Below the pieces are notes generated by a model, which did no database searches, was not told the DNA's origin, and worked only from the letters and a program-made list of their open reading frames with translations. This document shows, in pieces, positions 1 to 60,839 of a DNA stretch of 60,839 nt. This DNA comes from Thermoplasmata archaeon (GTDB taxonomy: Archaea > Thermoplasmatota > Thermoplasmata > Lutacidiplasmatales > UBA184). A program made the translations under genes and the position numbers. Location: contig JAKIVU010000007.1 in the NCBI GenBank assembly GCA_022750375.1, positions 1 to 60,839 of the forward strand, in the 5' to 3' direction. Position 1 is the stretch's first letter. Every line of letters starts with the position of its first letter.

Positions 1-96
1 GGGATTCGAACCCAGGTCTGAGGCTCCGCAGGCCTCTAGGATAATCCATTGCAGCAGGCTGGGCAGGGGCCCAACCCGTAGCTACCCCACACGGGC
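1..96 (-). tRNA. tRNA-Arg(GCG) with a 31-nt D-loop intron (49..79); 3' acceptor strand cut off by the window edge
   Basis: Reverse complement reads GCCCGTG-TG-GGGTAGCT|intron|TGGATTATCCT-A-GAGGC-CTGCGGA-GCCTC-AGAC-CTGGG-TTCGAAT-CCC. Anticodon GCG at 27..29; canonical TTCGAAT T-loop. Confidence 0.9.
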
Positions 97-139
97 ATCC
101 GGGTGTGTATCCGTTCCCGGCGCGCCGAGGGGGGCGCTG

Positions 140-146
140 TATAAAA
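140..146. promoter_or_regulatory. TATA-box-like element between the divergent tRNA-Arg and gatD
   Basis: TATAAAA/TTTTATA island in GC-rich intergenic DNA, about 44 nt upstream of the tRNA 5' end. Confidence 0.5.
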
Positions 147-230
147 GCCCGGGGCCGGAAATTTCGCCATCAATGTGACCGTTAAGAGCCGGGGAGTCTC
201 CTCGACCGACCGGAGCACTCCGCAGGATCC

Positions 231-1550
231 ATGGAAGGTTCGGATCGCGACGACCCGTGGGACGCCCTGCGGGCGCTTCCGACCGGGCGGCGGGTCGAAC
301 TCACGGACGAGCGCGGGCAGAGTTGGAGTGGCACGATCGTACCCCGCCAAGAGAGCTCGGGCCACCGGGTCCTCCTCCTCAAGCTCGACTCCGGTTACAA
401 CGTTGGAATCGTCGTGCAACCGACGTTTCGTTTTCGCCTGATCGAGGCGACCGCCGCGCCCGACCCCATCCCCGCACCCTCGGCGCCCGGCGGTGACGCA
501 ACGGTTGCCGACGGGCCGTGGGTCGCGCTGCTGACGACGGGGGGGACGATCGCCTCGCGGGTCGACTACGAGACCGGCGGAGTGCGGCCCGTCAAGGACG
601 AACGCGAGATCCTGGCGTTCTATCCCGAACTGGAGTCGAACGGTCGAGTCCGCATATTGCCCGTCTTCGACCGGCTGAGCGAGGACATCGTACCGAACGA
701 TTGGCTCACTCTCGCAACGAAGGCGGTCGACGCGTTTCGCGACGGAGCCCGGGGCGTGGTCATCGCGCACGGGACCGACACGCTTGCGTTCACCGCAGCG
801 GCACTGAGCTTCCTTCTCACGGACCTCCCCGGGCCGGTCGTCCTGGTCGGCGCGCAACGCTCCCCGGATCGGCCGTCGTCGGACGGGCCATCGAACCTGG
901 CCGCGGCGGTCCGCGTGGCGCGCGAGGGATCCTTCGGGGAAGTGGTGGTCGTCATGCACGCGACACTCTCGGACGGCCGATTCGCGGTCCACCGGGGGAC
1001 ATGGGTGCGCAAGATGCACTCGAGCCGCCGCGACGCCTTCAAAAGCCGCAACGGACCGCCCCTCGGATTCGTCGATACCTCCGGTCTCCACCTGGAACGA
1101 CCGGCGCGGCCAGCGACCGCGGGTCCCCCCCGGGTGGACGGACCCCTGGACCCGCACGGTGGACTCCTGTGGTTCTACCCGGGCCTTACGCCCGCGAAAG
1201 CGGAGTCGTTCGCCGAGGGAATGAGGGGCCTGGTGCTCGCCGGCACGGGGTTGGGTCACGTCGGCTCGGAACACCTCGAATGGATCCGCCGGGGGGTGCA
1301 GCGAGGGCAGGTCATCGGGATGACCACCCAGTGCCTGGAAGGGAACGTCGACCCGTTCGTCTACGCCACCGGTCGGGAGCTGCAGCGTGCGGGGGTGCTC
1401 TACCTCGGCGACCTGCTCCCGGAGGTCGCCTACGCGAAACTCCTGTGGGCCCTCGGTCGCGCGTCGGACCCGAGGGCGGTCGAGGCGCTCCTCCTGTCCG
1501 AGGTCGCCGGAGAATTCCACTGGCGCCACGAGTCGGGAGGGGATTCGTGA
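231..1550 (+). CDS. gatD: Glu-tRNA(Gln) amidotransferase subunit D
   Basis: Asparaginase-like motifs TTGGTIASRVDY, HGTDTL, GAQRSPDRPSSD and KMHSSRRDAF; N-terminal beta domain; directly followed by gatE. Confidence 0.96.
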   Translation: MEGSDRDDPWDALRALPTGRRVELTDERGQSWSGTIVPRQESSGHRVLLLKLDSGYNVGIVVQPTFRFRLIEATAAPDPIPAPSAPGGDATVADGPWVALLTTGGTIASRVDYETGGVRPVKDEREILAFYPELESNGRVRILPVFDRLSEDIVPNDWLTLATKAVDAFRDGARGVVIAHGTDTLAFTAAALSFLLTDLPGPVVLVGAQRSPDRPSSDGPSNLAAAVRVAREGSFGEVVVVMHATLSDGRFAVHRGTWVRKMHSSRRDAFKSRNGPPLGFVDTSGLHLERPARPATAGPPRVDGPLDPHGGLLWFYPGLTPAKAESFAEGMRGLVLAGTGLGHVGSEHLEWIRRGVQRGQVIGMTTQCLEGNVDPFVYATGRELQRAGVLYLGDLLPEVAYAKLLWALGRASDPRAVEALLLSEVAGEFHWRHESGGDS

Positions 1551-3415
1551 AAGTCGGTCTCGAGGTCCATCAACAGCTGGCGACCGGAAAGTTGTTCTGC
1601 GACTGCCCGAGCGAGCTGTCGGAGGTAGTGTACGGGTCGTTCGCCCGGCGCCTCCGCTCGGCGAGCGGAGAGAACCGAACGGTCGACCCGGCGGCCGCGT
1701 TCCAGGCTGCGCGGGGATTGCTCTTCCGATACGAGGTCACCGACTCCACGTGCCTCGTCGACATGGACGAGGAGCCGCCGCACCCGCTCAACCCCGCCGC
1801 GCTCGACGTCGCGCTCACGCTCGCGCTGCTGCTCGAGGCGCGCCCCGTGGACGAGATCGCGGTCATGCGAAAGATCGTGGTCGATGGGTCGAACACCGCC
1901 GGATTTCAACGCACGGCGCTGGTGGCGGTCGACGGCCACCTCGACCTCCACGGCAAGCGATACTCGATCGCGTCGATCTGCCTTGAGGAGGATGCGGCGC
2001 GAAAGGTCGGGGAAGCGAACGGAGAAGTCACCTACCGCCTCGACCGACTCGGGATCCCGCTGGTCGAGATCGCGACCGCTCCCGAGATCGAAGCTGGGGT
2101 GGAGGCGCGGGAGGTCGCCGAGGAGATCGGGGCGCTCGTCCGGGCCACGCGTCAGACCCGCCGCGGGATCGGGACGATCCGCGAAGACGTCAACGTCTCG
2201 GCGGACCGGGGCCGGCGGATCGAGATCAAGGGAGTCCAAGAATTACGGAAGATCCAAGAGTACGTCGGTCGAGAGGTCGATCGGCAGGAGGTCCTGCTCG
2301 CCGTCCGAGACGAGCTACATCGGCGAGGCGCGGCCGCCCCCTCGGAAGAGACCGTCGACGTATCTTCCGTCCTGGCGTCGATCGCGAGCGGACCGCTCGC
2401 CGGGGCGAGCCGAAGAGGGGGGGCCGTCCTCGCGCTTCGGCTCCCCGGGTTTGCGGGACTTTTGAGGGAGCCCGCGGGGTCGGACGAGCGACTCGGTCGC
2501 GAACTCGCCGACCAGGCACGCGCGGTCGGCCTCCGGGGCCTCCTCCACTCCGACGAGCTCCCCGCCTTTGGCCTGGAGGTCGGCGACGTGGAACGGATTC
2601 AGGCGACGCTCGGGCTCGGACCGAACGACGCGTTCGTGCTCGTCACCGACCCGGACCGAGCACGGGCGACGGTCGCACTGCGACGGGTCGCGGCACGGGC
2701 CGCCGAGGCGATCGAGGGGATTCCCGGCGAGACCCGGGACCCGCTGCCCGACGGGCGAAGTCGATACTCCCGACCGCTCCCCGGAAGGGAGCGCATGTAT
2801 CCGGAAACCGACATCCCTCCGATCACGGTCACGGCCGAGCATCTCGCCCGTCTCGCGTCGCGGCTGCCGGAACGTCCCGCCGCGTTGCGCGAGCGCCTCG
2901 CGAAGGAGACCGGACTCGCGCGGGAGGTCATTCTGCAGGTCGTTTCCGCCGGTCAGGCGGACCTGTTCGAGGAGCTGGTCCGGCGCAAGCACAGCCCGGC
3001 GCTCGTCGCACGACTCTTGATCCAAGACGTTCCGGCCATCCCCCATGCAGAGGGCGAGACCCCACCGGACTTCTCCCTCGCCGTTCTCGACGATCTCTTG
3101 GTGGAGCAGGAAGCGGGGCGCTTTGCAAAGGAAGGTATTCCGAACGTGCTGGTCGAGCTGTCCCGGGGGGCGCCGACCGTGTCCGCGGCGGTGGCTCGTG
3201 CCGGGCTCTCCGGGTTCACCGCCTCCGAACTCGAGACGCTGATCGGACGGGTCCTGGCACAGAATGAGTCACTGCTACGGAGCCGGGGCAACGAGGCGTT
3301 CTCCGCCTTGATGGGGGACGTGATGCGCGAAGTGCGCGGGCGCCGGGACGGTCAGGAGGTCTCTGAGGCACTGCGACGGGCGATCGCCCAGCGCCCATCG
3401 GACCCCGCGGCGTAG
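1547..3415 (+). CDS. gatE: Glu-tRNA(Gln) amidotransferase subunit E
   Basis: GTG start overlaps the gatD stop (GTGA). Motifs KVGLEVHQQL, KLFC, RKIVVDGSNTAGFQRT, LEEDAAR, DRLGIPLVEI, RMYPETD. The ORF-track extension back to 518 is spurious. Confidence 0.96.
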   Translation: MKVGLEVHQQLATGKLFCDCPSELSEVVYGSFARRLRSASGENRTVDPAAAFQAARGLLFRYEVTDSTCLVDMDEEPPHPLNPAALDVALTLALLLEARPVDEIAVMRKIVVDGSNTAGFQRTALVAVDGHLDLHGKRYSIASICLEEDAARKVGEANGEVTYRLDRLGIPLVEIATAPEIEAGVEAREVAEEIGALVRATRQTRRGIGTIREDVNVSADRGRRIEIKGVQELRKIQEYVGREVDRQEVLLAVRDELHRRGAAAPSEETVDVSSVLASIASGPLAGASRRGGAVLALRLPGFAGLLREPAGSDERLGRELADQARAVGLRGLLHSDELPAFGLEVGDVERIQATLGLGPNDAFVLVTDPDRARATVALRRVAARAAEAIEGIPGETRDPLPDGRSRYSRPLPGRERMYPETDIPPITVTAEHLARLASRLPERPAALRERLAKETGLAREVILQVVSAGQADLFEELVRRKHSPALVARLLIQDVPAIPHAEGETPPDFSLAVLDDLLVEQEAGRFAKEGIPNVLVELSRGAPTVSAAVARAGLSGFTASELETLIGRVLAQNESLLRSRGNEAFSALMGDVMREVRGRRDGQEVSEALRRAIAQRPSDPAA

Positions 3416-3433
3416 AGCAGCCTGGAGTGCCCC

Positions 3434-4198
3434 GTGCCCCGGTCGATTCGATCGAAAGCCGTCCCCCGCCCGCGCCCCCGGTTGCGGGCGGTGGTCACGG
3501 ACGTGGACGGGACGCTCACGGGTCCGGATCGCCGACTCGACACCCGAGCGATGCACGCCGTCCGCTGGCTGGAATCACACGGGATTCCTGTCGTGCTCGC
3601 GACGGGCAACGTGCTCCCGATCGCACTCGCCCTCCACCGTTCGCTCGGCCTCACGGGACCCATCGTCGCGGAGAATGGCGGGCTCGTGTACCGCAAGGTC
3701 GAAGGGAAGGACGAGGTCGAACGTCTGGCCCACCGGCCCGTCGCGCTGGCGGCGTACCGCGCGCTGCGGGCGGAGGGCCTGCCCGTTCGTCGACTTTTCA
3801 CCGACCGATGGAGGGAAACGGAGGTCGCGATCGAATCCGATGTTCCGCTGGTCCAAGTCCGCCGGGCGCTCGCGAAACAGAAGATCCGGGTGCAATCGAT
3901 CGGGACCGGCTATGCCATCCATCTGATGGAGCGAGGCTCGGGCAAGCTGCCGGCGCTTCGGCGAGCGCTGCGGCCGATGCACCTTCGCGTGTCGGAGTGC
4001 GTCGTGCTCGGAGACGGTGACAACGACGCGGGAATGCTGCGGGCTTCCGGCTTCGGGGTGAGCTTCGCTTCCGGGAGTCCGCTCGCGCGTCAGGCGGCCC
4101 GGTACGTCGCCCGCTCGTCCTTCGCCGAGGGGTTCGTCGAAGGGCTTAAGGCCAGTGGCATACTCCCGCGTCATAGTTCCTTTCCGGGAGGGAACTGA
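3434..4198 (+). CDS. HAD-family phosphoglycolate phosphatase (archaeal Cof/TA0175 type)
   Basis: DVDGTLT motif I, LATGN motif II, AENGG, K...GDGDND motif IV. Confidence 0.85.
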   Translation: MPRSIRSKAVPRPRPRLRAVVTDVDGTLTGPDRRLDTRAMHAVRWLESHGIPVVLATGNVLPIALALHRSLGLTGPIVAENGGLVYRKVEGKDEVERLAHRPVALAAYRALRAEGLPVRRLFTDRWRETEVAIESDVPLVQVRRALAKQKIRVQSIGTGYAIHLMERGSGKLPALRRALRPMHLRVSECVVLGDGDNDAGMLRASGFGVSFASGSPLARQAARYVARSSFAEGFVEGLKASGILPRHSSFPGGN

Positions 4199-4201
4199 GC
4201 A

Positions 4202-4423
4202 GTGCTCGTCGGTCAGTGCGCGCGGTGCGGATTGCCAGCGTCGCTCGGGTGCACTGTCTGCGGACGGACGTTCTGCCGGAATGACCTTGACGCGGACGAG
4301 CGGATCTGCTCGGACTGCGCGGCGTCGCTCAAGAACGCGAAAGGACCCGTCTCGGCACGGAGCCCGCCCTCGCGGAGAGTGTCGTCTCGGGCGCGCGCAC
4401 CCGCGCTCGGTCGTGTTCAGTAG
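4202..4423 (+). CDS. Small Cys-rich zinc-finger protein
   Basis: CARC..CTVC..CRND..CSDC pattern; starts 3 nt after the upstream stop. Confidence 0.7.
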   Translation: MLVGQCARCGLPASLGCTVCGRTFCRNDLDADERICSDCAASLKNAKGPVSARSPPSRRVSSRARAPALGRVQ

Positions 4424-4734
4424 TCGGTTCCCGGAAGGACGAGTCGTCCTTTCGGGGTCGCCTGGCCCACGAAGAGCATGCCCACTCCGACGGCCCCGGT
4501 CATCAGACCGAATCCGAACGCCGCCCACGCGTAGGTGCCGACGACGTGCCCGAACCAGATCCCGGCCACGGTCAGCCCGCCGGTCGGGGCGACCATGTGC
4601 AGGCCCAGGTTGACGAGGACGCCGAGCCCCCAGCCGAGGAAGATCAGCGTCGCGCCCGCGAGGAAGTTGCCCGAGCGTTCGTCGCCGCCGTAGTCCGTCG
4701 GAGGGACCGCCGGCGTCTCTTGGAGGTCGACCAC
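4417..4734 (-). CDS. Small two-TM membrane protein, unknown function
   Basis: Two hydrophobic segments (FLAGATLIFLGWGLGVLVNLGL; TYAWAAFGFGLMTGAVGVGMLFV). GTG start chosen by eye. Confidence 0.65.
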   Translation of the reverse strand: MVDLQETPAVPPTDYGGDERSGNFLAGATLIFLGWGLGVLVNLGLHMVAPTGGLTVAGIWFGHVVGTYAWAAFGFGLMTGAVGVGMLFVGQATPKGRLVLPGTDY

Positions 4735-4786
4735 GGAGAGCCGACTTTCGAGGGGCGTATAGTCGTTTCGCTTGAGGCGTGCTACG

Positions 4787-6250
4787 CTACCACACGAGGT
4801 TCCCGGACCGTGCGCGGCGGAGTTCCTGGGGGGCGCGCCGCCGGAGAAGTCGCCACCCGAGGAAGAGGGCGGCAACGCGCCCGTGGGGGTCGCGTTGGAA
4901 CCGAACCTGCGCGTCGTGACCCCCGACTCGGAGGACGAAACGGTCGTCGCCCGCGGGTCGAAGGCGGAGTCCCTGTTCCGTCGCCTCGATGCCGTGGAAA
5001 TCGAACCGGAGGTGGTTCCGGTGGGCGGTCGACCGGACCCAGATCCCTTCGCCGGAGCAGAACCATCCCTCGTACGGGGTCAACGAGCCGCGGAAGGGCG
5101 TCGGCCGAGGGACTTGATCGAGGGGCGTGGTCAGAGGCAGTCCCCGCCGTGCGTTCAGCGCGGCCATGAGAACGAGGGGGGCCGAAACCCCCTCCGCGTT
5201 CGTGAGCACGACTCCCCCCAGGTGTCGGTCCGGCGCCACGACGAAGAACGACGAGACACCGGGAAGGCCGCCGGAGTGCTCCACCAGTAGGGTGCCGTGG
5301 TGGTCGGGGTGCACGGCGACCCCGTACCCATACCAGGTTCCGGGAAACAGCTCGGCATACGGCGTGGTCATCTTCCGCACCGACGCCGCAGAGAGGATGC
5401 GATTTCCTTCGACCTTCCCCCCGGTCAGGTAGATCTGGAGGTAGCGGGAGAGGTCCTCCACGTTCGACCGGAGTCCCCCGGCGGCACGCAGGCAGGTATC
5501 GTTCCACCACTCATGGGACGGGACGAAGCCGTGGCGGACGCCGGTCCGTTTCGGCGAATAGAGGGTCGTCACCTCGGGGAACCGGAAGAGGATCCCCGGG
5601 TCGAACGTCGTCGAATGCATCCCCGCGGGTCGCAGGACCTGCTCCTCGAGGTAACTTTCGTGAGACTGGCCGCTGACGCGCTCGATGATCGCCCCGAGCA
5701 GACCGAAGCCTTCGTTCGAGTAGCTGAAGTATCGCCCCGCGGGGCCGAGGAGCCGGTACCTCGAGGTCCGAAGGAACTCGAGGATCTGCTCGTAGGTGTC
5801 GATCGGGGCGTGGTCCGGGTCGATGCCGACCCGACGGGCGACGCGCGGGTCGAACGGAAGGTCGTCCCCGCGACTCCGGGCCGTGGTATAGTAGATCGAG
5901 GGAAGGGGCGGGAGGCCCGAGGTGTGGGTAAGGAGGTGGTGGATCCGGATGCGGCGGGTCGCCCGGACGTCCGGGGTGGCGAACTCGGGCAGGTGACGGA
6001 CCACCGGGTCGTCGGTGGAGAGCTTTCCGTCCTCCTCGAGGCGGAGGATCGCCATCGCGGTGAACGACTTCGTGATGGAGGCGATGCCATAGACGGTGCG
6101 GGGAGAGGTCGGGAGCTCGGACTCCCGGTCCCGGAACCCGTAGCCCCGGAACGACGGTCGTCGCCCCTTCTCCACCACGGCGACGGAAGCCCCCGGGACC
6201 TTCCATCGGCGCATCCAGCGCCGGAGGAACTCGTCGGGACTCTTCGTCAT
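4787..6250 (-). CDS. Serine hydrolase, beta-lactamase class C / penicillin-binding-protein-like family, with a C-terminal accessory domain
   Basis: SxxK (ASITKSF), LLTHTSGL, YSN (FSYSNEGF) and HSGG motifs. Confidence 0.9.
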   Translation of the reverse strand: MTKSPDEFLRRWMRRWKVPGASVAVVEKGRRPSFRGYGFRDRESELPTSPRTVYGIASITKSFTAMAILRLEEDGKLSTDDPVVRHLPEFATPDVRATRRIRIHHLLTHTSGLPPLPSIYYTTARSRGDDLPFDPRVARRVGIDPDHAPIDTYEQILEFLRTSRYRLLGPAGRYFSYSNEGFGLLGAIIERVSGQSHESYLEEQVLRPAGMHSTTFDPGILFRFPEVTTLYSPKRTGVRHGFVPSHEWWNDTCLRAAGGLRSNVEDLSRYLQIYLTGGKVEGNRILSAASVRKMTTPYAELFPGTWYGYGVAVHPDHHGTLLVEHSGGLPGVSSFFVVAPDRHLGGVVLTNAEGVSAPLVLMAALNARRGLPLTTPLDQVPRPTPFRGSLTPYEGWFCSGEGIWVRSTAHRNHLRFDFHGIEATEQGLRLRPAGDDRFVLRVGGHDAQVRFQRDPHGRVAALFLGWRLLRRRAPQELRRARSGNLVW

Positions 6251-6313
6251 CTCTCCCGCGGCACGGCGCGCGGGTTGAAGAGGCGCGCGGAAGGGCCGAG
6301 TGGGGTCCAGCGA

Positions 6314-6607
6314 CTAGCCGAACCCGGTCGCCGCCTTCGGGTCCTTCGCCGACGGGCGCAAGGGCGCCTTGCGGAGTTCCTTCGGGCACTCCACCAGGCG
6401 AACGAGGGGCGCCGACTGGACGACGTACGCGGGGAGGCCCGTGTTCGGGTCGTTGCCCGCGCGGAGGATGTTCATGATCTCGAGGCGGATCTCGACCACC
6501 GAGCCGTCCTTGAGCTTCAGGCGGACCTTCCCGTCCCCGCCGATCGTCTCGTAGTCGACGATCTCGGCGTTCGCGAGGTCCGGAGGAGGACCTCCCGGAC
6601 CCATCAT
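6314..6607 (-). CDS. Hypothetical protein, translationally coupled to rpl11
   Basis: ATGA overlap with the rpl11 stop; natural beta-rich composition (VRLKLKDGSVVEIRLEI...NDPNTGLPAYVVQS). Confidence 0.75.
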   Translation of the reverse strand: MMGPGGPPPDLANAEIVDYETIGGDGKVRLKLKDGSVVEIRLEIMNILRAGNDPNTGLPAYVVQSAPLVRLVECPKELRKAPLRPSAKDPKAATGFG

Positions 6608-7071
6608 CGGGCGCCCCGGGCCGCGACGCGCGTCTTCAGCAGGGCGCGGGGGTCCTCGCCGTCGACCGTGAGCCCGAGGGAGACGCAGGTGCCGATCACC
6701 TGGTTCATCTTTTCTTCGACCGAGCGACCGTGCATGTCGTCGCCCTTCGCCTCCGCGATGCGCTTCACGGCATCCAGGCTGACGTCGCCGACGACCTCGG
6801 TCTTCGCCTTCCCCGACCCCTTCTCCTTTCCGGCTTCCTTCAACAGGAGCGCCGCGACCGGGGGCCGGCCCACGACGAGGGTGAACGCGCGGGTGGCCGG
6901 ATTGACCTTGACGACCACCGGGACGCGCATCCCCGCGAACTGCTTGGTGAGTTCGTTGATCTGCGCGACGACCAGGCCGACGTTCACTCCGAGCGGACCG
7001 AGCGCGGGGCCGAGCGGTGGACCGGCGGAGGCCCTGCCGCCCTCGACGAGGACGCTGACCTCATCCGCCAC
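6604..7071 (-). CDS. rpl11: 50S ribosomal protein L11 (uL11)
   Basis: VEGGRASAGPPLGPALGPLGVN, GMRVPV, PPVAALL, GTCVSLG. Confidence 0.97.
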   Translation of the reverse strand: MADEVSVLVEGGRASAGPPLGPALGPLGVNVGLVVAQINELTKQFAGMRVPVVVKVNPATRAFTLVVGRPPVAALLLKEAGKEKGSGKAKTEVVGDVSLDAVKRIAEAKGDDMHGRSVEEKMNQVIGTCVSLGLTVDGEDPRALLKTRVAARGAR

Positions 7072-8062
7072 TCTTTCCCACCCCCTTTTCTAGCATGCGG
7101 ACGTGGTCGCCCCGGACCGTGACCGGGATCGGTACGACCGCCTCGATGAGCTCCACCGTGATCTCTTCCTTGGCCTGGTCGATCTTCTTGACGCGGGCCT
7201 TTTCGCCCTTGAACGGTCCCGAGATAAGCTCGACGATCGCGCCCTCGACGAACCCTTCGACCGTGATCTTCGGGACGAGGAGCGGTTCGACCTCTTTCAG
7301 CGTCGTCTCCCCGTCCACGAGACCGCGGGCCTTGCGGATGCCTTTCAGCATCTCGCGGACCCCTTCGAAGCTCATCCCCTCCGCGAAGACGTATCCGCGA
7401 AGCGACGACGGCACGAGGAGGGCGAACACGACGTCGGCCTTCTCGTCCGTGCGGGCGTGCAGGGTGTCGGCGACCTCGCGTTCGTAGCCGCGGGACGTCT
7501 TGATCGCGAGGACGGCCTGGCGGGCCACGGAGGCGAGCGTGAGTCGGAGCGCGGGGCTTCCGTCCGGGTCGTGCACCGTCAGCCGGATCTCCACGCGGTC
7601 GCCATATCGTACCCCGACGGGAGCCGTGATCTCGAACGAGAGCGGGACCCCGGTGCCGGGGAGGATCGTGACCGGATGGGTGACCTTGCGGGCAAACAGT
7701 TCCGTCGCGCTTCGCTTCCCCGGTGGCGTCCAACGGACCGGCCACTCGGCGCCCTCCCCCGGGTACGTGGAAGTGTACGCGACCTCGATGCCGATCGGGA
7801 TGGTCAGCGAGTCGGCGGCCTTGCTCGTGAGCACCGCCGAGAGGGTCGTGATCGTCCCGGCCGTGACCTCGCGCGGGCCTTCTTCGGCCGCTTTCAGGGT
7901 GAGGACCGCCGAGACCTGGGGCTTCGCGGGGGCCGGAGGCGCGGGTGCGACCACGGGCGTCGCCGCGGGCGGAGCGGCCGTCGTCGCCTTCTTTTCCGGT
8001 GCGACCGGTGGAGTACCGGAGAGAAGACCGATGCCTTCGCCATCCTCTTGGGTCACTGCCAT
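7061..8062 (-). CDS. spt5: Transcription elongation factor Spt5 (NusG) with an approximately 185-aa N-terminal extension
   Basis: C-terminal NGN (KTSRGYE, LRGYVFAE) plus KOW (VELISGPFKGEKARV, TVELIEAVVPIPVTV). ATG at 8062 has an upstream AGGAGG Shine-Dalgarno. Confidence 0.92.
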   Translation of the reverse strand: MAVTQEDGEGIGLLSGTPPVAPEKKATTAAPPAATPVVAPAPPAPAKPQVSAVLTLKAAEEGPREVTAGTITTLSAVLTSKAADSLTIPIGIEVAYTSTYPGEGAEWPVRWTPPGKRSATELFARKVTHPVTILPGTGVPLSFEITAPVGVRYGDRVEIRLTVHDPDGSPALRLTLASVARQAVLAIKTSRGYEREVADTLHARTDEKADVVFALLVPSSLRGYVFAEGMSFEGVREMLKGIRKARGLVDGETTLKEVEPLLVPKITVEGFVEGAIVELISGPFKGEKARVKKIDQAKEEITVELIEAVVPIPVTVRGDHVRMLEKGVGKSGG

Positions 8063-8087
8063 GCCTCCTGGACTCCGCGGGCGGAAC

Positions 8088-8333
8088 CTAGAGCCCCGCA
8101 AAGAAGTTTGCCCAGAGCCACGGTCCCGCCTGACTGAAGAAGATGTAGATCACGAAACCGGTCATCCCGATGAGCACCGCGCCGAGCGCGGTGACCTCGA
8201 GGACCTTCACGTACTCCTCCTGGGTCGGGCGGCGAGCCATGCGCAGGATGCGGCCGTACTTGCCGTGCCCGACGGTCCTCAGGCGACCGTCGAAATTGTC
8301 CTGCACGCGACGTGCCCGGTCGAGGAAAGCCAT
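8088..8333 (-). CDS. secE: Protein translocase subunit SecE/Sec61-gamma
   Basis: YGRILRMARRPTQEEY followed by a TM helix; lies between ftsZ and spt5 as is usual in Euryarchaeota/Thermoplasmata. Confidence 0.92.
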   Translation of the reverse strand: MAFLDRARRVQDNFDGRLRTVGHGKYGRILRMARRPTQEEYVKVLEVTALGAVLIGMTGFVIYIFFSQAGPWLWANFFAGL

Positions 8334-8342
8334 GTTCGATCC

Positions 8343-9470
8343 TTAGCGTACGACGTCGATGTCCGGCCCCGGCTTTCTGCCCGGACCCGACCCCGGCGCG
8401 GCGCCCCCGAAAATCTGGGGGGATTTAACTCCGGTTACCACGAGCATGACGCGGATCGTGCTCTGCATCGTCGGGTCGACGGCGGCGCCCCAGATGATCC
8501 GCGCCGTCGGACTGATCGCCTTCTGGACGACCTCGGCGGCCTTCTGCGCCTCGCTTACGGTCATGTCGGGACCGCCGGTGACGTTGATGAGCGCCCCCGA
8601 CGCGCCGGCGATGTCGACCCGCAGGAGCGGGGAGTTGATCGCCTCCAGGACGGCGTCCTCGGCGCGATTCTCGCTCTCCGACTCACCGATGCCGATCAGC
8701 GCGACCCCTCCGCCTTTCATGATCGTGCGGAGGTCGTTGAAATCGAGGTTGACGAGTCCCGGACGGGTGATGATCTCCGTGATCCCGCGGATCGCCCGGG
8801 CGAGCACGGAGTCCGCGACCTTGAACGCGGTCTGGATCGGCAGACGGGGCACGAGCTCGAGGAGTCGGTCGTTCGGGATCGTGATGACGGTGTCGATCGT
8901 CTGCCGGAGGCGTTCGAGCCCCCACATCGCGTTCTCCGCCCGGACCAGTCCCTCCGAGGCGAACGGGAGCGTGCAGACGGCGATCGTGAGCGGGTTGCCG
9001 CCGTTCGCGTCCTTGGCGCACTGCGCGACGACCGGCGCGGAGCCCGTGCCGGTTCCGCCGCCCAGTCCGAGCGTGATGAAGACCATGTCCGAGTTCGCGA
9101 GGGCTTTCTTGATCTCGTCCTCCGCCTCCTTCGCCGCCTGTTCGCCGACCTGGGGGAGTGCGCCGGCGCCGAGACCGCGGGTCAGTCGGCGACCGAGGAG
9201 GATCTTCTTTGGCGCGTGAATCGCCAACAGATGCTGCGCATCGGTGTTGCACGCCACCATGTCCGCCCCGCCGAGCCCTTCCTCCGCGAGTCGATTGATG
9301 GTGTTGCATCCGCCGCCGCCGCATCCGACGACCTTGATATTCGTTTTGAGCGAGGCGAGCACCGCCTCGAGCTCCGCGTCATCGTTCAGGGGAGGAGGCG
9401 GGGCCTCGGCGGCGCGTTTCGAGTCTCCCGGCAGGTGGGACAGAATCTCCTGAGCTAGCGGTCGCATCAC
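8343..9470 (-). CDS. ftsZ: Cell division protein FtsZ
   Basis: VVGCGGGGCN, NTDAQHL, tubulin signature GLGGGTGTG, INLDFND-like VNLDFNDL, IIWGA. Confidence 0.98.
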   Translation of the reverse strand: MMRPLAQEILSHLPGDSKRAAEAPPPPLNDDAELEAVLASLKTNIKVVGCGGGGCNTINRLAEEGLGGADMVACNTDAQHLLAIHAPKKILLGRRLTRGLGAGALPQVGEQAAKEAEDEIKKALANSDMVFITLGLGGGTGTGSAPVVAQCAKDANGGNPLTIAVCTLPFASEGLVRAENAMWGLERLRQTIDTVITIPNDRLLELVPRLPIQTAFKVADSVLARAIRGITEIITRPGLVNLDFNDLRTIMKGGGVALIGIGESESENRAEDAVLEAINSPLLRVDIAGASGALINVTGGPDMTVSEAQKAAEVVQKAISPTARIIWGAAVDPTMQSTIRVMLVVTGVKSPQIFGGAAPGSGPGRKPGPDIDVVR

Positions 9471-9505
9471 GGCGGTAACCCTATCGGCGGAAGAGCAGTG
9501 GCCAC

Positions 9506-9513
9506 ATTATAAA
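9506..9513. promoter_or_regulatory. Shared TATA element for the divergent ftsZ and mptE-like genes
   Basis: ATTATAAA about 26 nt before the ATG at 9539; reads TTTATAAT on the minus strand, about 36 nt before ftsZ. Confidence 0.6.
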
Positions 9514-9538
9514 GCGTCTGTCGGCTCGGGCCTCAGAG

Positions 9539-10282
9539 ATGCAGTACTCGGCGTGGGCGCCGTTCTACGCGCAGATCGCGAAGGAGTTCGGGTTCCCGTT
9601 CGACCGGGAAGAACGGTCGGCAGACCGGCTGGAGCGACTGTTGCCGCCCGCCGCCCGTTCCGAGCCGTTGGCTCGCATCCATCACCGACTCTCGGGCCGG
9701 GACGTCATCGTCGTCGGGCTCGCCCCGCGGGCCGGTCCGCCTCCGATCTGGCGTCTGCCGATGACCGGACGCAGTCCGGTAGTGGTCGCCGCGGATGGCG
9801 CGACCGTCGCGTGCCTGGACGCGGGCATCGTTCCCTCCCTGATCGTCTCGGACCTCGACGGACCGCTCGCGAGCGAGGTGGGCGCGAACCGACGCGGCAG
9901 CCTGGTGGTGGTGCACGCCCACGGCGACAATCAAGAAGCCCTATCGGAGTGGGTGCCTCAGTTCCCCGGGGAATTGGCGGGGTCGTGGGCCGGGCCACCG
10001 CGTCCGATGATCTTTAACGTCGGAGGGTTCACGGATGGAGACCGAGCGGTCTTCCTCGCCGAGCATTCGGGCGCTCATCGCATCCTTCTCTGGGGATTCG
10101 ATTTCGACAGGGTGGAAGAACCCGACCCCACGGCGCGCGCCCGGAAACTCGCGAAACTCGCCTGGGCTCGCCGCCTGATCGGGGAGTTGGCCCGCACGGG
10201 AGGCTCCCCGATCGAGCTCTGGCAGCGGGACGGCAGTCAGATCCCCTATCCCGCCGGCAACAGCGTTGCATCGACGAGGTAG
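9539..10282 (+). CDS. 6-hydroxymethylpterin diphosphokinase MptE-like (DUF115)
   Basis: Y..I...FG, VAADGA, IVSDLDG, VHAHGDN, GGFTDGDRA, LWGFDF. Confidence 0.85.
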   Translation: MQYSAWAPFYAQIAKEFGFPFDREERSADRLERLLPPAARSEPLARIHHRLSGRDVIVVGLAPRAGPPPIWRLPMTGRSPVVVAADGATVACLDAGIVPSLIVSDLDGPLASEVGANRRGSLVVVHAHGDNQEALSEWVPQFPGELAGSWAGPPRPMIFNVGGFTDGDRAVFLAEHSGAHRILLWGFDFDRVEEPDPTARARKLAKLAWARRLIGELARTGGSPIELWQRDGSQIPYPAGNSVASTR

Positions 10283-12084
10283 ACGACGTCCTGCCCATTC
10301 TCATAGAGCAGGACGAACGGGAGTCCCCCGAACCACTCGATCGCCGGGCTCGACAGCGGGTGGGCCTGCGCCGACGGATTGAGCGCCACCCCCGCATACA
10401 TGACCGAGTCGACCGCGACGAGGTCGATGGGGAGCGCCACGTCCGGCGCGCTCGAACGATCGAGCTCGGCGACCGCGGCCGTCCAATTGTTCCCCGTGAA
10501 GAGCGCGGGGGTGGAATCCCACGTCGCCGGGTTCCCGTCGAACCCGAAGATCATCGAACTCAGACGGTGGTCGCTCGCCACGACGGCGGACCGGGGTTCG
10601 GCGATCCCGATCCACATCCAGATTCCCGCGTCCCCGTGCGTGAGGCCTTCCTCGAACCCTCCGAGGTCGGCCTGCGGCGGGTAGACGATCGCCGCGTTCG
10701 CGGCGAGCAGCAGCACGACCCCGAGGCAGGCCGCGAGGAACGCCCGTCGCCCCGCGCGGTCCCCGGTCCGCGCGACGAGCCGCGCGAGACCGACCGCAAG
10801 GAGCAGCCCGAGCGGGATGAACAGGTATTCGGCAAACCGTTCGGGAGGGAGGGCGGCGGCGAAGTTGGCGGCCGCCGTGCCGGGGAGTCCTCCGGCGATC
10901 AGCACGACCACCGCCGAGAATGCGAGGGCACCGAGCCACGCGAGACCGTACGGCCCGAGCCGGGACGGGGTCAGCGCCTTGCGGCTCCCGCTCGCGAAGA
11001 CGACGAGGGCGAGCACCGGACTGAACCAGAGGATCGCCGCCCCGCTCGTGGTCTGGGTCGTGCCGGGGAGGGGCACGAAGAGGAGGAGGGCGATCCCCCC
11101 GAAGATGCCCACCAGCAGGATCACGAAATCCCGGAGGACGCTGCGGTCGGTCGGGAGTCGAACCCAGGCTCGAGTGCGACGGAAGTGGGCTCGCCGCCAT
11201 CGGACGAGCAGCGCGGTCACGAGGACCACGACGAGACCGACCGCTTCGAACGCCGCGAACGCGAGCCCGGGAGTCGCTCCGATCGACGCCGGGAACGCGG
11301 GGAGGATGACCTTGGAGACGAACGACGTCGTCCCGAAGAACCAGAACAGCAACGTAGCGGTCAGGAAGGTCCCGAGGAAGAGAAACTCCCGCGAGGGGAA
11401 CCGTCGGCTCCACAGTCCAGGGCGCCAGAGCTCGAGGAATAGGAGACCACCGAGCGCGCCGACGAGGAAGAAGTAGGTCGAAAGATGGTGCGTGAAGATG
11501 AGGGCCGCTCCCGTTAACGATAGGGGGAGGAACCACCGTTGGTCCCGTCGGCTCTCCAGGAACATCCAGAGCGCGGCCACCCCGAGAAAGTCGCCGAGCG
11601 CGAGGGGAGCCGCATGCGCGATCGAGAACAACCGGGGCATCGCGACCGATGCGATCGCCGCCGCGAGCAGGGCGACCGAGTCGTTCGGATAGAGTCGGCG
11701 AAACAACAGGAAGAGCGGCAGGACCGAGAGGACTGCGATGACCGGGATGATCACGGTGAGTGCCGTGAACGGGTCGAGCCCCACCGCTCCCGCGCCCGCG
11801 CCGGCGAGCAGGAACGTCCCGGGGAAATCCGGGTAAGCAGTACCCCAGCCTCCGTACGCCGTTCCGAGCGGAAGATGCCCGCTGGAGAGGAGCGTGGAGG
11901 TGAGTCGGAAATACTCCCCTGTATCCGAGCCGAATACTGCGTAGGAGAGGTACGGTTCAAGAGCGAGGAACACGAGGAGGAGCGCAAGCCCCCCCAGGAA
12001 GAGCACCGTTTCCGGGCGCACGGAGGGGCCCGGGAGGATTGCCGTCAGGGACCGGCGAGGTTCCGTCGGCTGCGCGGGGCTCAT
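10246..12084 (-). CDS. Polytopic membrane protein, probable GT-C-fold glycosyltransferase-like
   Basis: About 13 hydrophobic segments; GSDTGEYF...AYPDFPG loop after TM1; FTHHLS; C-terminal soluble domain. Confidence 0.7.
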   Translation of the reverse strand: MSPAQPTEPRRSLTAILPGPSVRPETVLFLGGLALLLVFLALEPYLSYAVFGSDTGEYFRLTSTLLSSGHLPLGTAYGGWGTAYPDFPGTFLLAGAGAGAVGLDPFTALTVIIPVIAVLSVLPLFLLFRRLYPNDSVALLAAAIASVAMPRLFSIAHAAPLALGDFLGVAALWMFLESRRDQRWFLPLSLTGAALIFTHHLSTYFFLVGALGGLLFLELWRPGLWSRRFPSREFLFLGTFLTATLLFWFFGTTSFVSKVILPAFPASIGATPGLAFAAFEAVGLVVVLVTALLVRWRRAHFRRTRAWVRLPTDRSVLRDFVILLVGIFGGIALLLFVPLPGTTQTTSGAAILWFSPVLALVVFASGSRKALTPSRLGPYGLAWLGALAFSAVVVLIAGGLPGTAAANFAAALPPERFAEYLFIPLGLLLAVGLARLVARTGDRAGRRAFLAACLGVVLLLAANAAIVYPPQADLGGFEEGLTHGDAGIWMWIGIAEPRSAVVASDHRLSSMIFGFDGNPATWDSTPALFTGNNWTAAVAELDRSSAPDVALPIDLVAVDSVMYAGVALNPSAQAHPLSSPAIEWFGGLPFVLLYENGQDVVYLVDATLLPAG

Positions 12085-12214
12085 CAGAACGGACCAAACT
12101 GGGGCCCGGCCTATAGGTATTGGGTCGGAGGCGCGGGATCGTCCCTGCGTCGTCGTTCTGCCACCATACGCCTAAATAGAGGGGTCTGGTGCGGCCGCTT
12201 CGAGGCAGGCACGA

Positions 12215-12592
12215 ATGCCCTCCGCCCGGCGTCAGAAATCAAAGGCAAAACCGGCCCTTCGCAGGGCCGCGCCCGCGCGAAAACCCGCCGCCAAGAAGTC
12301 TTCGGGAGCGAGCGCTCGCAAGCCACCCACCGCCAAAGCCGCGCCAAAATCCTCTCACTCCGGTGCTTCCAAGTCCCCGGCCAAGGCGAGTTCCCCGTCG
12401 GCGGCCGTGATGCCGGTCGTCCGCCGCGCCGATGGCCGGGCCCACGTGCTCTCCCTCTCGTTCGTGCGTGAGGGGGACGAGTTCCTCGCCCGCATGGAGA
12501 CCGACTCGGGGCAGATCACCGAACTCAAGAACCGGTCCCTCGACCAGCTCCTCACGCTCGTCGCGAGCGAGCTCGAAGACCTGTTGGAGTGA
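12215..12592 (+). CDS. Lys/Ala/Ser/Pro-rich basic protein with an acidic C-terminal domain
   Basis: N-terminal AKPA/KPAAKK/KSPAK repeats; C-terminal domain ends LVASELEDLLE; CTAAATAG TATA-like element upstream. Confidence 0.75.
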   Translation: MPSARRQKSKAKPALRRAAPARKPAAKKSSGASARKPPTAKAAPKSSHSGASKSPAKASSPSAAVMPVVRRADGRAHVLSLSFVREGDEFLARMETDSGQITELKNRSLDQLLTLVASELEDLLE

Positions 12593-12606
12593 GCCACCGC
12601 CCTCCC

Positions 12607-13173
12607 CTACCGGGGGTCGGGGCGGCGCTCGGGCAGCAAGCCTTCCTCGAGGTGGTACGTTCGTCGATGGCCCGCTTCGTCCAGGACCTCCACGGCCTCG
12701 ACCGCACGGCTCGAAAGGAAGCTCCTCGGGTAGCGGTGCACGACCGACACTCGGATCTCCCCCACGGGGGGGAACTTCCGACGGGTCCCCCAGGATTCTC
12801 GGATGACCACCGAGTCGGGACGGACCTCGACCGTTCGGGGCACCGGTCCGGCGGCGACCCAAATTCCGCCGATCGCGAGCGCGGCGGCGATCGCGCTGAA
12901 GTAGATCATGCCGGTTTCGGCTACCGAACTCGTCCCCCCGGGGGAGGAGCGGTCGAGGAGCACGAACCCCACGTAGAGCACCAAGAGGGTTCCGAGGTAG
13001 ATGACGAGCAGACGGCGGGCGCGTTCCAACGCCGCCTGGTTGTATCGAATGTCGGGCTTGCCGACGGGAGCCGCCTCCGGGCCGGGGGTCGACCACGGGG
13101 GCGGATCTTCGCTCGCGGTCCTGGACGTCGCGCCACTCGCACGCGGGATCCGGATCGCTCTCGGGCTCGCCAC
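12607..13173 (-). CDS. Two-TM membrane protein with a PH-like cytoplasmic domain
   Basis: Two TM helices, then beta-rich VEVRPDSVVIRESWG...VEVLDEAGHRRTY. Confidence 0.65.
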   Translation of the reverse strand: MASPRAIRIPRASGATSRTASEDPPPWSTPGPEAAPVGKPDIRYNQAALERARRLLVIYLGTLLVLYVGFVLLDRSSPGGTSSVAETGMIYFSAIAAALAIGGIWVAAGPVPRTVEVRPDSVVIRESWGTRRKFPPVGEIRVSVVHRYPRSFLSSRAVEAVEVLDEAGHRRTYHLEEGLLPERRPDPR

Positions 13174-13240
13174 CGGACGTACTCGGGGAAGAAGGGCGCC
13201 CGCCGAGCCTTAAACCTACGCGTGGGCACGGCGGGGCGGT

Positions 13241-14347
13241 TCAGGTTTCGAGGTGTGCGTGGACCGCACTGGACGGAACGTTCGGATGCGGCAGCGGAGC
13301 GTCGAGGTCGACGATCGGCACTTTCCGTGCGATCTCCGCCGCCATTGCGGAGCACGTCGACGGCGGGACGGGAGTGAGCGTATACCCGGGCAACGCGAGG
13401 TCGTACGTCACGAACTTCTTCTCCGCGATCGTCTCCCACACCGCCCGGAACACCCGGTCGGCGGCCTCGGTCTCCCCGATATGGCGGAGGAGCAGTTCCA
13501 CGCAGAGGATCTCTGCGGTCGGGTCGGCCTTGTCCGAACCGGCGTACTTGGGCGCCGAGCCATGGACCGGCTCGAACACCGCGAGCGTGTCTCCGAAGAG
13601 CGCCCCGGGCGCGACGCCGAGGCCCCCCGCGAGCCCCGCGGTGAGGTCCGAGAGAATGTCCCCGAACAGGTTCGTGGTGACGATCATGTCGTAGTCGGAC
13701 GGCTTCTTCGCGAGCTGCATGCACATGTTGTCGATCAGCCGTTCGTCCGCGAGGATTTCCGGGTACTTCGGCGCCATCTCCCGGAACGCCGTCTGGAACA
13801 GCGCCCCGGTGGTTTTCATGATGTTCGCTTTGTGGACCGCCGTGAGGTGCTTTCGCCGCTCCCGGCGCGCGAGTTCGAAGGCGAACTTGATGATCCGGTC
13901 GGACGCCTTCCGGGTGATGATGTTCACGGTCTCCGCCGCCGAGTGGTCCCGGTCGACCCAGTGCTCTACGCCGGAGTAGAGGCCCTCCGTCGCCTCCCGG
14001 ACCACGATCAGGTCGGTCTCGGGGTACCGGGTGCCTTCGCCCGCGATTGCGCGGGCCGGACGGACCGACGCGAAGAGGTCGAGTTGCTGACGGAGCGCGA
14101 CGTTCACCGAGCGGAACCCGGCGCCGATGGGGGTCGTGATCGGGCCCTTCAGCGCGAGGCGGTTCTTTCGGATCGAGTCGAAGACGGCGTCGGGGAGCGG
14201 ATTTCCGGATTGCTTGATCGCTTTCTCGCCGGCCTCCACGACCTCCCAGTCGATCTCCACGCCCGTGGCGTCGGCGACCTGGCGGGCGGCGTTCGTGACT
14301 TCGGGTCCGATCCCGTCCCCGGGAATCAACGTCACGCGATAGCCCAT
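13241..14347 (-). CDS. Isocitrate/isopropylmalate dehydrogenase family protein
   Basis: VTLIPGDGIGPEV, LKGPITTP, SVNVALR, VREATEG, VHKANI, NLFGDILSDL, FEPVHGSAP. Confidence 0.95.
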   Translation of the reverse strand: MGYRVTLIPGDGIGPEVTNAARQVADATGVEIDWEVVEAGEKAIKQSGNPLPDAVFDSIRKNRLALKGPITTPIGAGFRSVNVALRQQLDLFASVRPARAIAGEGTRYPETDLIVVREATEGLYSGVEHWVDRDHSAAETVNIITRKASDRIIKFAFELARRERRKHLTAVHKANIMKTTGALFQTAFREMAPKYPEILADERLIDNMCMQLAKKPSDYDMIVTTNLFGDILSDLTAGLAGGLGVAPGALFGDTLAVFEPVHGSAPKYAGSDKADPTAEILCVELLLRHIGETEAADRVFRAVWETIAEKKFVTYDLALPGYTLTPVPPSTCSAMAAEIARKVPIVDLDAPLPHPNVPSSAVHAHLET

Positions 14348-14402
14348 CGTCCCTCTTCGGTCCGTCCGAGCAACGTGCGAATTTAAAGGAGAGGAACTCC
14401 GG

Positions 14403-15323
14403 CTACCTCGCACCGAGGACCGGTGCCGTCGCGGGCAATCGCAGGAGCACGCATCGCATCACGCGGTCGCGGACGAGCCCATCGTCCAGGATCGTCGACC
14501 AGATCACGATCACCGCGTCCCAGCTCATCGTGCCGATGTCGGTCACCTCGAGCCTCGGCGGGGTCCGGGCCGCGTCCTCGGGGAACGCCGTCGCGACGTC
14601 GGCGAGAGCGGCTTCCAGCACCTTGACGTCCACCGTGAACGGGAACGTCATCCGGACCCGATGCAACTTTGCCGCTCCCAGCTTGGGCTGGAGCACGAGG
14701 GCACTGAGGACGACCGAGTTCGGGACCTTTGCGAGGCCGCCCGCATCGAGTCGAAGGATCGTGTAGAGGAGTTCGACGTCCTCGATAGTACCCGAGTAGC
14801 TGGGGTACATCATCTCGTGCGGGTAGCTCGGCGCGAACGCGCCGTAACTCCCCGAAATGAAACTCACGCGATCGCCGGGGACGAACGGATTCGCGACGAC
14901 GAGCAACAGACCGGCAAAAACGTTGGACAGCACCGTCTGCGCGGCGAGACCCAGCACGATACCGGCGAACGCGCTTCCGAGGAAGATCGACTGCGCGGAG
15001 ACCCCCGACAGGTCGAACAGGGCAAGGATCGCGGCGACCGCGATGAGGAGGTTCAGGAAGATCCGGATCGTCGCACCGTGGCGAAGCTGGCCGCGCCGCC
15101 GCAGGACCTCGTCCGCCGCGCTCGTGAAGGCACGCGCCGCCGCGAAGGCGACGAGGAGGATCGCGCCGGCCTCGAGGAGCAGGACCTCTTCCGAGGAGAA
15201 CGGGTGCAGGAACTGGCGGTTGAACGCCGTGAACAGGACGTAAAGAGCGACCGCGAGAAACACCACGAGAACGAGGTTCCGGAAGAGGGTCCGGAGCGGG
15301 TGGTCCTGGGCGGGCGCCGCCAT
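14403..15323 (-). CDS. mscS: Small-conductance mechanosensitive channel
   Basis: AGIVLGLAAQTVLSNVFAG, PFVPGDR, GTIEDV, KVPNS. Start may be 15323 or 15350. Confidence 0.9.
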   Translation of the reverse strand: MAAPAQDHPLRTLFRNLVLVVFLAVALYVLFTAFNRQFLHPFSSEEVLLLEAGAILLVAFAAARAFTSAADEVLRRRGQLRHGATIRIFLNLLIAVAAILALFDLSGVSAQSIFLGSAFAGIVLGLAAQTVLSNVFAGLLLVVANPFVPGDRVSFISGSYGAFAPSYPHEMMYPSYSGTIEDVELLYTILRLDAGGLAKVPNSVVLSALVLQPKLGAAKLHRVRMTFPFTVDVKVLEAALADVATAFPEDAARTPPRLEVTDIGTMSWDAVIVIWSTILDDGLVRDRVMRCVLLRLPATAPVLGAR

Positions 15324-15390
15324 CGGGGCCCCGGAACCGGTGCGACCCATAGCCCTTTCCTGCGGTGAACGATGCGAATGTTAGAATTCT

Positions 15391-15407
15391 TATAACTGAT
15401 AGTTATA
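15391..15407. promoter_or_regulatory. Perfect inverted repeat TATAACT-gat-AGTTATA in an AT-rich divergent promoter
   Basis: Seen directly; the left arm overlaps a TTATAA box about 26 nt upstream of the ATG at 15417. Confidence 0.7.
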
Positions 15408-15416
15408 CAATAATTC

Positions 15417-16628
15417 ATGTTCCCCACGCCCCACTCCGAAGTGCTCGCCGAGGACTGGTTGCCTCCCGTCGTGCTCGGTCGCGAGGCCGAGGTGCTCGAG
15501 CTCGTACGTCAGCTCGACCCACCGCAGCCCCGGGCTCCCCCGCCATGGATGGCGGCGGCCGTCGGACCTCGAGGATCCGGCACCTCCGCGGTCGCGCGCC
15601 GTGCCGCGCGAGAGGTGGCGGACCGGGTGCGATCGTCGACAACCGGTCCGCCGCCACGTTGGATCGCGGTCCGAACGGCTCGGTACCGGGGGACCCACGG
15701 GGTCGCGTCCGCATTGCTCGCCAGCATCGACACCGGGTTCGACGGCCGGGGGTTCCCGATCGCGGAGATCCTCGCCGGATTCCTTCGCCGCCTCCGACGC
15801 GAGTCGCGACCCTGCGTTCTCGTTCTCGACGACGTGCGCGCCGGAGGACCGGACCTCGGTCCTATCCTGCGGGCACTGGGCGACCCCGACCGGTTCCTCC
15901 CGGAGGGAGAGAGCGGCCTTCCCCCCGTGTGGACCGTGCTCGCGGGCACGGCCGAGGCGATCCAACGGAACGAGCGGGAGCTCGGGGGACGCTGGCGGAT
16001 CGCGCCGTTCGTCTCCTTGTCACGGTATGAGCCGCACGGGCTGCGCGCCCTCGTCACCGACCGCGCGGCGAGGGCCGTCGGAACGACCGCCGCGCCGGAT
16101 CTCGTGGCGCGTATCGTAGAGAGCGTCGTCGCGGAAGGAGAGGGTGCGACCCGGGCGATCGACTTGCTGCGGCGCGCGTTGCTCGCTCCCCTCGGTCGCA
16201 GGTCCCGCCCGACCACGCTGCGTTCCCGAGACTCTGCGCTCCCGATCGAGTCCCGGGTCGTCCGAGCGATCGAGGAAGCGTCACGTACCGCCCCCGCTCG
16301 CCTCGGCGAAGTGCGTCGTTTCGAGGCACGCCTCGCCCGGGCGGAAGGGCGCTCCCCGCTCCCACCCACGACCCTCTGGCGGAGGATCGTACGGTTGGAG
16401 CAGGCGGGCTACGTTCGGCGGGAAGTGCGCCCGGGTGGAGTGGGCGGGACCCGGTCGCTGCTCCGGGTGATCGCCCCGGTCGAGGAGTGGGTGATCGCTA
16501 CGGATCCCCGGGAAACTCATCGAGCGTCCGGGGCGTGGAGCGAACCGGCGGGGCCGAGCGGGTGGGCGCCCGACGGGCCCGCGCGGGTTCCGGGGCTTCC
16601 CCTTCCACCGGACGACGAAGCTGGCTAG
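15417..16628 (+). CDS. Divergent Orc1/Cdc6-like AAA+ protein with a winged helix (degenerate Walker A)
   Basis: L..DWLP..VLGREAE, GPRGSGTS (P-loop Lys replaced by Thr), VLVLDD, RAIDLLRRA, C-terminal LEQAGYVRREVRPGGVGG wing. Confidence 0.8.
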   Translation: MFPTPHSEVLAEDWLPPVVLGREAEVLELVRQLDPPQPRAPPPWMAAAVGPRGSGTSAVARRAAREVADRVRSSTTGPPPRWIAVRTARYRGTHGVASALLASIDTGFDGRGFPIAEILAGFLRRLRRESRPCVLVLDDVRAGGPDLGPILRALGDPDRFLPEGESGLPPVWTVLAGTAEAIQRNERELGGRWRIAPFVSLSRYEPHGLRALVTDRAARAVGTTAAPDLVARIVESVVAEGEGATRAIDLLRRALLAPLGRRSRPTTLRSRDSALPIESRVVRAIEEASRTAPARLGEVRRFEARLARAEGRSPLPPTTLWRRIVRLEQAGYVRREVRPGGVGGTRSLLRVIAPVEEWVIATDPRETHRASGAWSEPAGPSGWAPDGPARVPGLPLPPDDEAG

Positions 16629-18795
16629 CGACCATCTCGGCGAGTTTTCGGGACCGGAGCACCTGTTCGATCCGGTCGAGGGGCGCTTGGCGAAGTGATT
16701 CGCGGTCGGCGTACCCCGCCCGGTAGAGGAGCCGGGCACGCACTCGGCCGATCCCTCGTAGCCGGACCAAGTCGAGCAGCTCCTCCTGCGCCCCGTAGCG
16801 CACGCGCAGCGAGAGGTCATCGATCGTCCGCCCCAGACGTCGCTGGAAGCGTGAAGCGAGGCGTCCCGCGCCGAACAGGAGCCAGTCCGCATCCTCGACC
16901 TTCGTTCGGAGGTCGCCCGCGCCGATCCCGAAACGTCGCGTGATCTCGAGGATCGGCACCTCGTTGATCCACGCCTCGAGGACCGAGGCCGTCTTCAGTG
17001 TCGATAGAAATCCGTCCAGGTCGAGCTCCAGCGGCGCCTCTTCGGGCTTCACAAGGAGCTCCTCGGCCTCGTCGGTGTACCTCGTCAGCAGGTCGGCCTC
17101 CTCGCCGCGTCGCAAGAACAACGGGGGAAGGTCGGGCGTCGCGGCGATCGACGCGAGGAGCGGGAATGCGGCGACCCCGAGCGGCGCGCGCTCGAGGACC
17201 TGGCGGAGAACGACGGCGCTGAGCGGGTCGAGGTACAGCTCGCTCGTCATGGAGCCGAACGGCGTCGCGCGCAGCGCCTTTCCGCGGACCAGGAAGTCGT
17301 TCTCCTCGAGAAAGCCACGTACGGTCGAGACCGTGGAACGGAGCTCCGCGAGCGGGAGCGTGTGGCCGTAGAACGTGGCGGCGAAGAACGACTCGAGGTC
17401 CTCCTCGCTGGTGACCGCACCGCTCGCGACCAGGGCGAGGACGTGCATGCGGAGGGCCGGCTCGGCGGCGAGACGGCTCACGACGGTCTCGGGCGCCGCC
17501 GAGAGGTAGCCGTCGAGCAGCCGGTCCTCATCGTCGGGGGTGCGGGCGAGGATCAGCGCCTCGCCCGAGGAATCGAACCGCGGGCGTCCGGCGCGACCGA
17601 GCATCTGATGCACCTCGGTGGCCGGGATCGGCGCCTGCATCCCGAGGCGGTCATCATACCGGGTCGTATCGCGCACGATCACGCGACGGGCGGGGAGGTT
17701 GATGCCCGCCGCAAGGGTTGGGGTCGCGACCAGTGCCTTGAGCACCCGGTCGCGGAACGCGCGCTCCACGACGCGTCGTTCGGGGTTGGTGAGCGAGGCG
17801 TTGTGGAAGGCGACCCCGTTCGGGATGAGCGACGCGAGCCGCCGGAGCCCCTCGGTCTCTTCGTCCGAGGCGCCGCCGAGCTCTTCGACCGCCGCGCGCG
17901 CCTGCGAGCGCTCCTCGGGGGAGAGGAGTCCCCGCACGGTCGGAACGAGCGATTCCGCGACCTGTTCGCTCGACTTCCGGGTATTGACGAAGACGAGGGC
18001 TTGACCGCCCTCCTGAACGACGGTCCGGACCAGCCGCGGGATCGCTTCTCCCGGCGGCGGGAGATCGCGCGTCGAAAGGTCGGTGAAGGTGATCCGTCCA
18101 TCGTGGTAGACCCCCAACTTGAGCGGGACGGGGCGGAAGTCGCTCGCGATGTGCCGGGCCTGCAACCACTCGGCGAGCTCCTCCGAGTTCCCTACCGTGG
18201 CCGACAGCGCGACGATCTGCAAGTCGGGGTACGATCGGCGTAGCCGGGTCAGGCTCACCTCGAGCGTCGGACCTCGGTCGGGGTCGCGCAGCATATGGAC
18301 CTCATCCGCTACCACGACCCCCAGTCGGTCGAGCCAGGGACTGCCGCGACGCAAGAGTCCGTCGGCCTTTTCGCTCGTTGCGACGAGGACGTCGAGCTTC
18401 TCCAACTTCTCCGCGGGGAGGTCGAAGTCTCCGATCGAAATCCCGACCTTCAACCCGAGCGATTCGAAGCGTCCGAGTTCCTCGCCCTTCTCCTGGGCGA
18501 GCGCGCGGAGTGGCACCAGGTAGAGCCCGGTACGTCCCGCCCGCGCGGCGCGCAACAGGGCGAGATACGCGACGAGCGACTTTCCGCTCGCCGTGGGGCA
18601 GGCCAAGAGGACGCTCTCCCCCGCCATGACCGGCCCGAGCGCCGCCGCCTGCGGAGGAAACAGTCGGGTGATGCCGTCGGCGACGAGGACTCGTTTCAGT
18701 TCGGGGTCGAGCGACGTGGCGTCCAGCGGAACCAATTCGTGGCTGGACGGCGGTTTCGCCGCCGGCAACGCAGGGGCACGTGAAGTAGGAGCCAC
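16498..18795 (-). CDS. hel308: Ski2-like SF2 DNA helicase Hel308/Hjm
   Basis: PTASGKS, DEVH, LSAT, AFHNA, ATPTLAAGINLPA, QMLGRAGRP, C-terminal HhH (LRGIGRVRAR). Confidence 0.93.
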   Translation of the reverse strand: MAPTSRAPALPAAKPPSSHELVPLDATSLDPELKRVLVADGITRLFPPQAAALGPVMAGESVLLACPTASGKSLVAYLALLRAARAGRTGLYLVPLRALAQEKGEELGRFESLGLKVGISIGDFDLPAEKLEKLDVLVATSEKADGLLRRGSPWLDRLGVVVADEVHMLRDPDRGPTLEVSLTRLRRSYPDLQIVALSATVGNSEELAEWLQARHIASDFRPVPLKLGVYHDGRITFTDLSTRDLPPPGEAIPRLVRTVVQEGGQALVFVNTRKSSEQVAESLVPTVRGLLSPEERSQARAAVEELGGASDEETEGLRRLASLIPNGVAFHNASLTNPERRVVERAFRDRVLKALVATPTLAAGINLPARRVIVRDTTRYDDRLGMQAPIPATEVHQMLGRAGRPRFDSSGEALILARTPDDEDRLLDGYLSAAPETVVSRLAAEPALRMHVLALVASGAVTSEEDLESFFAATFYGHTLPLAELRSTVSTVRGFLEENDFLVRGKALRATPFGSMTSELYLDPLSAVVLRQVLERAPLGVAAFPLLASIAATPDLPPLFLRRGEEADLLTRYTDEAEELLVKPEEAPLELDLDGFLSTLKTASVLEAWINEVPILEITRRFGIGAGDLRTKVEDADWLLFGAGRLASRFQRRLGRTIDDLSLRVRYGAQEELLDLVRLRGIGRVRARLLYRAGYADRESLRQAPLDRIEQVLRSRKLAEMVASQLRRPVEGEAPEPARARRAPTRSAPPVRSTPRTLDEFPGDP

Positions 18796-18816
18796 GAACG
18801 CTCCGAGGTCGGCCCG

Positions 18817-19953
18817 CTAGTAAGCGTTTGGCGGCTCCCGTGAAGGAAGCAGGCTTCGCCCGAGGATCAGCTCCTGAATCTCGGTCGTCCCCTCGACAAT
18901 TGGGAAGACCCGAGCGTCCCGAAGTAGCCGTTCTGCCGGATGGCCGACCCGGACCCCGGCGGGCCCGGCCACGTCGACCCCTGCGGAGGCGATGGAAACC
19001 GCGGCCCGCGAGGCGACGAGCTTCGCGACCGAGGCATCGCGGACGAACGGTTCTCCGAGATCCTTTCGCGCGGCGGCAGTACGGACGAGGGCTCGGGCAG
19101 AGGCGAGGTCCGAGTACGCTACCGCAAGGCGGCTACGCTTCCATTCCTCGTCGTTCGCGCTGACCGAGCGGAGCATTTCGTCGAAGGCGGCCTGCGCCAC
19201 GCCGAGCGCACAACTGGCGATGCCGACGCGACCTCCGGCGAGAGCGGAGAGGGCGAGCTTCAGGCCTCCGCCCTCCGGTCCGAGCATCGAGGTCGCGGGG
19301 AGCCGTACGTCGTCGAGCACGAGCTCGGTCGTTTCGCTGCCTCGGAGCCCCATCTTGTCGAGCCGTTGTGCCACGGAGAATCCCCCCGTGCCCGGGGGCA
19401 CGATGAACGCCGAGATCCCGTGACCCTTCAGGGTCGGATCGCGCGTGGCGAAGACGAGGACGACGCCCGCCGACATGGCGTTCGAGGTGAACATCTTGGT
19501 CCCTCGTAGGACGAACGTGTCACCGTCGCGACGGTATCCGGTGGTGAGGCTGGCGGTATCCGATCCCGCACCGGGCTCGGTGAGCGCGAACGCCCCGACC
19601 CGTTCGCCCCGCGCGAGGGGGCGGAGGAACTCCTCTTTCTGCGCCTCGGTTCCCCAGTCCAAGATCGGGCGCGCGCAGACGGAGAGATGGACGGCGAGGG
19701 TCACCGCCACAGCGGCGCTCGCGTGGGCCAGCGTCTCGAGAACAACGACCGTGCATCGCGTATCCCCTCCGGACCCGCCCCACTCCGGGGGGATGCCCAA
19801 TCCCAGGAACCGTTCGGTGGCCAGGCGCTCGAGGATCTCCGGCGGTATCCGGTCCTCTCGGTCGATCCGCTCCGCGGCGGGTCGCACGTGCTTCTCGGAG
19901 AACGCGCGGGCGCGCTCCTCCCAGAGTGCCACATCCGACGCGCGCTCGGCCAT
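18817..19953 (-). CDS. Acyl-CoA dehydrogenase
   Basis: FALTEPGAGSD, GTKMFTSN, KMGLRGSET, GRVGIA, catalytic VEGTTEIQ. Confidence 0.95.
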   Translation of the reverse strand: MAERASDVALWEERARAFSEKHVRPAAERIDREDRIPPEILERLATERFLGLGIPPEWGGSGGDTRCTVVVLETLAHASAAVAVTLAVHLSVCARPILDWGTEAQKEEFLRPLARGERVGAFALTEPGAGSDTASLTTGYRRDGDTFVLRGTKMFTSNAMSAGVVLVFATRDPTLKGHGISAFIVPPGTGGFSVAQRLDKMGLRGSETTELVLDDVRLPATSMLGPEGGGLKLALSALAGGRVGIASCALGVAQAAFDEMLRSVSANDEEWKRSRLAVAYSDLASARALVRTAAARKDLGEPFVRDASVAKLVASRAAVSIASAGVDVAGPAGVRVGHPAERLLRDARVFPIVEGTTEIQELILGRSLLPSREPPNAY

Positions 19954-19987
19954 GCCCGGGAGGGGGACCCCGCCGAACCCTTAAGGT

Positions 19988-21934
19988 ATGACGGCGGGTC
20001 CTCGCGCCCGGACGGAGGGAACGGCAGTGGCGGGCGTTCCGACACCGAAGGACCGATTCACCTCCCTCGACACGCTCGCCCTCGTCCGGGAGATCCGTGC
20101 ATTGGCACGTCCTCGGGTCGACAAGGTGTTCGACGCGGCCGGCGGGGGCTGGTCTCTCGCGTTCCGCGTGCCGGGGGAAGGTCGGCGAGAACTGCTCCTG
20201 GTTCCCGGAAAGTACGCGGCACTCCTGACGACCGGGGATTCCCCCCATTCCGAGGAACTCTCTCCGCTCGCTCGGGAGCTCCGCCGGCTGCTGGTCGGCG
20301 CCGGATTGCGGGGAGCGGCCGAGCCGGCCGGCGAGCGGTACCTCGAACTCGCGCTCGGGCGTAGTGATGACCCCGAGCCATTGCTCCTCGCTCTCGAGAT
20401 GTTCGGTACGGGGAACCTCATCGTCGCCCAGAGCGGGAAGATTGTTGCGGTGGCCCAGGCCCGCCGATGGGCCCACCGACAGGTTCGGATCGGCGCGGAC
20501 TACACGCGTCCTCCCGTACGGCTCGACCCCTGGGTAGTGGGGAGGGCGGAGCTCGAGGCGGAGTTAGCCCGTTCTCGGAACGACCTCGCCAGCACGCTCG
20601 CCGCCCGGCTCTCGTTCGGAGGCCCGGTCGCCGAGGAGCTGATCGTACGTGCGGGGCTCGACGGGGCCGAACCCGCATCGGCTCGTCCCCCGATCGTCGC
20701 GGAACGGCTGCACGCCGCGATCGCCGAACTGCTCCGCGAAGTCGGGGACCGTCCGAATGGATTCGTCTACCTTCGCGAGGGGGCGATCGTGGACGCGACC
20801 CCGTACCCGTCGCGACGGTGGACCCACGACCCGAGCGTGGAGCAGGCGACGCGACCGACGTTCTCCGACGCGGCCCACGAATACTTTCGTTCTCTCGTGA
20901 TCGTTCCCCCGTCGGCGGCCGAAGCCGAGGCCGAAAAGACTCGGAAGGGCCTCGAGCGGCTCCACGACCAGCAGTCCGCCGCCATCGTAGAGTTGACCGA
21001 ATCGATCCGCACGCTCCAAGCGACCGCGGAGACGATCTTCGCCCACTACCCCCAGGCGGAGGCCGCTCTGGAGGCGGCTCGGTCGACGGGCGGCGCGGAC
21101 GCACGGGTCACCGTGACGCTCGGCGACCGCGAGGTCGCGCTCCGAACCGACCGCACTCCTCGGGAGTCTGCCCAGGAGGTCTACGCGGAGGTGAAACGTC
21201 TCCAGTCGAAGGTGGCCGGCGCTCGCGCCGCCCTCGCCGAGACCGACGCGAAGGCCGCTCGCCCGCGGATCGCACCCGGCCGCGTTGCGCGTCGGGCGGC
21301 CGCCGAAACCGAGCGGAGTCGGAAGCCGCACTGGTTCGAGCGGTTCCGCTGGTTCATCAGCTCTGAAGGAGCCGTCGTCATCGCCGGTCGGGACGCCTCC
21401 TCCAACGACCTGATCGTTCGTCGGAACATGAAGGACGGTGACCTCTACGTCCATGCGGACCTCCACGGGGCCGCGAGTGTCATCGTCAAGCACCCGCCCC
21501 CGGGGGAGCCCGCGGTCACGGAAGCGACCTTACGAGAAGCAGGTCAGTGGGCCGTTGTTTACTCGAAGGCGTGGCGGGCCGGCCTTGCCTCGGCATCGGC
21601 GTTCTGGGTAACCCACGAACAGGTTTCCAAGGCCGCGTCGAGCGGGGAGTTCGTCGCCCGAGGGGCGTGGGCGATCCACGGGACCAAGCACATCCTGAAG
21701 GATCTCCCGACGGAACTCGGGCTCGGGACGATCGACTATCGCGGCGAGACGTTGTGGACCGCCGCGCCCCCCTCGGCGGTCGGCGCCCGAGGCACCGTAC
21801 GAGCGGTCCTGGTGCCGGGCGAGGAACGCGAACGCGATGCTCTCGAAGTGGAGCTCGCGGGGGAGCTGGGTTTGACCCGGACTCGGCTCCAGTCGCTGCT
21901 CCCCGCCGGCGGTATCTCGCGACGGCGGGCGTAG
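19988..21934 (+). CDS. rqcH: Ribosome quality control protein Rqc2/RqcH (NEMF/NFACT family)
   Basis: LEMFGTGNLI, central coiled coil, WFERFRWFISSEG, GRDASSND, HADLHGA, GEFVARGAWAIHG. Confidence 0.92.
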   Translation: MTAGPRARTEGTAVAGVPTPKDRFTSLDTLALVREIRALARPRVDKVFDAAGGGWSLAFRVPGEGRRELLLVPGKYAALLTTGDSPHSEELSPLARELRRLLVGAGLRGAAEPAGERYLELALGRSDDPEPLLLALEMFGTGNLIVAQSGKIVAVAQARRWAHRQVRIGADYTRPPVRLDPWVVGRAELEAELARSRNDLASTLAARLSFGGPVAEELIVRAGLDGAEPASARPPIVAERLHAAIAELLREVGDRPNGFVYLREGAIVDATPYPSRRWTHDPSVEQATRPTFSDAAHEYFRSLVIVPPSAAEAEAEKTRKGLERLHDQQSAAIVELTESIRTLQATAETIFAHYPQAEAALEAARSTGGADARVTVTLGDREVALRTDRTPRESAQEVYAEVKRLQSKVAGARAALAETDAKAARPRIAPGRVARRAAAETERSRKPHWFERFRWFISSEGAVVIAGRDASSNDLIVRRNMKDGDLYVHADLHGAASVIVKHPPPGEPAVTEATLREAGQWAVVYSKAWRAGLASASAFWVTHEQVSKAASSGEFVARGAWAIHGTKHILKDLPTELGLGTIDYRGETLWTAAPPSAVGARGTVRAVLVPGEERERDALEVELAGELGLTRTRLQSLLPAGGISRRRA

Positions 21935-22578
21935 ACTCGTTGCACGTCCGGGGCGATGAATCGGTCGCCGACGCGTCGCCAGGTATGGCCCCGCGCCCGG
22001 AGTCCGACGACCACCACGGCCGCACCGTCGACCTTGACCTCGTCCCCGACGGCAACGTGCGTGTCGGAGGGAACGACCCATCGGACGGCATGCGTACGCG
22101 CACGGTCGATAATGGACACTGGTACCGCGGTCTCCCCCTCCCGCGTCACCCAAACCGTCGCGGCGTCGTCGGTCATCGCGCTCGCGACCGACCCGTCGGT
22201 CCGCGTGTCGATCCGGCGGATCAACAACGAACCACTCTCGCCGGGGATCCCGGAGCCCACCTGGAGCCGACGGTGCGCCGGTAAGCGGACCCTTCGACGG
22301 GTCGAGCGCTCTCCCTGGGAAAGGATCAGCGCCACGTCCACTTCCGTGGGCGTCGCCTGCGTGAACGGGTGGGTCCAGCGGCACTCCTGGCACCGGGCGA
22401 CGCCCGACAATGAACCTCGCTTCCGCGCGGTGCGGGGATCCCATCGGAGGATTCGGTGCGGAGTGGTGCGCCCACAGTTCTCGCACGGCAGGCTCGCGGA
22501 CTGGAGCCGAGCCGCCGCGGGAACGGTCGAGGTGGTATCCTCGGCAGGAGTATCGTTCATAGGCCCCGGAGAGGCCAT
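21736..22578 (-). CDS. HVO_0476-family zinc-ribbon protein with a C-terminal run-on into rqcH
   Basis: CENC...H..L...ARCQECRWTH, VPVSI, ..RVY core. The frame stays open to 21736; start is 22578 or 22560. Confidence 0.75.
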   Translation of the reverse strand: MASPGPMNDTPAEDTTSTVPAAARLQSASLPCENCGRTTPHRILRWDPRTARKRGSLSGVARCQECRWTHPFTQATPTEVDVALILSQGERSTRRRVRLPAHRRLQVGSGIPGESGSLLIRRIDTRTDGSVASAMTDDAATVWVTREGETAVPVSIIDRARTHAVRWVVPSDTHVAVGDEVKVDGAAVVVVGLRARGHTWRRVGDRFIAPDVQRVYARRREIPPAGSSDWSRVRVKPSSPASSTSRASRSRSSPGTRTARTVPRAPTAEGGAAVHNVSPR

Positions 22579-22698
22579 TCCGAGGGTTTGAGCGTTCCGT
22601 CCTCCGCGGCGGACACGCGCACTAACGGACCCCGCGGGGTCCTGCCGCGAACATATGTATGCCCTGAGACCGCTCCCCCGAGAGAGGCGGAACCGAGC

Positions 22699-23619
22699 GT
22701 GAAGGTCGTCATTCCGGCCGCGGGCCTGGGGACACGGTTTCTCCCGGCGACGAAGAGCCAGCCGAAGGAGATGCTGCCGGTCCTCGACCGGCCGATCATC
22801 CAGTACGTTGTAGAGGAGGCGGTGGCCTCGGGCGCCGACGACATCCTGATCGTCACGGGGCGGGGCAAGCGAGCGCTCGAGGACCACTTTGACCACAGCC
22901 CGGAATTCGACTCCTCAGGAAAGTATCCCGAACTCGAGCATCTCGCCGAACTGGTTCGGCATGCGCGCATCCACTTCGTTCGGCAGCGGGAGCCGCGGGG
23001 CCTCGCCGACGCGATCGGCCTCGCCCGCCAGCACACCGGGTCAGAGCCGTTCGGAGTACTCTTGGGAGACACGATCAATGTCTGCGAGCCCCCGCTCCTT
23101 CGCCAGCTGTGGGACCGCTACGAGAAACTGCAGGCGACCGTGATGGCGGTCGAACAGGTGGCGGCGGAAAAGGTGCACGATTACGGGATCGTCGAGGGGA
23201 AGGAAGAGTCGCCCGGGGTGTTCCGCTGCGAGCGACTCCTAGAGAAACCCGACCCGTCGGAGACTCGGAGCCGTCTCGGGATCACTGGAGCCTATGTCTT
23301 TACGCCCGACATCTATTCGGCGATCGACCGGACCCGTCCCGATGCCCGGGGGGAACTCCAGATCACTGACGCGCTGCAGGTCCTCACCGCGGACGAGCCG
23401 GTCTATGCGACGACCTTCCAGGGTACTCGGTACGACATCGGCGACCGATTCCTGTGGCTTCGCGCGAACCTCGAATTCGCCTACGGGGTCCCCGAACACC
23501 GCGCCCGACTTCGCCCCATACTCGAACGTCTTCTCGAAGAGAGTTCGGATAGCGTCCGCCCCCACGGAAGCCCGCGGTCGCGGAGAACTCACCGTCAGAA
23601 GAGAGGCCATGCCGAGTAG
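22699..23619 (+). CDS. galU: UTP--glucose-1-phosphate uridylyltransferase
   Basis: KVVIPAAGLGTRFLPATKSQPKEMLP, VRQREPRGL, LLGD, EKP, YDIG. Confidence 0.95.
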   Translation: MKVVIPAAGLGTRFLPATKSQPKEMLPVLDRPIIQYVVEEAVASGADDILIVTGRGKRALEDHFDHSPEFDSSGKYPELEHLAELVRHARIHFVRQREPRGLADAIGLARQHTGSEPFGVLLGDTINVCEPPLLRQLWDRYEKLQATVMAVEQVAAEKVHDYGIVEGKEESPGVFRCERLLEKPDPSETRSRLGITGAYVFTPDIYSAIDRTRPDARGELQITDALQVLTADEPVYATTFQGTRYDIGDRFLWLRANLEFAYGVPEHRARLRPILERLLEESSDSVRPHGSPRSRRTHRQKRGHAE

Positions 23620-24376
23620 CGACGAGTCGCCGCGAGTGGCAATCGTTACGGGCGCGGGCCGCGGCCTGGGCCGCGCCGTGGCCCGCGAGCTCGCGGCGCG
23701 GGGGTGTCAGGTGGTCACGTGCTCGACCGGCGAGGCCGGGCCGGGCGTTGGGGAGGTCCTGCACCTCCGGGCGGATGTCACGGACCCTCACGCGGTCGAT
23801 CGCCTCGTGGAAGCGACCCTCGGACGTTGGGGCCGTATCGATGTGCTCGTGAACAACGCGGGTTACACTGCCGCGCCCGCCGCGATTTCTGAGACGACGG
23901 ACGAGGTCGCGCGCCGGTGCGTCGAGACGAACCTTCTCGGACCACTCTTTCTGCTTCGCCGGGTCCTCCCCGGCATGAACGCCTCCTCGAGCGGGGGGGT
24001 CGTGATCAACGTCGCCTCACGGGCGGGGATCACTCCAGTACCCGGGCTCGCTGCCTACTCGGCGAGCAAGTCGGCCCTGGTCTCCCTGACCCTCGCGGCG
24101 GCGAAGGAACGGCCGGACGGAAAGGTACTGTTCGTTTCGATCTGCCCGGGAGGGATGGACACCGACATGCGCGTGGCCGTTTACGGCGAGGACGACGCGC
24201 GTCGCCAGCTCGACCCGCTCCGCGTCGCCGACCTCGTCGCCGAGCTGGCCACCGCACGAACGGTGAACGGCCGGGTGGTCCGCTCGGGTGCGGCCGTCCT
24301 CGTGACGAAGGACGCAGAGGTCCAGGTCATCGAGTGGCCGCCGGATGAACGCGGTCACGCGACGCTGCGGCACTGA
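23609..24376 (+). CDS. SDR-family oxidoreductase
   Basis: TGAGRGLG, NNAG, YSASK. Confidence 0.92.
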   Translation: MPSSDESPRVAIVTGAGRGLGRAVARELAARGCQVVTCSTGEAGPGVGEVLHLRADVTDPHAVDRLVEATLGRWGRIDVLVNNAGYTAAPAAISETTDEVARRCVETNLLGPLFLLRRVLPGMNASSSGGVVINVASRAGITPVPGLAAYSASKSALVSLTLAAAKERPDGKVLFVSICPGGMDTDMRVAVYGEDDARRQLDPLRVADLVAELATARTVNGRVVRSGAAVLVTKDAEVQVIEWPPDERGHATLRH

Positions 24377-24420
24377 CGCCGCCAAGGGCTAAGACAAGTC
24401 GCGATTCGGGGGAGTCGACC

Positions 24421-25698
24421 ATGGGCTCCGGTGGGACGGCATCGGAAGCGTCGACGACCTGCCGGGTATGCGGAGCCGCCGCGGGGGTGCGCGCCTTCCT
24501 GTCGCTGGGTGACCAACCGCTCGGGAACGCCTTCATTCCCGCGAGCGCGATCGCCTCGGAGCGGGAGTTCCCGCTCACGATGGGTGTTTGCTCCCGCTGC
24601 CACCTGGTCCAGATCGTGGCACCGGCCCCCGTCGAGGCGATCGAGCAGGTGTACCGGAACTATTCGTACGTCCCGACGGGCGCGACGCTCGCGCAGCACT
24701 ACGGCGCGCTCGCGGGGGATATCGTCCGCATCGTCGAGCCGAAGGCGGAGGCGCAGTTCCTGGACATCGGCAGCAACGACGGGCTCCTCCTACGGTCGAT
24801 TCGGGAGCGCGTGCCGGCGGCACGGATCGGGGGGGTGGAACCCTCGCCCCGGATTGCCGAGATCGCTCGCTCCCTCGGCGTCCCAACGATCAACGGATTC
24901 TTCGACTCCGCGGCGGCCGACGAGGTGATGTCACGGTTCGGTCGCATCGACGTGGCCAGCGCCACACAGGTATTGCAGCACATCCGCGACCCGGAGGCGT
25001 TCCTGAGGTCCGTGGCAAGGATTCTCAACCCCGACGGAGTGCTGGTCCTTGAGGGCCGGGCCTACTTTCCCGACGTGGCGGAAAAGATCTCGTTCGATAC
25101 TTTCTACCACGAGCTGCTCTACTGTTTCACCCTTCACTCGCTCGAACAGCTACTCGGCTTGGCGGGGTTCACGGTGTTTCACGCGGAACGGAGCGACGTC
25201 TACGGGGGCTCGCTCCGGGTGTTCGCGCAGCTTCGGAACGGCGGAACTCGCGCCGTCCAAGCCTCCGTGGGGAACATTTTGACAGCGGAGATCGCCGCGG
25301 GAATACCGGGCTTCGAAGTGTACGCGACGTTCGCTCTTCGGGTGGCGGCGGTGCGCACGCGGTTGTCGACGACCGTGAGCGAACTCTTGTCGACGGGAGC
25401 GACGATCGCCGGCTACGGGGCCCCCTCCACGGGAACCACACTGCTCCGCTACTGCGGGCTCGGCCACGATGTGCTGCAGTACATCGTCGACGACAACCCG
25501 CTGAAACAAGGGCTCGTCACTCCCGGGACCCACGTACCGATCTCCCCGTCCTCTGCGCTCGTGGAGCGGCCCCCCGATTTCGTTCTGGTCATCGCGTGGC
25601 GGCTGAGAGAGGATATTCTGTCGCGGCTCGCCCCCCTGCGCGGCGACCGGATCAAGGGAGTCATCTTTCCGCTGCCGACTCCCGAACTCGTCCGCTGA
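24421..25698 (+). CDS. NDP-sugar C-methyltransferase-like class I SAM methyltransferase
   Basis: CRVC...LGDQPLGN...CSRC Zn site, LDIGSNDG, GVEPS, FDTFYHE, GGSLR, YGAP, YIVDDNPLKQG..TPG, AW..I. Confidence 0.9.
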   Translation: MGSGGTASEASTTCRVCGAAAGVRAFLSLGDQPLGNAFIPASAIASEREFPLTMGVCSRCHLVQIVAPAPVEAIEQVYRNYSYVPTGATLAQHYGALAGDIVRIVEPKAEAQFLDIGSNDGLLLRSIRERVPAARIGGVEPSPRIAEIARSLGVPTINGFFDSAAADEVMSRFGRIDVASATQVLQHIRDPEAFLRSVARILNPDGVLVLEGRAYFPDVAEKISFDTFYHELLYCFTLHSLEQLLGLAGFTVFHAERSDVYGGSLRVFAQLRNGGTRAVQASVGNILTAEIAAGIPGFEVYATFALRVAAVRTRLSTTVSELLSTGATIAGYGAPSTGTTLLRYCGLGHDVLQYIVDDNPLKQGLVTPGTHVPISPSSALVERPPDFVLVIAWRLREDILSRLAPLRGDRIKGVIFPLPTPELVR

Positions 25699-25763
25699 GT
25701 GGAGCCTACCCCCCTCACGTGCCGGCGGGCGGGCGTCGGGCCCGATCGGCGAGGTTCTGGAAC

Positions 25764-26738
25764 TTAGGATCGGTTCCCTGGCGCGCTCGCTTCCCGGAGG
25801 ATCTCGGGAAGTGCCGTATCGACCGTCTGACGACAGCGCAGGTCGAGCAACCGTTCGGTATCCACTCGGGACACGGCGAACTCCGGTTCGATCAGCTCCA
25901 CCCCTCCCCGAGGGTTCGGCACCACGTCCACCCGCAAGGGGACGGCGTCAGGATGCTGCAGCTGGAACGCATTTCGGACTTTATCGGCGACCTGAAGGAC
26001 GTTCAGTGCCTCGCCACTCGCAACGTTGAACGTCGTGGGTTCGGAGCGCGCGCCCGGACGAAGGAGGAATCTAGCGATGGCCTCCCAGTGCGCAACGACA
26101 TCGTCGATGTGAACGAAGTCCCTGCGTTGAGTTCCCGGGGCGTTCACCGCGAGTCGGCCCCGTGCCGCCTGCTGAGCAAAGAGCTGCAGGACGTTCCCCT
26201 TCGCGATATACCGTCCGTCCGTGCGATACCCCCCGTAGACGTTGCTCTGGCGAACGACAGCGGTCGGGAGGGGCCCACCCTGGCCGAGCGCCGTGATCAA
26301 CTCTTCGCCGGCCGCTTTCTGGCGGGCGTACTCGTGGGTTGGTCGAGCGGGCGTGGACTCTCGAACCGGGAGCTCGGCCGGTGCGCCCACGACGGCGAAA
26401 CTGCTGGCGAAAGCGATCGGGATCCGTCGCGACCCACACATCGCGACCAGCTTCGCGGTACCCCCGACATTCGTCCGGGCGCTCCCCTCGGGGTCGCGCG
26501 CGCAGGCCATCACCCCCGAGACGGCCGCCAGGTGGAGGATCGCATCGCAGTCCGCAAGCAGCGCGAGTCCTCGCGCGCTCTCGAAATCGTCCCGATCCAC
26601 GGGCCATGCGGGGTGGCCCACCTCCATCGGGCCGGTACGATTGTCGACCAATCGAAGGTCGTACTGCCGTTCCGCAAGGTACGGAATCAGGGCTCCGCCA
26701 ATGAAGCCTGTCGCGCCGGTAACGCCGACCGTGACCAT
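25764..26738 (-). CDS. NAD-dependent epimerase/dehydratase (extended SDR)
   Basis: GATGFIG, HLAA, ASS, YARQK, NVYG, RDFVHIDD, FNVASG. Confidence 0.92.
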   Translation of the reverse strand: MVTVGVTGATGFIGGALIPYLAERQYDLRLVDNRTGPMEVGHPAWPVDRDDFESARGLALLADCDAILHLAAVSGVMACARDPEGSARTNVGGTAKLVAMCGSRRIPIAFASSFAVVGAPAELPVRESTPARPTHEYARQKAAGEELITALGQGGPLPTAVVRQSNVYGGYRTDGRYIAKGNVLQLFAQQAARGRLAVNAPGTQRRDFVHIDDVVAHWEAIARFLLRPGARSEPTTFNVASGEALNVLQVADKVRNAFQLQHPDAVPLRVDVVPNPRGGVELIEPEFAVSRVDTERLLDLRCRQTVDTALPEILREASAPGNRS

Positions 26739-26974
26739 CGCTGCGCGCGCGAGACCCCGGCGGAGTTAAGGCTTGGCAGGACGGACGCGTGAGGTTCGAA
26801 AAAACGCGCTCGAGGCGGGGAGCGCCAACTCCGCGGACCGCGCATGCCCTTTTGAGCGGGGGCCAATTTCCCTTCCTCGATGGCGTCGCGTGCAAGGGCT
26901 CGCCGGCCCCGGGCTGAGCCGCGCCGCCTCCGCACCGCACGATCCATCTTCTCGACCCGGACAGGGAGGGACGG

Positions 26975-28141
26975 TTGACCACACGAATCGCGGTCGTCCG
27001 CGGCGTCGAGCAGATCAACGGCGGCGAGTTGGGCATTTATTCCCGTCTGCGAAAATTCGGTTACGATGTCGAGCTCCTCTGCAACACCCGGAGCCGAATC
27101 ACCGAGGCCGAAGCAGGGATGCGGATTCGACGCCGCAGCACCCCCTTCGTCGCGAGCCGGATTACCCAGACCGTCCCCGGAGGATTCCTAGTCGGTCTGG
27201 TGTCTCCCTATCGGTACTACCACCAGTATCTGACGGGATTCTCGAAGGCGGTGCGAGACGACGATGTGCTGTGTCCCGTCGACCTCGGACACCCGACGAG
27301 CTATCAATCAATCCAGGAACGGAAGCTCGGCAAGAAAGTGGTCGTTCAGTGCTGGGAGAATATCCCGTTCAACTGGCCACACGACCGGCCGCTGCACGAG
27401 CACTTCGAGGCAGTCCTCGACGGCGCGGACCATTTCCTTGCATTTACCCAGGACGCCGAGCGCGCACTCTCCACCATGGGCGTTCGGTCGGAACGGCTCT
27501 CCCGACTCAACATCGGGCTCGACCTCGACCACTGGAAGCCCGGAACGGATCCGAAGCCCCCCGGCGAAAAGCTGCGGGTCCTCTTCGTGGGTCGGTTGCA
27601 TTGGAGCAAGGGCGTTCACACGGTGATCGAGGCGATCGATCAGGTACGGACCCCAGTCGAGCTCACGATCGTGGGAGCTGGACCGGAAGAGACCCGTCTG
27701 CGATGGTTGGTCGAGCAGCGTCGGAGGCGAGGTAATGCCACGGCCGCGACGGCCGTCCGGTTCGTGGGACCGAAGTTCGGGGATGAGTTGGTTCGACTTC
27801 GTCAAACGATGGACGTCCAAGTCGTCCCCTCGATCCCGACGCCCCAATGGCGCGAGCAGCTGAACCAGTCCATGTTGGAGGGGATGGCCTGTGGACTTCC
27901 TCCCGTCGCCTCTCAGAGCGGTGCCATCACGGAGGCGGTCACGGACGGAGAAAACGGGTGGCTCGTTCCCGCCGACCGCTCCGTGGACCTCGCCGCGACG
28001 CTCGAGCGAGTGGCTTCGGATCCGGACGAGCGGCTCCGGAGGGGCCGGGCCGCTCGAGGTCGGATCGAACGGGACTACGAGCTCGTGCGTCAAAGTCAAG
28101 CGCTGGCGGATGTGATGCGAACGAAGATCCGTCCGCCCTGA
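26975..28141 (+). CDS. Glycosyltransferase family 4
   Basis: FVGRLHWSKG; EX7E motif EQLNQSMLE; PVASQSG; NGWLV. Confidence 0.92.
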   Translation: MTTRIAVVRGVEQINGGELGIYSRLRKFGYDVELLCNTRSRITEAEAGMRIRRRSTPFVASRITQTVPGGFLVGLVSPYRYYHQYLTGFSKAVRDDDVLCPVDLGHPTSYQSIQERKLGKKVVVQCWENIPFNWPHDRPLHEHFEAVLDGADHFLAFTQDAERALSTMGVRSERLSRLNIGLDLDHWKPGTDPKPPGEKLRVLFVGRLHWSKGVHTVIEAIDQVRTPVELTIVGAGPEETRLRWLVEQRRRRGNATAATAVRFVGPKFGDELVRLRQTMDVQVVPSIPTPQWREQLNQSMLEGMACGLPPVASQSGAITEAVTDGENGWLVPADRSVDLAATLERVASDPDERLRRGRAARGRIERDYELVRQSQALADVMRTKIRPP

Positions 28142-28156
28142 ATCGTCGCTCCTCGC

Positions 28157-29326
28157 CTAGCTGCGGACAGGACTCGCCAGCGCCGCGGCGTAGATCGAGA
28201 GCAATCGGTCCAGGTGTCGCTCGGGTGAAAACTCTTCCTGGACCCAGTTCCGTCCCGCGAGCGCGGTCGCCCGCGCCTCGGGGTAGTGGTCCATCAATTG
28301 GAGCAGAGCGGCGGCGAGCGCCGGCGGGTCACCGGGCGGGATGACGGTCCCGAACTTTCCCACGGTTTCCGGAAGTCCCCCCGAGTCGGTCACCACCACG
28401 GGGATCCCGTGAGCGAGCGCCTCGATCGGGGAGTTGCCCAGGTTCTCCCAGGGAAGCGAGGGGACCGCCAGGAGGTGGATCCGGTCGAACCAGCGGTGGC
28501 TGTCGGGGACCCATCCATCCACGAAGACCCCGTCGACGGCGGGGATAGGAACGGGGCCAGAGCCTGCGAATCGAAGCTGCGCATCCGGCCGGGACTTCCG
28601 CACCGTCGCGAACGCGTCCAGGAGGACCTCGACCCCCTTCTGTCGCTCAAATCGTCCCAAGAATCCGATCGTGAACGGTCCTGGCGGGGTCGGCGTGGGC
28701 TCGGCCGGTGCCGGGATCATCGGACGTAAAAGGTCGGTGGGGCGATACCCGAGGTTCTCGAAGATTCGTTGCGTCGCATGACTGACGCAGATGAACGATC
28801 GAACGCGTCCCTTCACGTGGGTATCGAAATAGTGCCGCTTCGCCAGGTTGAGCGGAAGTCCGATCCCGACCTCACAGCCGGTGAACTGGCAACGAGGCAG
28901 GATCCCTCCGGGGCAGGCGGTGCCGTCCGGCAGCGTGAGGGTGGCGACCGGGCAGACGAGCTCGGCGTCGTGCGCCGTGAAGACGATCGGCTCCGACCGT
29001 CCCCCGAGCCAAGGTCCGAGGGCCGAGAAGCCGGCGTGAAACCGATGGAGATGGATGATGTCCGGACGGACGTCCGCGGCGACCTGGTCCAGGAATCGGG
29101 TAAGGGGGCCTCCTTCCGCGAAACCCGAGAGGGCCTGTCGCGCGGGGGAACGGGGGACGAGATAGACCCGTACCGGCTCCAGCTTTTCGGGAACCGGGTC
29201 GGTCACGATGGCAGCCGTCACGTTGGTGTGGCCTCGTGCGTCGAGCGCCTGAGAGACGCGGCGGACGTAGACTTGAGCACCCCCACCCGCGGGGCCGTCC
29301 CATCCGTCCAGCCGCAGAATTTTCAT
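28157..29326 (-). CDS. Glycosyltransferase family 4 with a Cys-rich insert
   Basis: GGAQVY, H....C P, FLGRFERQKG, ENLGNSPIE, VVTDSGGLPE. Confidence 0.92.
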   Translation of the reverse strand: MKILRLDGWDGPAGGGAQVYVRRVSQALDARGHTNVTAAIVTDPVPEKLEPVRVYLVPRSPARQALSGFAEGGPLTRFLDQVAADVRPDIIHLHRFHAGFSALGPWLGGRSEPIVFTAHDAELVCPVATLTLPDGTACPGGILPRCQFTGCEVGIGLPLNLAKRHYFDTHVKGRVRSFICVSHATQRIFENLGYRPTDLLRPMIPAPAEPTPTPPGPFTIGFLGRFERQKGVEVLLDAFATVRKSRPDAQLRFAGSGPVPIPAVDGVFVDGWVPDSHRWFDRIHLLAVPSLPWENLGNSPIEALAHGIPVVVTDSGGLPETVGKFGTVIPPGDPPALAAALLQLMDHYPEARATALAGRNWVQEEFSPERHLDRLLSIYAAALASPVRS

Positions 29327-29571
29327 CGCCGCTCACTCCCGACCGTCGCGGGCAATCTCACAGAAGCGATTCAATCGGAGCGGAGTCACGAACTACCTGC
29401 GGCTAATGAGGGTGGGGCGTTGATAAGGGCTCGTCGACCGGTGAACGACCCGAACCCCCGGCGACAGCGCAACGGAACCGGGTCTCGGCGAACAACCGCC
29501 GCGCGACGAACGATTCATGCTCTGAGCCGGCCTATACCTTTTCGTTCGTGGGGTTCCGAGCGATGCTGTCG

Positions 29572-30294
29572 ATGTTTTGTGCATTATGCGCGGCACCCCT
29601 AGTTCCCGGTGCGCCGTTCTGTCCAAATTGTGGAAGATCTCAGCCCCTGCCCGGTCCCGACGTGAGGAGCGGTCCCCCACCGAATTGGGCGCCGATTCCG
29701 GGCTCCGGGAGCGCTGCGCCCGGCGCCTCGGAGTTGCCGTCGGCGTTGATCGCCATCCTTGTGGTGGTCATCGTCCTGTTCGCGGCGGTGTTCAGCTTCG
29801 TCGCATTCTTTGCGACCGTCGGCCCGGGCATCGGTCCCGGAGAGACCCCGCTCGGTGCAGTCTTTGCTCCGGGGGATCCGACCCTTAGCCGCTGCCCGGC
29901 CAACAGCAGTTTTGCGTCGGTCGGCTGTGGGGCGGATGACTATGGGTACAACGTGTTCATACTGAACGTCACGGGGGTTCAATTAAGTCAGGTCCAGTTC
30001 GAAGTTCTCATCGCGTCGGGGAACGTGGAGAACGGAACCGGTGGTCTCGGGTTTTCCGTGCTGAACGTCTCGGGAGAGATCGTCGCGCAGTTCGGGACTC
30101 AGGACGGGTTCATGTCGATGAGCTCGGGGTCCTGGAGCTATTCACCGGGGATCAACGCGGCGACTCCTCTCCTCAACTCCGATAGCATCGTCATCGACAT
30201 TGGCCCTCTCGATCCACTCGGGGATGGATACACCTTCGTGGCGATAGGTACCAACGGCATCACCGGAACGACCCACGAGCTGTCCCTCCCCTAG
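29572..30294 (+). CDS. Membrane-anchored protein: N-terminal double zinc ribbon, one TM helix, extracellular beta-rich (pilin/archaellin-like) domain
   Basis: FCALC..FCPNCG, Pro linker, hydrophobic ALIAILVVVIVLFAAVFSFV, then a Gly/Ser/Asn-rich beta domain. Confidence 0.75.
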   Translation: MFCALCAAPLVPGAPFCPNCGRSQPLPGPDVRSGPPPNWAPIPGSGSAAPGASELPSALIAILVVVIVLFAAVFSFVAFFATVGPGIGPGETPLGAVFAPGDPTLSRCPANSSFASVGCGADDYGYNVFILNVTGVQLSQVQFEVLIASGNVENGTGGLGFSVLNVSGEIVAQFGTQDGFMSMSSGSWSYSPGINAATPLLNSDSIVIDIGPLDPLGDGYTFVAIGTNGITGTTHELSLP

Positions 30295-30375
30295 TCCGGC
30301 GCTGCCGTGGAATCTCCCCGGCCGGACACGAAAGCCTATAGGTCGGGACCTGGAGTGTGTCGACGGGCGGGGCGC

Positions 30376-31527
30376 GTGAGGATCGTTCTTCCCGTCTTTC
30401 GGTACGTGCCCGCGCTCGGCGGCGCCACCCGATTGGTACAACTCATCGCCGAGGGGTCCGCGACCCGGGGGCATTCGGTCACGGTCGTCACCCAAGAGGA
30501 GCCGGGAGCCCCGCCGGAAGAAACGATTGCGGGAGTGCGCGTGCTCCGTCTGGGAATGCGACACATCGGAGGCATTCGCGTTCCGAAGGGGTATCTTCGC
30601 CTCCTGCGGTCTCTCGAGCCCGACGTCCTCGAGCTGAACGGCAACCGAATCTGGTGCTCGGACTTCTATTTCCCGTCGGCGCGGTCGTTCGAGTGGCCCC
30701 AGGTCATCCAGCCGATGGGGTTCTACCACTACTGGATGCGCCGCGGGTTGGTCCGGTGGCTGTACTACGACCAGTACCTCCCCGGTCGCCTCCGCGCGTT
30801 CGATGGCTATGTCGCCCTGACCGACGCCGAGCGCGACCAGGTGGTAGGGTGGCGGTACCCGTCGAACAAAGCCCACGTCATTCCCGTCGGGATCGACCTC
30901 GCAGAGTTCGCCCGACCGCCGGAGAGCTCCGCGGCGGTGCGGGCGTCCTGGGGGTTCTCCGTCCCGCACGTCGCGGTGTACACCGGGGGGCTGTACGACA
31001 ACAAGCGCGTGGATCGGCTCGTCCGGGCCCTCGCGGGAACCGGGGGAACTTGGGGACTGGTCGTCATCGGCTCGGACGTGCCCGGGACGGCGTACGACCG
31101 CGCGCACTGCGAACGTCTGGCGCGCGACCTATCGGTACCGGTTCGATTCGTGGGCGCGGTTCCGAGGGCAACGGTACTGGCCGCTCTGTTCGAGGCCGAC
31201 GCCTACGTTCAGGGAAGCGCGTTCGAGGGTTTCGGCATCGGCCTACTGGAGGCGATGGCCGCCGGTCTGCCGTTCGTCGCGTTCAACACGGGCGCGGCGG
31301 AAAGTCTGAGTCGCACGGGGGCCGGATTCTGCGTGCGATCCGAGGAGGAGATGGCCGCACGACTTCGCGACGTGGGGGAGCGCCACGCCGAGATGGCGCA
31401 GGCGGCACGAAGCGCCGTGGTCAACTGGTCGGCCGAGCGGATGGTCGACCGACACCTCGAACTCTTCCGGTCGATCCAGCGAAACCCGACCGGCGGCGGA
31501 GCCCTCGCCCCCCCGGCGGATGTCTAG
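30376..31527 (+). CDS. Glycosyltransferase family 4
   Basis: GG...H.VTV, IPVGID, GGLYDNKRVD, EGFGIGLLEAMAAG. Confidence 0.93.
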   Translation: MRIVLPVFRYVPALGGATRLVQLIAEGSATRGHSVTVVTQEEPGAPPEETIAGVRVLRLGMRHIGGIRVPKGYLRLLRSLEPDVLELNGNRIWCSDFYFPSARSFEWPQVIQPMGFYHYWMRRGLVRWLYYDQYLPGRLRAFDGYVALTDAERDQVVGWRYPSNKAHVIPVGIDLAEFARPPESSAAVRASWGFSVPHVAVYTGGLYDNKRVDRLVRALAGTGGTWGLVVIGSDVPGTAYDRAHCERLARDLSVPVRFVGAVPRATVLAALFEADAYVQGSAFEGFGIGLLEAMAAGLPFVAFNTGAAESLSRTGAGFCVRSEEEMAARLRDVGERHAEMAQAARSAVVNWSAERMVDRHLELFRSIQRNPTGGGALAPPADV

Positions 31528-32558
31528 CGCGTCGCGTGGATCATCCCGCAGACTTCGAAATCGAAGCCGCCCCAGTTGGGCTTGAATCGTCGGATATGCG
31601 AGAAGCCTAGATCGCGGAGCGCCTGGATCAGCTCCCCGACCGTCCGCCCCGGGCGGAAATCCGCGGCGTACTCGATGTGGACCGAAGGGAACTCGCTGAT
31701 CGCGGGTTGACGGACGAGTCCGAACTCCGCGCCCTTGCAGTCGACTTTGAGCAGATGCGGCGGCCCGTCGATCCGGTTCAGGATCGTACGCAAGCTGACC
31801 GAGGGGATGGAGACCGGCGTAGCCCCCCTGACGAAGATGCTCCCGCCGCCTCCTCGGCCGCTGCCGAACTGGACGGTCCCGTCCTCCCAGACGGCCTCGG
31901 CGTGCGTGAAGATCCGTGGGCGGAGGGTTGGATTCAACTCCACGTTCTGCTGGAGCAACCGCGCGTTCCCCGGCTCGGGCTCGTAGGAGTGAACGTTCGC
32001 TCCCAGGCTCGCGAAGTAGAGGGCGGTGTCTCCCACAAACGCCCCGGCATCGACGATGTTCTTCCCCTGGACGTCCGGCCCTGGGAAGTGCAGGTCGTAG
32101 AGGAACGTCTCCGCGAAGATGAGGGGGTGAAGTGAGTCGAGGGTGAATCGGATCTTTGAGGGCGTGTCGATGAGTCCCGGGGCCAGTGAAACGCCCCACT
32201 TGGTGGGGTCGTCTCCATTCAAGGGGCCGAGCGTCGCACCGTACGACGCGAGTTCGACCAGCTTCCGGATCGTCGTGTAGTTGACGCGGTCGACCGGGAG
32301 CGCGAACCCGCCGGGGAAGCGCAGCACCGACCGACCGCCGAGTCGGCGGACCTTCCAGAGGACCTGTGGGTTCTCGGCACCGGTCGCCTGTCCGTGGAGG
32401 TCATCGAATAGCCACGAGAGCCGGGTGCGAAGGGCGGGCTTGACGGTCACGCGCTGCTCCGCGGTGGGGCTCGCGGCGTTCGGGGTGCCCGTCCCCGAGT
32501 GACTCGCGAGCCCGGGAGCCGGCCCGGGAGGCGACGTGGCAGCCCCGGAGTCGCTCAT
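31524..32558 (-). CDS. FkbM-family methyltransferase
   Basis: IVDAGAFVGDTA, YEPEP, LLKVDC.GAE. The longer ORF-track call runs through the tRNA and is rejected. Confidence 0.88.
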   Translation of the reverse strand: MSDSGAATSPPGPAPGLASHSGTGTPNAASPTAEQRVTVKPALRTRLSWLFDDLHGQATGAENPQVLWKVRRLGGRSVLRFPGGFALPVDRVNYTTIRKLVELASYGATLGPLNGDDPTKWGVSLAPGLIDTPSKIRFTLDSLHPLIFAETFLYDLHFPGPDVQGKNIVDAGAFVGDTALYFASLGANVHSYEPEPGNARLLQQNVELNPTLRPRIFTHAEAVWEDGTVQFGSGRGGGGSIFVRGATPVSIPSVSLRTILNRIDGPPHLLKVDCKGAEFGLVRQPAISEFPSVHIEYAADFRPGRTVGELIQALRDLGFSHIRRFKPNWGGFDFEVCGMIHATR

Positions 32559-32615
32559 GCCCGGCCCCGCGAACGCTGCAGGCTCCCCTCGTGTGGAAGA
32601 AACGGTGGGGACCGA

Positions 32616-32724
32616 TGGGGCTGCCCGAATTTGAATCGGGGTCCCGAGCTCCCAAAGCTCGAAGGATGGACCAGTAGAGCGGACCGAGGTTTCTGCCTCG
32701 CGACCGTAGCTACCCCACAGCCCC
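32616..32724 (-). tRNA. tRNA-Pro(TGG) with a 34-nt D-loop intron (32674..32707)
   Basis: Reverse complement reads GGGGCTG-TG-GGGTAGCT|intron|TGGTCCATCCT-T-CGAGC-TTTGGGA-GCTCG-GGAC-CCCGA-TTCAAAT-TCGGG-CAGCCCC-A. Anticodon at 32652..32654; CCA not encoded. Confidence 0.93.
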
Positions 32725-32734
32725 ACATCGGGAT

Positions 32735-33163
32735 TCAGACCGCGTCGACCCGTTTGAGCGTTCGTCCGATCCGGCACTCGGCGGGATCTGGCTCGACCCG
32801 CTCGATGCGGAACCGTTGCTTTGCCGGAAGGTTCGGGCCGGCGCAGATCCACCAGTTCGGACAGTCGACCCGGCGGCACGGGTACCGACCACTCTCCACG
32901 GAACTTCCGACGACCGCGCTTCGCGCCTCCACGACCAGCGGGCGGGGGACCGCCCGCACCTCTACCACGTGGGCCTCCGATTCCTGGAGCGCGCACGGGT
33001 GGGTGACGGTCCGGACCTTCGTGATCGCATATTGTCGGCCCACGTCCAAGGTGAGGCACGCGTGGCGGTACGGGCAGGTGCGACAGACCGGTGCCCCACC
33101 TTGATAGATGAACTCGTACCCCTCGCGCGCCTCGCTGCTCGCGATGAGCGTGATGTCCGCCAT
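32735..33163 (-). CDS. UPF0179-family protein
   Basis: ITLI...A..G.EF, C..C.Y...C..L, HPC, C....C....C pattern; typical neighbour of egsA. Confidence 0.85.
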   Translation of the reverse strand: MADITLIASSEAREGYEFIYQGGAPVCRTCPYRHACLTLDVGRQYAITKVRTVTHPCALQESEAHVVEVRAVPRPLVVEARSAVVGSSVESGRYPCRRVDCPNWWICAGPNLPAKQRFRIERVEPDPAECRIGRTLKRVDAV

Positions 33164-33164
33164 C

Positions 33165-34274
33165 TTACCCGATCACTCCGGTGCGAGACGCCAGTCGTTC
33201 GGCCGCCTCGCGCGTCAATCCGTTGTCGCCCAAGATCGTGTAGCGTTCGGGGCGGAGCGTGTGGGCCAGCACGAGCGCCTTCACGACTTCCTCGGAGGTC
33301 ACGCCCAGCTCCTTCGCGCTCGTCGGCGCACCGATCGTGCGGAGCGCGCTCTGGACGCGTTGCCAATCCCCCCCGTGCAGGTACATCATCATCACGGCGC
33401 CGACCCCGCACTGCTCGCCGTGCAGGCTGGGGTGTGCGGCGACTCGGTCCAGGGCGTGGCTGAACAGGTGCTCGCTACCGGAGCAGGGCCGGGACGAGCC
33501 GGCGACGCTCATTGCGATCCCCGCGACGATCATCGGTCGTATGGCGATCCAAACCGACTCCTCGAGCCCGGGCTTGATCGAGCCGGCGTGGTCGATGATC
33601 TCCCGGGCCGCGTACTCGCTCAGCGTGGCGGCGGTGCTCGAGAACTCCTCGTTCTTCAGCCGAACGGCCAGGTGCCAATCCAGTACCGCCGTAACGTTGG
33701 ATATCACGTCGGCGCAACCGGACGCGAGCAGACGGAACGGCGCCTGAACGATGACCTCGGTATCGGCAATGATCCCGACCGGCACCGCTGCGTCGATGCT
33801 GGTCGTCCGGTCCGCACCGTGGAGGGACGCGCGCGGCGACGAGATCCCGTCGTGCGCTGCGGAGGTCGGGAGACTCACGAAGGGGATGTGGAGCCGGTGC
33901 GCGACGACCTTCGTGATGTCGATCTTGCTGCCGCCCCCCGCGGCGATGAGAAATCGCGCACTGATCGCGCGCACCTCCGACTCGACCCGGGCGACCTCGG
34001 CCTCGGTCGCCTCATGGGCGATGATCACGGGAGCGTCGAAGCCGGCCGACGTGAGGATGGACGATGCGCGATGGCCGGCGAGCTCGACGGTCTTCGGGCC
34101 AGTGATCACTGCCCCCGAGTCGAGGAAGTCGAACTGTCGGCAGGTCGTCCCGAGGTCGTTCAGGACCCCGTGACCGGCGAGGACCACCCGGGGGAAGACC
34201 ATCCCGCGGCTCTTCCCGAAGGGAGAATCGGAGGCGAGCATCGGGTTGCGGGACGACGGGTCGTGCGGGCCCAT
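33165..34274 (-). CDS. egsA: NAD(P)-dependent glycerol-1-phosphate dehydrogenase
   Basis: GGGSKID, PTSAAHDGISSP, ASGCADVISN, SRPCSGSEHLFSHALD, HGEQCG, RPERYTIL. Confidence 0.96.
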   Translation of the reverse strand: MGPHDPSSRNPMLASDSPFGKSRGMVFPRVVLAGHGVLNDLGTTCRQFDFLDSGAVITGPKTVELAGHRASSILTSAGFDAPVIIAHEATEAEVARVESEVRAISARFLIAAGGGSKIDITKVVAHRLHIPFVSLPTSAAHDGISSPRASLHGADRTTSIDAAVPVGIIADTEVIVQAPFRLLASGCADVISNVTAVLDWHLAVRLKNEEFSSTAATLSEYAAREIIDHAGSIKPGLEESVWIAIRPMIVAGIAMSVAGSSRPCSGSEHLFSHALDRVAAHPSLHGEQCGVGAVMMMYLHGGDWQRVQSALRTIGAPTSAKELGVTSEEVVKALVLAHTLRPERYTILGDNGLTREAAERLASRTGVIG

Positions 34275-34346
34275 GGCTCGGAAAGTCGGACGAGGGAGCC
34301 ACGCTCTTTAGGGTATCGCGGGCGGGAGTCCGCGCGGGCATAGACC

Positions 34347-34976
34347 TCACCGACCGGGAACGTCTCCCCAGAGGACCTTGTGCTCCTGGAGCATCACCCG
34401 CACGTCGAGGCGGTCGGCGAGGACCCAATCGCCGAGACGCCCCGCGTCGGTGCCCCACACGGGCTGAAAGACGACCGTGGCGGGGCCCGAGTACTTCCGG
34501 AGGATCCGCTTCGCGTAGAGGTAGTCGACGCGATCGGCGATCACGAATTTCATGACGTCCGTCTCCCGGAGGAGTGGCAGATTCGGCCAGTGGTTCCTGG
34601 CGTGCATTTTCGACGCGGGACATTTCACATCCACACTGAGAATCACTCGCGGAATCTCCAGATACGGTGAGACATCCAGGGAGCCCCCCGTCTCGATCAC
34701 GGTGGTGATTCCCCGCGCGGAGAGCTCCTGGACCAACCGAACCGAGTCCTGCTGGAGCAACGGCTCCCCGCCCGTGAGGCATACGTTCCGGGTACCATGC
34801 TTTCCCACCTCGCGGAGGAGCGAGGGGATCGATCGTTCCCGGCCGGGCCCGAACGTGTAGGTCGAGTCGCACCAGGTGCATCGGAGATTGCAGCGCGCAG
34901 TGCGAACGAAGGTCGTCCGCACTCCGGTCAGCGGGCCTTCGCCCTGGAGGGAGTGGAAGACCTCGATGATGCGCAT
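34347..34976 (-). CDS. queE: 7-carboxy-7-deazaguanine synthase (radical SAM; preQ0/archaeosine pathway)
   Basis: IEVFHSLQGEG, FVRTARCNLRCTWCDS, LTGGEPL, ETGG, DVKCP, QEHK. Confidence 0.92.
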   Translation of the reverse strand: MRIIEVFHSLQGEGPLTGVRTTFVRTARCNLRCTWCDSTYTFGPGRERSIPSLLREVGKHGTRNVCLTGGEPLLQQDSVRLVQELSARGITTVIETGGSLDVSPYLEIPRVILSVDVKCPASKMHARNHWPNLPLLRETDVMKFVIADRVDYLYAKRILRKYSGPATVVFQPVWGTDAGRLGDWVLADRLDVRVMLQEHKVLWGDVPGR

Positions 34977-35092
34977 CCGGCGCTCACCCGCTCCGGGACG
35001 TATAGGCGCTTCTCCCGGCCCGGCCGAGGCGACCCCGCGCCGCGCGACTGAAGCGCAATCGTTCAATAACCGGCGCCGCTCGAACTCGCTCG

Positions 35093-37996
35093 ATGGACTC
35101 TCGCGGTGTCCAGCGATGGCAGGGGGAGTGGGCCCGCGCGGGCCTCGCGACTGGGCAGCGCGACTCCCGCCGGGGGAAATTCTACGCCCTCGTGGCCTAC
35201 CCCGGCTCGAGCGGATTCCTTCACGTCGGCCATCTTCGCGCGTATGCGTACGCCGACGCGCTCCACCGCTATCACCGGGCCCTGGGGGAGTCGGTGCTCT
35301 TCCCGTTCGGTCTGCACGCCTCGGGGCTTCCCGCCGTCACGTGGGCCCGCCGGCTCAAGGCACGAGACCCTTCGGTCGTCCGGTCCCTCGAGGACGCGGG
35401 GGTTCCACCACCGGTGTGGCCCGCCCTGGAGACTCCCGAAGAGGCCGCGCGCTTTCTCGGCGAGGAGTATCAGCGCGTCCTACGGACGGTGGGGGTGCTC
35501 GTCGACGAGAGCACCTACCTCACGACGATCGATGACGATTATCGTCGGTTCGTTCAGTGGCAACTGCGAACCCTCCACGCGGCCGGCGAGGTGGTCCAGG
35601 GGTCCTACTATTCGGCGGTGTGTCCGGTGTGCGGACCTATCGCGGTCGATGCATCCGAGACTGACCTCGACAGTGGCGGCGACGCCGAGGTGATCCGATT
35701 CACTTTGGTTCCGTTCCGCCTCGACGACGGGAGGACCCTGCTCGCCGCCACGCTCCGTCCGGAGACGATCTACGGTGTCACGAACGTGTGGGTCGCGCCG
35801 GACGAGGAGCTGGTCATCTGGCATCTCGGGTCAGAAGAGTTCCTCATCGCTCGCGCGGGCGGTGACCGGCTCGTCGATCAGCATGGGGGACGTCTCGGGC
35901 GCGTCGTCCCCGCTGCGGAGTTGGTCCGACGCACGGTGCACGTCCCGATCACGGGGGGCACGGTCCCCATCCTGACGAGCTCCCTGGTCGACCCCGCGAT
36001 CGGAACGGGCGTCGTGATGAGCGTTCCCGCGCACGCCCCCGCCGATGCCGCCGCCGTCGCCGAGCTCTCGTCGGCCGAGCGGGACGCGCTCGGTCCTCCA
36101 CCCATCCTGCTCGACATCGCGCACGACCCTCCGCTCACCGTGTCCGAAGAAGCTCTGACGCAGGGCGACGGGACCCCCGCCGAAAAGGCCCTTCGAGCGA
36201 CCAGGGCACGGGGGCTCTCCGACCGCGAGGCGGTCGAGGCCGCCACGGAGCGCCTCTACCGTCTGGAGTTCGTCCGCGGCACGATGACGGTCGAGTCGCT
36301 CCGCGGTATCTCTGTGCGGGAGGCCCGGGACCGCGTCGCGAAGTCGCTCGCCGACGCGGGGTCGTCCCTGCAACTCCAGGAATTCTCGAAACCGGTGATC
36401 TGCCGGAACGGGCACGCCGTGGTCATCCGCAAGGTCTCCGACCAGTGGTTCCTCCGATACAGCGATCCGGAGTGGAAGGCTCGGACCCTCGAGGCCGCTC
36501 GGACGTTGGTCACGTGGCCCCCCGAATACGCCCACGAACTCCCCGGGATCATCGAGTGGTTCGCGGACCGACCGTGCGCTCGGAAGGGACCGTGGCTCGG
36601 GACGCCGTTCCCGCTCGACCCGAGCTGGACACTGGAGCCGATCGCCGACTCGACGTTCTACATGGCGTTCTTCATCGTGCGGCGGTTCCTCGCGGCCGGC
36701 CGTCTCCGTCCGGAACAGCTGACCGACGCGTTCTTTGATCACGTGTTTCGAGGGGTCGGGTCGGGCGAGCCGTCGATCCCGGCGGGGCTCCAGGCCGAGG
36801 TACGGGAGGAGTTCCTCTACTGGTATCCGCTCGACATCAACATGGGCGGACACGAGCACAAGAGCGTGCACTTTCCGGTGTTCGTCTACACCCACGCCCG
36901 CCTCGTGGCCCCCGAGCTCCGACCGCGCGGGATCTATGTGAACGGATGGATCACGGGGCCTAGCGGCACCAAGATCTCCAAGAAGGACGTCTCGGTCGGA
37001 AAGGGCCGAATCCCTTCGATCTACCGGGCGCTCGAGCGGTGGGGTCCGGACGCGCTCCGGCTCTACTACGTCAGCGCCGCGTCCCCTTCGGCGGACGTGG
37101 AGTGGAACCCGGAAACGGTGGACGCCGCGCTCGCGCGTCTCCTCGAGGTCGAGCGGCTGGTCCGGGAGACTCGGGGTCAGGGCCGGGGTCCTCCCGAACT
37201 CGATGCGTGGCTCCTCTCCCGGATGCACCAGATCATCACCCGAGTCCGCGACGGACTGGGTCGAGCGGACCTGCGGCCCGTGGCCGAGGAGGTCTATGTC
37301 ACCGTGCCCGCCGTGATCCGACGCTACTACGCGCGGGGCGGGGTCGCCGGCGAGGCGACGGACAAGGTCGGGCGGGCGTGGACGCTCCTCCTCGGCCCGA
37401 TCACCCCCCACCTCGCGGAGGAAGTAGGCGACGGCCGGTTCGACGGTCTGGTCGCGACTCAGCCGTTCCCGTCGCCGTCAGATTTTCCCTCCTCCGAACC
37501 AGCGGAGGCCCGGGAAGAGTACCTTCAACGCGTCGAGGACGACCTCCGCGCGGTACTGCGCCCGTCGTCCGAACGCGGGGACCCCACACCCGGAGCCGCG
37601 ATCTTCTTCATCGCGTCTCCGTGGAAGGCGGTCGTGGAACGTTGGATGCGCGAGGCGGTCGCCCGTGGGGAGACGCCGTCGGTCCGGGCGATCATGGAGC
37701 GCGTGCAGACCCATCCCGAACTCACGGGGTACCGCACGGAGATCCCGAAGTATGTCCAACGGGTGGCCCCGCTCCTTCGCTCCGAGCCTGCGATCGAGCC
37801 TCCCTCCGTGGAAGAGGACGGCACGCTCCGGGCGGCGGAGGCGTATCTCGTTCGTCGCTTCGGATTCGGCTCGGTGGGGGTCTACCCCGAGGACGAAGGG
37901 GCAGGGGCCGACCCACTCGGGCGCCGCGATCGATCACGGCCAGGGAAGCCCGCGTTCTACTTGGTACGTCCCGGAGCCCCCAAGGGAACCGACTAG
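35093..37996 (+). CDS. leuS: Leucine--tRNA ligase (archaeal type)
   Basis: HVGH (HIGH), CP1 editing ATLRPET and GTGVVMSVPAH, IEPIADST-like, WYP.D, KISK, APWK-like SPWK. Confidence 0.95.
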   Translation: MDSRGVQRWQGEWARAGLATGQRDSRRGKFYALVAYPGSSGFLHVGHLRAYAYADALHRYHRALGESVLFPFGLHASGLPAVTWARRLKARDPSVVRSLEDAGVPPPVWPALETPEEAARFLGEEYQRVLRTVGVLVDESTYLTTIDDDYRRFVQWQLRTLHAAGEVVQGSYYSAVCPVCGPIAVDASETDLDSGGDAEVIRFTLVPFRLDDGRTLLAATLRPETIYGVTNVWVAPDEELVIWHLGSEEFLIARAGGDRLVDQHGGRLGRVVPAAELVRRTVHVPITGGTVPILTSSLVDPAIGTGVVMSVPAHAPADAAAVAELSSAERDALGPPPILLDIAHDPPLTVSEEALTQGDGTPAEKALRATRARGLSDREAVEAATERLYRLEFVRGTMTVESLRGISVREARDRVAKSLADAGSSLQLQEFSKPVICRNGHAVVIRKVSDQWFLRYSDPEWKARTLEAARTLVTWPPEYAHELPGIIEWFADRPCARKGPWLGTPFPLDPSWTLEPIADSTFYMAFFIVRRFLAAGRLRPEQLTDAFFDHVFRGVGSGEPSIPAGLQAEVREEFLYWYPLDINMGGHEHKSVHFPVFVYTHARLVAPELRPRGIYVNGWITGPSGTKISKKDVSVGKGRIPSIYRALERWGPDALRLYYVSAASPSADVEWNPETVDAALARLLEVERLVRETRGQGRGPPELDAWLLSRMHQIITRVRDGLGRADLRPVAEEVYVTVPAVIRRYYARGGVAGEATDKVGRAWTLLLGPITPHLAEEVGDGRFDGLVATQPFPSPSDFPSSEPAEAREEYLQRVEDDLRAVLRPSSERGDPTPGAAIFFIASPWKAVVERWMREAVARGETPSVRAIMERVQTHPELTGYRTEIPKYVQRVAPLLRSEPAIEPPSVEEDGTLRAAEAYLVRRFGFGSVGVYPEDEGAGADPLGRRDRSRPGKPAFYLVRPGAPKGTD

Positions 37997-38016
37997 GATT
38001 CGAACCCGCTCCGTGC

Positions 38017-38577
38017 TCAGTGGCGTCGCGCCGCGCGCTTCGCCGGAAAGTTGAGGTGCATCCGCGACGGGGTCGGGTGGCGGGAGACTTTCCGATACTT
38101 GGCCGAACTCTTCGCCGAATAGCTCCGTTCGATGCGCCCCGAGATCTCGAAATAGATCAACTGTCCGACCGGCATGCCCGGGTAGATGCGGACCGGGAGC
38201 TTGACGCTCATCTCGAGCGTCCAGTAGTTGCAGAACCCCTCGTCGCCTTTCCCCGCCGTGGAGTGGATGTCGATACCGAGCCGACCGACGCTCGACTTCC
38301 CTTCGAGGAACGGAACGAAACCGTGCGTCTCGGTGTACTCCTCGGTCACCCCGAGGTAAAGCTGCCCCGGCACGAGCACGAACCCCTCCTTGGGGATCCG
38401 AAATTCGTGGACCGGGTTCGGGATCCGCGCGTCCAGGGCGCCGCTGCTGTACACCGCGAGGTACGGTCCGAGGTGAACGTCGTACGAATTCGTTCCGAGA
38501 CAATCACGCCGGAAGGGCCGGACGACGATGTTCCCTCGGCGCATCTCGTCGCGGATCTTGACGTCCGAGAGGATCAT
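38017..38577 (-). CDS. dcd: dCTP deaminase
   Basis: ILSD, NSYDVHLG, EGKSSVGRLG, WTLE, GQLIYF. Confidence 0.95.
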   Translation of the reverse strand: MILSDVKIRDEMRRGNIVVRPFRRDCLGTNSYDVHLGPYLAVYSSGALDARIPNPVHEFRIPKEGFVLVPGQLYLGVTEEYTETHGFVPFLEGKSSVGRLGIDIHSTAGKGDEGFCNYWTLEMSVKLPVRIYPGMPVGQLIYFEISGRIERSYSAKSSAKYRKVSRHPTPSRMHLNFPAKRAARRH

Positions 38578-38606
38578 GGCGCGCCGGCGCCGCCGAGCGA
38601 GCTTCG

Positions 38607-39470
38607 CTATTTAAAGGGGGACGCGGCGGAGGTCGAAGCTTCGAGGGCGAGCGAGGCATATCCGACGACCTCGCGCGTCGGGTGGACCTCCCCCGAGTGC
38701 CCCCAGCGGAGGAGCCGGGGGCGGAGGTGTTCGTCCTCGAGCGCGGCGAGGAGGACCGTCGTCGGGGCGACCCCGCACATCGAGATATCGTGGTCCGCGA
38801 CCGTGTCGTACAACCGTCGCGCGTCCCCCGCCAGGATCGCTTCGATCGCCATCCCGTCGAGTCGTTCCGCAGTCTTCGCGGGGAGGTAATGTGAAAAATC
38901 CGTTGACGCGAGGAGGAGTACGTCCCGGTCCCGGACCGCCTCCCGGACCACGCGGGCGACGTCGCGGAGGTAGTCGAACGGTCCGAACCGGACCTGCAGC
39001 GCCACGAATCGGGGATGAGGGACGACGTACTCGAGGAACGGGAGTTGCACTTCGATAGAATGCTCCCGGACGTGCGCGGCCTCGTCGACGGTGACCGGCG
39101 CGCGCGTGAGCGCGCGGACCAGGTCATGGTCGACCGAGAGGGGACCGAGGGGGGTCAGCCAGTCGCGGTCGGAGAGCGCCGCGCCCGTCCCCAGCCCGTA
39201 GTGGTCCACACCGAGGATGAGCACGGACTCTGGGGGCCGCTCCTCCGCGACCAGGGAGTACGCGTGCGCCGCGATCGGGCCGGAGAACTCGTATCCGGCG
39301 TGCGGTACGATGGCGGCGCGGAGCGGGCGCGTTCCTGAACGGTGTCGAGTCGGGAGTTCACCGGGTCCCCGGGGGTCGAGGAAGCAACGTTCGACCTGGT
39401 GGGCCAGCGCCGCTCCGGTGCCTTCGTAGAACTGGCCCGCCATGATCGGAGCGCGCGCGGTAGCGTTCAC
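38607..39470 (-). CDS. MEMO1-family (AmmeMemoRadiSam protein B) protein
   Basis: AGQFY, VPHAGY.FSG, HVREHSIEVQLPFL, ASTDFSHY, SMCG, VVGY. Confidence 0.93.
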   Translation of the reverse strand: MNATARAPIMAGQFYEGTGAALAHQVERCFLDPRGPGELPTRHRSGTRPLRAAIVPHAGYEFSGPIAAHAYSLVAEERPPESVLILGVDHYGLGTGAALSDRDWLTPLGPLSVDHDLVRALTRAPVTVDEAAHVREHSIEVQLPFLEYVVPHPRFVALQVRFGPFDYLRDVARVVREAVRDRDVLLLASTDFSHYLPAKTAERLDGMAIEAILAGDARRLYDTVADHDISMCGVAPTTVLLAALEDEHLRPRLLRWGHSGEVHPTREVVGYASLALEASTSAASPFK

Positions 39471-39478
39471 GCCCGCCC

Positions 39479-39925
39479 TCAGGGTACGGAGAGGTCCGCG
39501 ACGACACCCTTCGCCTCGTCGTCCGCGAGGCGGACCCGAGCCGGAGGGTGGAACGGGTTCGATTCTCCGTAGCGGGGGATCAGGTGGAAATGCAGGTGGA
39601 AGACGATCTGCCCCGCCTTCGCGCCGGCGTTCAACGCGACGTTGTAGTCGGACGTAAGCCGTTCCGCTCGGCGACACATCTTCTCGAGCGTGCGCAGCAC
39701 GGCGGCTTGATCTTCTGCTCCGAAGTCGGTGAGGCGGGCGCCGTGACGCTTAGGGATGACGAGGAGGTGACCCCTAGTGAACGGGAAGAGGTCGAGGAAG
39801 GCGACGGTCGCCTCGTCCTCGAAGACGCGGTACGCGGGGGCCCGACCCGCGACGATCTCGCAAAAGACACACTTCGCGGACGACGCCGGGGCGGAATCCA
39901 TTTGCGGACCGACCTCGCTCTCCAA
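39479..39925 (-). CDS. HIT-family nucleotide hydrolase
   Basis: CVFC, FLDLFP, GHLLVIPKRH, GQIVFHLHFHLIP. Start may be 39901. Confidence 0.93.
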   Translation of the reverse strand: MESEVGPQMDSAPASSAKCVFCEIVAGRAPAYRVFEDEATVAFLDLFPFTRGHLLVIPKRHGARLTDFGAEDQAAVLRTLEKMCRRAERLTSDYNVALNAGAKAGQIVFHLHFHLIPRYGESNPFHPPARVRLADDEAKGVVADLSVP

Positions 39926-39954
39926 TAAAGGGTTGCGCGGTCCCCCCGGTTAGG

Positions 39955-42309
39955 GTGGCCTCATTAGGAGTGCGCGACCTCCGGGAGCTGATGCGAACAC
40001 CGATCGCGCTCCTCGCGGTGGTGATCGCCACCCTCGTGGTGGCATCTCCGCTGGCCGCGGGCGAGCGCCCCACCGCCATCGCGGCGAGCCCCGCCGCTTC
40101 CGACGTTCTCGTCACCGACGCGGTGTCGCTCCCTCCGGGCGTGTCGGTCATCTCGATGGACGGCTCCGCCCCGCTCGAAATATCTCTCACCCTGGCGTAT
40201 CCGCACCCGACGACCCTCGAACGTTTCCTAGCGGCCGACGGGGACCCGAGTTCGCCGCTGTATCGCGCCTATCTGACCCACGATCAATTCGAGTCGACCT
40301 TCGCGCCCACGGTGTCGACGGCCAGCACCGTCGTCGCCGGACTGGAAGCGGCGGGTGCCCGGGGCGTCTCGGTCGCGCCGGACCGCCTCTCCGTGATGGC
40401 GAGGCTCTCGGCGAGTCAGGTCGACTCGCTGTTCCACGTTCGAATGGTCGATTTCGGGAGCGCCCAGGGCCACGCGGTGTACACCGCCTTGGGTACCCCC
40501 GTGCTCCCTTCGAGTCTCCAGGGCCTCGTTTCGGGCATCAGCGGACTCAGCAACTCTGCCGACCTCCGACTAACGCTCAATCTCGCGGCCGGGCGACCGG
40601 TCCCCGTCCCGGTCCGCAGCGGCGACAACCAGTTCATCGTCAACAACAGCACCGGACAGCAGTGGCTGATCGGTTCCGATTTCACCCAGGCCTTCCAGTC
40701 GACCGGTCTGTTCCCGGGGAACGCGAGTGTGGTGAACCCGATCAACGCGACCTACCCGACCGGGGTCGCGATCGCCACGCTCCTCGCGAGCGGGTACAAC
40801 GAGACCAACAGCAGCAACACGCCCCCGTGGGACCCTGCCGTGATCCACGCGTACTACAACGACACGTTCCAGAACGATAGTCCGAGCACGAAGTGGCCCC
40901 AGTCCAACCTCACCGGCGTGCCGGTGACCGTGGCCGGGGATACACCGCCCCTCCCCGGGCCGTTTGGGAATCTCACGGACGACACCTTGAATGAGTTCGA
41001 GAACTCCCTCGACCTCGAGATGGCCGGCAGCCTCGCCCCCGGCGCTCCGCTCTACAATTTCTACTTCGGGGGCAACTTGCTGGCCGGCGCGATCACGGAC
41101 GCCGACGCCGCGTCGTACTTCGACCTCGACCTCGCCTCCGCGCTCGCCTACAACTACACGCCCGCACGGCTGGGAGTCGTCTCCGCGTCGTTCGGCATCA
41201 CGGACCTGAACGACTCTACGTGGAATCACGAGCTTCAGGAGGCCGCGGCGACGGGGGTGACCGTCGTCGCCTCGAGTGGCGACCAGGGCAACGCACCCGA
41301 CACGCTCAGCGGCCGGGGCAACGGACAGTGGCTCATCTGGCCGGCGTCGGCCGCGTTCAACAGTTCGGGGACCGTTTCGGTTGGTGGCGTGTCGCTCGGG
41401 TTCACGGGGACTCCGAACGGCTGGCTGAACGCGACCAATCTGAGCGTCGCGTACGACTCCACCCTGGGTCACATCACGAACGTCTCGGCGTGGTGGTCTA
41501 CGTCGGGCGGTGCCGGTACCTTCGAGGGCACCGAGGGGGGTGCGAGCATCGTGTACCCGGAACCGTCCTGGCAATTCCAATCGGCGGCACAGTGGAACAT
41601 CGTCAACGCAACCGTCGTCCAGGGGGCGAGCGTGCTCGGCCGCTCCGGGCCGGACCTCGCCTTCCCCGCCAACTCGACGATCGCCTACGTCGAAGCGAAT
41701 TCCACGGGGACGGTGTTCGGCACTCTGCTCGAAGGCACGAGCATCGCGGCGCCAGCGTTCGCCGGCTTCCTCGCCGACGAGATCGCGGTCTCGAACCATC
41801 TGTTCGGATTCCTCGACCCCGAGATCTACCGAATCGCGAGCTACTTTGCGGCCCACCCCAGTCCCACGAACCCGTTCTACGACGTGACGAACGGTTCGAA
41901 CTACGTGTTCACCGCAGGCCCCGGCTGGGACGCGACGACCGGATGGGGCTTACCGATCGCCCCGCTGTTCTACGCGGCCGACTCTACGCCGGCGATCCGT
42001 GGCTACGTCTACACGGGGCCCACCCATGTCCTTCCGACGACCGCGCCGCCGCCGGGCGTTCCCTGGACGGAGATCCTCATCATCTTCGGAGTCGGAGCGG
42101 CGGTCGCGATCGCTCTCGTGGTCGTGATGGCCCGTCCCACGCAGGGTGCCGGGGTGCCTCCGCCTCCGCCGTCGTACGGATCGATGCCCCCGTCGGCGCC
42201 GGGGACGTTCCCGACCTCCGCGTACAACGGTCCGACCTTCCTTTGCCCGTACTGCGGAGCGCTCCGACCGGCCGAGCCGGTCCGATGCCCGCGGTGCGGT
42301 GCGCTCTAG
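39955..42309 (+). CDS. S53 (sedolisin/kumamolisin) peptidase with a pro-domain, C-terminal TM anchor and cytoplasmic zinc ribbon
   Basis: Signal-like N terminus, pro-domain (YLTHDQF...FAP), ENSLD, SSGD, EGTSIAAP, Ca site YDVTNG..GWDATTGWG, TM, CPYC..CPRC. Confidence 0.92.
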   Translation: MASLGVRDLRELMRTPIALLAVVIATLVVASPLAAGERPTAIAASPAASDVLVTDAVSLPPGVSVISMDGSAPLEISLTLAYPHPTTLERFLAADGDPSSPLYRAYLTHDQFESTFAPTVSTASTVVAGLEAAGARGVSVAPDRLSVMARLSASQVDSLFHVRMVDFGSAQGHAVYTALGTPVLPSSLQGLVSGISGLSNSADLRLTLNLAAGRPVPVPVRSGDNQFIVNNSTGQQWLIGSDFTQAFQSTGLFPGNASVVNPINATYPTGVAIATLLASGYNETNSSNTPPWDPAVIHAYYNDTFQNDSPSTKWPQSNLTGVPVTVAGDTPPLPGPFGNLTDDTLNEFENSLDLEMAGSLAPGAPLYNFYFGGNLLAGAITDADAASYFDLDLASALAYNYTPARLGVVSASFGITDLNDSTWNHELQEAAATGVTVVASSGDQGNAPDTLSGRGNGQWLIWPASAAFNSSGTVSVGGVSLGFTGTPNGWLNATNLSVAYDSTLGHITNVSAWWSTSGGAGTFEGTEGGASIVYPEPSWQFQSAAQWNIVNATVVQGASVLGRSGPDLAFPANSTIAYVEANSTGTVFGTLLEGTSIAAPAFAGFLADEIAVSNHLFGFLDPEIYRIASYFAAHPSPTNPFYDVTNGSNYVFTAGPGWDATTGWGLPIAPLFYAADSTPAIRGYVYTGPTHVLPTTAPPPGVPWTEILIIFGVGAAVAIALVVVMARPTQGAGVPPPPPSYGSMPPSAPGTFPTSAYNGPTFLCPYCGALRPAEPVRCPRCGAL

Positions 42310-42938
42310 AGCGTAGTGGACGGCTCGGCCGCGGCGGTCGCTACCACGGGCTCGGGAGCCGGCGCGGGGGCCTCGGGCGCCTCCGCCGGCGCGACCGGCG
42401 CCTCGGGGAGCGGCGCAGGCGGGGCGACGCCGAGCTTCTGTTCGAGGAACCGTCGGATCTCCTCCGGGCGAGGCGAGGCAATCCCGAAGTATTCGATGAA
42501 GCGGCGCGTGGTGCTCAGTTCGAGCGTGGAGCCTTTCGGTTCGGTGTGCACGAGGCCGATCGTCCGCAGACGTTGGACCTCCTCGTAGGCAACGTCGCCG
42601 ATCATCCGGACCAGCACGCTCTGGAGGATCGGCTGATGGTAGGCGACGAGCGTGAGCGCCTTCAGGGTACGGGGAGCCATCTCCACCGGCGTGACGGAGT
42701 GAACGGTCGGCACGTACCGCTCCTCCAGCTGAAGGGCGTACCGGTCCCCGACCTTTCGGATCTCGAGGGCGGACTGCCGGTTCTCGTAGGTCTGCTCGAG
42801 CGTGCGGACCGCTTTCAGCACCGGCCGGTAGTCCGCGAGGCCAAGGGCATCGGCGAGCTCCTTCACGCTCATTGGCTTGCCGGCGGCGAAGAGGACCGCC
42901 TCGACCTGGAAGACGAGGTCGTCCAGTTTGGACGGCAT
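42306..42938 (-). CDS. scpB: SMC-Scp complex subunit ScpB
   Basis: VEAVLFAAG, LTLVAYHQPI, TTRRFIEYFG. Confidence 0.93.
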   Translation of the reverse strand: MPSKLDDLVFQVEAVLFAAGKPMSVKELADALGLADYRPVLKAVRTLEQTYENRQSALEIRKVGDRYALQLEERYVPTVHSVTPVEMAPRTLKALTLVAYHQPILQSVLVRMIGDVAYEEVQRLRTIGLVHTEPKGSTLELSTTRRFIEYFGIASPRPEEIRRFLEQKLGVAPPAPLPEAPVAPAEAPEAPAPAPEPVVATAAAEPSTTL

Positions 42939-42941
42939 GGC

Positions 42942-43898
42942 TCAGCTCGCCTCCGTGACGACCTTGCGCACTTCGGACATCCGTACGACCATGACGGGGC
43001 TCTCCCCGAGCGATTCCTGGCGGAGGTCGATCGAGCGCTCTCGGGCGAGGAACAGGGCGGCGAGGAAGATCGCGACCAGTCGGTCGCGACCCGAGAGGGG
43101 GTTCCAGAGACCGAGGAGCGGGAACGGTTCGTCTACCGGGTGTCGAAGGGCCGCCTCCCACGTGTCGACCAGGTCGTGCTCTGGCAGATCGCCGTGCACC
43201 AGCACCTCGGGAGGGGCGCGTTGCTCTTCTCGAAGGCGCTCGCGAAGCTCCTGAATCCGTACCGCGCGGCGGGCGTCGGCCTCCGCTTCGCCGAAGGCGC
43301 GAACGAGCTCTAGCAAGGAGACCGGTCGCGTTTCCGGGTGCCGGACCATCTCCAGGAGGGGCGGCGCGTCCATCGACCCGAGGATGGACGACGTGACGTC
43401 GACCGCCTCCGGCGTCTCCATCAGCGGCAGGTAGCCGTCGTCGATCGGACTCGCCTCGAGGTCGCCACCGACCGGCGGAACGACCGCATTCTCCCGAGAC
43501 TTGAGGATCTCCTCCGATTGGAGGTAGAGGATGCTCCACGCCATGTACATGAGCCGACCGGCGATCGCGAAGTTGACGGCGCCGTCCGTCTGGACGCGCT
43601 CGAGGTACGACTGCGTGAACTTCACGAGGTCGATCTCCCACGGGTCGAACTCCTCCTCCATCACGAGCTCGAAGAGGAGGGCCATCGCCTTTTGGAACGG
43701 GTCGGGGATCACGAGGTGGACCCCGTCCTTCAGGTTCTCGACGAGGGTCAGGTAACGTTCCAGCAGCGCGGAGGTATCTTCGGCCTCGCCGAGGAGCGAA
43801 CGGTGGAAGACGAGGTATCCGAGCACCTTCTCGGCGGCTTCGCGCGGCACGGCGTTGGGACTCAGGAGTCCCGCGGCCTCGCTCTCGGAGATCGTCAT
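42942..43898 (-). CDS. scpA: Kleisin ScpA
   Basis: DPWEIDL, AGRLMYMAW.IL.L.S, FLAALFL; lies between smc and scpB. Confidence 0.88.
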   Translation of the reverse strand: MTISESEAAGLLSPNAVPREAAEKVLGYLVFHRSLLGEAEDTSALLERYLTLVENLKDGVHLVIPDPFQKAMALLFELVMEEEFDPWEIDLVKFTQSYLERVQTDGAVNFAIAGRLMYMAWSILYLQSEEILKSRENAVVPPVGGDLEASPIDDGYLPLMETPEAVDVTSSILGSMDAPPLLEMVRHPETRPVSLLELVRAFGEAEADARRAVRIQELRERLREEQRAPPEVLVHGDLPEHDLVDTWEAALRHPVDEPFPLLGLWNPLSGRDRLVAIFLAALFLARERSIDLRQESLGESPVMVVRMSEVRKVVTEAS

Positions 43899-46800
43899 CG
43901 TGCCTCCACGACCGGTGCGGAGTTGGTGGGTGCCCGCGCGCCCTCGCGGCTCTCCACATCGTGAATGTCGTCCAGATGGATCCCGATCACGCGCGAGCAA
44001 CCATCGCCGTGCATCGTGACGCCGTAGAGGTGGCTCGCGAACTTGAGGGTCACCTTGCGCAGCGAGATGACGATGAACTGCGCCCGCTCCGCGTTGTGGC
44101 GGAGCATGCGCCCGACGTACTCCGCGTTGAGCCCGTCCAGCGACATGTCGACCTCGTCGAACACGTAGAGCGGGCTCGGATCGTACCGCTGCAGCGAGAA
44201 GATGAACGCTAGGCTGGCGAGGGACTTCTCCCCGCCGGAGAGCTGCTCGAGCCGCGTCACAGTCTTTCCGACGGGCCGCGCTTTGATCAGCAGTCCGCCG
44301 GCGAGTGGGTCCGCCGGATTCTCAAGGGCAATCTCGCCCTCGCCGCCCGCGGAGAGTTCGCCGTAGATCTCCCGGTAGTTCGCATTGACCTTGACGACGA
44401 CCTCGTTGATCTTCTCGCGCTTCTTCTTCTCGATCTCGTGGACGAGGCCGACCATCTCGGTCTTTTCCGAGGTCAGTCGAAGCACCTCTCCGCCGAACTC
44501 ATCGAGCCGTCCCTTCTCGACGTCGTAATCTTCCACCGCGCGTAGGTTGACGTCCCCGAGGGCGGCGAGCTGTTGCTCGAGGGTCGTGATCTTCCGCTTG
44601 AGCTCGTCGATGGACATCGGTTTCTCGTCCGGCTCCGGCTCAGGGAACTGCTTCAGGGCCTCCTCGAGCTCGTGGAATTTCGTCTCGGCGACCGCGAGCC
44701 GTGTCTCCTCCTGGGTGAGCATCGAGCGCCGGGTCTCGAGGTTCGCCTGAGCCTCGCCCAGTTTGCGGGTCAGGGTGAGCCGTTCTTCTTCGAACGTCCG
44801 CTTCTTCTCGCCCTGCGCCTTCTGCGCGTCGCTCTGCTTCGACTCCACCGCCTTGAGCGCGTCCAACGCCTCTTTGGCGCCGACGACCGATTTCTCGGTC
44901 TGGACGATCTCCTTCTTCTTGGCGGCGATCGATGCCCGAGACTCGTCGAGTTCCTTCTTCCGACCGTCGAGGTTAGTGAGGAGCGCCGCGAGCGACGCAC
45001 GGACCGACTCGAGCTCGCCGTTGACCTGGACCCGCTCTTCGGACGTCTTTTGCGATGCCTCTTGGAGGGAGCGGAGCTTGGCGCCGAGCGCCTCGGGGAG
45101 TTGACCGAGGTACTGTTCCTGCGCTTTCGCGATGGAGGCCTTGAGCGCAGCAATTTCCTCGCCGAGCTTTCGAACCGTATCCTCGGCCCGGACGAACGCC
45201 GTCTCGGCCTTCTTCTGTTCTGCGGCGGCGGCGGCGATCCGTTCCCGAGCCGCCTCGAGGCGGGAGCGGGCGGCAGTGAGGTCCTTCTCCAGGATCTGCC
45301 GGGACGACTGGTGGGACTGGTCCTGGATCGACCGGGTGGCCAGTTCCTCACTCACGACGCGGATCCGATCCGCCGCCTTGGCGAGGCCGGCCCGCGCCGC
45401 GGAATCCGCGGCGCTCTTCTCTCGTAATTCCTCCCCGAGCCGTTTCAGCTCTACGGCGCTGTCGGCCCCGCGGCCCTGGGCTGTCGGGTCGAGGTAACCA
45501 CCGGAGATCGCTCCCGTCGCCTCAATGAGGTCGCCGGTGAGCGTCACCAGTCGTACGCCACCCATTTGCGATCGAGCGTGAGGAAGGTCGTCCATCACGA
45601 CCGTCTCCCCGAAGACGTACCAGAAGGCGGGACGGAGCGTCTCTTCGAACTTCACGAGGTCGAGGGCGTAGCCTGTGGCCCCCGCGGCCTTCGCTACCAG
45701 CAGGGATTTTCCGTGGGGGCGGCCGGCCAGCATCTTGTTGAGCGGGAGGAAAGTCGCGCGGCCGCGCTTCTCGTCCCGAAGCAGCCGGATGCATTCCTCC
45801 GCGACCTGGTCCGTTTCGACGACGAGCGCTTGGAAGCGGTTTCCGCCGGCGACCTGCAACGCCGTCTTGAGCTTGGGGTCGAAGTCGGCGAGTTCCTCGA
45901 CCGTACCGCGGATCCCGGGGATCTTTCCGAGGTTGCGTTGCGAGAGGAGGAAGTCGACCGCGGCGAGTTGATTGGGTCGGGCGCCGGATTCCGTCCGTGC
46001 CTTCAGTCGAGCGTCGAGCGTGAGGTAGCGACGGTTGATCTCGCCGACCTCTCGCGTGAGACGGTCCGACTCGGCCGTGAGGTTCTTCTCTTGATTCTTG
46101 AGGGTGAAGAGCTCCTTCTGAAGGTCACCGGTCGCGGGGCCTCCGGACCCCTTTGCGGGCCCGGTCTCCTTGATCCGCAGCTCCAGGTCCTTGACCTCGA
46201 CCTCGCGTTCCCGCAGGTCGTCCTCCGCCTGGGCTTGGGTACGTTCCGCGGACTCGCGCGCAGCGTTCGACCCCTCGCGTTCCTGGATTCCCGCCTGCCA
46301 GGCCTTCTGCTTGGATTCGTGTTGTCGTTCGAGTTCGAGTTGCAACTTCCGGGCGCTCGCGATCTTCTCTCCCGGTTTCCCTGGACTCCCCGTCGCGGCC
46401 TGCATGTCGTGCGTGTCTGCCTCGGCACGTTGGGCCAGGGCGGCCAACCGGCCGGCGAGCGTCGTCTCCTGCTTCTGAAGGCCCGTTCGCTGGGTCTCGT
46501 CCCGCTGCACCGTCGTCGCCAGTTCTTCGGTCTGGGCGCCCAGCGTCTCGAGGGCCTCGCGCAAATGTCCCAAGCTCTGGTCGAGCCGGGCGAACGCCAT
46601 TCGTTTCTCGTCCAGCTCCTGCTTGAATTTCACCGCGGCCGCCCCCCCGACCTCCGCGATCTCCCGGTCCACCGCGTCGATGGAACGGGTGAGCTCTTCC
46701 TGTCGGGCCGAGAGCTCCGTGCGCGCCGTCTCGAGACGGGCGATCTCTTCGCGAACGGTCTCCGCCTGTTTGCGGCAGGTCACGAGCTCCTGCTCGGCCA

Positions 46801-47524
46801 TTCGGTGGCCCGCGCGCGCGAGTCGGGCCTGCGAGCGTCGCTGGTCCTCCTGGACTTGCTTGTACTGTATCGCTTGAAGACGCTGGCCTTCGAGGGATGC
46901 CAGCCGCCCTTTGATCTCGCCCAGCAGGGTCTGGATCCGTTCGAGGTTCTGGTCGAGGTCGGCGCGCTTCGTTTCCGCGTGCTCGAGCTCGTCGTCGTAT
47001 TGGCTGATCCCGGCGAGACGTTCGAGCAGCCCCCGCCGCGGCACCGGTCCCATCGTGACGATCTTGTTGACGTCGCCCTGCTGAACCAGGTTGTAGCCAT
47101 CGCCGGACAAGCGTCCGTGCGAGAGGATGGAATCGATTTCCGTCTGCGTGGTTCGCTTCCCGTTGACGTAGAAGTACGAGTAGTACCCGTCGGGGTTGCT
47201 CGGGGCGAGCTTGACGTACCGCGTGACTTCGACCTCGGCGGAGTCGCACGGCAGCGACTTGTCCGCGTTGTCGAAGACGAGCGACACCTCGCATTCTGTC
47301 GCCGCCTTCTTGGACGAACCGCCATTGAAGAACAGGTGGGTGAGGCGCTCGGCTCGGAGCGCCTTCGAGCTGGTCGGGCCGAGGACGAAGAGGATCGCAT
47401 CGGAGATGTTCGACTTGCCCATCCCGTTGGGGCCGGCGACCCCCGTGAAACCGGGCTGGAAGGGGATCTCCGTCGCCCCCGCGAACGACTTGAAATTCCG
47501 AACCTTGATTCGTTTGAGATACAT
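43895..47524 (-). CDS. smc: Chromosome segregation protein SMC
   Basis: NFKSF, GPNGMGKSN, QQGDV, coiled coils, hinge GRATFLPL, LSGGEKSL, FDEVD. Confidence 0.98.
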   Translation of the reverse strand: MYLKRIKVRNFKSFAGATEIPFQPGFTGVAGPNGMGKSNISDAILFVLGPTSSKALRAERLTHLFFNGGSSKKAATECEVSLVFDNADKSLPCDSAEVEVTRYVKLAPSNPDGYYSYFYVNGKRTTQTEIDSILSHGRLSGDGYNLVQQGDVNKIVTMGPVPRRGLLERLAGISQYDDELEHAETKRADLDQNLERIQTLLGEIKGRLASLEGQRLQAIQYKQVQEDQRRSQARLARAGHRMAEQELVTCRKQAETVREEIARLETARTELSARQEELTRSIDAVDREIAEVGGAAAVKFKQELDEKRMAFARLDQSLGHLREALETLGAQTEELATTVQRDETQRTGLQKQETTLAGRLAALAQRAEADTHDMQAATGSPGKPGEKIASARKLQLELERQHESKQKAWQAGIQEREGSNAARESAERTQAQAEDDLREREVEVKDLELRIKETGPAKGSGGPATGDLQKELFTLKNQEKNLTAESDRLTREVGEINRRYLTLDARLKARTESGARPNQLAAVDFLLSQRNLGKIPGIRGTVEELADFDPKLKTALQVAGGNRFQALVVETDQVAEECIRLLRDEKRGRATFLPLNKMLAGRPHGKSLLVAKAAGATGYALDLVKFEETLRPAFWYVFGETVVMDDLPHARSQMGGVRLVTLTGDLIEATGAISGGYLDPTAQGRGADSAVELKRLGEELREKSAADSAARAGLAKAADRIRVVSEELATRSIQDQSHQSSRQILEKDLTAARSRLEAARERIAAAAAEQKKAETAFVRAEDTVRKLGEEIAALKASIAKAQEQYLGQLPEALGAKLRSLQEASQKTSEERVQVNGELESVRASLAALLTNLDGRKKELDESRASIAAKKKEIVQTEKSVVGAKEALDALKAVESKQSDAQKAQGEKKRTFEEERLTLTRKLGEAQANLETRRSMLTQEETRLAVAETKFHELEEALKQFPEPEPDEKPMSIDELKRKITTLEQQLAALGDVNLRAVEDYDVEKGRLDEFGGEVLRLTSEKTEMVGLVHEIEKKKREKINEVVVKVNANYREIYGELSAGGEGEIALENPADPLAGGLLIKARPVGKTVTRLEQLSGGEKSLASLAFIFSLQRYDPSPLYVFDEVDMSLDGLNAEYVGRMLRHNAERAQFIVISLRKVTLKFASHLYGVTMHGDGCSRVIGIHLDDIHDVESREGARAPTNSAPVVEAR

Positions 47525-47583
47525 CGAGCGACCCCCCTCACCGGGTTCCGATTTGCGACGTCCGTCGCCGACGGCCACCTGTT

Positions 47584-47650
47584 TGTCAGACAGTCGTCAG
47601 CAGCTCTTCCCGAGCACTGTCAGACCTATTTAACACAATTGTTGGTCAGG
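47584..47650. promoter_or_regulatory. smc promoter: TATA (TTAAATA on minus, 47627..47633) flanked by repeated GTCAG motifs
   Basis: TGTCAGAC occurs at 47584 and 47618, GTCAG at 47596 and 47645, and the palindrome ACAATTGT at 47635..47642. Confidence 0.5.
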
Positions 47651-47702
47651 TACTGTCGCGCAGCCGCGGGAGCCGTCTGGACCCCCGGACTCGATGTGAG
47701 GA

Positions 47703-48233
47703 CTAGGGCGGAGGTCGCGCTGTCCAGGTCATCTCGATCACCTGCTCCCCCGCCGTGTGCGGGAGCGGGGAGGACTTGCCTGTCCGACGGAATCCGCGTG
47801 ATTCATAGAGGTGGACCGCGGCAACTTGGCCCGGGTTCACATCGAGTTGCACCGTTCGTCCTCGGTGCGACTCACTTATCCACGTCAGGGCGGCGTCGAG
47901 CAGCTGACCGCCGATGCCCTCGACGCGGCGACCCGGATCGACCCACATTGCAAAGAGATGGAAGGTCCCTTCCAGGTCGGCTACGCCCGTCATGCCAACG
48001 AATCTGCCCCGAGGATCCACCGCGACCCACGTCGCGGACGACAGGGACTCTGTGCCCCGTGTGATCCGTTCCTTCCACAGTTCGGGGGGGAACGCTTCTT
48101 CCCGCTCGAGGGTGGAGCCGAACGCAAGAGGGTCCGTTCCGAGCGCACGGAGTCGCACCGCCCGATACGCCTCCCACTCAGCCTGGCGGACAGAGCGGAC
48201 CACGATTTCCCTGGTCCGCGAACTTCCTGTCAT
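47703..48233 (-). CDS. GNAT-family N-acetyltransferase
   Basis: YRAVRLRAL...P.AF, MWVDP..R..GIG..L, A..LYE..GF. Confidence 0.9.
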   Translation of the reverse strand: MTGSSRTREIVVRSVRQAEWEAYRAVRLRALGTDPLAFGSTLEREEAFPPELWKERITRGTESLSSATWVAVDPRGRFVGMTGVADLEGTFHLFAMWVDPGRRVEGIGGQLLDAALTWISESHRGRTVQLDVNPGQVAAVHLYESRGFRRTGKSSPLPHTAGEQVIEMTWTARPPP

Positions 48234-48334
48234 CTAGGCGCGCGGAAACATCGGTCCCAAGATAACCCCGAAGGGCGACAAGGCACGCGAACGATCGATG
48301 CCATCCGGGTCCGCTTCGGACGGGTCCGGAAGAA

Positions 48335-48350
48335 CGAATCGGCCGATTCG
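48335..48350. repeat. Perfect 16-bp palindrome CGAATCGGCCGATTCG
   Basis: Seen directly in the GNAT/nitroreductase divergent intergenic region. Confidence 0.75.
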
Positions 48351-48477
48351 CCGCGAGCTCCGTGCGCAAACCCTTTTATTCGGGACGCCCCTCGCAAGTA
48401 CGAATGCGTCGCCGTACGTCCGACGGGTAGGCCGGCTTTGGCCCCCCGCAACTAACGATTTTTCGTGGTCTGACCTC

Positions 48478-49014
48478 ATGGATGTCCTCGACGCGATCCG
48501 CGCCTACCGCCCGTGCGTGCAGTACCAGTCCCGGCCCGTTCCCTCCGAGAAGCTGAAGAATATCCTGGCCGCCGCCCGGCTGGCTCCCAGCCAGCGGAAT
48601 ATGCAGCCGTGGCGGTTCGTCGTCGTTCAGGACGACGAGCGGAAGCGGCTCCTGGCCCAAGCGTCGAACCGCGGGAAGCTCATCGCGGAGGCTCCGGCGG
48701 TGATCGTCGCGTTCTCCGTAGAGGAGGACATCCCGGTGACGATCGGCGGCTACATCTCCGCCTACCCCCTGGATGTCGCCGTCGCCGTCGACCACCTCCA
48801 GCTCGCCGCGACCGCCGAGGGCCTCGGCAGCATCTGGATCATTGAGTTCAACGAGGAGAAAGTGCGCACCGTGCTGCACGTCCCCGAAGGGATCCACCCG
48901 ATCGGGATCATCCCGATCGGCTATCCGGCGGAGACGAACGGCTCGGCGAAGCCGCCCGACGACGGAAGGAAGAGCCCGGACGAGATCATCGCGTACAACG
49001 AGTACCCCTGGTAA
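48478..49014 (+). CDS. Nitroreductase-family protein
   Basis: MDVLDAI..R, AARLAPS..NMQPWRFVVV, LAATAEGLGSIWI, IPIGYP. Confidence 0.92.
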   Translation: MDVLDAIRAYRPCVQYQSRPVPSEKLKNILAAARLAPSQRNMQPWRFVVVQDDERKRLLAQASNRGKLIAEAPAVIVAFSVEEDIPVTIGGYISAYPLDVAVAVDHLQLAATAEGLGSIWIIEFNEEKVRTVLHVPEGIHPIGIIPIGYPAETNGSAKPPDDGRKSPDEIIAYNEYPW

Positions 49015-49024
49015 CGGGGGCGAC

Positions 49025-49627
49025 GTGATCGACGTCACCTTCGTCAGCACCAATCGCGGCAAGTACCGCGAGATTCGCGAGGTGCTCCTACCGTACGGAG
49101 TCCGGGTCCACTGGAAGCGACGCACGCTCCCGGAGCCCCAGGCCGACGACCTCGAGGAGGTGATGAACGCCAAGCTCGACGCCGTGCGTGACATTCCGGG
49201 CTACGTCCTCGTAGAGGACTCGGGCCTGTTCATCCCCGCCCTCCGCGACTTTCCGGGCGTCTACTCGGCCCATTTCCTCAGAATCTGGAAGTTCACCCCG
49301 ATCTTCCGACTGCTGAAGGGCCGCCGACGTTCCGCCAGCTTCCGTACCGTCGCGGGGTTGCAGAACGGCCCACGCCGCTGGGCGTTCCGGGGGGAAGTCC
49401 ACGGGAAGATCGCTCCGCGCGCTGCCGGGCGAGGAGGTTTCGGTTACGACCCGATCTTCATTCCGGACGGCTGGGACAAGACGTTTGCCGAAGGTACGCC
49501 CGACGAGAAGAATGCGATCTCCCATCGTGCGCGAGCGGTCCGACGGGTGGGAGAGCAGCTTGCGGGCCGCGGGAGCCGGCTCGAGTCGTCCAATTCCGTC
49601 GTGCGGAGAAAGGGGCGCCGGGCTTAA
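49025..49627 (+). CDS. rdgB: Non-canonical purine NTP pyrophosphatase (RdgB/HAM1)
   Basis: STNRGK..E, VEDSGL, FPGVYS, GFGYDPIF, KNAISHR. Confidence 0.94.
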   Translation: MIDVTFVSTNRGKYREIREVLLPYGVRVHWKRRTLPEPQADDLEEVMNAKLDAVRDIPGYVLVEDSGLFIPALRDFPGVYSAHFLRIWKFTPIFRLLKGRRRSASFRTVAGLQNGPRRWAFRGEVHGKIAPRAAGRGGFGYDPIFIPDGWDKTFAEGTPDEKNAISHRARAVRRVGEQLAGRGSRLESSNSVVRRKGRRA

Positions 49628-49653
49628 CCCGCGATTCGTGCATACGGGAACCC

Positions 49654-50835
49654 GTGACCGTCGACGCTGTCACCGAGTCCCCCATCCTCTCCCTGATCGA
49701 CGAGATCTTCCGTCTCCGTCAGGCGGGGGTGTCCGTTCTCGGACTCCATATCGGAGAACCGGATTTTGACACCCCCGTGGGGATACGCGACGCGGCGTAT
49801 CGCGCCATGAACGAGGGGTTCACCCACTACGTGTCCGCCCAAGGGATGCCGGAGCTCCGGAGTGCGATCGCCACCCGTCTCCAGACGCGCAACCACATTC
49901 CTACCTCACCGGACGACGTGGTCGTGATGTCGGCCAAATTCGCCATCTACGCCACCCTGCTGTCCACCGTGGGTGCGGGCGATGAGGTGCTCCTGCCGGA
50001 TCCGACCTATCTGTTCGAGCAGCCCGTGCAGCTCGCGGGCGCTCGGCCAGTCTATGTGCCGCTGCGTTCCGATTTTTCACTGGACGCGGAGGCGTTGCGT
50101 GCCGCCGTGACCCCCCGTTCGAAGCTCCTTATCCTCGTCTCGCCCGCGAATCCGACCGGACGAGTGCTTCGGCGCGAGGAAGTGAGAGCCGCCCTCGAGA
50201 TCGCTCGTGACCACCGACTGACGGTCGTGAGCGACGAGACGTACGAGTCGTTGATCTACGACGGGACCCACGTGAGCCCGGGGAGCATGGCCGCTCCCGA
50301 GGTTCCCGTGGTGACGGTCGGCAGCTTCTCGAAGCTCTACGCGATGACGGGGTGGAGGGCGGGCTACGCCGCGGCGCCGCCCGAGATCCGGGCGCGGCTC
50401 GTGAAAGTAATGGAGCACACGCTCACCTGCGTACCGCCGTTCGTGCAGAAGGCGTGCGTCTGGGCCCTGGAACACGCCGCCCCCGACGAGGAGCGCTTTC
50501 GGGCCGCCTTCCGCGAGCGACGGGACCACCTACTCCAACGCCTCGCGAGGATCGAGGGGCTCACGACGGTCCGTCCCGAGGGCGCGTTCTACGTGTTTCC
50601 TCGATACGACCTCGCGGAGTCGTCGCTCTCCTTCTGCTCGCAACTGCTGAGCGAGGAGAAGCTCGCGCTGGTCCCGGGGGTTGCGTTCGGCCCTCACGGA
50701 GAGCGGCACCTCCGGATCTCATACACTTCGTCTATCGAGACCCTGGACGAGGGGATGGACCGGCTCGAACGGTACCTCGTTCGGCACCGCTCCGAGGCCC
50801 CCTCGATGGGTCGCGCCGCCGCCCGCCCGTTTTAG
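49654..50835 (+). CDS. PLP-dependent aminotransferase class I/II
   Basis: GEPDF, PANPTG, SDETY, SFSKLYAMTGWRAG, PEGAFY, VPG..FG. Confidence 0.95.
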   Translation: MTVDAVTESPILSLIDEIFRLRQAGVSVLGLHIGEPDFDTPVGIRDAAYRAMNEGFTHYVSAQGMPELRSAIATRLQTRNHIPTSPDDVVVMSAKFAIYATLLSTVGAGDEVLLPDPTYLFEQPVQLAGARPVYVPLRSDFSLDAEALRAAVTPRSKLLILVSPANPTGRVLRREEVRAALEIARDHRLTVVSDETYESLIYDGTHVSPGSMAAPEVPVVTVGSFSKLYAMTGWRAGYAAAPPEIRARLVKVMEHTLTCVPPFVQKACVWALEHAAPDEERFRAAFRERRDHLLQRLARIEGLTTVRPEGAFYVFPRYDLAESSLSFCSQLLSEEKLALVPGVAFGPHGERHLRISYTSSIETLDEGMDRLERYLVRHRSEAPSMGRAAARPF

Positions 50836-50858
50836 TACCCCGAGGGGTTCGCGGGCGC

Positions 50859-51518
50859 ATGCCGACCGCTCGTCACGTGCACGACCTGACCGCGCTGCTC
50901 CAGACGTACATGCCGGTGTGGCCGTCCGCCCCTCTCCCAACCTTCGAGCCCGCGGGCATCGTCTCGCGGGACGGCTACTCGATCGAGCGGGTGAACTGCA
51001 CGACGCACACGGGGACGCACATGGACGCGCCGTACCACTTTCTCGAGGACGGGTTGACCGTCGACCGGATCCCCCCCTCCCAGTTGGTCGGCTCCGCGAT
51101 CGTGCTCGACGTGCGCGCCGAGGTCAACGGGACGACCATCTCGGCGAAGTCGCTGGAGAAGGTTTGGCCCAAGCGGAAACATCCGGATTTCGTTCTCCTC
51201 CGCACGGATTGGAGCCACAAGCGCGCTCCGACGAAGGAGTACCTCTACGACTTCCCGGGTCTCGAACCGAAGGCGGCCGAATGGCTGGTCGGCCAGTCGG
51301 TTCAGGGAGTCGGGACGGACACGCTCGGGATCGACCCGTACTCCAACTCGAAGTTCGAGGCCCACAAGGTCCTCCTTAGAAAGGGGATCTGGATCCTCGA
51401 GGCGCTGGACCATCTCGATGAACTGACGTCAGGGGAAGAGTACACGCTGGTCGCGGCTCCTTTGAAGATCGCTGGTGCGAGCGGCGCGATGGCGCGAGTC
51501 TTCGCGATCGAGGGTTAG
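50859..51518 (+). CDS. Cyclase-family metal hydrolase (kynurenine formamidase-like)
   Basis: THTGTHMDAPYH, LLRTDW, GTDT, H..LL..G..I.E.L, PLKI. Confidence 0.92.
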   Translation: MPTARHVHDLTALLQTYMPVWPSAPLPTFEPAGIVSRDGYSIERVNCTTHTGTHMDAPYHFLEDGLTVDRIPPSQLVGSAIVLDVRAEVNGTTISAKSLEKVWPKRKHPDFVLLRTDWSHKRAPTKEYLYDFPGLEPKAAEWLVGQSVQGVGTDTLGIDPYSNSKFEAHKVLLRKGIWILEALDHLDELTSGEEYTLVAAPLKIAGASGAMARVFAIEG

Positions 51519-51526
51519 GAGCGACC

Positions 51527-52321
51527 GTGCCCATCGGGTCGGGACTCCAGGGCGCCCGCGTCCTCGTGACGGCATCCAGCCAGGGGATCGGATACGGCGC
51601 CGCGGAAGCGTTCCTTGGCGAAGGGGCACGAGTGGTGGTCAACTCCTCGAATGCCGGCCGACTCGAGGCCGCCGTGAAACGTCTCGCTCGACTCGGAGAG
51701 GTGCACGGCGTCGTCGCGGACCTCACTCGACCGGCCGACTTGGACCGCCTTCTCACCGAGACGGTCACCCACTTGGGGGGCGTTGACACGCTCGTCTACG
51801 TCACCGGTTCCCCGCACCCGGGTCTCTTCATGGAGCAGGGATTCGAGGATTGGGAGCGCGCGGCGAGCCTGCTCGTGGTGAGCCCCGCCTACCTCGCGCG
51901 CCGGAGCGCCGAAGCGATGCTCCGCGGCAGCACGGGGGGCCGGATGGTCTTCCTCACCTCCGTCGCGATCCGGGAGCCGATCCCGAACCTCGCCACTTCG
52001 AGCGTCTGTCGGATCGCGGTCACCGGACTGGTGAAGACGCTCTCCCGCGAGCTGGGTCCGAAGGGGATTCGCGTGAACGGGGTCCTTCCCGGGTACATCC
52101 GCACCGCGAGGATCGACGAGGTCGCCGAGGACACGGCGCGTCGTCGGGGAATCACCCCCGACGAGGTGGTCCGGGGGATCGAGCGCGATATCCCGCTCGG
52201 GCGGATCGGTTCGCCGGAGGAGCTCGCGCGGGCGATCATTTTTCTCGGCAGCGACCTCTCGAGCTACGTGACGGGGGCGATGCTCCCCGTCGACGGCGGG
52301 CTCCTGCGTTCGGTGGGCTAG
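51527..52321 (+). CDS. SDR-family oxidoreductase (atypical; catalytic Tyr position reads SSVCR)
   Basis: TASSQGIG, GIRVNGVLPGYIRT, IPLGRIG.PEE, VTGAMLPVDGG. Confidence 0.9.
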   Translation: MPIGSGLQGARVLVTASSQGIGYGAAEAFLGEGARVVVNSSNAGRLEAAVKRLARLGEVHGVVADLTRPADLDRLLTETVTHLGGVDTLVYVTGSPHPGLFMEQGFEDWERAASLLVVSPAYLARRSAEAMLRGSTGGRMVFLTSVAIREPIPNLATSSVCRIAVTGLVKTLSRELGPKGIRVNGVLPGYIRTARIDEVAEDTARRRGITPDEVVRGIERDIPLGRIGSPEELARAIIFLGSDLSSYVTGAMLPVDGGLLRSVG

Positions 52322-52327
52322 GCCGGA

Positions 52328-52684
52328 TCACTCCCGGTCCGGGCGGACCGCTTCGTGAAGGAACTCCTCGCGACGTGGAGTGAACACATCCAGCACCACC
52401 GTGGACGCGTTCGGGTCCGAGCGCAGCTCGTGCGGCACGTTCGGGGGAACGGTGTACGCCGACCCCGGCCGCAACGTCCATGTCTGGTCCCCGACCTGGA
52501 ACTGACCGCCGCCCTCGAGCACCGTCCCCGATTGGACATGGGGGTGCGTGTGCAGGGCGAAGCGGCTCCCCGGCGCGATACGGTAGAGCACCATCATCAC
52601 GCCGAGGTCGTGCGCCAGGATTCGGCGTTGAACTCCCGGCTGAATCTCGTGCCAGGCGTCGGGCTTGTCTTCCCACAATGGCAT
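52328..52684 (-). CDS. Cupin-domain protein
   Basis: HTHPHVQ..TVLEG, VPPNVPH, VLDVFTPRRE. Confidence 0.9.
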   Translation of the reverse strand: MPLWEDKPDAWHEIQPGVQRRILAHDLGVMMVLYRIAPGSRFALHTHPHVQSGTVLEGGGQFQVGDQTWTLRPGSAYTVPPNVPHELRSDPNASTVVLDVFTPRREEFLHEAVRPDRE

Positions 52685-52730
52685 GCCGCGACCACACCCG
52701 CTCGGTATTTCTCGATGCCGGGAGGCGCGG

Positions 52731-53870
52731 CTATTGCAGAGCTTGCCGGAGGTCCGCGACCAGGTCGGAGGCGTCCTCGACCCCCACACTGAACCGCAAC
52801 AGTCCGTCCCGTATTCCTTGCTGCTCGCGGAGTTCCTTCGGCACGGAGCGGTGGGTCATCAGCGCCGGCACGTTCACGAGCGACTCGACTCCGCCGAGGC
52901 TCTCGGCCAGGGTGAATACTTTGAGGCGACGGACGACCCGCTTCGCCACGGCGAGCCCCCCGCGCACCTCTGCGGAGACCATCCCGCCGAAATCGTCCAT
53001 CTGTCGGCGCGCCACGTCGTAACCAGGGTGACCCGGCAATCCCGGGTACAGGGTACGGAGGATCCGAGGATGCTTCGAGAGAAACCCGGCGACCTTCCGG
53101 GCGTTGGCGCAGTGCGCCCGGACCCGCAGGCCCATCGTGTGGATGCCGCGGAGCACGAGGAAACAGTCGAGCGGTCCGGGGACGCCCCCCTGGGTGTTCT
53201 GGTACCAGCGGTACTTTTCGAGCAACGGTTTCGACCGGAACACGAGGGCCCCGCCGATCAGGTCGCTGTGGCCGCCCAGGTACTTCGTCGTCGAGTGCAC
53301 GACCACGTCCGCGCCGAGCTCGAGGGGACGCTGGAGAACCGGCGAAGCGAACGTATTGTCCACGGCGACCCGAGTCCGGCGGGACCGGGCGAGCGCGATC
53401 GCCCCGCGGAGATCCGTCACCTTCAGAAGGGGGTTGGTCGGAGTTTCCAGGTAGAGCAGGTCAGTCTTCGGCGTGGATTCCAACGCCGCCCGTACGTTGG
53501 CGAGGTCGCTGGTGTCGATGAAGTCGACCCGGACGCCATGAGTTCGCGCCACCTGAAGCAGTCGCCAGGTGCCGGCGTAGAGGTCGTCCCCCGCGACGAT
53601 CCGGCTGCCGTTCGGGTAGGCCATGAGGAGAGCCGACGTGGCGGCAAGGCCGGAACCGAACGCGAGACTTCCGACGCCGCCCTCCAGACGACCGAGCACC
53701 CTCTCGAGCGCGGCGCGCGTCGGGTTCCCTGTTCGCGAATAGACGTACCCTTTCGCCTGGCCGGGGGCCGTCTCCGCGAACGTCGACGTGAGATAGACCG
53801 GCACATTCACCGCTCCCGTCAGAGGGTCGGGGGCCTGTCCGTCGTGGATCAGTCGGGTGTCCCAGTTCAT
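52731..53870 (-). CDS. Cystathionine gamma-lyase/synthase (Cys/Met PLP transsulfuration enzyme)
   Basis: YSRTGNPT, ETPTNP, VDNTF, HSTTKYLGGHSD, ESLGGVESL, LLRFSVGVE. Confidence 0.94.
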   Translation of the reverse strand: MNWDTRLIHDGQAPDPLTGAVNVPVYLTSTFAETAPGQAKGYVYSRTGNPTRAALERVLGRLEGGVGSLAFGSGLAATSALLMAYPNGSRIVAGDDLYAGTWRLLQVARTHGVRVDFIDTSDLANVRAALESTPKTDLLYLETPTNPLLKVTDLRGAIALARSRRTRVAVDNTFASPVLQRPLELGADVVVHSTTKYLGGHSDLIGGALVFRSKPLLEKYRWYQNTQGGVPGPLDCFLVLRGIHTMGLRVRAHCANARKVAGFLSKHPRILRTLYPGLPGHPGYDVARRQMDDFGGMVSAEVRGGLAVAKRVVRRLKVFTLAESLGGVESLVNVPALMTHRSVPKELREQQGIRDGLLRFSVGVEDASDLVADLRQALQ

Positions 53871-54050
53871 GAGCCTACAACCCGGAGGTCCTACCGGGGT
53901 CATCAATCATTCGTGTCCGGGCCCGTCGACCCCGGACCCACGCCGAGACGGTGAACCCCCCACGTCGATGGTATTAATAGCCTGGAGAAAGTCGCGTGTC
54001 AGGGCCTAGCTCGCTACGGTGAGACGGGCACCGGACCGGGGGAACTAACG

Positions 54051-55712
54051 TTGACCGCTGCGACCAATACCGAACCGGCCGGAAGCGTCGTGAACGTACC
54101 ATCGAGCGAGAGCGTTCGGCGGGAGGTCAGCAGCAAGGACCTGTACGTCCGACAGTCGTCGGGGCTCGTCCGCACGGTCGGGGCCCGTACGGCGCTCTTC
54201 GCCAACCTTGTCGCGATGGGTATCATCGTGAATTACTTCTGGATCGTCTTCGCGTCCGCGGGCTACCCGAACGCGAACCTGGTCACGACGGTCGCGATTG
54301 GGGTCACGATCAACGTCGGCGTGGGCTACGTCTATTGGATGCTCTCGAGCGCGATGCCGCGCTCGGGGGGCGACTACGTGTTCATGGGCCGTATTTTCCA
54401 TCCGAGTATTGGACTCGGGACCAACCTGTTGTTCACTGTTGTGTTCATTTCTTGGGCCGGATACTTCTCCTACTACGTGGCGGCGTACGGCATCCCGATG
54501 ATGCTCGCGGCCTATTCGGTTGCGGGCGGCGGGGCCCAAGCGCTCAACGACGCCACGTGGTTCACTGCGACCAACGGGCATCTGTTCCTCGTCGGCTTCC
54601 TCGTCTTGGGCCTCGTACTCTTGATCAGCTTGCTCCCGACCAAGTGGGTTTTCCGTACCACCGTCGGAATCTTCGCGATTACGGCGCTGATTTACGTCGT
54701 CATGATCGGCCTACTCCTCGCCACCCCGCAGTCGACCTTCGCTGCCGACTGGAACGCGCACAACGCCGCCACCCAGAACTATGCGACGGTCGCGTCCTTC
54801 GGAGCCAGTTTCGACAACGTCACGTTGACCGGCACCTTCCTCGGAATCGTCTACACAATGTTGAGCTTCATCGGGTACGCGAACAGCTCGTACTACGCGG
54901 GCGAGATTCGCGGGAACCCGACCCGGACCCAGGGCCTCGCGATCTTTGGCGCCCCGATTATCTTCGCCGGGCTCATCGGCGCTCTCTATGCCGCGACCTA
55001 CTACACCTTCGGCCGTGATTTCATCGTTGGAGTGAGCGGCGGATACCTCGGAGGGACCGTCACGCTCAGTGCCATCCCGTCCCCGCTGTTCCTCGCGGCG
55101 TACATCACCACGAGTCCGATGCTGGCCGCCTTCCTGACCTTCGGTCTGGTGCTGACCTTCTTCGGGTTCGCGTTCATCTATTTCATCATCCCCACGCGGA
55201 ATCTCTTCGCTTGGTCATTCGACCGCATCCTCCCAGCGTTCTTCACGCGCGTCACCCAGAACGGAGTCCCTTGGGTGGCGGTCATCACGCTCTGGTTCGC
55301 GTCGCTGATCGCGTTGTACGTGGCCGTGTATACGACTCTATTCACTTACCTCTCGTACTCCAACTTCGGCTTTTGGCTCGCCGTCGGGGTCGTCTGCCTC
55401 GGCGGAGCACTCTTCCCCTTCCTGCGTCCGAAGTTGTTCGCGCAGGCTCCCCGGATCGTGCGCGCCAAGGTCGGACCCGTCCCGATCCTGACGCTGGTCG
55501 GGCTCGCTTCCTGGGTCGGCGCCTGGTACGTGAGCTACGCGGCCTCCACGGCTCAGTACGTAGAACCGGCAGGGGCGTACCAGTACGGATACCTCCTCTT
55601 CCTGCCGATCGTCTTCGTTGTCGGAGTGGTCCTGTACTTCGTTTCCTACGCGATCCAGAAGTATCGGGGAATCCCCGTCGACCTCATCAGCAAGGAGCTC
55701 CCGCCGGACTAG
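54051..55712 (+). CDS. APC-superfamily amino acid/polyamine permease
   Basis: About 12-14 TM segments; RQSSGLVR, MPRSGGDYV, FIGY, RNLFAWSFDRILP. Confidence 0.92.
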   Translation: MTAATNTEPAGSVVNVPSSESVRREVSSKDLYVRQSSGLVRTVGARTALFANLVAMGIIVNYFWIVFASAGYPNANLVTTVAIGVTINVGVGYVYWMLSSAMPRSGGDYVFMGRIFHPSIGLGTNLLFTVVFISWAGYFSYYVAAYGIPMMLAAYSVAGGGAQALNDATWFTATNGHLFLVGFLVLGLVLLISLLPTKWVFRTTVGIFAITALIYVVMIGLLLATPQSTFAADWNAHNAATQNYATVASFGASFDNVTLTGTFLGIVYTMLSFIGYANSSYYAGEIRGNPTRTQGLAIFGAPIIFAGLIGALYAATYYTFGRDFIVGVSGGYLGGTVTLSAIPSPLFLAAYITTSPMLAAFLTFGLVLTFFGFAFIYFIIPTRNLFAWSFDRILPAFFTRVTQNGVPWVAVITLWFASLIALYVAVYTTLFTYLSYSNFGFWLAVGVVCLGGALFPFLRPKLFAQAPRIVRAKVGPVPILTLVGLASWVGAWYVSYAASTAQYVEPAGAYQYGYLLFLPIVFVVGVVLYFVSYAIQKYRGIPVDLISKELPPD

Positions 55713-55733
55713 GGCGCCGACACCCGCCCCTTT

Positions 55734-56816
55734 TTGGGCGCCGGCGTCTCGGTGGGCCCCGTGGGGGAGGTCGTCGATCTCGTCATCGACCCGCTGCGGG
55801 GCGATCGGATCTCCATCGAGCTCCCGGTCTCCTTCCGCTCCTCCCTGGAGGACGCGCGTCGTCAGATTGGGCTCGCCGACTGGGTCGACCTGGGAGATCC
55901 CCTCGTGGCTCGGGGGGTCGCTCTCGTGGCGGCCGCGCGGCGTGCGCAGCCGGAGATCCATCTCGCCCTCCTCGGAGGGGCGGCCCATCGATTCTGTTCC
56001 CTGTCCAGCAATCGCACGGACCTCGGGCTACGCCGGACGCTGCACGATCTCGACGTCGCCTGCCTGCACAAGGAGCTCCCGGAGGTGCGGGCGTTCCTCG
56101 CCACTGTGCACGAACGCGAGGGGAGCGGGCTCCGGTTCTTCGAGACGGCCGGGGATCGGACGATCAACTCCCTCGGGGAGGGGCGACGATTGCGCCTCCA
56201 TATGGTGCTCGGGGAGCACGACGGAGAGATCGCCCTGGGGAGCATCGACCTGCTCGCAGACGAGTTCCGATTCTGTCACCGTTTTGACCTGAAGGCCGAC
56301 GTGCGGGAGGCGCCCGCACGGCAGGGCACCCTCTCCCCTGCCCTACTCCTGCTCGCGAAGCTCCAGTTCATCCAGCGGATTCCCGGATCGGACCGGGGGA
56401 AGGTCGCGGAACGCGTGCTCGCCCCGTTCGGGCGTCACGATGTGGTCATCGGACCGGAAGCGAAGGACGTCCTCGACGTGCTCGCGCTCCTCCTCGACCA
56501 TCCGGTGGCGGAGACGCCCGACGGCATCTCGCCCGCACGTCTGTCCGCAATCGTCGCGGCCGATTGGGGGCTCTGGCACACCGCCTCCCTCAACATCGAA
56601 ATGGTCCGCCGTTCCGCCCTCCTGCGCGAGCTCCCGCCAGGTCCGCGCGGGCAGATCTCGAGTCGCCTCGACTCTCTCGGGACGATCCTCTCGTCCGCCG
56701 CTCCTCGGAGGCGATTTGGATTCCTAGGGGGTCAGTGGTGGGAGGAAGTCGACAATCTGCCGGCGGTCGATGGGACCGTGAGCGTCGGGGCTGCCGCGGC
56801 CACTACCCCGAAGTAA
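55734..56816 (+). CDS. Uncharacterised nucleotidyltransferase-fold protein (AbiEii/MenT-like motifs)
   Basis: LLGGAAH...HDLDV, IDLL, LLLLAKLQ, KDVLDVLALL, DWGL. Start uncertain (55734-55761). Confidence 0.7.
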   Translation: MGAGVSVGPVGEVVDLVIDPLRGDRISIELPVSFRSSLEDARRQIGLADWVDLGDPLVARGVALVAAARRAQPEIHLALLGGAAHRFCSLSSNRTDLGLRRTLHDLDVACLHKELPEVRAFLATVHEREGSGLRFFETAGDRTINSLGEGRRLRLHMVLGEHDGEIALGSIDLLADEFRFCHRFDLKADVREAPARQGTLSPALLLLAKLQFIQRIPGSDRGKVAERVLAPFGRHDVVIGPEAKDVLDVLALLLDHPVAETPDGISPARLSAIVAADWGLWHTASLNIEMVRRSALLRELPPGPRGQISSRLDSLGTILSSAAPRRRFGFLGGQWWEEVDNLPAVDGTVSVGAAAATTPK

Positions 56817-57759
56817 GGATTGCGGATTTCACTTCGTCCTCGGTGATATCCACCAGGGCCCCGAGGAGCGCCCCTTCGGTATACGCGCTCCCACAGTTCA
56901 TCGACACGGTCCGCTGGAAGGTGGTGATCCCACGGGACTCGTGGATGTGCCCGTGCAGCGAGAGGAGGGGGTGGTGTTGCTCGAGCGCGGCACGGACCGC
57001 CGTGCTCCCTACGTGGACCAATTGGGTCTCGCCGCCGGGGGCCATCACCTTCGTGAGGTCCGCGGTCAGGTTCGGCGCGCGGTCGAGCGCCGTCCCGTGC
57101 GGGGGGACGTGGAGGTTGAAGACCACGGACTCCGGACGTTCCACTCGGGCGAGGTCCTCCTCGATGTGGCGGGCGATCTCGTCCTCCGGAAGCTCGCGGT
57201 GCGTCTTCCACGGGGTCGGATTGCTGTAGGGGAGCGTCAGCAGCTCGTGGTGGTCATCGATACGGAGAACCTTACGGTCGGTTAGCTCCGCGAATTCGTC
57301 CGCTTCGATCACCGCCTCCATCGAGGTCAGGTCGTCGTTGCCGAGACCGAGGCAGAGCCTCGCGGCGCCGTCGCCTATTCGCTGGCGTGCCCACTCGAGC
57401 CATCGGCGGAGTTCGACCAGCGAGCACCGTTCGAACACCTCGTCGAGCTTTCCGGGCGTGACGATCAGCTCCTCCCACGCGCTCCGGGTAGTGCGGAACG
57501 GGACCGTGGCGGAGTCCCGGAGCGACTCCTCGAGGTGGTCGAGTTCCGTCAACGAGGCGGCCGATAGTCGTTGCCCTTCGATCGAAGCCGACCAGCCGTC
57601 GCTCTCCTCGAACACGGGCGTCAGCGTCTTCGCGGCGATGTCGCCTCCGACGAGGAGGAAGTCGGCCCGATAGGTCGTGGCCGCGTTGATGAACTTCCGC
57701 CAGCAGATCGCAGACCCGTGAAGGTCGGCCACGAAGAATATCCGGGTCGGCTTCGCCAC
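56803..57759 (-). CDS. Calcineurin-like (Icc-related) metallophosphoesterase
   Basis: ADLHG, GGDI, GNDD, HVPP..T.LD, GS.AVR, LHGHIHES. Confidence 0.92.
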   Translation of the reverse strand: MAKPTRIFFVADLHGSAICWRKFINAATTYRADFLLVGGDIAAKTLTPVFEESDGWSASIEGQRLSAASLTELDHLEESLRDSATVPFRTTRSAWEELIVTPGKLDEVFERCSLVELRRWLEWARQRIGDGAARLCLGLGNDDLTSMEAVIEADEFAELTDRKVLRIDDHHELLTLPYSNPTPWKTHRELPEDEIARHIEEDLARVERPESVVFNLHVPPHGTALDRAPNLTADLTKVMAPGGETQLVHVGSTAVRAALEQHHPLLSLHGHIHESRGITTFQRTVSMNCGSAYTEGALLGALVDITEDEVKSAILTSG

Positions 57760-57889
57760 TGGTGGATCCCCGCACCCGGCGATAGTCGGGCGGTCCCCAA
57801 AAAGGTGCCGGGGAAATTCAAAGAAGGGGAACCCCGGAGGGAACGCCTCCGGGGTGCAGGAAAGGGTTCGGTGCGGGCGCGGGGGCCGT

Positions 57890-59566
57890 TCAGTCCTCGC
57901 CGAAGTCGCCGCCGCCCATTCCGCCCATGCCACCCATGCCGCCCATACCACCCGGGCCGCCCGGGCCACCGCCGCCGCCGGGCGCGGGGCCCGACTTCGA
58001 GGCGATGACGTCGTCGATCCGCAGGATCATCACCGCGGCGTCCGTCGCGCTCTCGATCGCCTGGCGCCCGACACGGATCGGCTCGATCACGTGCAGGTGG
58101 ACCATGTCGTCGACCTTGCCCGCCATGACGTTGACGCCCGCCGACTTCTGACCGCCCTTGTGTGCCTTGCGCAGTTCGATCAGGATGTCGATGGGGTCGA
58201 GCCCGGCGTTCTCGGCCAGCGTGCGGGGAATCGTCTCGAGGGCCTCCGCAAAGCTCTCGAACGCGATCTGCTCGCGTCCGCCGATCTTCGCCGCCTCGTC
58301 CCGGAGCTGCATCGCGAGCTCGCTCGCCGTCGCGCCGCCTCCGTAGACGAACTTCCCGTCCTCGACGGCGACCGCGACCACGTTCAGGGCGTCATCGAGT
58401 GACCGCTCGATCTCGTCCAGGACGTGCTCCGTACCGCCGCGCATCAGGATCGAGACCGCGCGGGCCTTCTTCGCGCCCGTCACGAACGTGAGGGCGTCGT
58501 CCCCGATCTTGCGCTCCTCGATGAGACCGGCCGTTCCGACGTCCTGGGGCGTCAACTCGCTGACCTTCGAGACGATGTTCGCCCCGACCGCCTTCGCGAG
58601 CTTCTCCATGTCGGACTTCTTGACGCGGCGGACCGCGTAGATGCCTTCCTTGGCGAGGTAGTGCTGGGCGAGGTCGTCGATCCCCTTCTGGCAGAGGACG
58701 ACGTTCGCTCCGGATTTCTTGACCTGGTCGACCATCCGGCGCAACATGTTCTCCTCCTCCTGGAGGAACGCGTTCAGCTGCGACGGGTCGTTGATCTCGA
58801 TCTTGGCGTCGATCTCGGTCTTCTTGATCTCGAGCGCCGCGTCGAGGAGCGCGATCTTCGGGTTCTCGATGCGCGTAGGCATCCCCGAGTGGACCTTCTC
58901 CTTGTCGACGATGACGCCCTCGATGAGCGACGTGTCGGAGATCTGGCCGCCTTGCTTCTTGATCAGCTGGATGTTGTCGAGGTCCACGTAGTAGCCCTCG
59001 CCCTTCTTCTCGGCGACCGCGGTGACGGCCTTGACGGCGATCTCGCCGAGCGCGTCCCGGTTGAACGAGACGGACTTCGAGGCCATCGACGTGATCGCGA
59101 TCTGGAGCAGGTTGTCGTGGTCCGAGATCGTGACCGGGTGGCTGATCTGGTTCAGGATGTGAAGGGCCTTCGTGGAGGCCAGTCGGTATCCCTGAGAGAT
59201 GATGGTCGGATGGATGTTCTGATCGATCAGGGTCTCGGCGCGCTTCAACAGCTCGCCGGCGAGGACCACCGCGGTGGTCGTCCCGTCGCCCGCTTCCTGG
59301 TCCTGGGTCTTCGCGACCTCGACCAGCATCTTCGCGGCCGGGTGCTCGACGTCCATCTCCTTCAGGATAGTGACGCCATCGTTCGTGACCACGACATCGC
59401 CCATCGAATCGACGAGCATCTTGTCGAGCCCGCGCGGCCCGAGGGTCGAACGCACCGCGTCGGCGATCGCCTTCGCGGCCTGAATGTTGTTGTTGAGCGC
59501 CCCGCGTCCCTTCTCTCGCTTCGTCCCTTCTCGCAGCACCAGAATCGGCGTGTTTCCTGCCATCAT
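57890..59566 (-). CDS. thsA: Thermosome (group II chaperonin) subunit
   Basis: [37 protein letters not shown] tail. Alpha versus beta assignment is not certain. Confidence 0.96.
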
Positions 59567-59577
59567 TTTCGTATCAC

Positions 59578-59593
59578 TCGAGATTACTCTCGA
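59578..59593. promoter_or_regulatory. Inverted repeat TCGAGA-ttac-TCTCGA between the thermosome TATA (59621..59628) and its start codon
   Basis: Perfect 6-4-6 dyad seen directly. Confidence 0.5.
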
Positions 59594-59650
59594 CTGTCAG
59601 GTTGAGTGAGTAAGCCCTTCTATTTAATGATACCTTGACCGCGGTTCTGT

Positions 59651-60761
59651 TGTGGAGTCCAGGAATTAGTTCCTCCGGCCCGGTCGAGGATCCCTGCCTG
59701 GTGGCTCGAGGGGCGACCGCGCCGCCCTCCTCGTACCGCAGCACGGCCGGAGCGGCCTATTCCCCCAAAGACTCCGGCCGCTGTGACGCGGCTGACCGAT
59801 CGACAGCTGGTGTGGCTCATCCGTCAAGCCCAGGGATACGGACGACCCCGCGAAACGCTCGGGCAGATGGCCGCTCGCTGGGGAGTGACCGTCCGATGGC
59901 TTCGGAAGCTCGTCCGACGATGGCGAACGACGGGAATCGTGCCGCAGCTGAACCCGCGACGGCGACCCCCGGGACCGCCGTTGACCGAGGAGCAGCGACG
60001 AGTGATTCGGGAGGAGTGGGGTCGCTCCCCTCGAGGGGCTACGAAGCTCTACCAGTCCCTGGCCAAACAGGGGGTCCATATTCCCAAGATGCAGATCTAC
60101 CGATTCGGGAAGACCCAGGGGTGGGTCGTCCCGAATCCGAGGAAGCAGCGGAAGCGTCGGTATGTCCGCTACGAGCGGGCCCACTCCGGGTCGTTGCTGC
60201 ACGGAGACTTCCATCGGTCGAGCGACACGAGTCCGCACTGCATTCTCTGGGAGGATGACGCGAGTCGAATGGTGTTGAGTGGAGGAGAGTTCGAACAGGC
60301 GACGGCGGAGACGGCGATCGCGACCCTGACGGAGGCGCTGCGTCGTGCGAACGAATGGAGTGTCGAGGTTCGAGAGGTGAACACCGACCGAGGGTGCCAG
60401 TTCTTTGCGAATCCTCGAGAGGAGCACGCGGTGGGGCGGGGTCAGTTCGAGCGGTTTCTGGCGGGTCGGGGCATCCGCCACGTGGTCAGTCGAGTGAATC
60501 ATCCTCAGACGAATGGGAAGCTCGAGAGGCTCTGGCGGGAATACGACCGCCATCGGGGTCGATTCGGGGACCTGGAGGGATTCATGGAGTGGTACAATGG
60601 CGAAGTGCATGGGAGCCTGTGGGTCGAGCAGTATGAGTCGCCGATCGAAGCTTGGCAGCGGAAGCTGCCGGTGGACGTGCAACTCGGTCTCTTCCTGCGG
60701 AGGACGGAAACGGAGGCGGTCTCATGAGTTCTAATAGGGGAAGAAATACCCAGACTCTACA
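59651..60761 (+). mobile_element. IS481-family insertion sequence
   Basis: TGT...ACA ends. Left IR TGTGGAGTCCAGGAATTAGTTCC versus reverse-complemented right IR TGTAGAGTCTGGGTATTTCTTCC (17/23 identical). No clean target duplication found. Confidence 0.85.
59783..60727 (+). CDS. IS481-family DDE transposase (integrase core)
   Basis: N-terminal HTH (QMAARWGVTVRWLRKLVRRW), RYER...G.LLHGD, NTDRG.QF, HPQTNGKLER. Confidence 0.93.
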   Translation: MTRLTDRQLVWLIRQAQGYGRPRETLGQMAARWGVTVRWLRKLVRRWRTTGIVPQLNPRRRPPGPPLTEEQRRVIREEWGRSPRGATKLYQSLAKQGVHIPKMQIYRFGKTQGWVVPNPRKQRKRRYVRYERAHSGSLLHGDFHRSSDTSPHCILWEDDASRMVLSGGEFEQATAETAIATLTEALRRANEWSVEVREVNTDRGCQFFANPREEHAVGRGQFERFLAGRGIRHVVSRVNHPQTNGKLERLWREYDRHRGRFGDLEGFMEWYNGEVHGSLWVEQYESPIEAWQRKLPVDVQLGLFLRRTETEAVS

Positions 60762-60774
60762 AGTTCCGGGGGCT

Positions 60775-60835
60775 CTGTGAAATGATTAGCCCGAAACGGT
60801 CGATTCTTTCACAGGCACGTCGATATTTTCACAGG
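60775..60835. repeat. Three copies of a TTTCACAG core: two direct 17-mers 20 bp apart plus one inverted copy
   Basis: GTCGATTCTTTCACAGG (60799..60815), GTCGATATTTTCACAGG (60819..60835), CTGTGAAA (60775..60782). Confidence 0.75.
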
Positions 60836-60839
60836 ATTC

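Follow-up and report, generated by a model that had tools for sequence, protein, structure and literature searches.

The window that we analysed is a 60,839-nt stretch of DNA (contig JAKIVU010000007.1) from a MAG (69% complete, 67% GC) of an uncultured soil archaeon in the Lutacidiplasmatales/UBA184 (soil Thermoplasmata). It contains genes for tRNA-Arg(GCG) and tRNA-Pro(UGG), each with an insert between D-loop positions 17 and 17a, and exon 2 of both genes restarts with TGG (Table 1). The two genes share the 16-mer TGTGGGGTAGCTACGG, which occurs in the window exactly twice (76-91 and 32704-32719, both on the minus strand) and is not expected there by chance (100 shuffles). The 3' exon of the Arg gene in orthologues runs on as ...AGCACGGGCG. 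A preliminary description had placed queE 1.6 kb upstream of tRNA-Pro on the same strand; this position is correct, with egsA in between. The preliminary description also speculated that the introns could make modification of G15 (the archaeosine site) dependent on splicing, or could shield tRNA genes from integrating elements; ArcTGT is encoded in the lineage.

Table 1. Features of the two interrupted tRNA genes and their neighbours, as positions in the window
Feature	Position	Strand	Remarks
tRNA-Arg(GCG), whole	1-96	-	cut by contig end
tRNA-Arg(GCG) 5' exon, positions 1-17, GCCCGTGTGGGGTAGCT	80..96	-	spliced-cloverleaf reading
tRNA-Arg(GCG) D-loop intron, 31 nt	49..79	-	same site in f1 and f3 genera
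Arg intron, bulge base A	79	-	
Arg intron, hairpin h', 10-bp	78-55	-	
Arg intron, H partner strand CTGC	54-51	-	
Arg intron, 3' bulge bases AA	50-49	-	
tRNA-Arg(GCG) 3' exon, 17a to T-loop	1..48	-	contig end cuts it in T-loop
tRNA-Pro(UGG), whole	32616-32724	-	
tRNA-Pro(UGG) 5' exon, positions 1-17, GGGGCTGTGGGGTAGCT	32708..32724	-	
tRNA-Pro(UGG) D-loop intron, 34 nt	32674..32707	-	in genera g1, g16, g19, g20
Pro intron, bulge base A	32707	-	
Pro intron, hairpin h'	32706-32680	-	
Pro intron, H partner strand CTCT, one U-C mismatch	32679-32676	-	
Pro intron, 3' bulge bases AC	32675-32674	-	
tRNA-Pro(UGG) 3' exon, positions 17a-73	32616..32673	-	
egsA	33165-34274		between QueE-like gene and tRNA-Pro
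QueE-like 7-carboxy-7-deazaguanine synthase (radical-SAM)	34347..35066	-	TIGR04349 E 8e-62, below curated cut-off; context only

If the inserts are removed in silico, then both genes give canonical 75-nt cloverleaves, which ARAGORN calls as Pro(tgg) and Arg(gcg). The predicted joins are GGGGUAGCU + UGGAUUAUCC in Arg and GGGGUAGCU + UGGUCCAUCC in Pro. The junction was matched independently by intron-less paralogues and orthologues (Pro-CGG at C7:29696, Pro-GGG, and the Pro-UGG of genus g15 and of family f3), which read GGGGTAGCT-TGGTCCATCC. The preliminary description had seen inserts at one shared D-loop site in two tRNAs; the site is identical in both, and excision leaves a perfect cloverleaf. 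With high probability, both are true tRNA introns of the archaeal protein-spliced kind.

Without splicing, ARAGORN made no call at all for the Pro gene and gave merely a truncated, wrong 69-nt model for the Arg gene; neither gene was recovered by ARAGORN, ARAGORN -i, or Rfam RF00005. A check of annotations for missed Arg and Pro genes had been proposed at the outset; ARAGORN and Rfam do miss them, and standard tools probably overlook these genes because of their conserved introns. Deleting one segment by brute force and running ARAGORN on the remainder worked for single introns. Joint searches for a T-loop intron and a second intron gave many false positives at 67% GC, so we accepted only genes that were directly validated. 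A search with nhmmer and a home-made tRNA profile found nothing new beyond fragments at contig ends.

We propose that helix H forms in the pre-tRNA when G12-U13-A14-G15 of the exon are released from the D-stem and pair instead with the intron tetranucleotide that stands just before the final two bases. The 5' bulge of three bases would be C16-U17 and the first intron base, the remaining intron would fold directly after it into a hairpin of 9-11 bp (h'), and the 3' bulge would be the last two intron bases and U17a, with no outer helix. A helix on G12-T13-A14-G15 had been proposed at the outset, and the orthologues agree with it: the Arg partner strand varies (CUGC, CUAC, or CUAU) and pairing is retained, so that H in Arg is GUAG / CURY. 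The partner of U13 is G in 13 sequences and A in 13. In Pro, H has a U13-C mismatch and a G-U pair; among the genera, it has one mismatch in g1, g16, and g20 and is perfect in g19.

In 41/41 orthologous introns, the hairpin occupies the stretch from intron base 2 to the base preceding the H strand. Among 33 distinct introns of Arg and 25 of Pro, its first four pairs are 94-100% paired, with exchanges among GC, AU, UA, and CG, and RNAalifold gives 13 pairs, 8 of them doubly compensated. The 3' bulge base in Arg varies freely (A, C, G, or T). Across 19-22 species, with LeuRS identity of only 64%, the exons are near-invariant and the introns strongly divergent: the Arg 5' exon is invariant among 22 congeneric species save for rare single-base changes, and the Pro 3' exon is 93-100% identical within genus g1. 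The introns have the 4-bp H, the 3-nt 5' bulge, and the intron helix h' of the BHB type. In the place of the outer helix h, G18 and G19 are unable to pair with G11 and G10, so the strict hBHBh' form is not seen. Because no outer helix closes the 3' bulge, we assign the introns to the relaxed HBh' motif, a recognised subclass.

Other registers were considered and rejected. Against our main reading count the missing outer helix, the mismatch and the G-U pair in H of Pro, and a perfect GUAG/CUAC pairing 2 nt downstream in Pro. This last register does not exist in Arg, and G18 or G19 would be lost with it. A register with the fifth pair of RNAalifold (C16-G) is broken in G028 and in genus g20 (A16) and adds two bases relative to intron-less orthologues; the pair that competes with it (intron base 2 with base n-6) is present in 26/26 sequences, with two compensatory U-A cases. 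We also considered that the inserts might never be removed and are tolerated D-loop expansions, or that the genes are pseudogenes. The blindness of ARAGORN and Rfam to both genes would fit, but each gene is the sole one that we found for its anticodon, the exons are under extreme purifying selection, and the splice-competent geometry has been kept through many compensatory changes. Also, a hairpin of 31-36 nt that sequesters G12-G15 is incompatible with formation of the D-stem and the elbow. We consider retention of the inserts to be extremely improbable.

An alpha'2-type EndA is the lineage's only splicing endonuclease. In 39/41 relatives, among them 23/24 congeners, a single ORF of about 350 aa encodes EndA and has two PF01974 domains in tandem (the matches are ~540 nt apart in one frame). 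The Tyr/His/Lys triad is in the C-terminal repeat only, and both the alignment and matches to PDB place the protein in the alpha'2 type. We did not find EndA in the MAG itself (G000, 69% complete), which also counts against our main reading. The alpha'2 enzymes of A. fulgidus and T. acidophilum (PDB 1R0V, 2GJW, 2OHC) likewise have two repeats with the triad in the C-terminal one, but they are 289-305 aa long, and the N-terminal repeat here is without the deletion of the A. fulgidus enzyme. In an alignment of six sequences, no insertion of the broad-specificity loop kind (CSL/L1, ASL/L2, L3) is visible near the catalytic His or at the C-terminus that would set g1/f3 apart from other Thermoplasmata families. 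By published accounts, the A. fulgidus enzyme barely cleaves a D-loop intron even when the motif is a strict BHB (PMC3241643), and it fails when the D-loop motif is HBh' (PMC5829648); both findings count against our main reading. In contrast to that enzyme, which is poor on D-loop introns in vitro, the lineage's EndA presumably must process them. We predict from the sequences that it cuts after U17 and before U17a, and that an RNA ligase joins the exons to give the normal D-loop AGCU-UGG.

All seven genera of the main family (f1) and the two genera of the AT-rich family f3 have the Arg intron, at an unchanged site; it is present in essentially all of the 147 matching genomes of the order. The Pro intron is found in genera g1, g16, g19, and g20 of f1 and is absent from g15 and from f3. 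The preliminary idea of a lineage-wide D-loop intron therefore holds across the order for Arg and in four genera for Pro. A scan of public genomes gave at least 119 matching stretches. Among the 80 matches listed, nearly all are labelled Thermoplasmata or Thermoplasmatota (including Ca. Lutacidiplasma silvani and UBA184); the odd labels are two contigs of a "bacterium" and one of "Methanobacteriota." The Pro-UGG of family f2 has a canonical 37/38 intron instead. We did not find the Arg(GCG) of f2, where pattern matches were coding sequence or Arg(CCG), or the Pro(UGG) of genera g17 and g18. Duplicates of Arg(GCG) in G090, G146, and G165 were considered as attachment-site repeats, but those that are fully readable prove to be complete genes whose introns differ, pointing to strain mixtures.

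As the Arg intron occurs in f1 and f3 and the Pro intron in only part of f1, the Arg intron appears to be older, and the Pro intron would have arisen later, inside the main family and at the same site. Judging from this distribution, the Arg(GCG) intron is at least as old as the common ancestor of two Lutacidiplasmatales/UBA184 families. The gain at the same site may be explained by the D-arm that Pro and Arg share (GGGGUAGCU) and by there being few sites that let an intron ending in CUAC form H.

The genome has many other introns. About half of the tRNA genes that we found are interrupted. There are six T-loop introns at 59/60 and four to five canonical ones, and Lys-UUU has a third D-loop intron, at a different position; double introns also occur. 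The D-arm GGGGTAGCTTGG is common to Pro-CGG, Pro-GGG, and His-GUG, none of which has a D-loop intron, and Arg-UCG has GGGGTAG yet no D-loop intron. An initial proposal that intron presence follows the D-arm sequence fails on this point, with four other tRNAs of the same D-arm being intron-free.

Where might the Pro intron have come from? One possibility, which we regard as somewhat doubtful, is that it was copied from the Arg(GCG) intron, by gene conversion of DNA or by reverse splicing and reverse transcription. The insertion site and the 12 nt of exon upstream of it (TGTGGGGTAGCT) are identical in Arg and Pro, and the putative donor is the older intron. In g19, the Pro intron ends in GCTACAA or GCTACAT before TGG, and GCTACAA/TGG is also an Arg 3' end. 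Length and architecture are alike too: the Arg and Pro introns of G003 and G008 all have 34 nt, with 5 bp, a one-base bulge, 5 bp, and a hexaloop. However, among the 66 intron pairs of G000, Arg and Pro take 33rd place in similarity (50% identical over the whole intron, 48% in the core), which leaves common descent undemonstrated. Every position that they have in common is constrained by the BHB (the bulge A, the GC-rich helix start, and the complement of GUAG), and the intron-free tRNAs with the same D-arm also count against copying. The common start ACGG, at first taken as a sign of kinship, is weak, as the A belongs to the bulge and CGG simply opens a GC-rich helix; in AT-rich relatives, CGG is replaced by TAA or TAG and the intron starts with ATAA or ATAG.

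Alternatively, the two introns may have independent origins, with 17/17a beside GUAG being among the few D-loop spots that permit a splicable motif; we give this a little less than an even chance. The background level of similarity between Arg and Pro fits with this, as does the readiness with which the genome gains introns at many sites, and so does the 37/38 intron in the Pro-UGG of f2. In a LeuRS tree, g19 (with the Pro intron) weakly groups with g15 (without it), which permits two gains. On the other hand, independent gains would have to account for two tRNAs whose D-arms are identical having an intron at exactly the same site, and for the alike size and stem architecture, and there is no known source of de novo intron sequence. 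As for the intron spread that was originally suggested, the nested distribution (an old Arg intron and a younger Pro intron with the same site and flank) fits a secondary gain, but the expected similarity is at background.

Transposition in Thermoproteales is defined, in the account of Fujishima et al. (2010) given in PMC4090602, by very similar introns in different tRNAs. As in that system, the need for a BHB limits placement, the younger intron is in a second tRNA, and the flanks of the recipient can form the same BHB. Unlike in Thermoproteales, we saw no significant similarity between the introns of the two tRNAs, so membership in the transposed type is not shown. By analogy, copying across the identical 12-nt D-arm flank might represent a transposition limited to tRNAs with that D-arm, which we suggest only tentatively.

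Like the non-canonical BHB/HBh' introns of Crenarchaeota and others (Marck & Grosjean 2003; Sugahara 2008), the introns described here are short D-loop introns with a 4-bp exon/intron helix, a 3-nt bulge, and an intron hairpin, and their removal gives a normal tRNA. Unlike those, they are found in a Thermoplasmata order with an alpha'2 EndA, while the known cases either are cut poorly (M. kandleri) or need an enzyme of the (alpha-beta)2 or epsilon2 type that has a specific loop. We found no precedent for the exact site 17/17a in the papers that we consulted, and in contrast to the known cases, the intron here has been kept over more than 140 species-level genomes.

Since ARAGORN and the Rfam tRNA model miss such genes, the tRNA complement and the completeness of such MAGs are underestimated. 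Where tRNAs go unrecognised, ORFs are extended across them, and the hypervariable introns cause breaks in assemblies. According to reviews, tRNA introns are few in Euryarchaeota that have alpha4 or alpha'2 endonucleases and are located at 37/38 only (PMC4090602). D-loop introns in the Thermoplasmata branch are unexpected, and essential single-copy tRNAs of a widespread soil order would depend on such cuts. The lineage offers a case for the co-evolution of endonuclease specificity and intron position, with a dated second gain at a pre-existing type of site. The Lutacidiplasmatales may even be a "Cluster II" euryarchaeal order, although we lean against the full proposal: a broad-specificity alpha'2 EndA without a CSL/ASL-type insertion, proliferating introns (at D-loop 17/17a, at another D-loop site, and at T-loop 59/60, with double introns and about half of the tRNA genes found being interrupted), and an Arg intron copied into Pro via the common D-arm. 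If this is true, relaxed-motif splicing would have been reached by one more independent structural route, and intron spread would have a living example outside the Thermoproteales.

The 16-mer TGTGGGGTAGCTACGG has two copies on the minus strand of the window (76-91 and 32704-32719), where none would be expected by chance. Each copy overlaps an interrupted tRNA gene (see table). Neither ARAGORN nor the Rfam tRNA model detected the unspliced Arg(GCG) or Pro(UGG) gene; the preliminary description had suggested a check of standard annotations for missed Arg/Pro tRNAs. If the insert is deleted in silico, then ARAGORN reports a canonical 75-nt cloverleaf for either gene. Both inserts lie at D-loop position 17/17a. 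This splice junction is not a guess, because intron-less genes show the joined sequence: the paralogues Pro(CGG) (C7:29696-29770) and Pro(GGG) read GGGGTAGCT-TGGTCCATCC or GGGGTAGCT-TGGACCATCC at the junction point, and intron-less Pro(UGG) orthologues of other lineages read the same way. The claim that the two tRNAs share one identical site thus holds. We also note that a mechanical 511-aa ORF (31524-33059, minus strand) passes straight through the tRNA-Pro gene. The part that looks real is confined to the C-terminus (aa 335-451, an FkbM methyltransferase domain), and gene callers that overlook the tRNA may stretch this CDS too far.

Interrupted tRNA genes of the genome G000 (positions without a contig name are in the window)
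Feature	Position	Strand	Basis
tRNA-Arg(GCG) 5' exon	96-80	-	strand reading
tRNA-Arg(GCG) insert, 31 nt	79-49	-	strand reading
tRNA-Arg(GCG) 3' exon, contig end falls in T-loop	48-1	-	strand reading
tRNA-Pro(UGG) 5' exon	32724-32708	-	strand reading
tRNA-Pro(UGG) insert, 34 nt	32707-32674	-	strand reading
tRNA-Pro(UGG) 3' exon	32673-32616	-	strand reading
tRNA-His-GUG, T-loop 59/60 intron	C1:23037-23143	-	
tRNA-Arg-UCG, T-loop 59/60 intron	C4:109092-109189	-	
tRNA-Ala-GGC, T-loop 59/60 intron	C16:16233-16332	+	
tRNA-Ser-GGA, T-loop 59/60 intron	C16:93351-93468	-	
tRNA-Arg-UCU, T-loop 59/60 intron	C16:22961-23067	-	
tRNA-Lys-UUU, D-loop intron and T-loop 59/60 intron	C9:29727-29869	+	

G000 is a 0.93-Mb MAG with 67% GC that is rated as 69% complete; the window is its entire contig C15. 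A scan for the interrupted D-arm across one genome per prokaryote species gave at least 119 matching stretches. Among the 80 matches listed, nearly all are soil and peat MAGs of Thermoplasmata/Thermoplasmatota, including Candidatus Lutacidiplasma silvani AcS3-62 and UBA184; the exceptions are two contigs labelled "bacterium" and one labelled "Methanobacteriota". From these labels, the lineage is the order Lutacidiplasmatales (GTDB UBA184, formerly TMEG; PMC9287336). The paper on this order (PMC9287336) relied on tRNAscan-SE and makes no mention of introns, and our literature search found no description of tRNA introns in Lutacidiplasmatales.

The spliced tRNAs were compared by BLAST to 151 genomes of the order, and selected loci were read directly. 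Arg(GCG) has the 17/17a intron in all seven genera of the main family f1 (g1, to which G000 belongs, and g15-g20) and in both genera of the AT-rich family f3; the gene is intron-less in four other families of the class and was not found in family f2. Pro(UGG) has the 17/17a intron in four genera of f1 (g1, g16, g19, and g20). It is intron-less in g15 and in both genera of f3, and the gene was not found in g17 or g18. The expectation of a lineage-wide D-loop intron is therefore borne out. In f2, Pro(UGG) (L208 on G025:C3 and L209 on G027:C15) has a canonical 37/38 intron of ~30 nt and no D-loop intron, so the position of the intron in one tRNA varies between families of the order.

Congeneric species yielded insert-bearing genes for Pro(UGG) (n=19) and Arg(GCG) (n=22). 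Their exons are near-invariant, even though LeuRS identity is only 64% within the genus, and their inserts are strongly divergent. In each of the 41 inserts, a hairpin (h') runs from intron base 2 to just before the last six bases. In a set of distinct introns from several genera (33 of Arg, 25 of Pro), pairing at the first four positions of the hairpin is 94-100%, with GC/AU/UA/CG exchanges, and RNAalifold gave 13 pairs, with double-sided compensation in 8. This plan is retained in the Arg introns of f3, where the stem is AU-rich (A-TAAC-AGAAA-GTTA-CTAC-AA) and the first position of h' has two compensatory U-A pairs.

The central 4-bp helix (H) had been placed on G12-U13-A14-G15, and this stands: in Arg introns, the partner strand (the four bases preceding the last two) varies between CUGC, CUAC, and CUAU, and the pairing is kept. 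U13 is opposite G in half of the aligned sequences and opposite A in the other half. In Pro, H is perfect in g19 (CUAC) and weakened in g1, g16, and g20 (CUCU, with a U13-C mismatch and a G12-U pair). The penultimate intron base is always A; the final base in Arg is any of the four. This geometry agrees with the canonical intron of G000's own tRNA-Met (H, a 3-nt bulge cut after its second base, and h'). The 3' bulge has no closing outer helix, as G18 and G19 are opposite G11 and G10, so the motif is of the relaxed HBh' class of bulge-helix-bulge (BHB). Two alternative splice registers were weighed and both were rejected.

In the LeuRS tree, f1 is monophyletic and (g1,(g16,g20)) is well supported, with g19 joined weakly (81/83) to g15 and g17. 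Together with the distribution, this implies that the Arg intron is older than the Pro intron, which arose within f1 either by a single gain, after which g15 lost it precisely, or by two gains. The Pro intron might be a copy of the Arg intron, which would fit with the proposed donor being older than the recipient. The insertion site and 12 nt of upstream exon are identical in the two genes, intron size and stem plan are alike, and the GCUACAA that can precede UGG at the end of the g19 Pro intron is an Arg 3' end as well. However, the Arg/Pro pair is only 33rd in similarity among the 66 intron pairs of G000, and every base the two introns have in common falls at a BHB-constrained position. This includes the common start ACGG (the bulge A and the beginning of a GC-rich stem), which was originally taken as a sign of intron spread and is a weak argument for it. 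Nor does the presence of the intron track the D-arm sequence: Pro(CGG), Pro(GGG), and His(GUG) have GGGGTAGCTTGG in common and Arg(UCG) has GGGGTAG in common, and all four lack a D-loop intron. The intron may have spread from Arg to Pro, but we lean somewhat against copying; we consider independent origins to be nearly an even bet.

Among about 28 tRNA genes found in G000, three have D-loop introns (Arg-GCG, Pro-UGG, and, at a different site, Lys-UUU), six have T-loop 59/60 introns of 23-38 nt, and four or five have canonical introns (Trp, Tyr, Met, Leu-UAA). The T-loop introns form the strict hBHBh' motif with the outer helix (h) supplied by the T-stem; UUCR pairs with YGAA-like intron ends, mirroring the geometry of the anticodon arm. 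The T-loop intron of Ala(GGC) occurs throughout the genus, but f2 and other families of the class lack it. In Lys(UUU), the D-loop intron (29 nt, after G18 G19 U U, with H = UAGG/CCUA) and the T-loop intron (38 nt) can both be removed to give a clean cloverleaf.

Many MAG contigs end in or beside tRNA-Arg(GCG), as at position 1 of the window and at G015:C217, G015:C62, G017:C50, G165:C38, G067:C15, and G119:C10. Three bins with two copies (G090, G146, and G165) have Arg(GCG) genes with differing intron sequences. Metagenome assemblies probably break at these introns, which are hypervariable and lie between invariant exons. The tRNA-Pro(GGG) of G000 is divided between the end of C2 and the start of C5, with an overlap from the D-arm to the T-arm; recurrence of the D-arm sequence in the three Pro tRNAs probably explains the split.

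G15 is probably an archaeosine site, because ArcTGT is present in the lineage and the window has a QueE-like gene. G15 is paired in the predicted helix H prior to splicing, which would make its modification after splicing plausible. Contig C16 of G000 has a 21-kb island of lower GC (about 23068-44348; 57-64% vs. 67-70%) flanked by the 20-nt direct repeat TCGGGCCTGTAGCTTAGCTT. This repeat consists of 2 nt and the first 18 nt of tRNA-Arg(UCU), with its end precisely at D-loop position 17a; the island is an integrated element, with the 5' part of a tRNA as its target. That an intron at 17/17a would divide such a target is suggestive, no more.

The Arg and Pro introns are real, conserved, structurally constrained, and lineage-wide in this order of soil Thermoplasmata. 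Introns of this kind were known already, and what is new is their host lineage, their site, and the enzyme context. Non-canonical introns are reported to be cut only by enzymes with specific loops, and Cluster II Euryarchaeota to have only alpha'2 splicing endonucleases (PMC5829648). The wild-type alpha'2 EndA of A. fulgidus is reported to cleave hardly at all even a strict BHB placed in a D-loop (PMC3241643). The PF01974 profile had no matches in G000 (69% complete), and in 39 of 41 relatives it matched a pair of tandem domains within a single ORF of ~350 aa. These EndA are of the alpha'2 type, with an N-terminal unit that lacks the catalytic Tyr and His (from alignment and PDB comparison). 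In a six-sequence EndA alignment, we saw no insertion that sets the families with the introns apart from other Thermoplasmata. Of what follows from our finding, the question of how the EndA of Lutacidiplasmatales would deal with a D-loop substrate is the most interesting.
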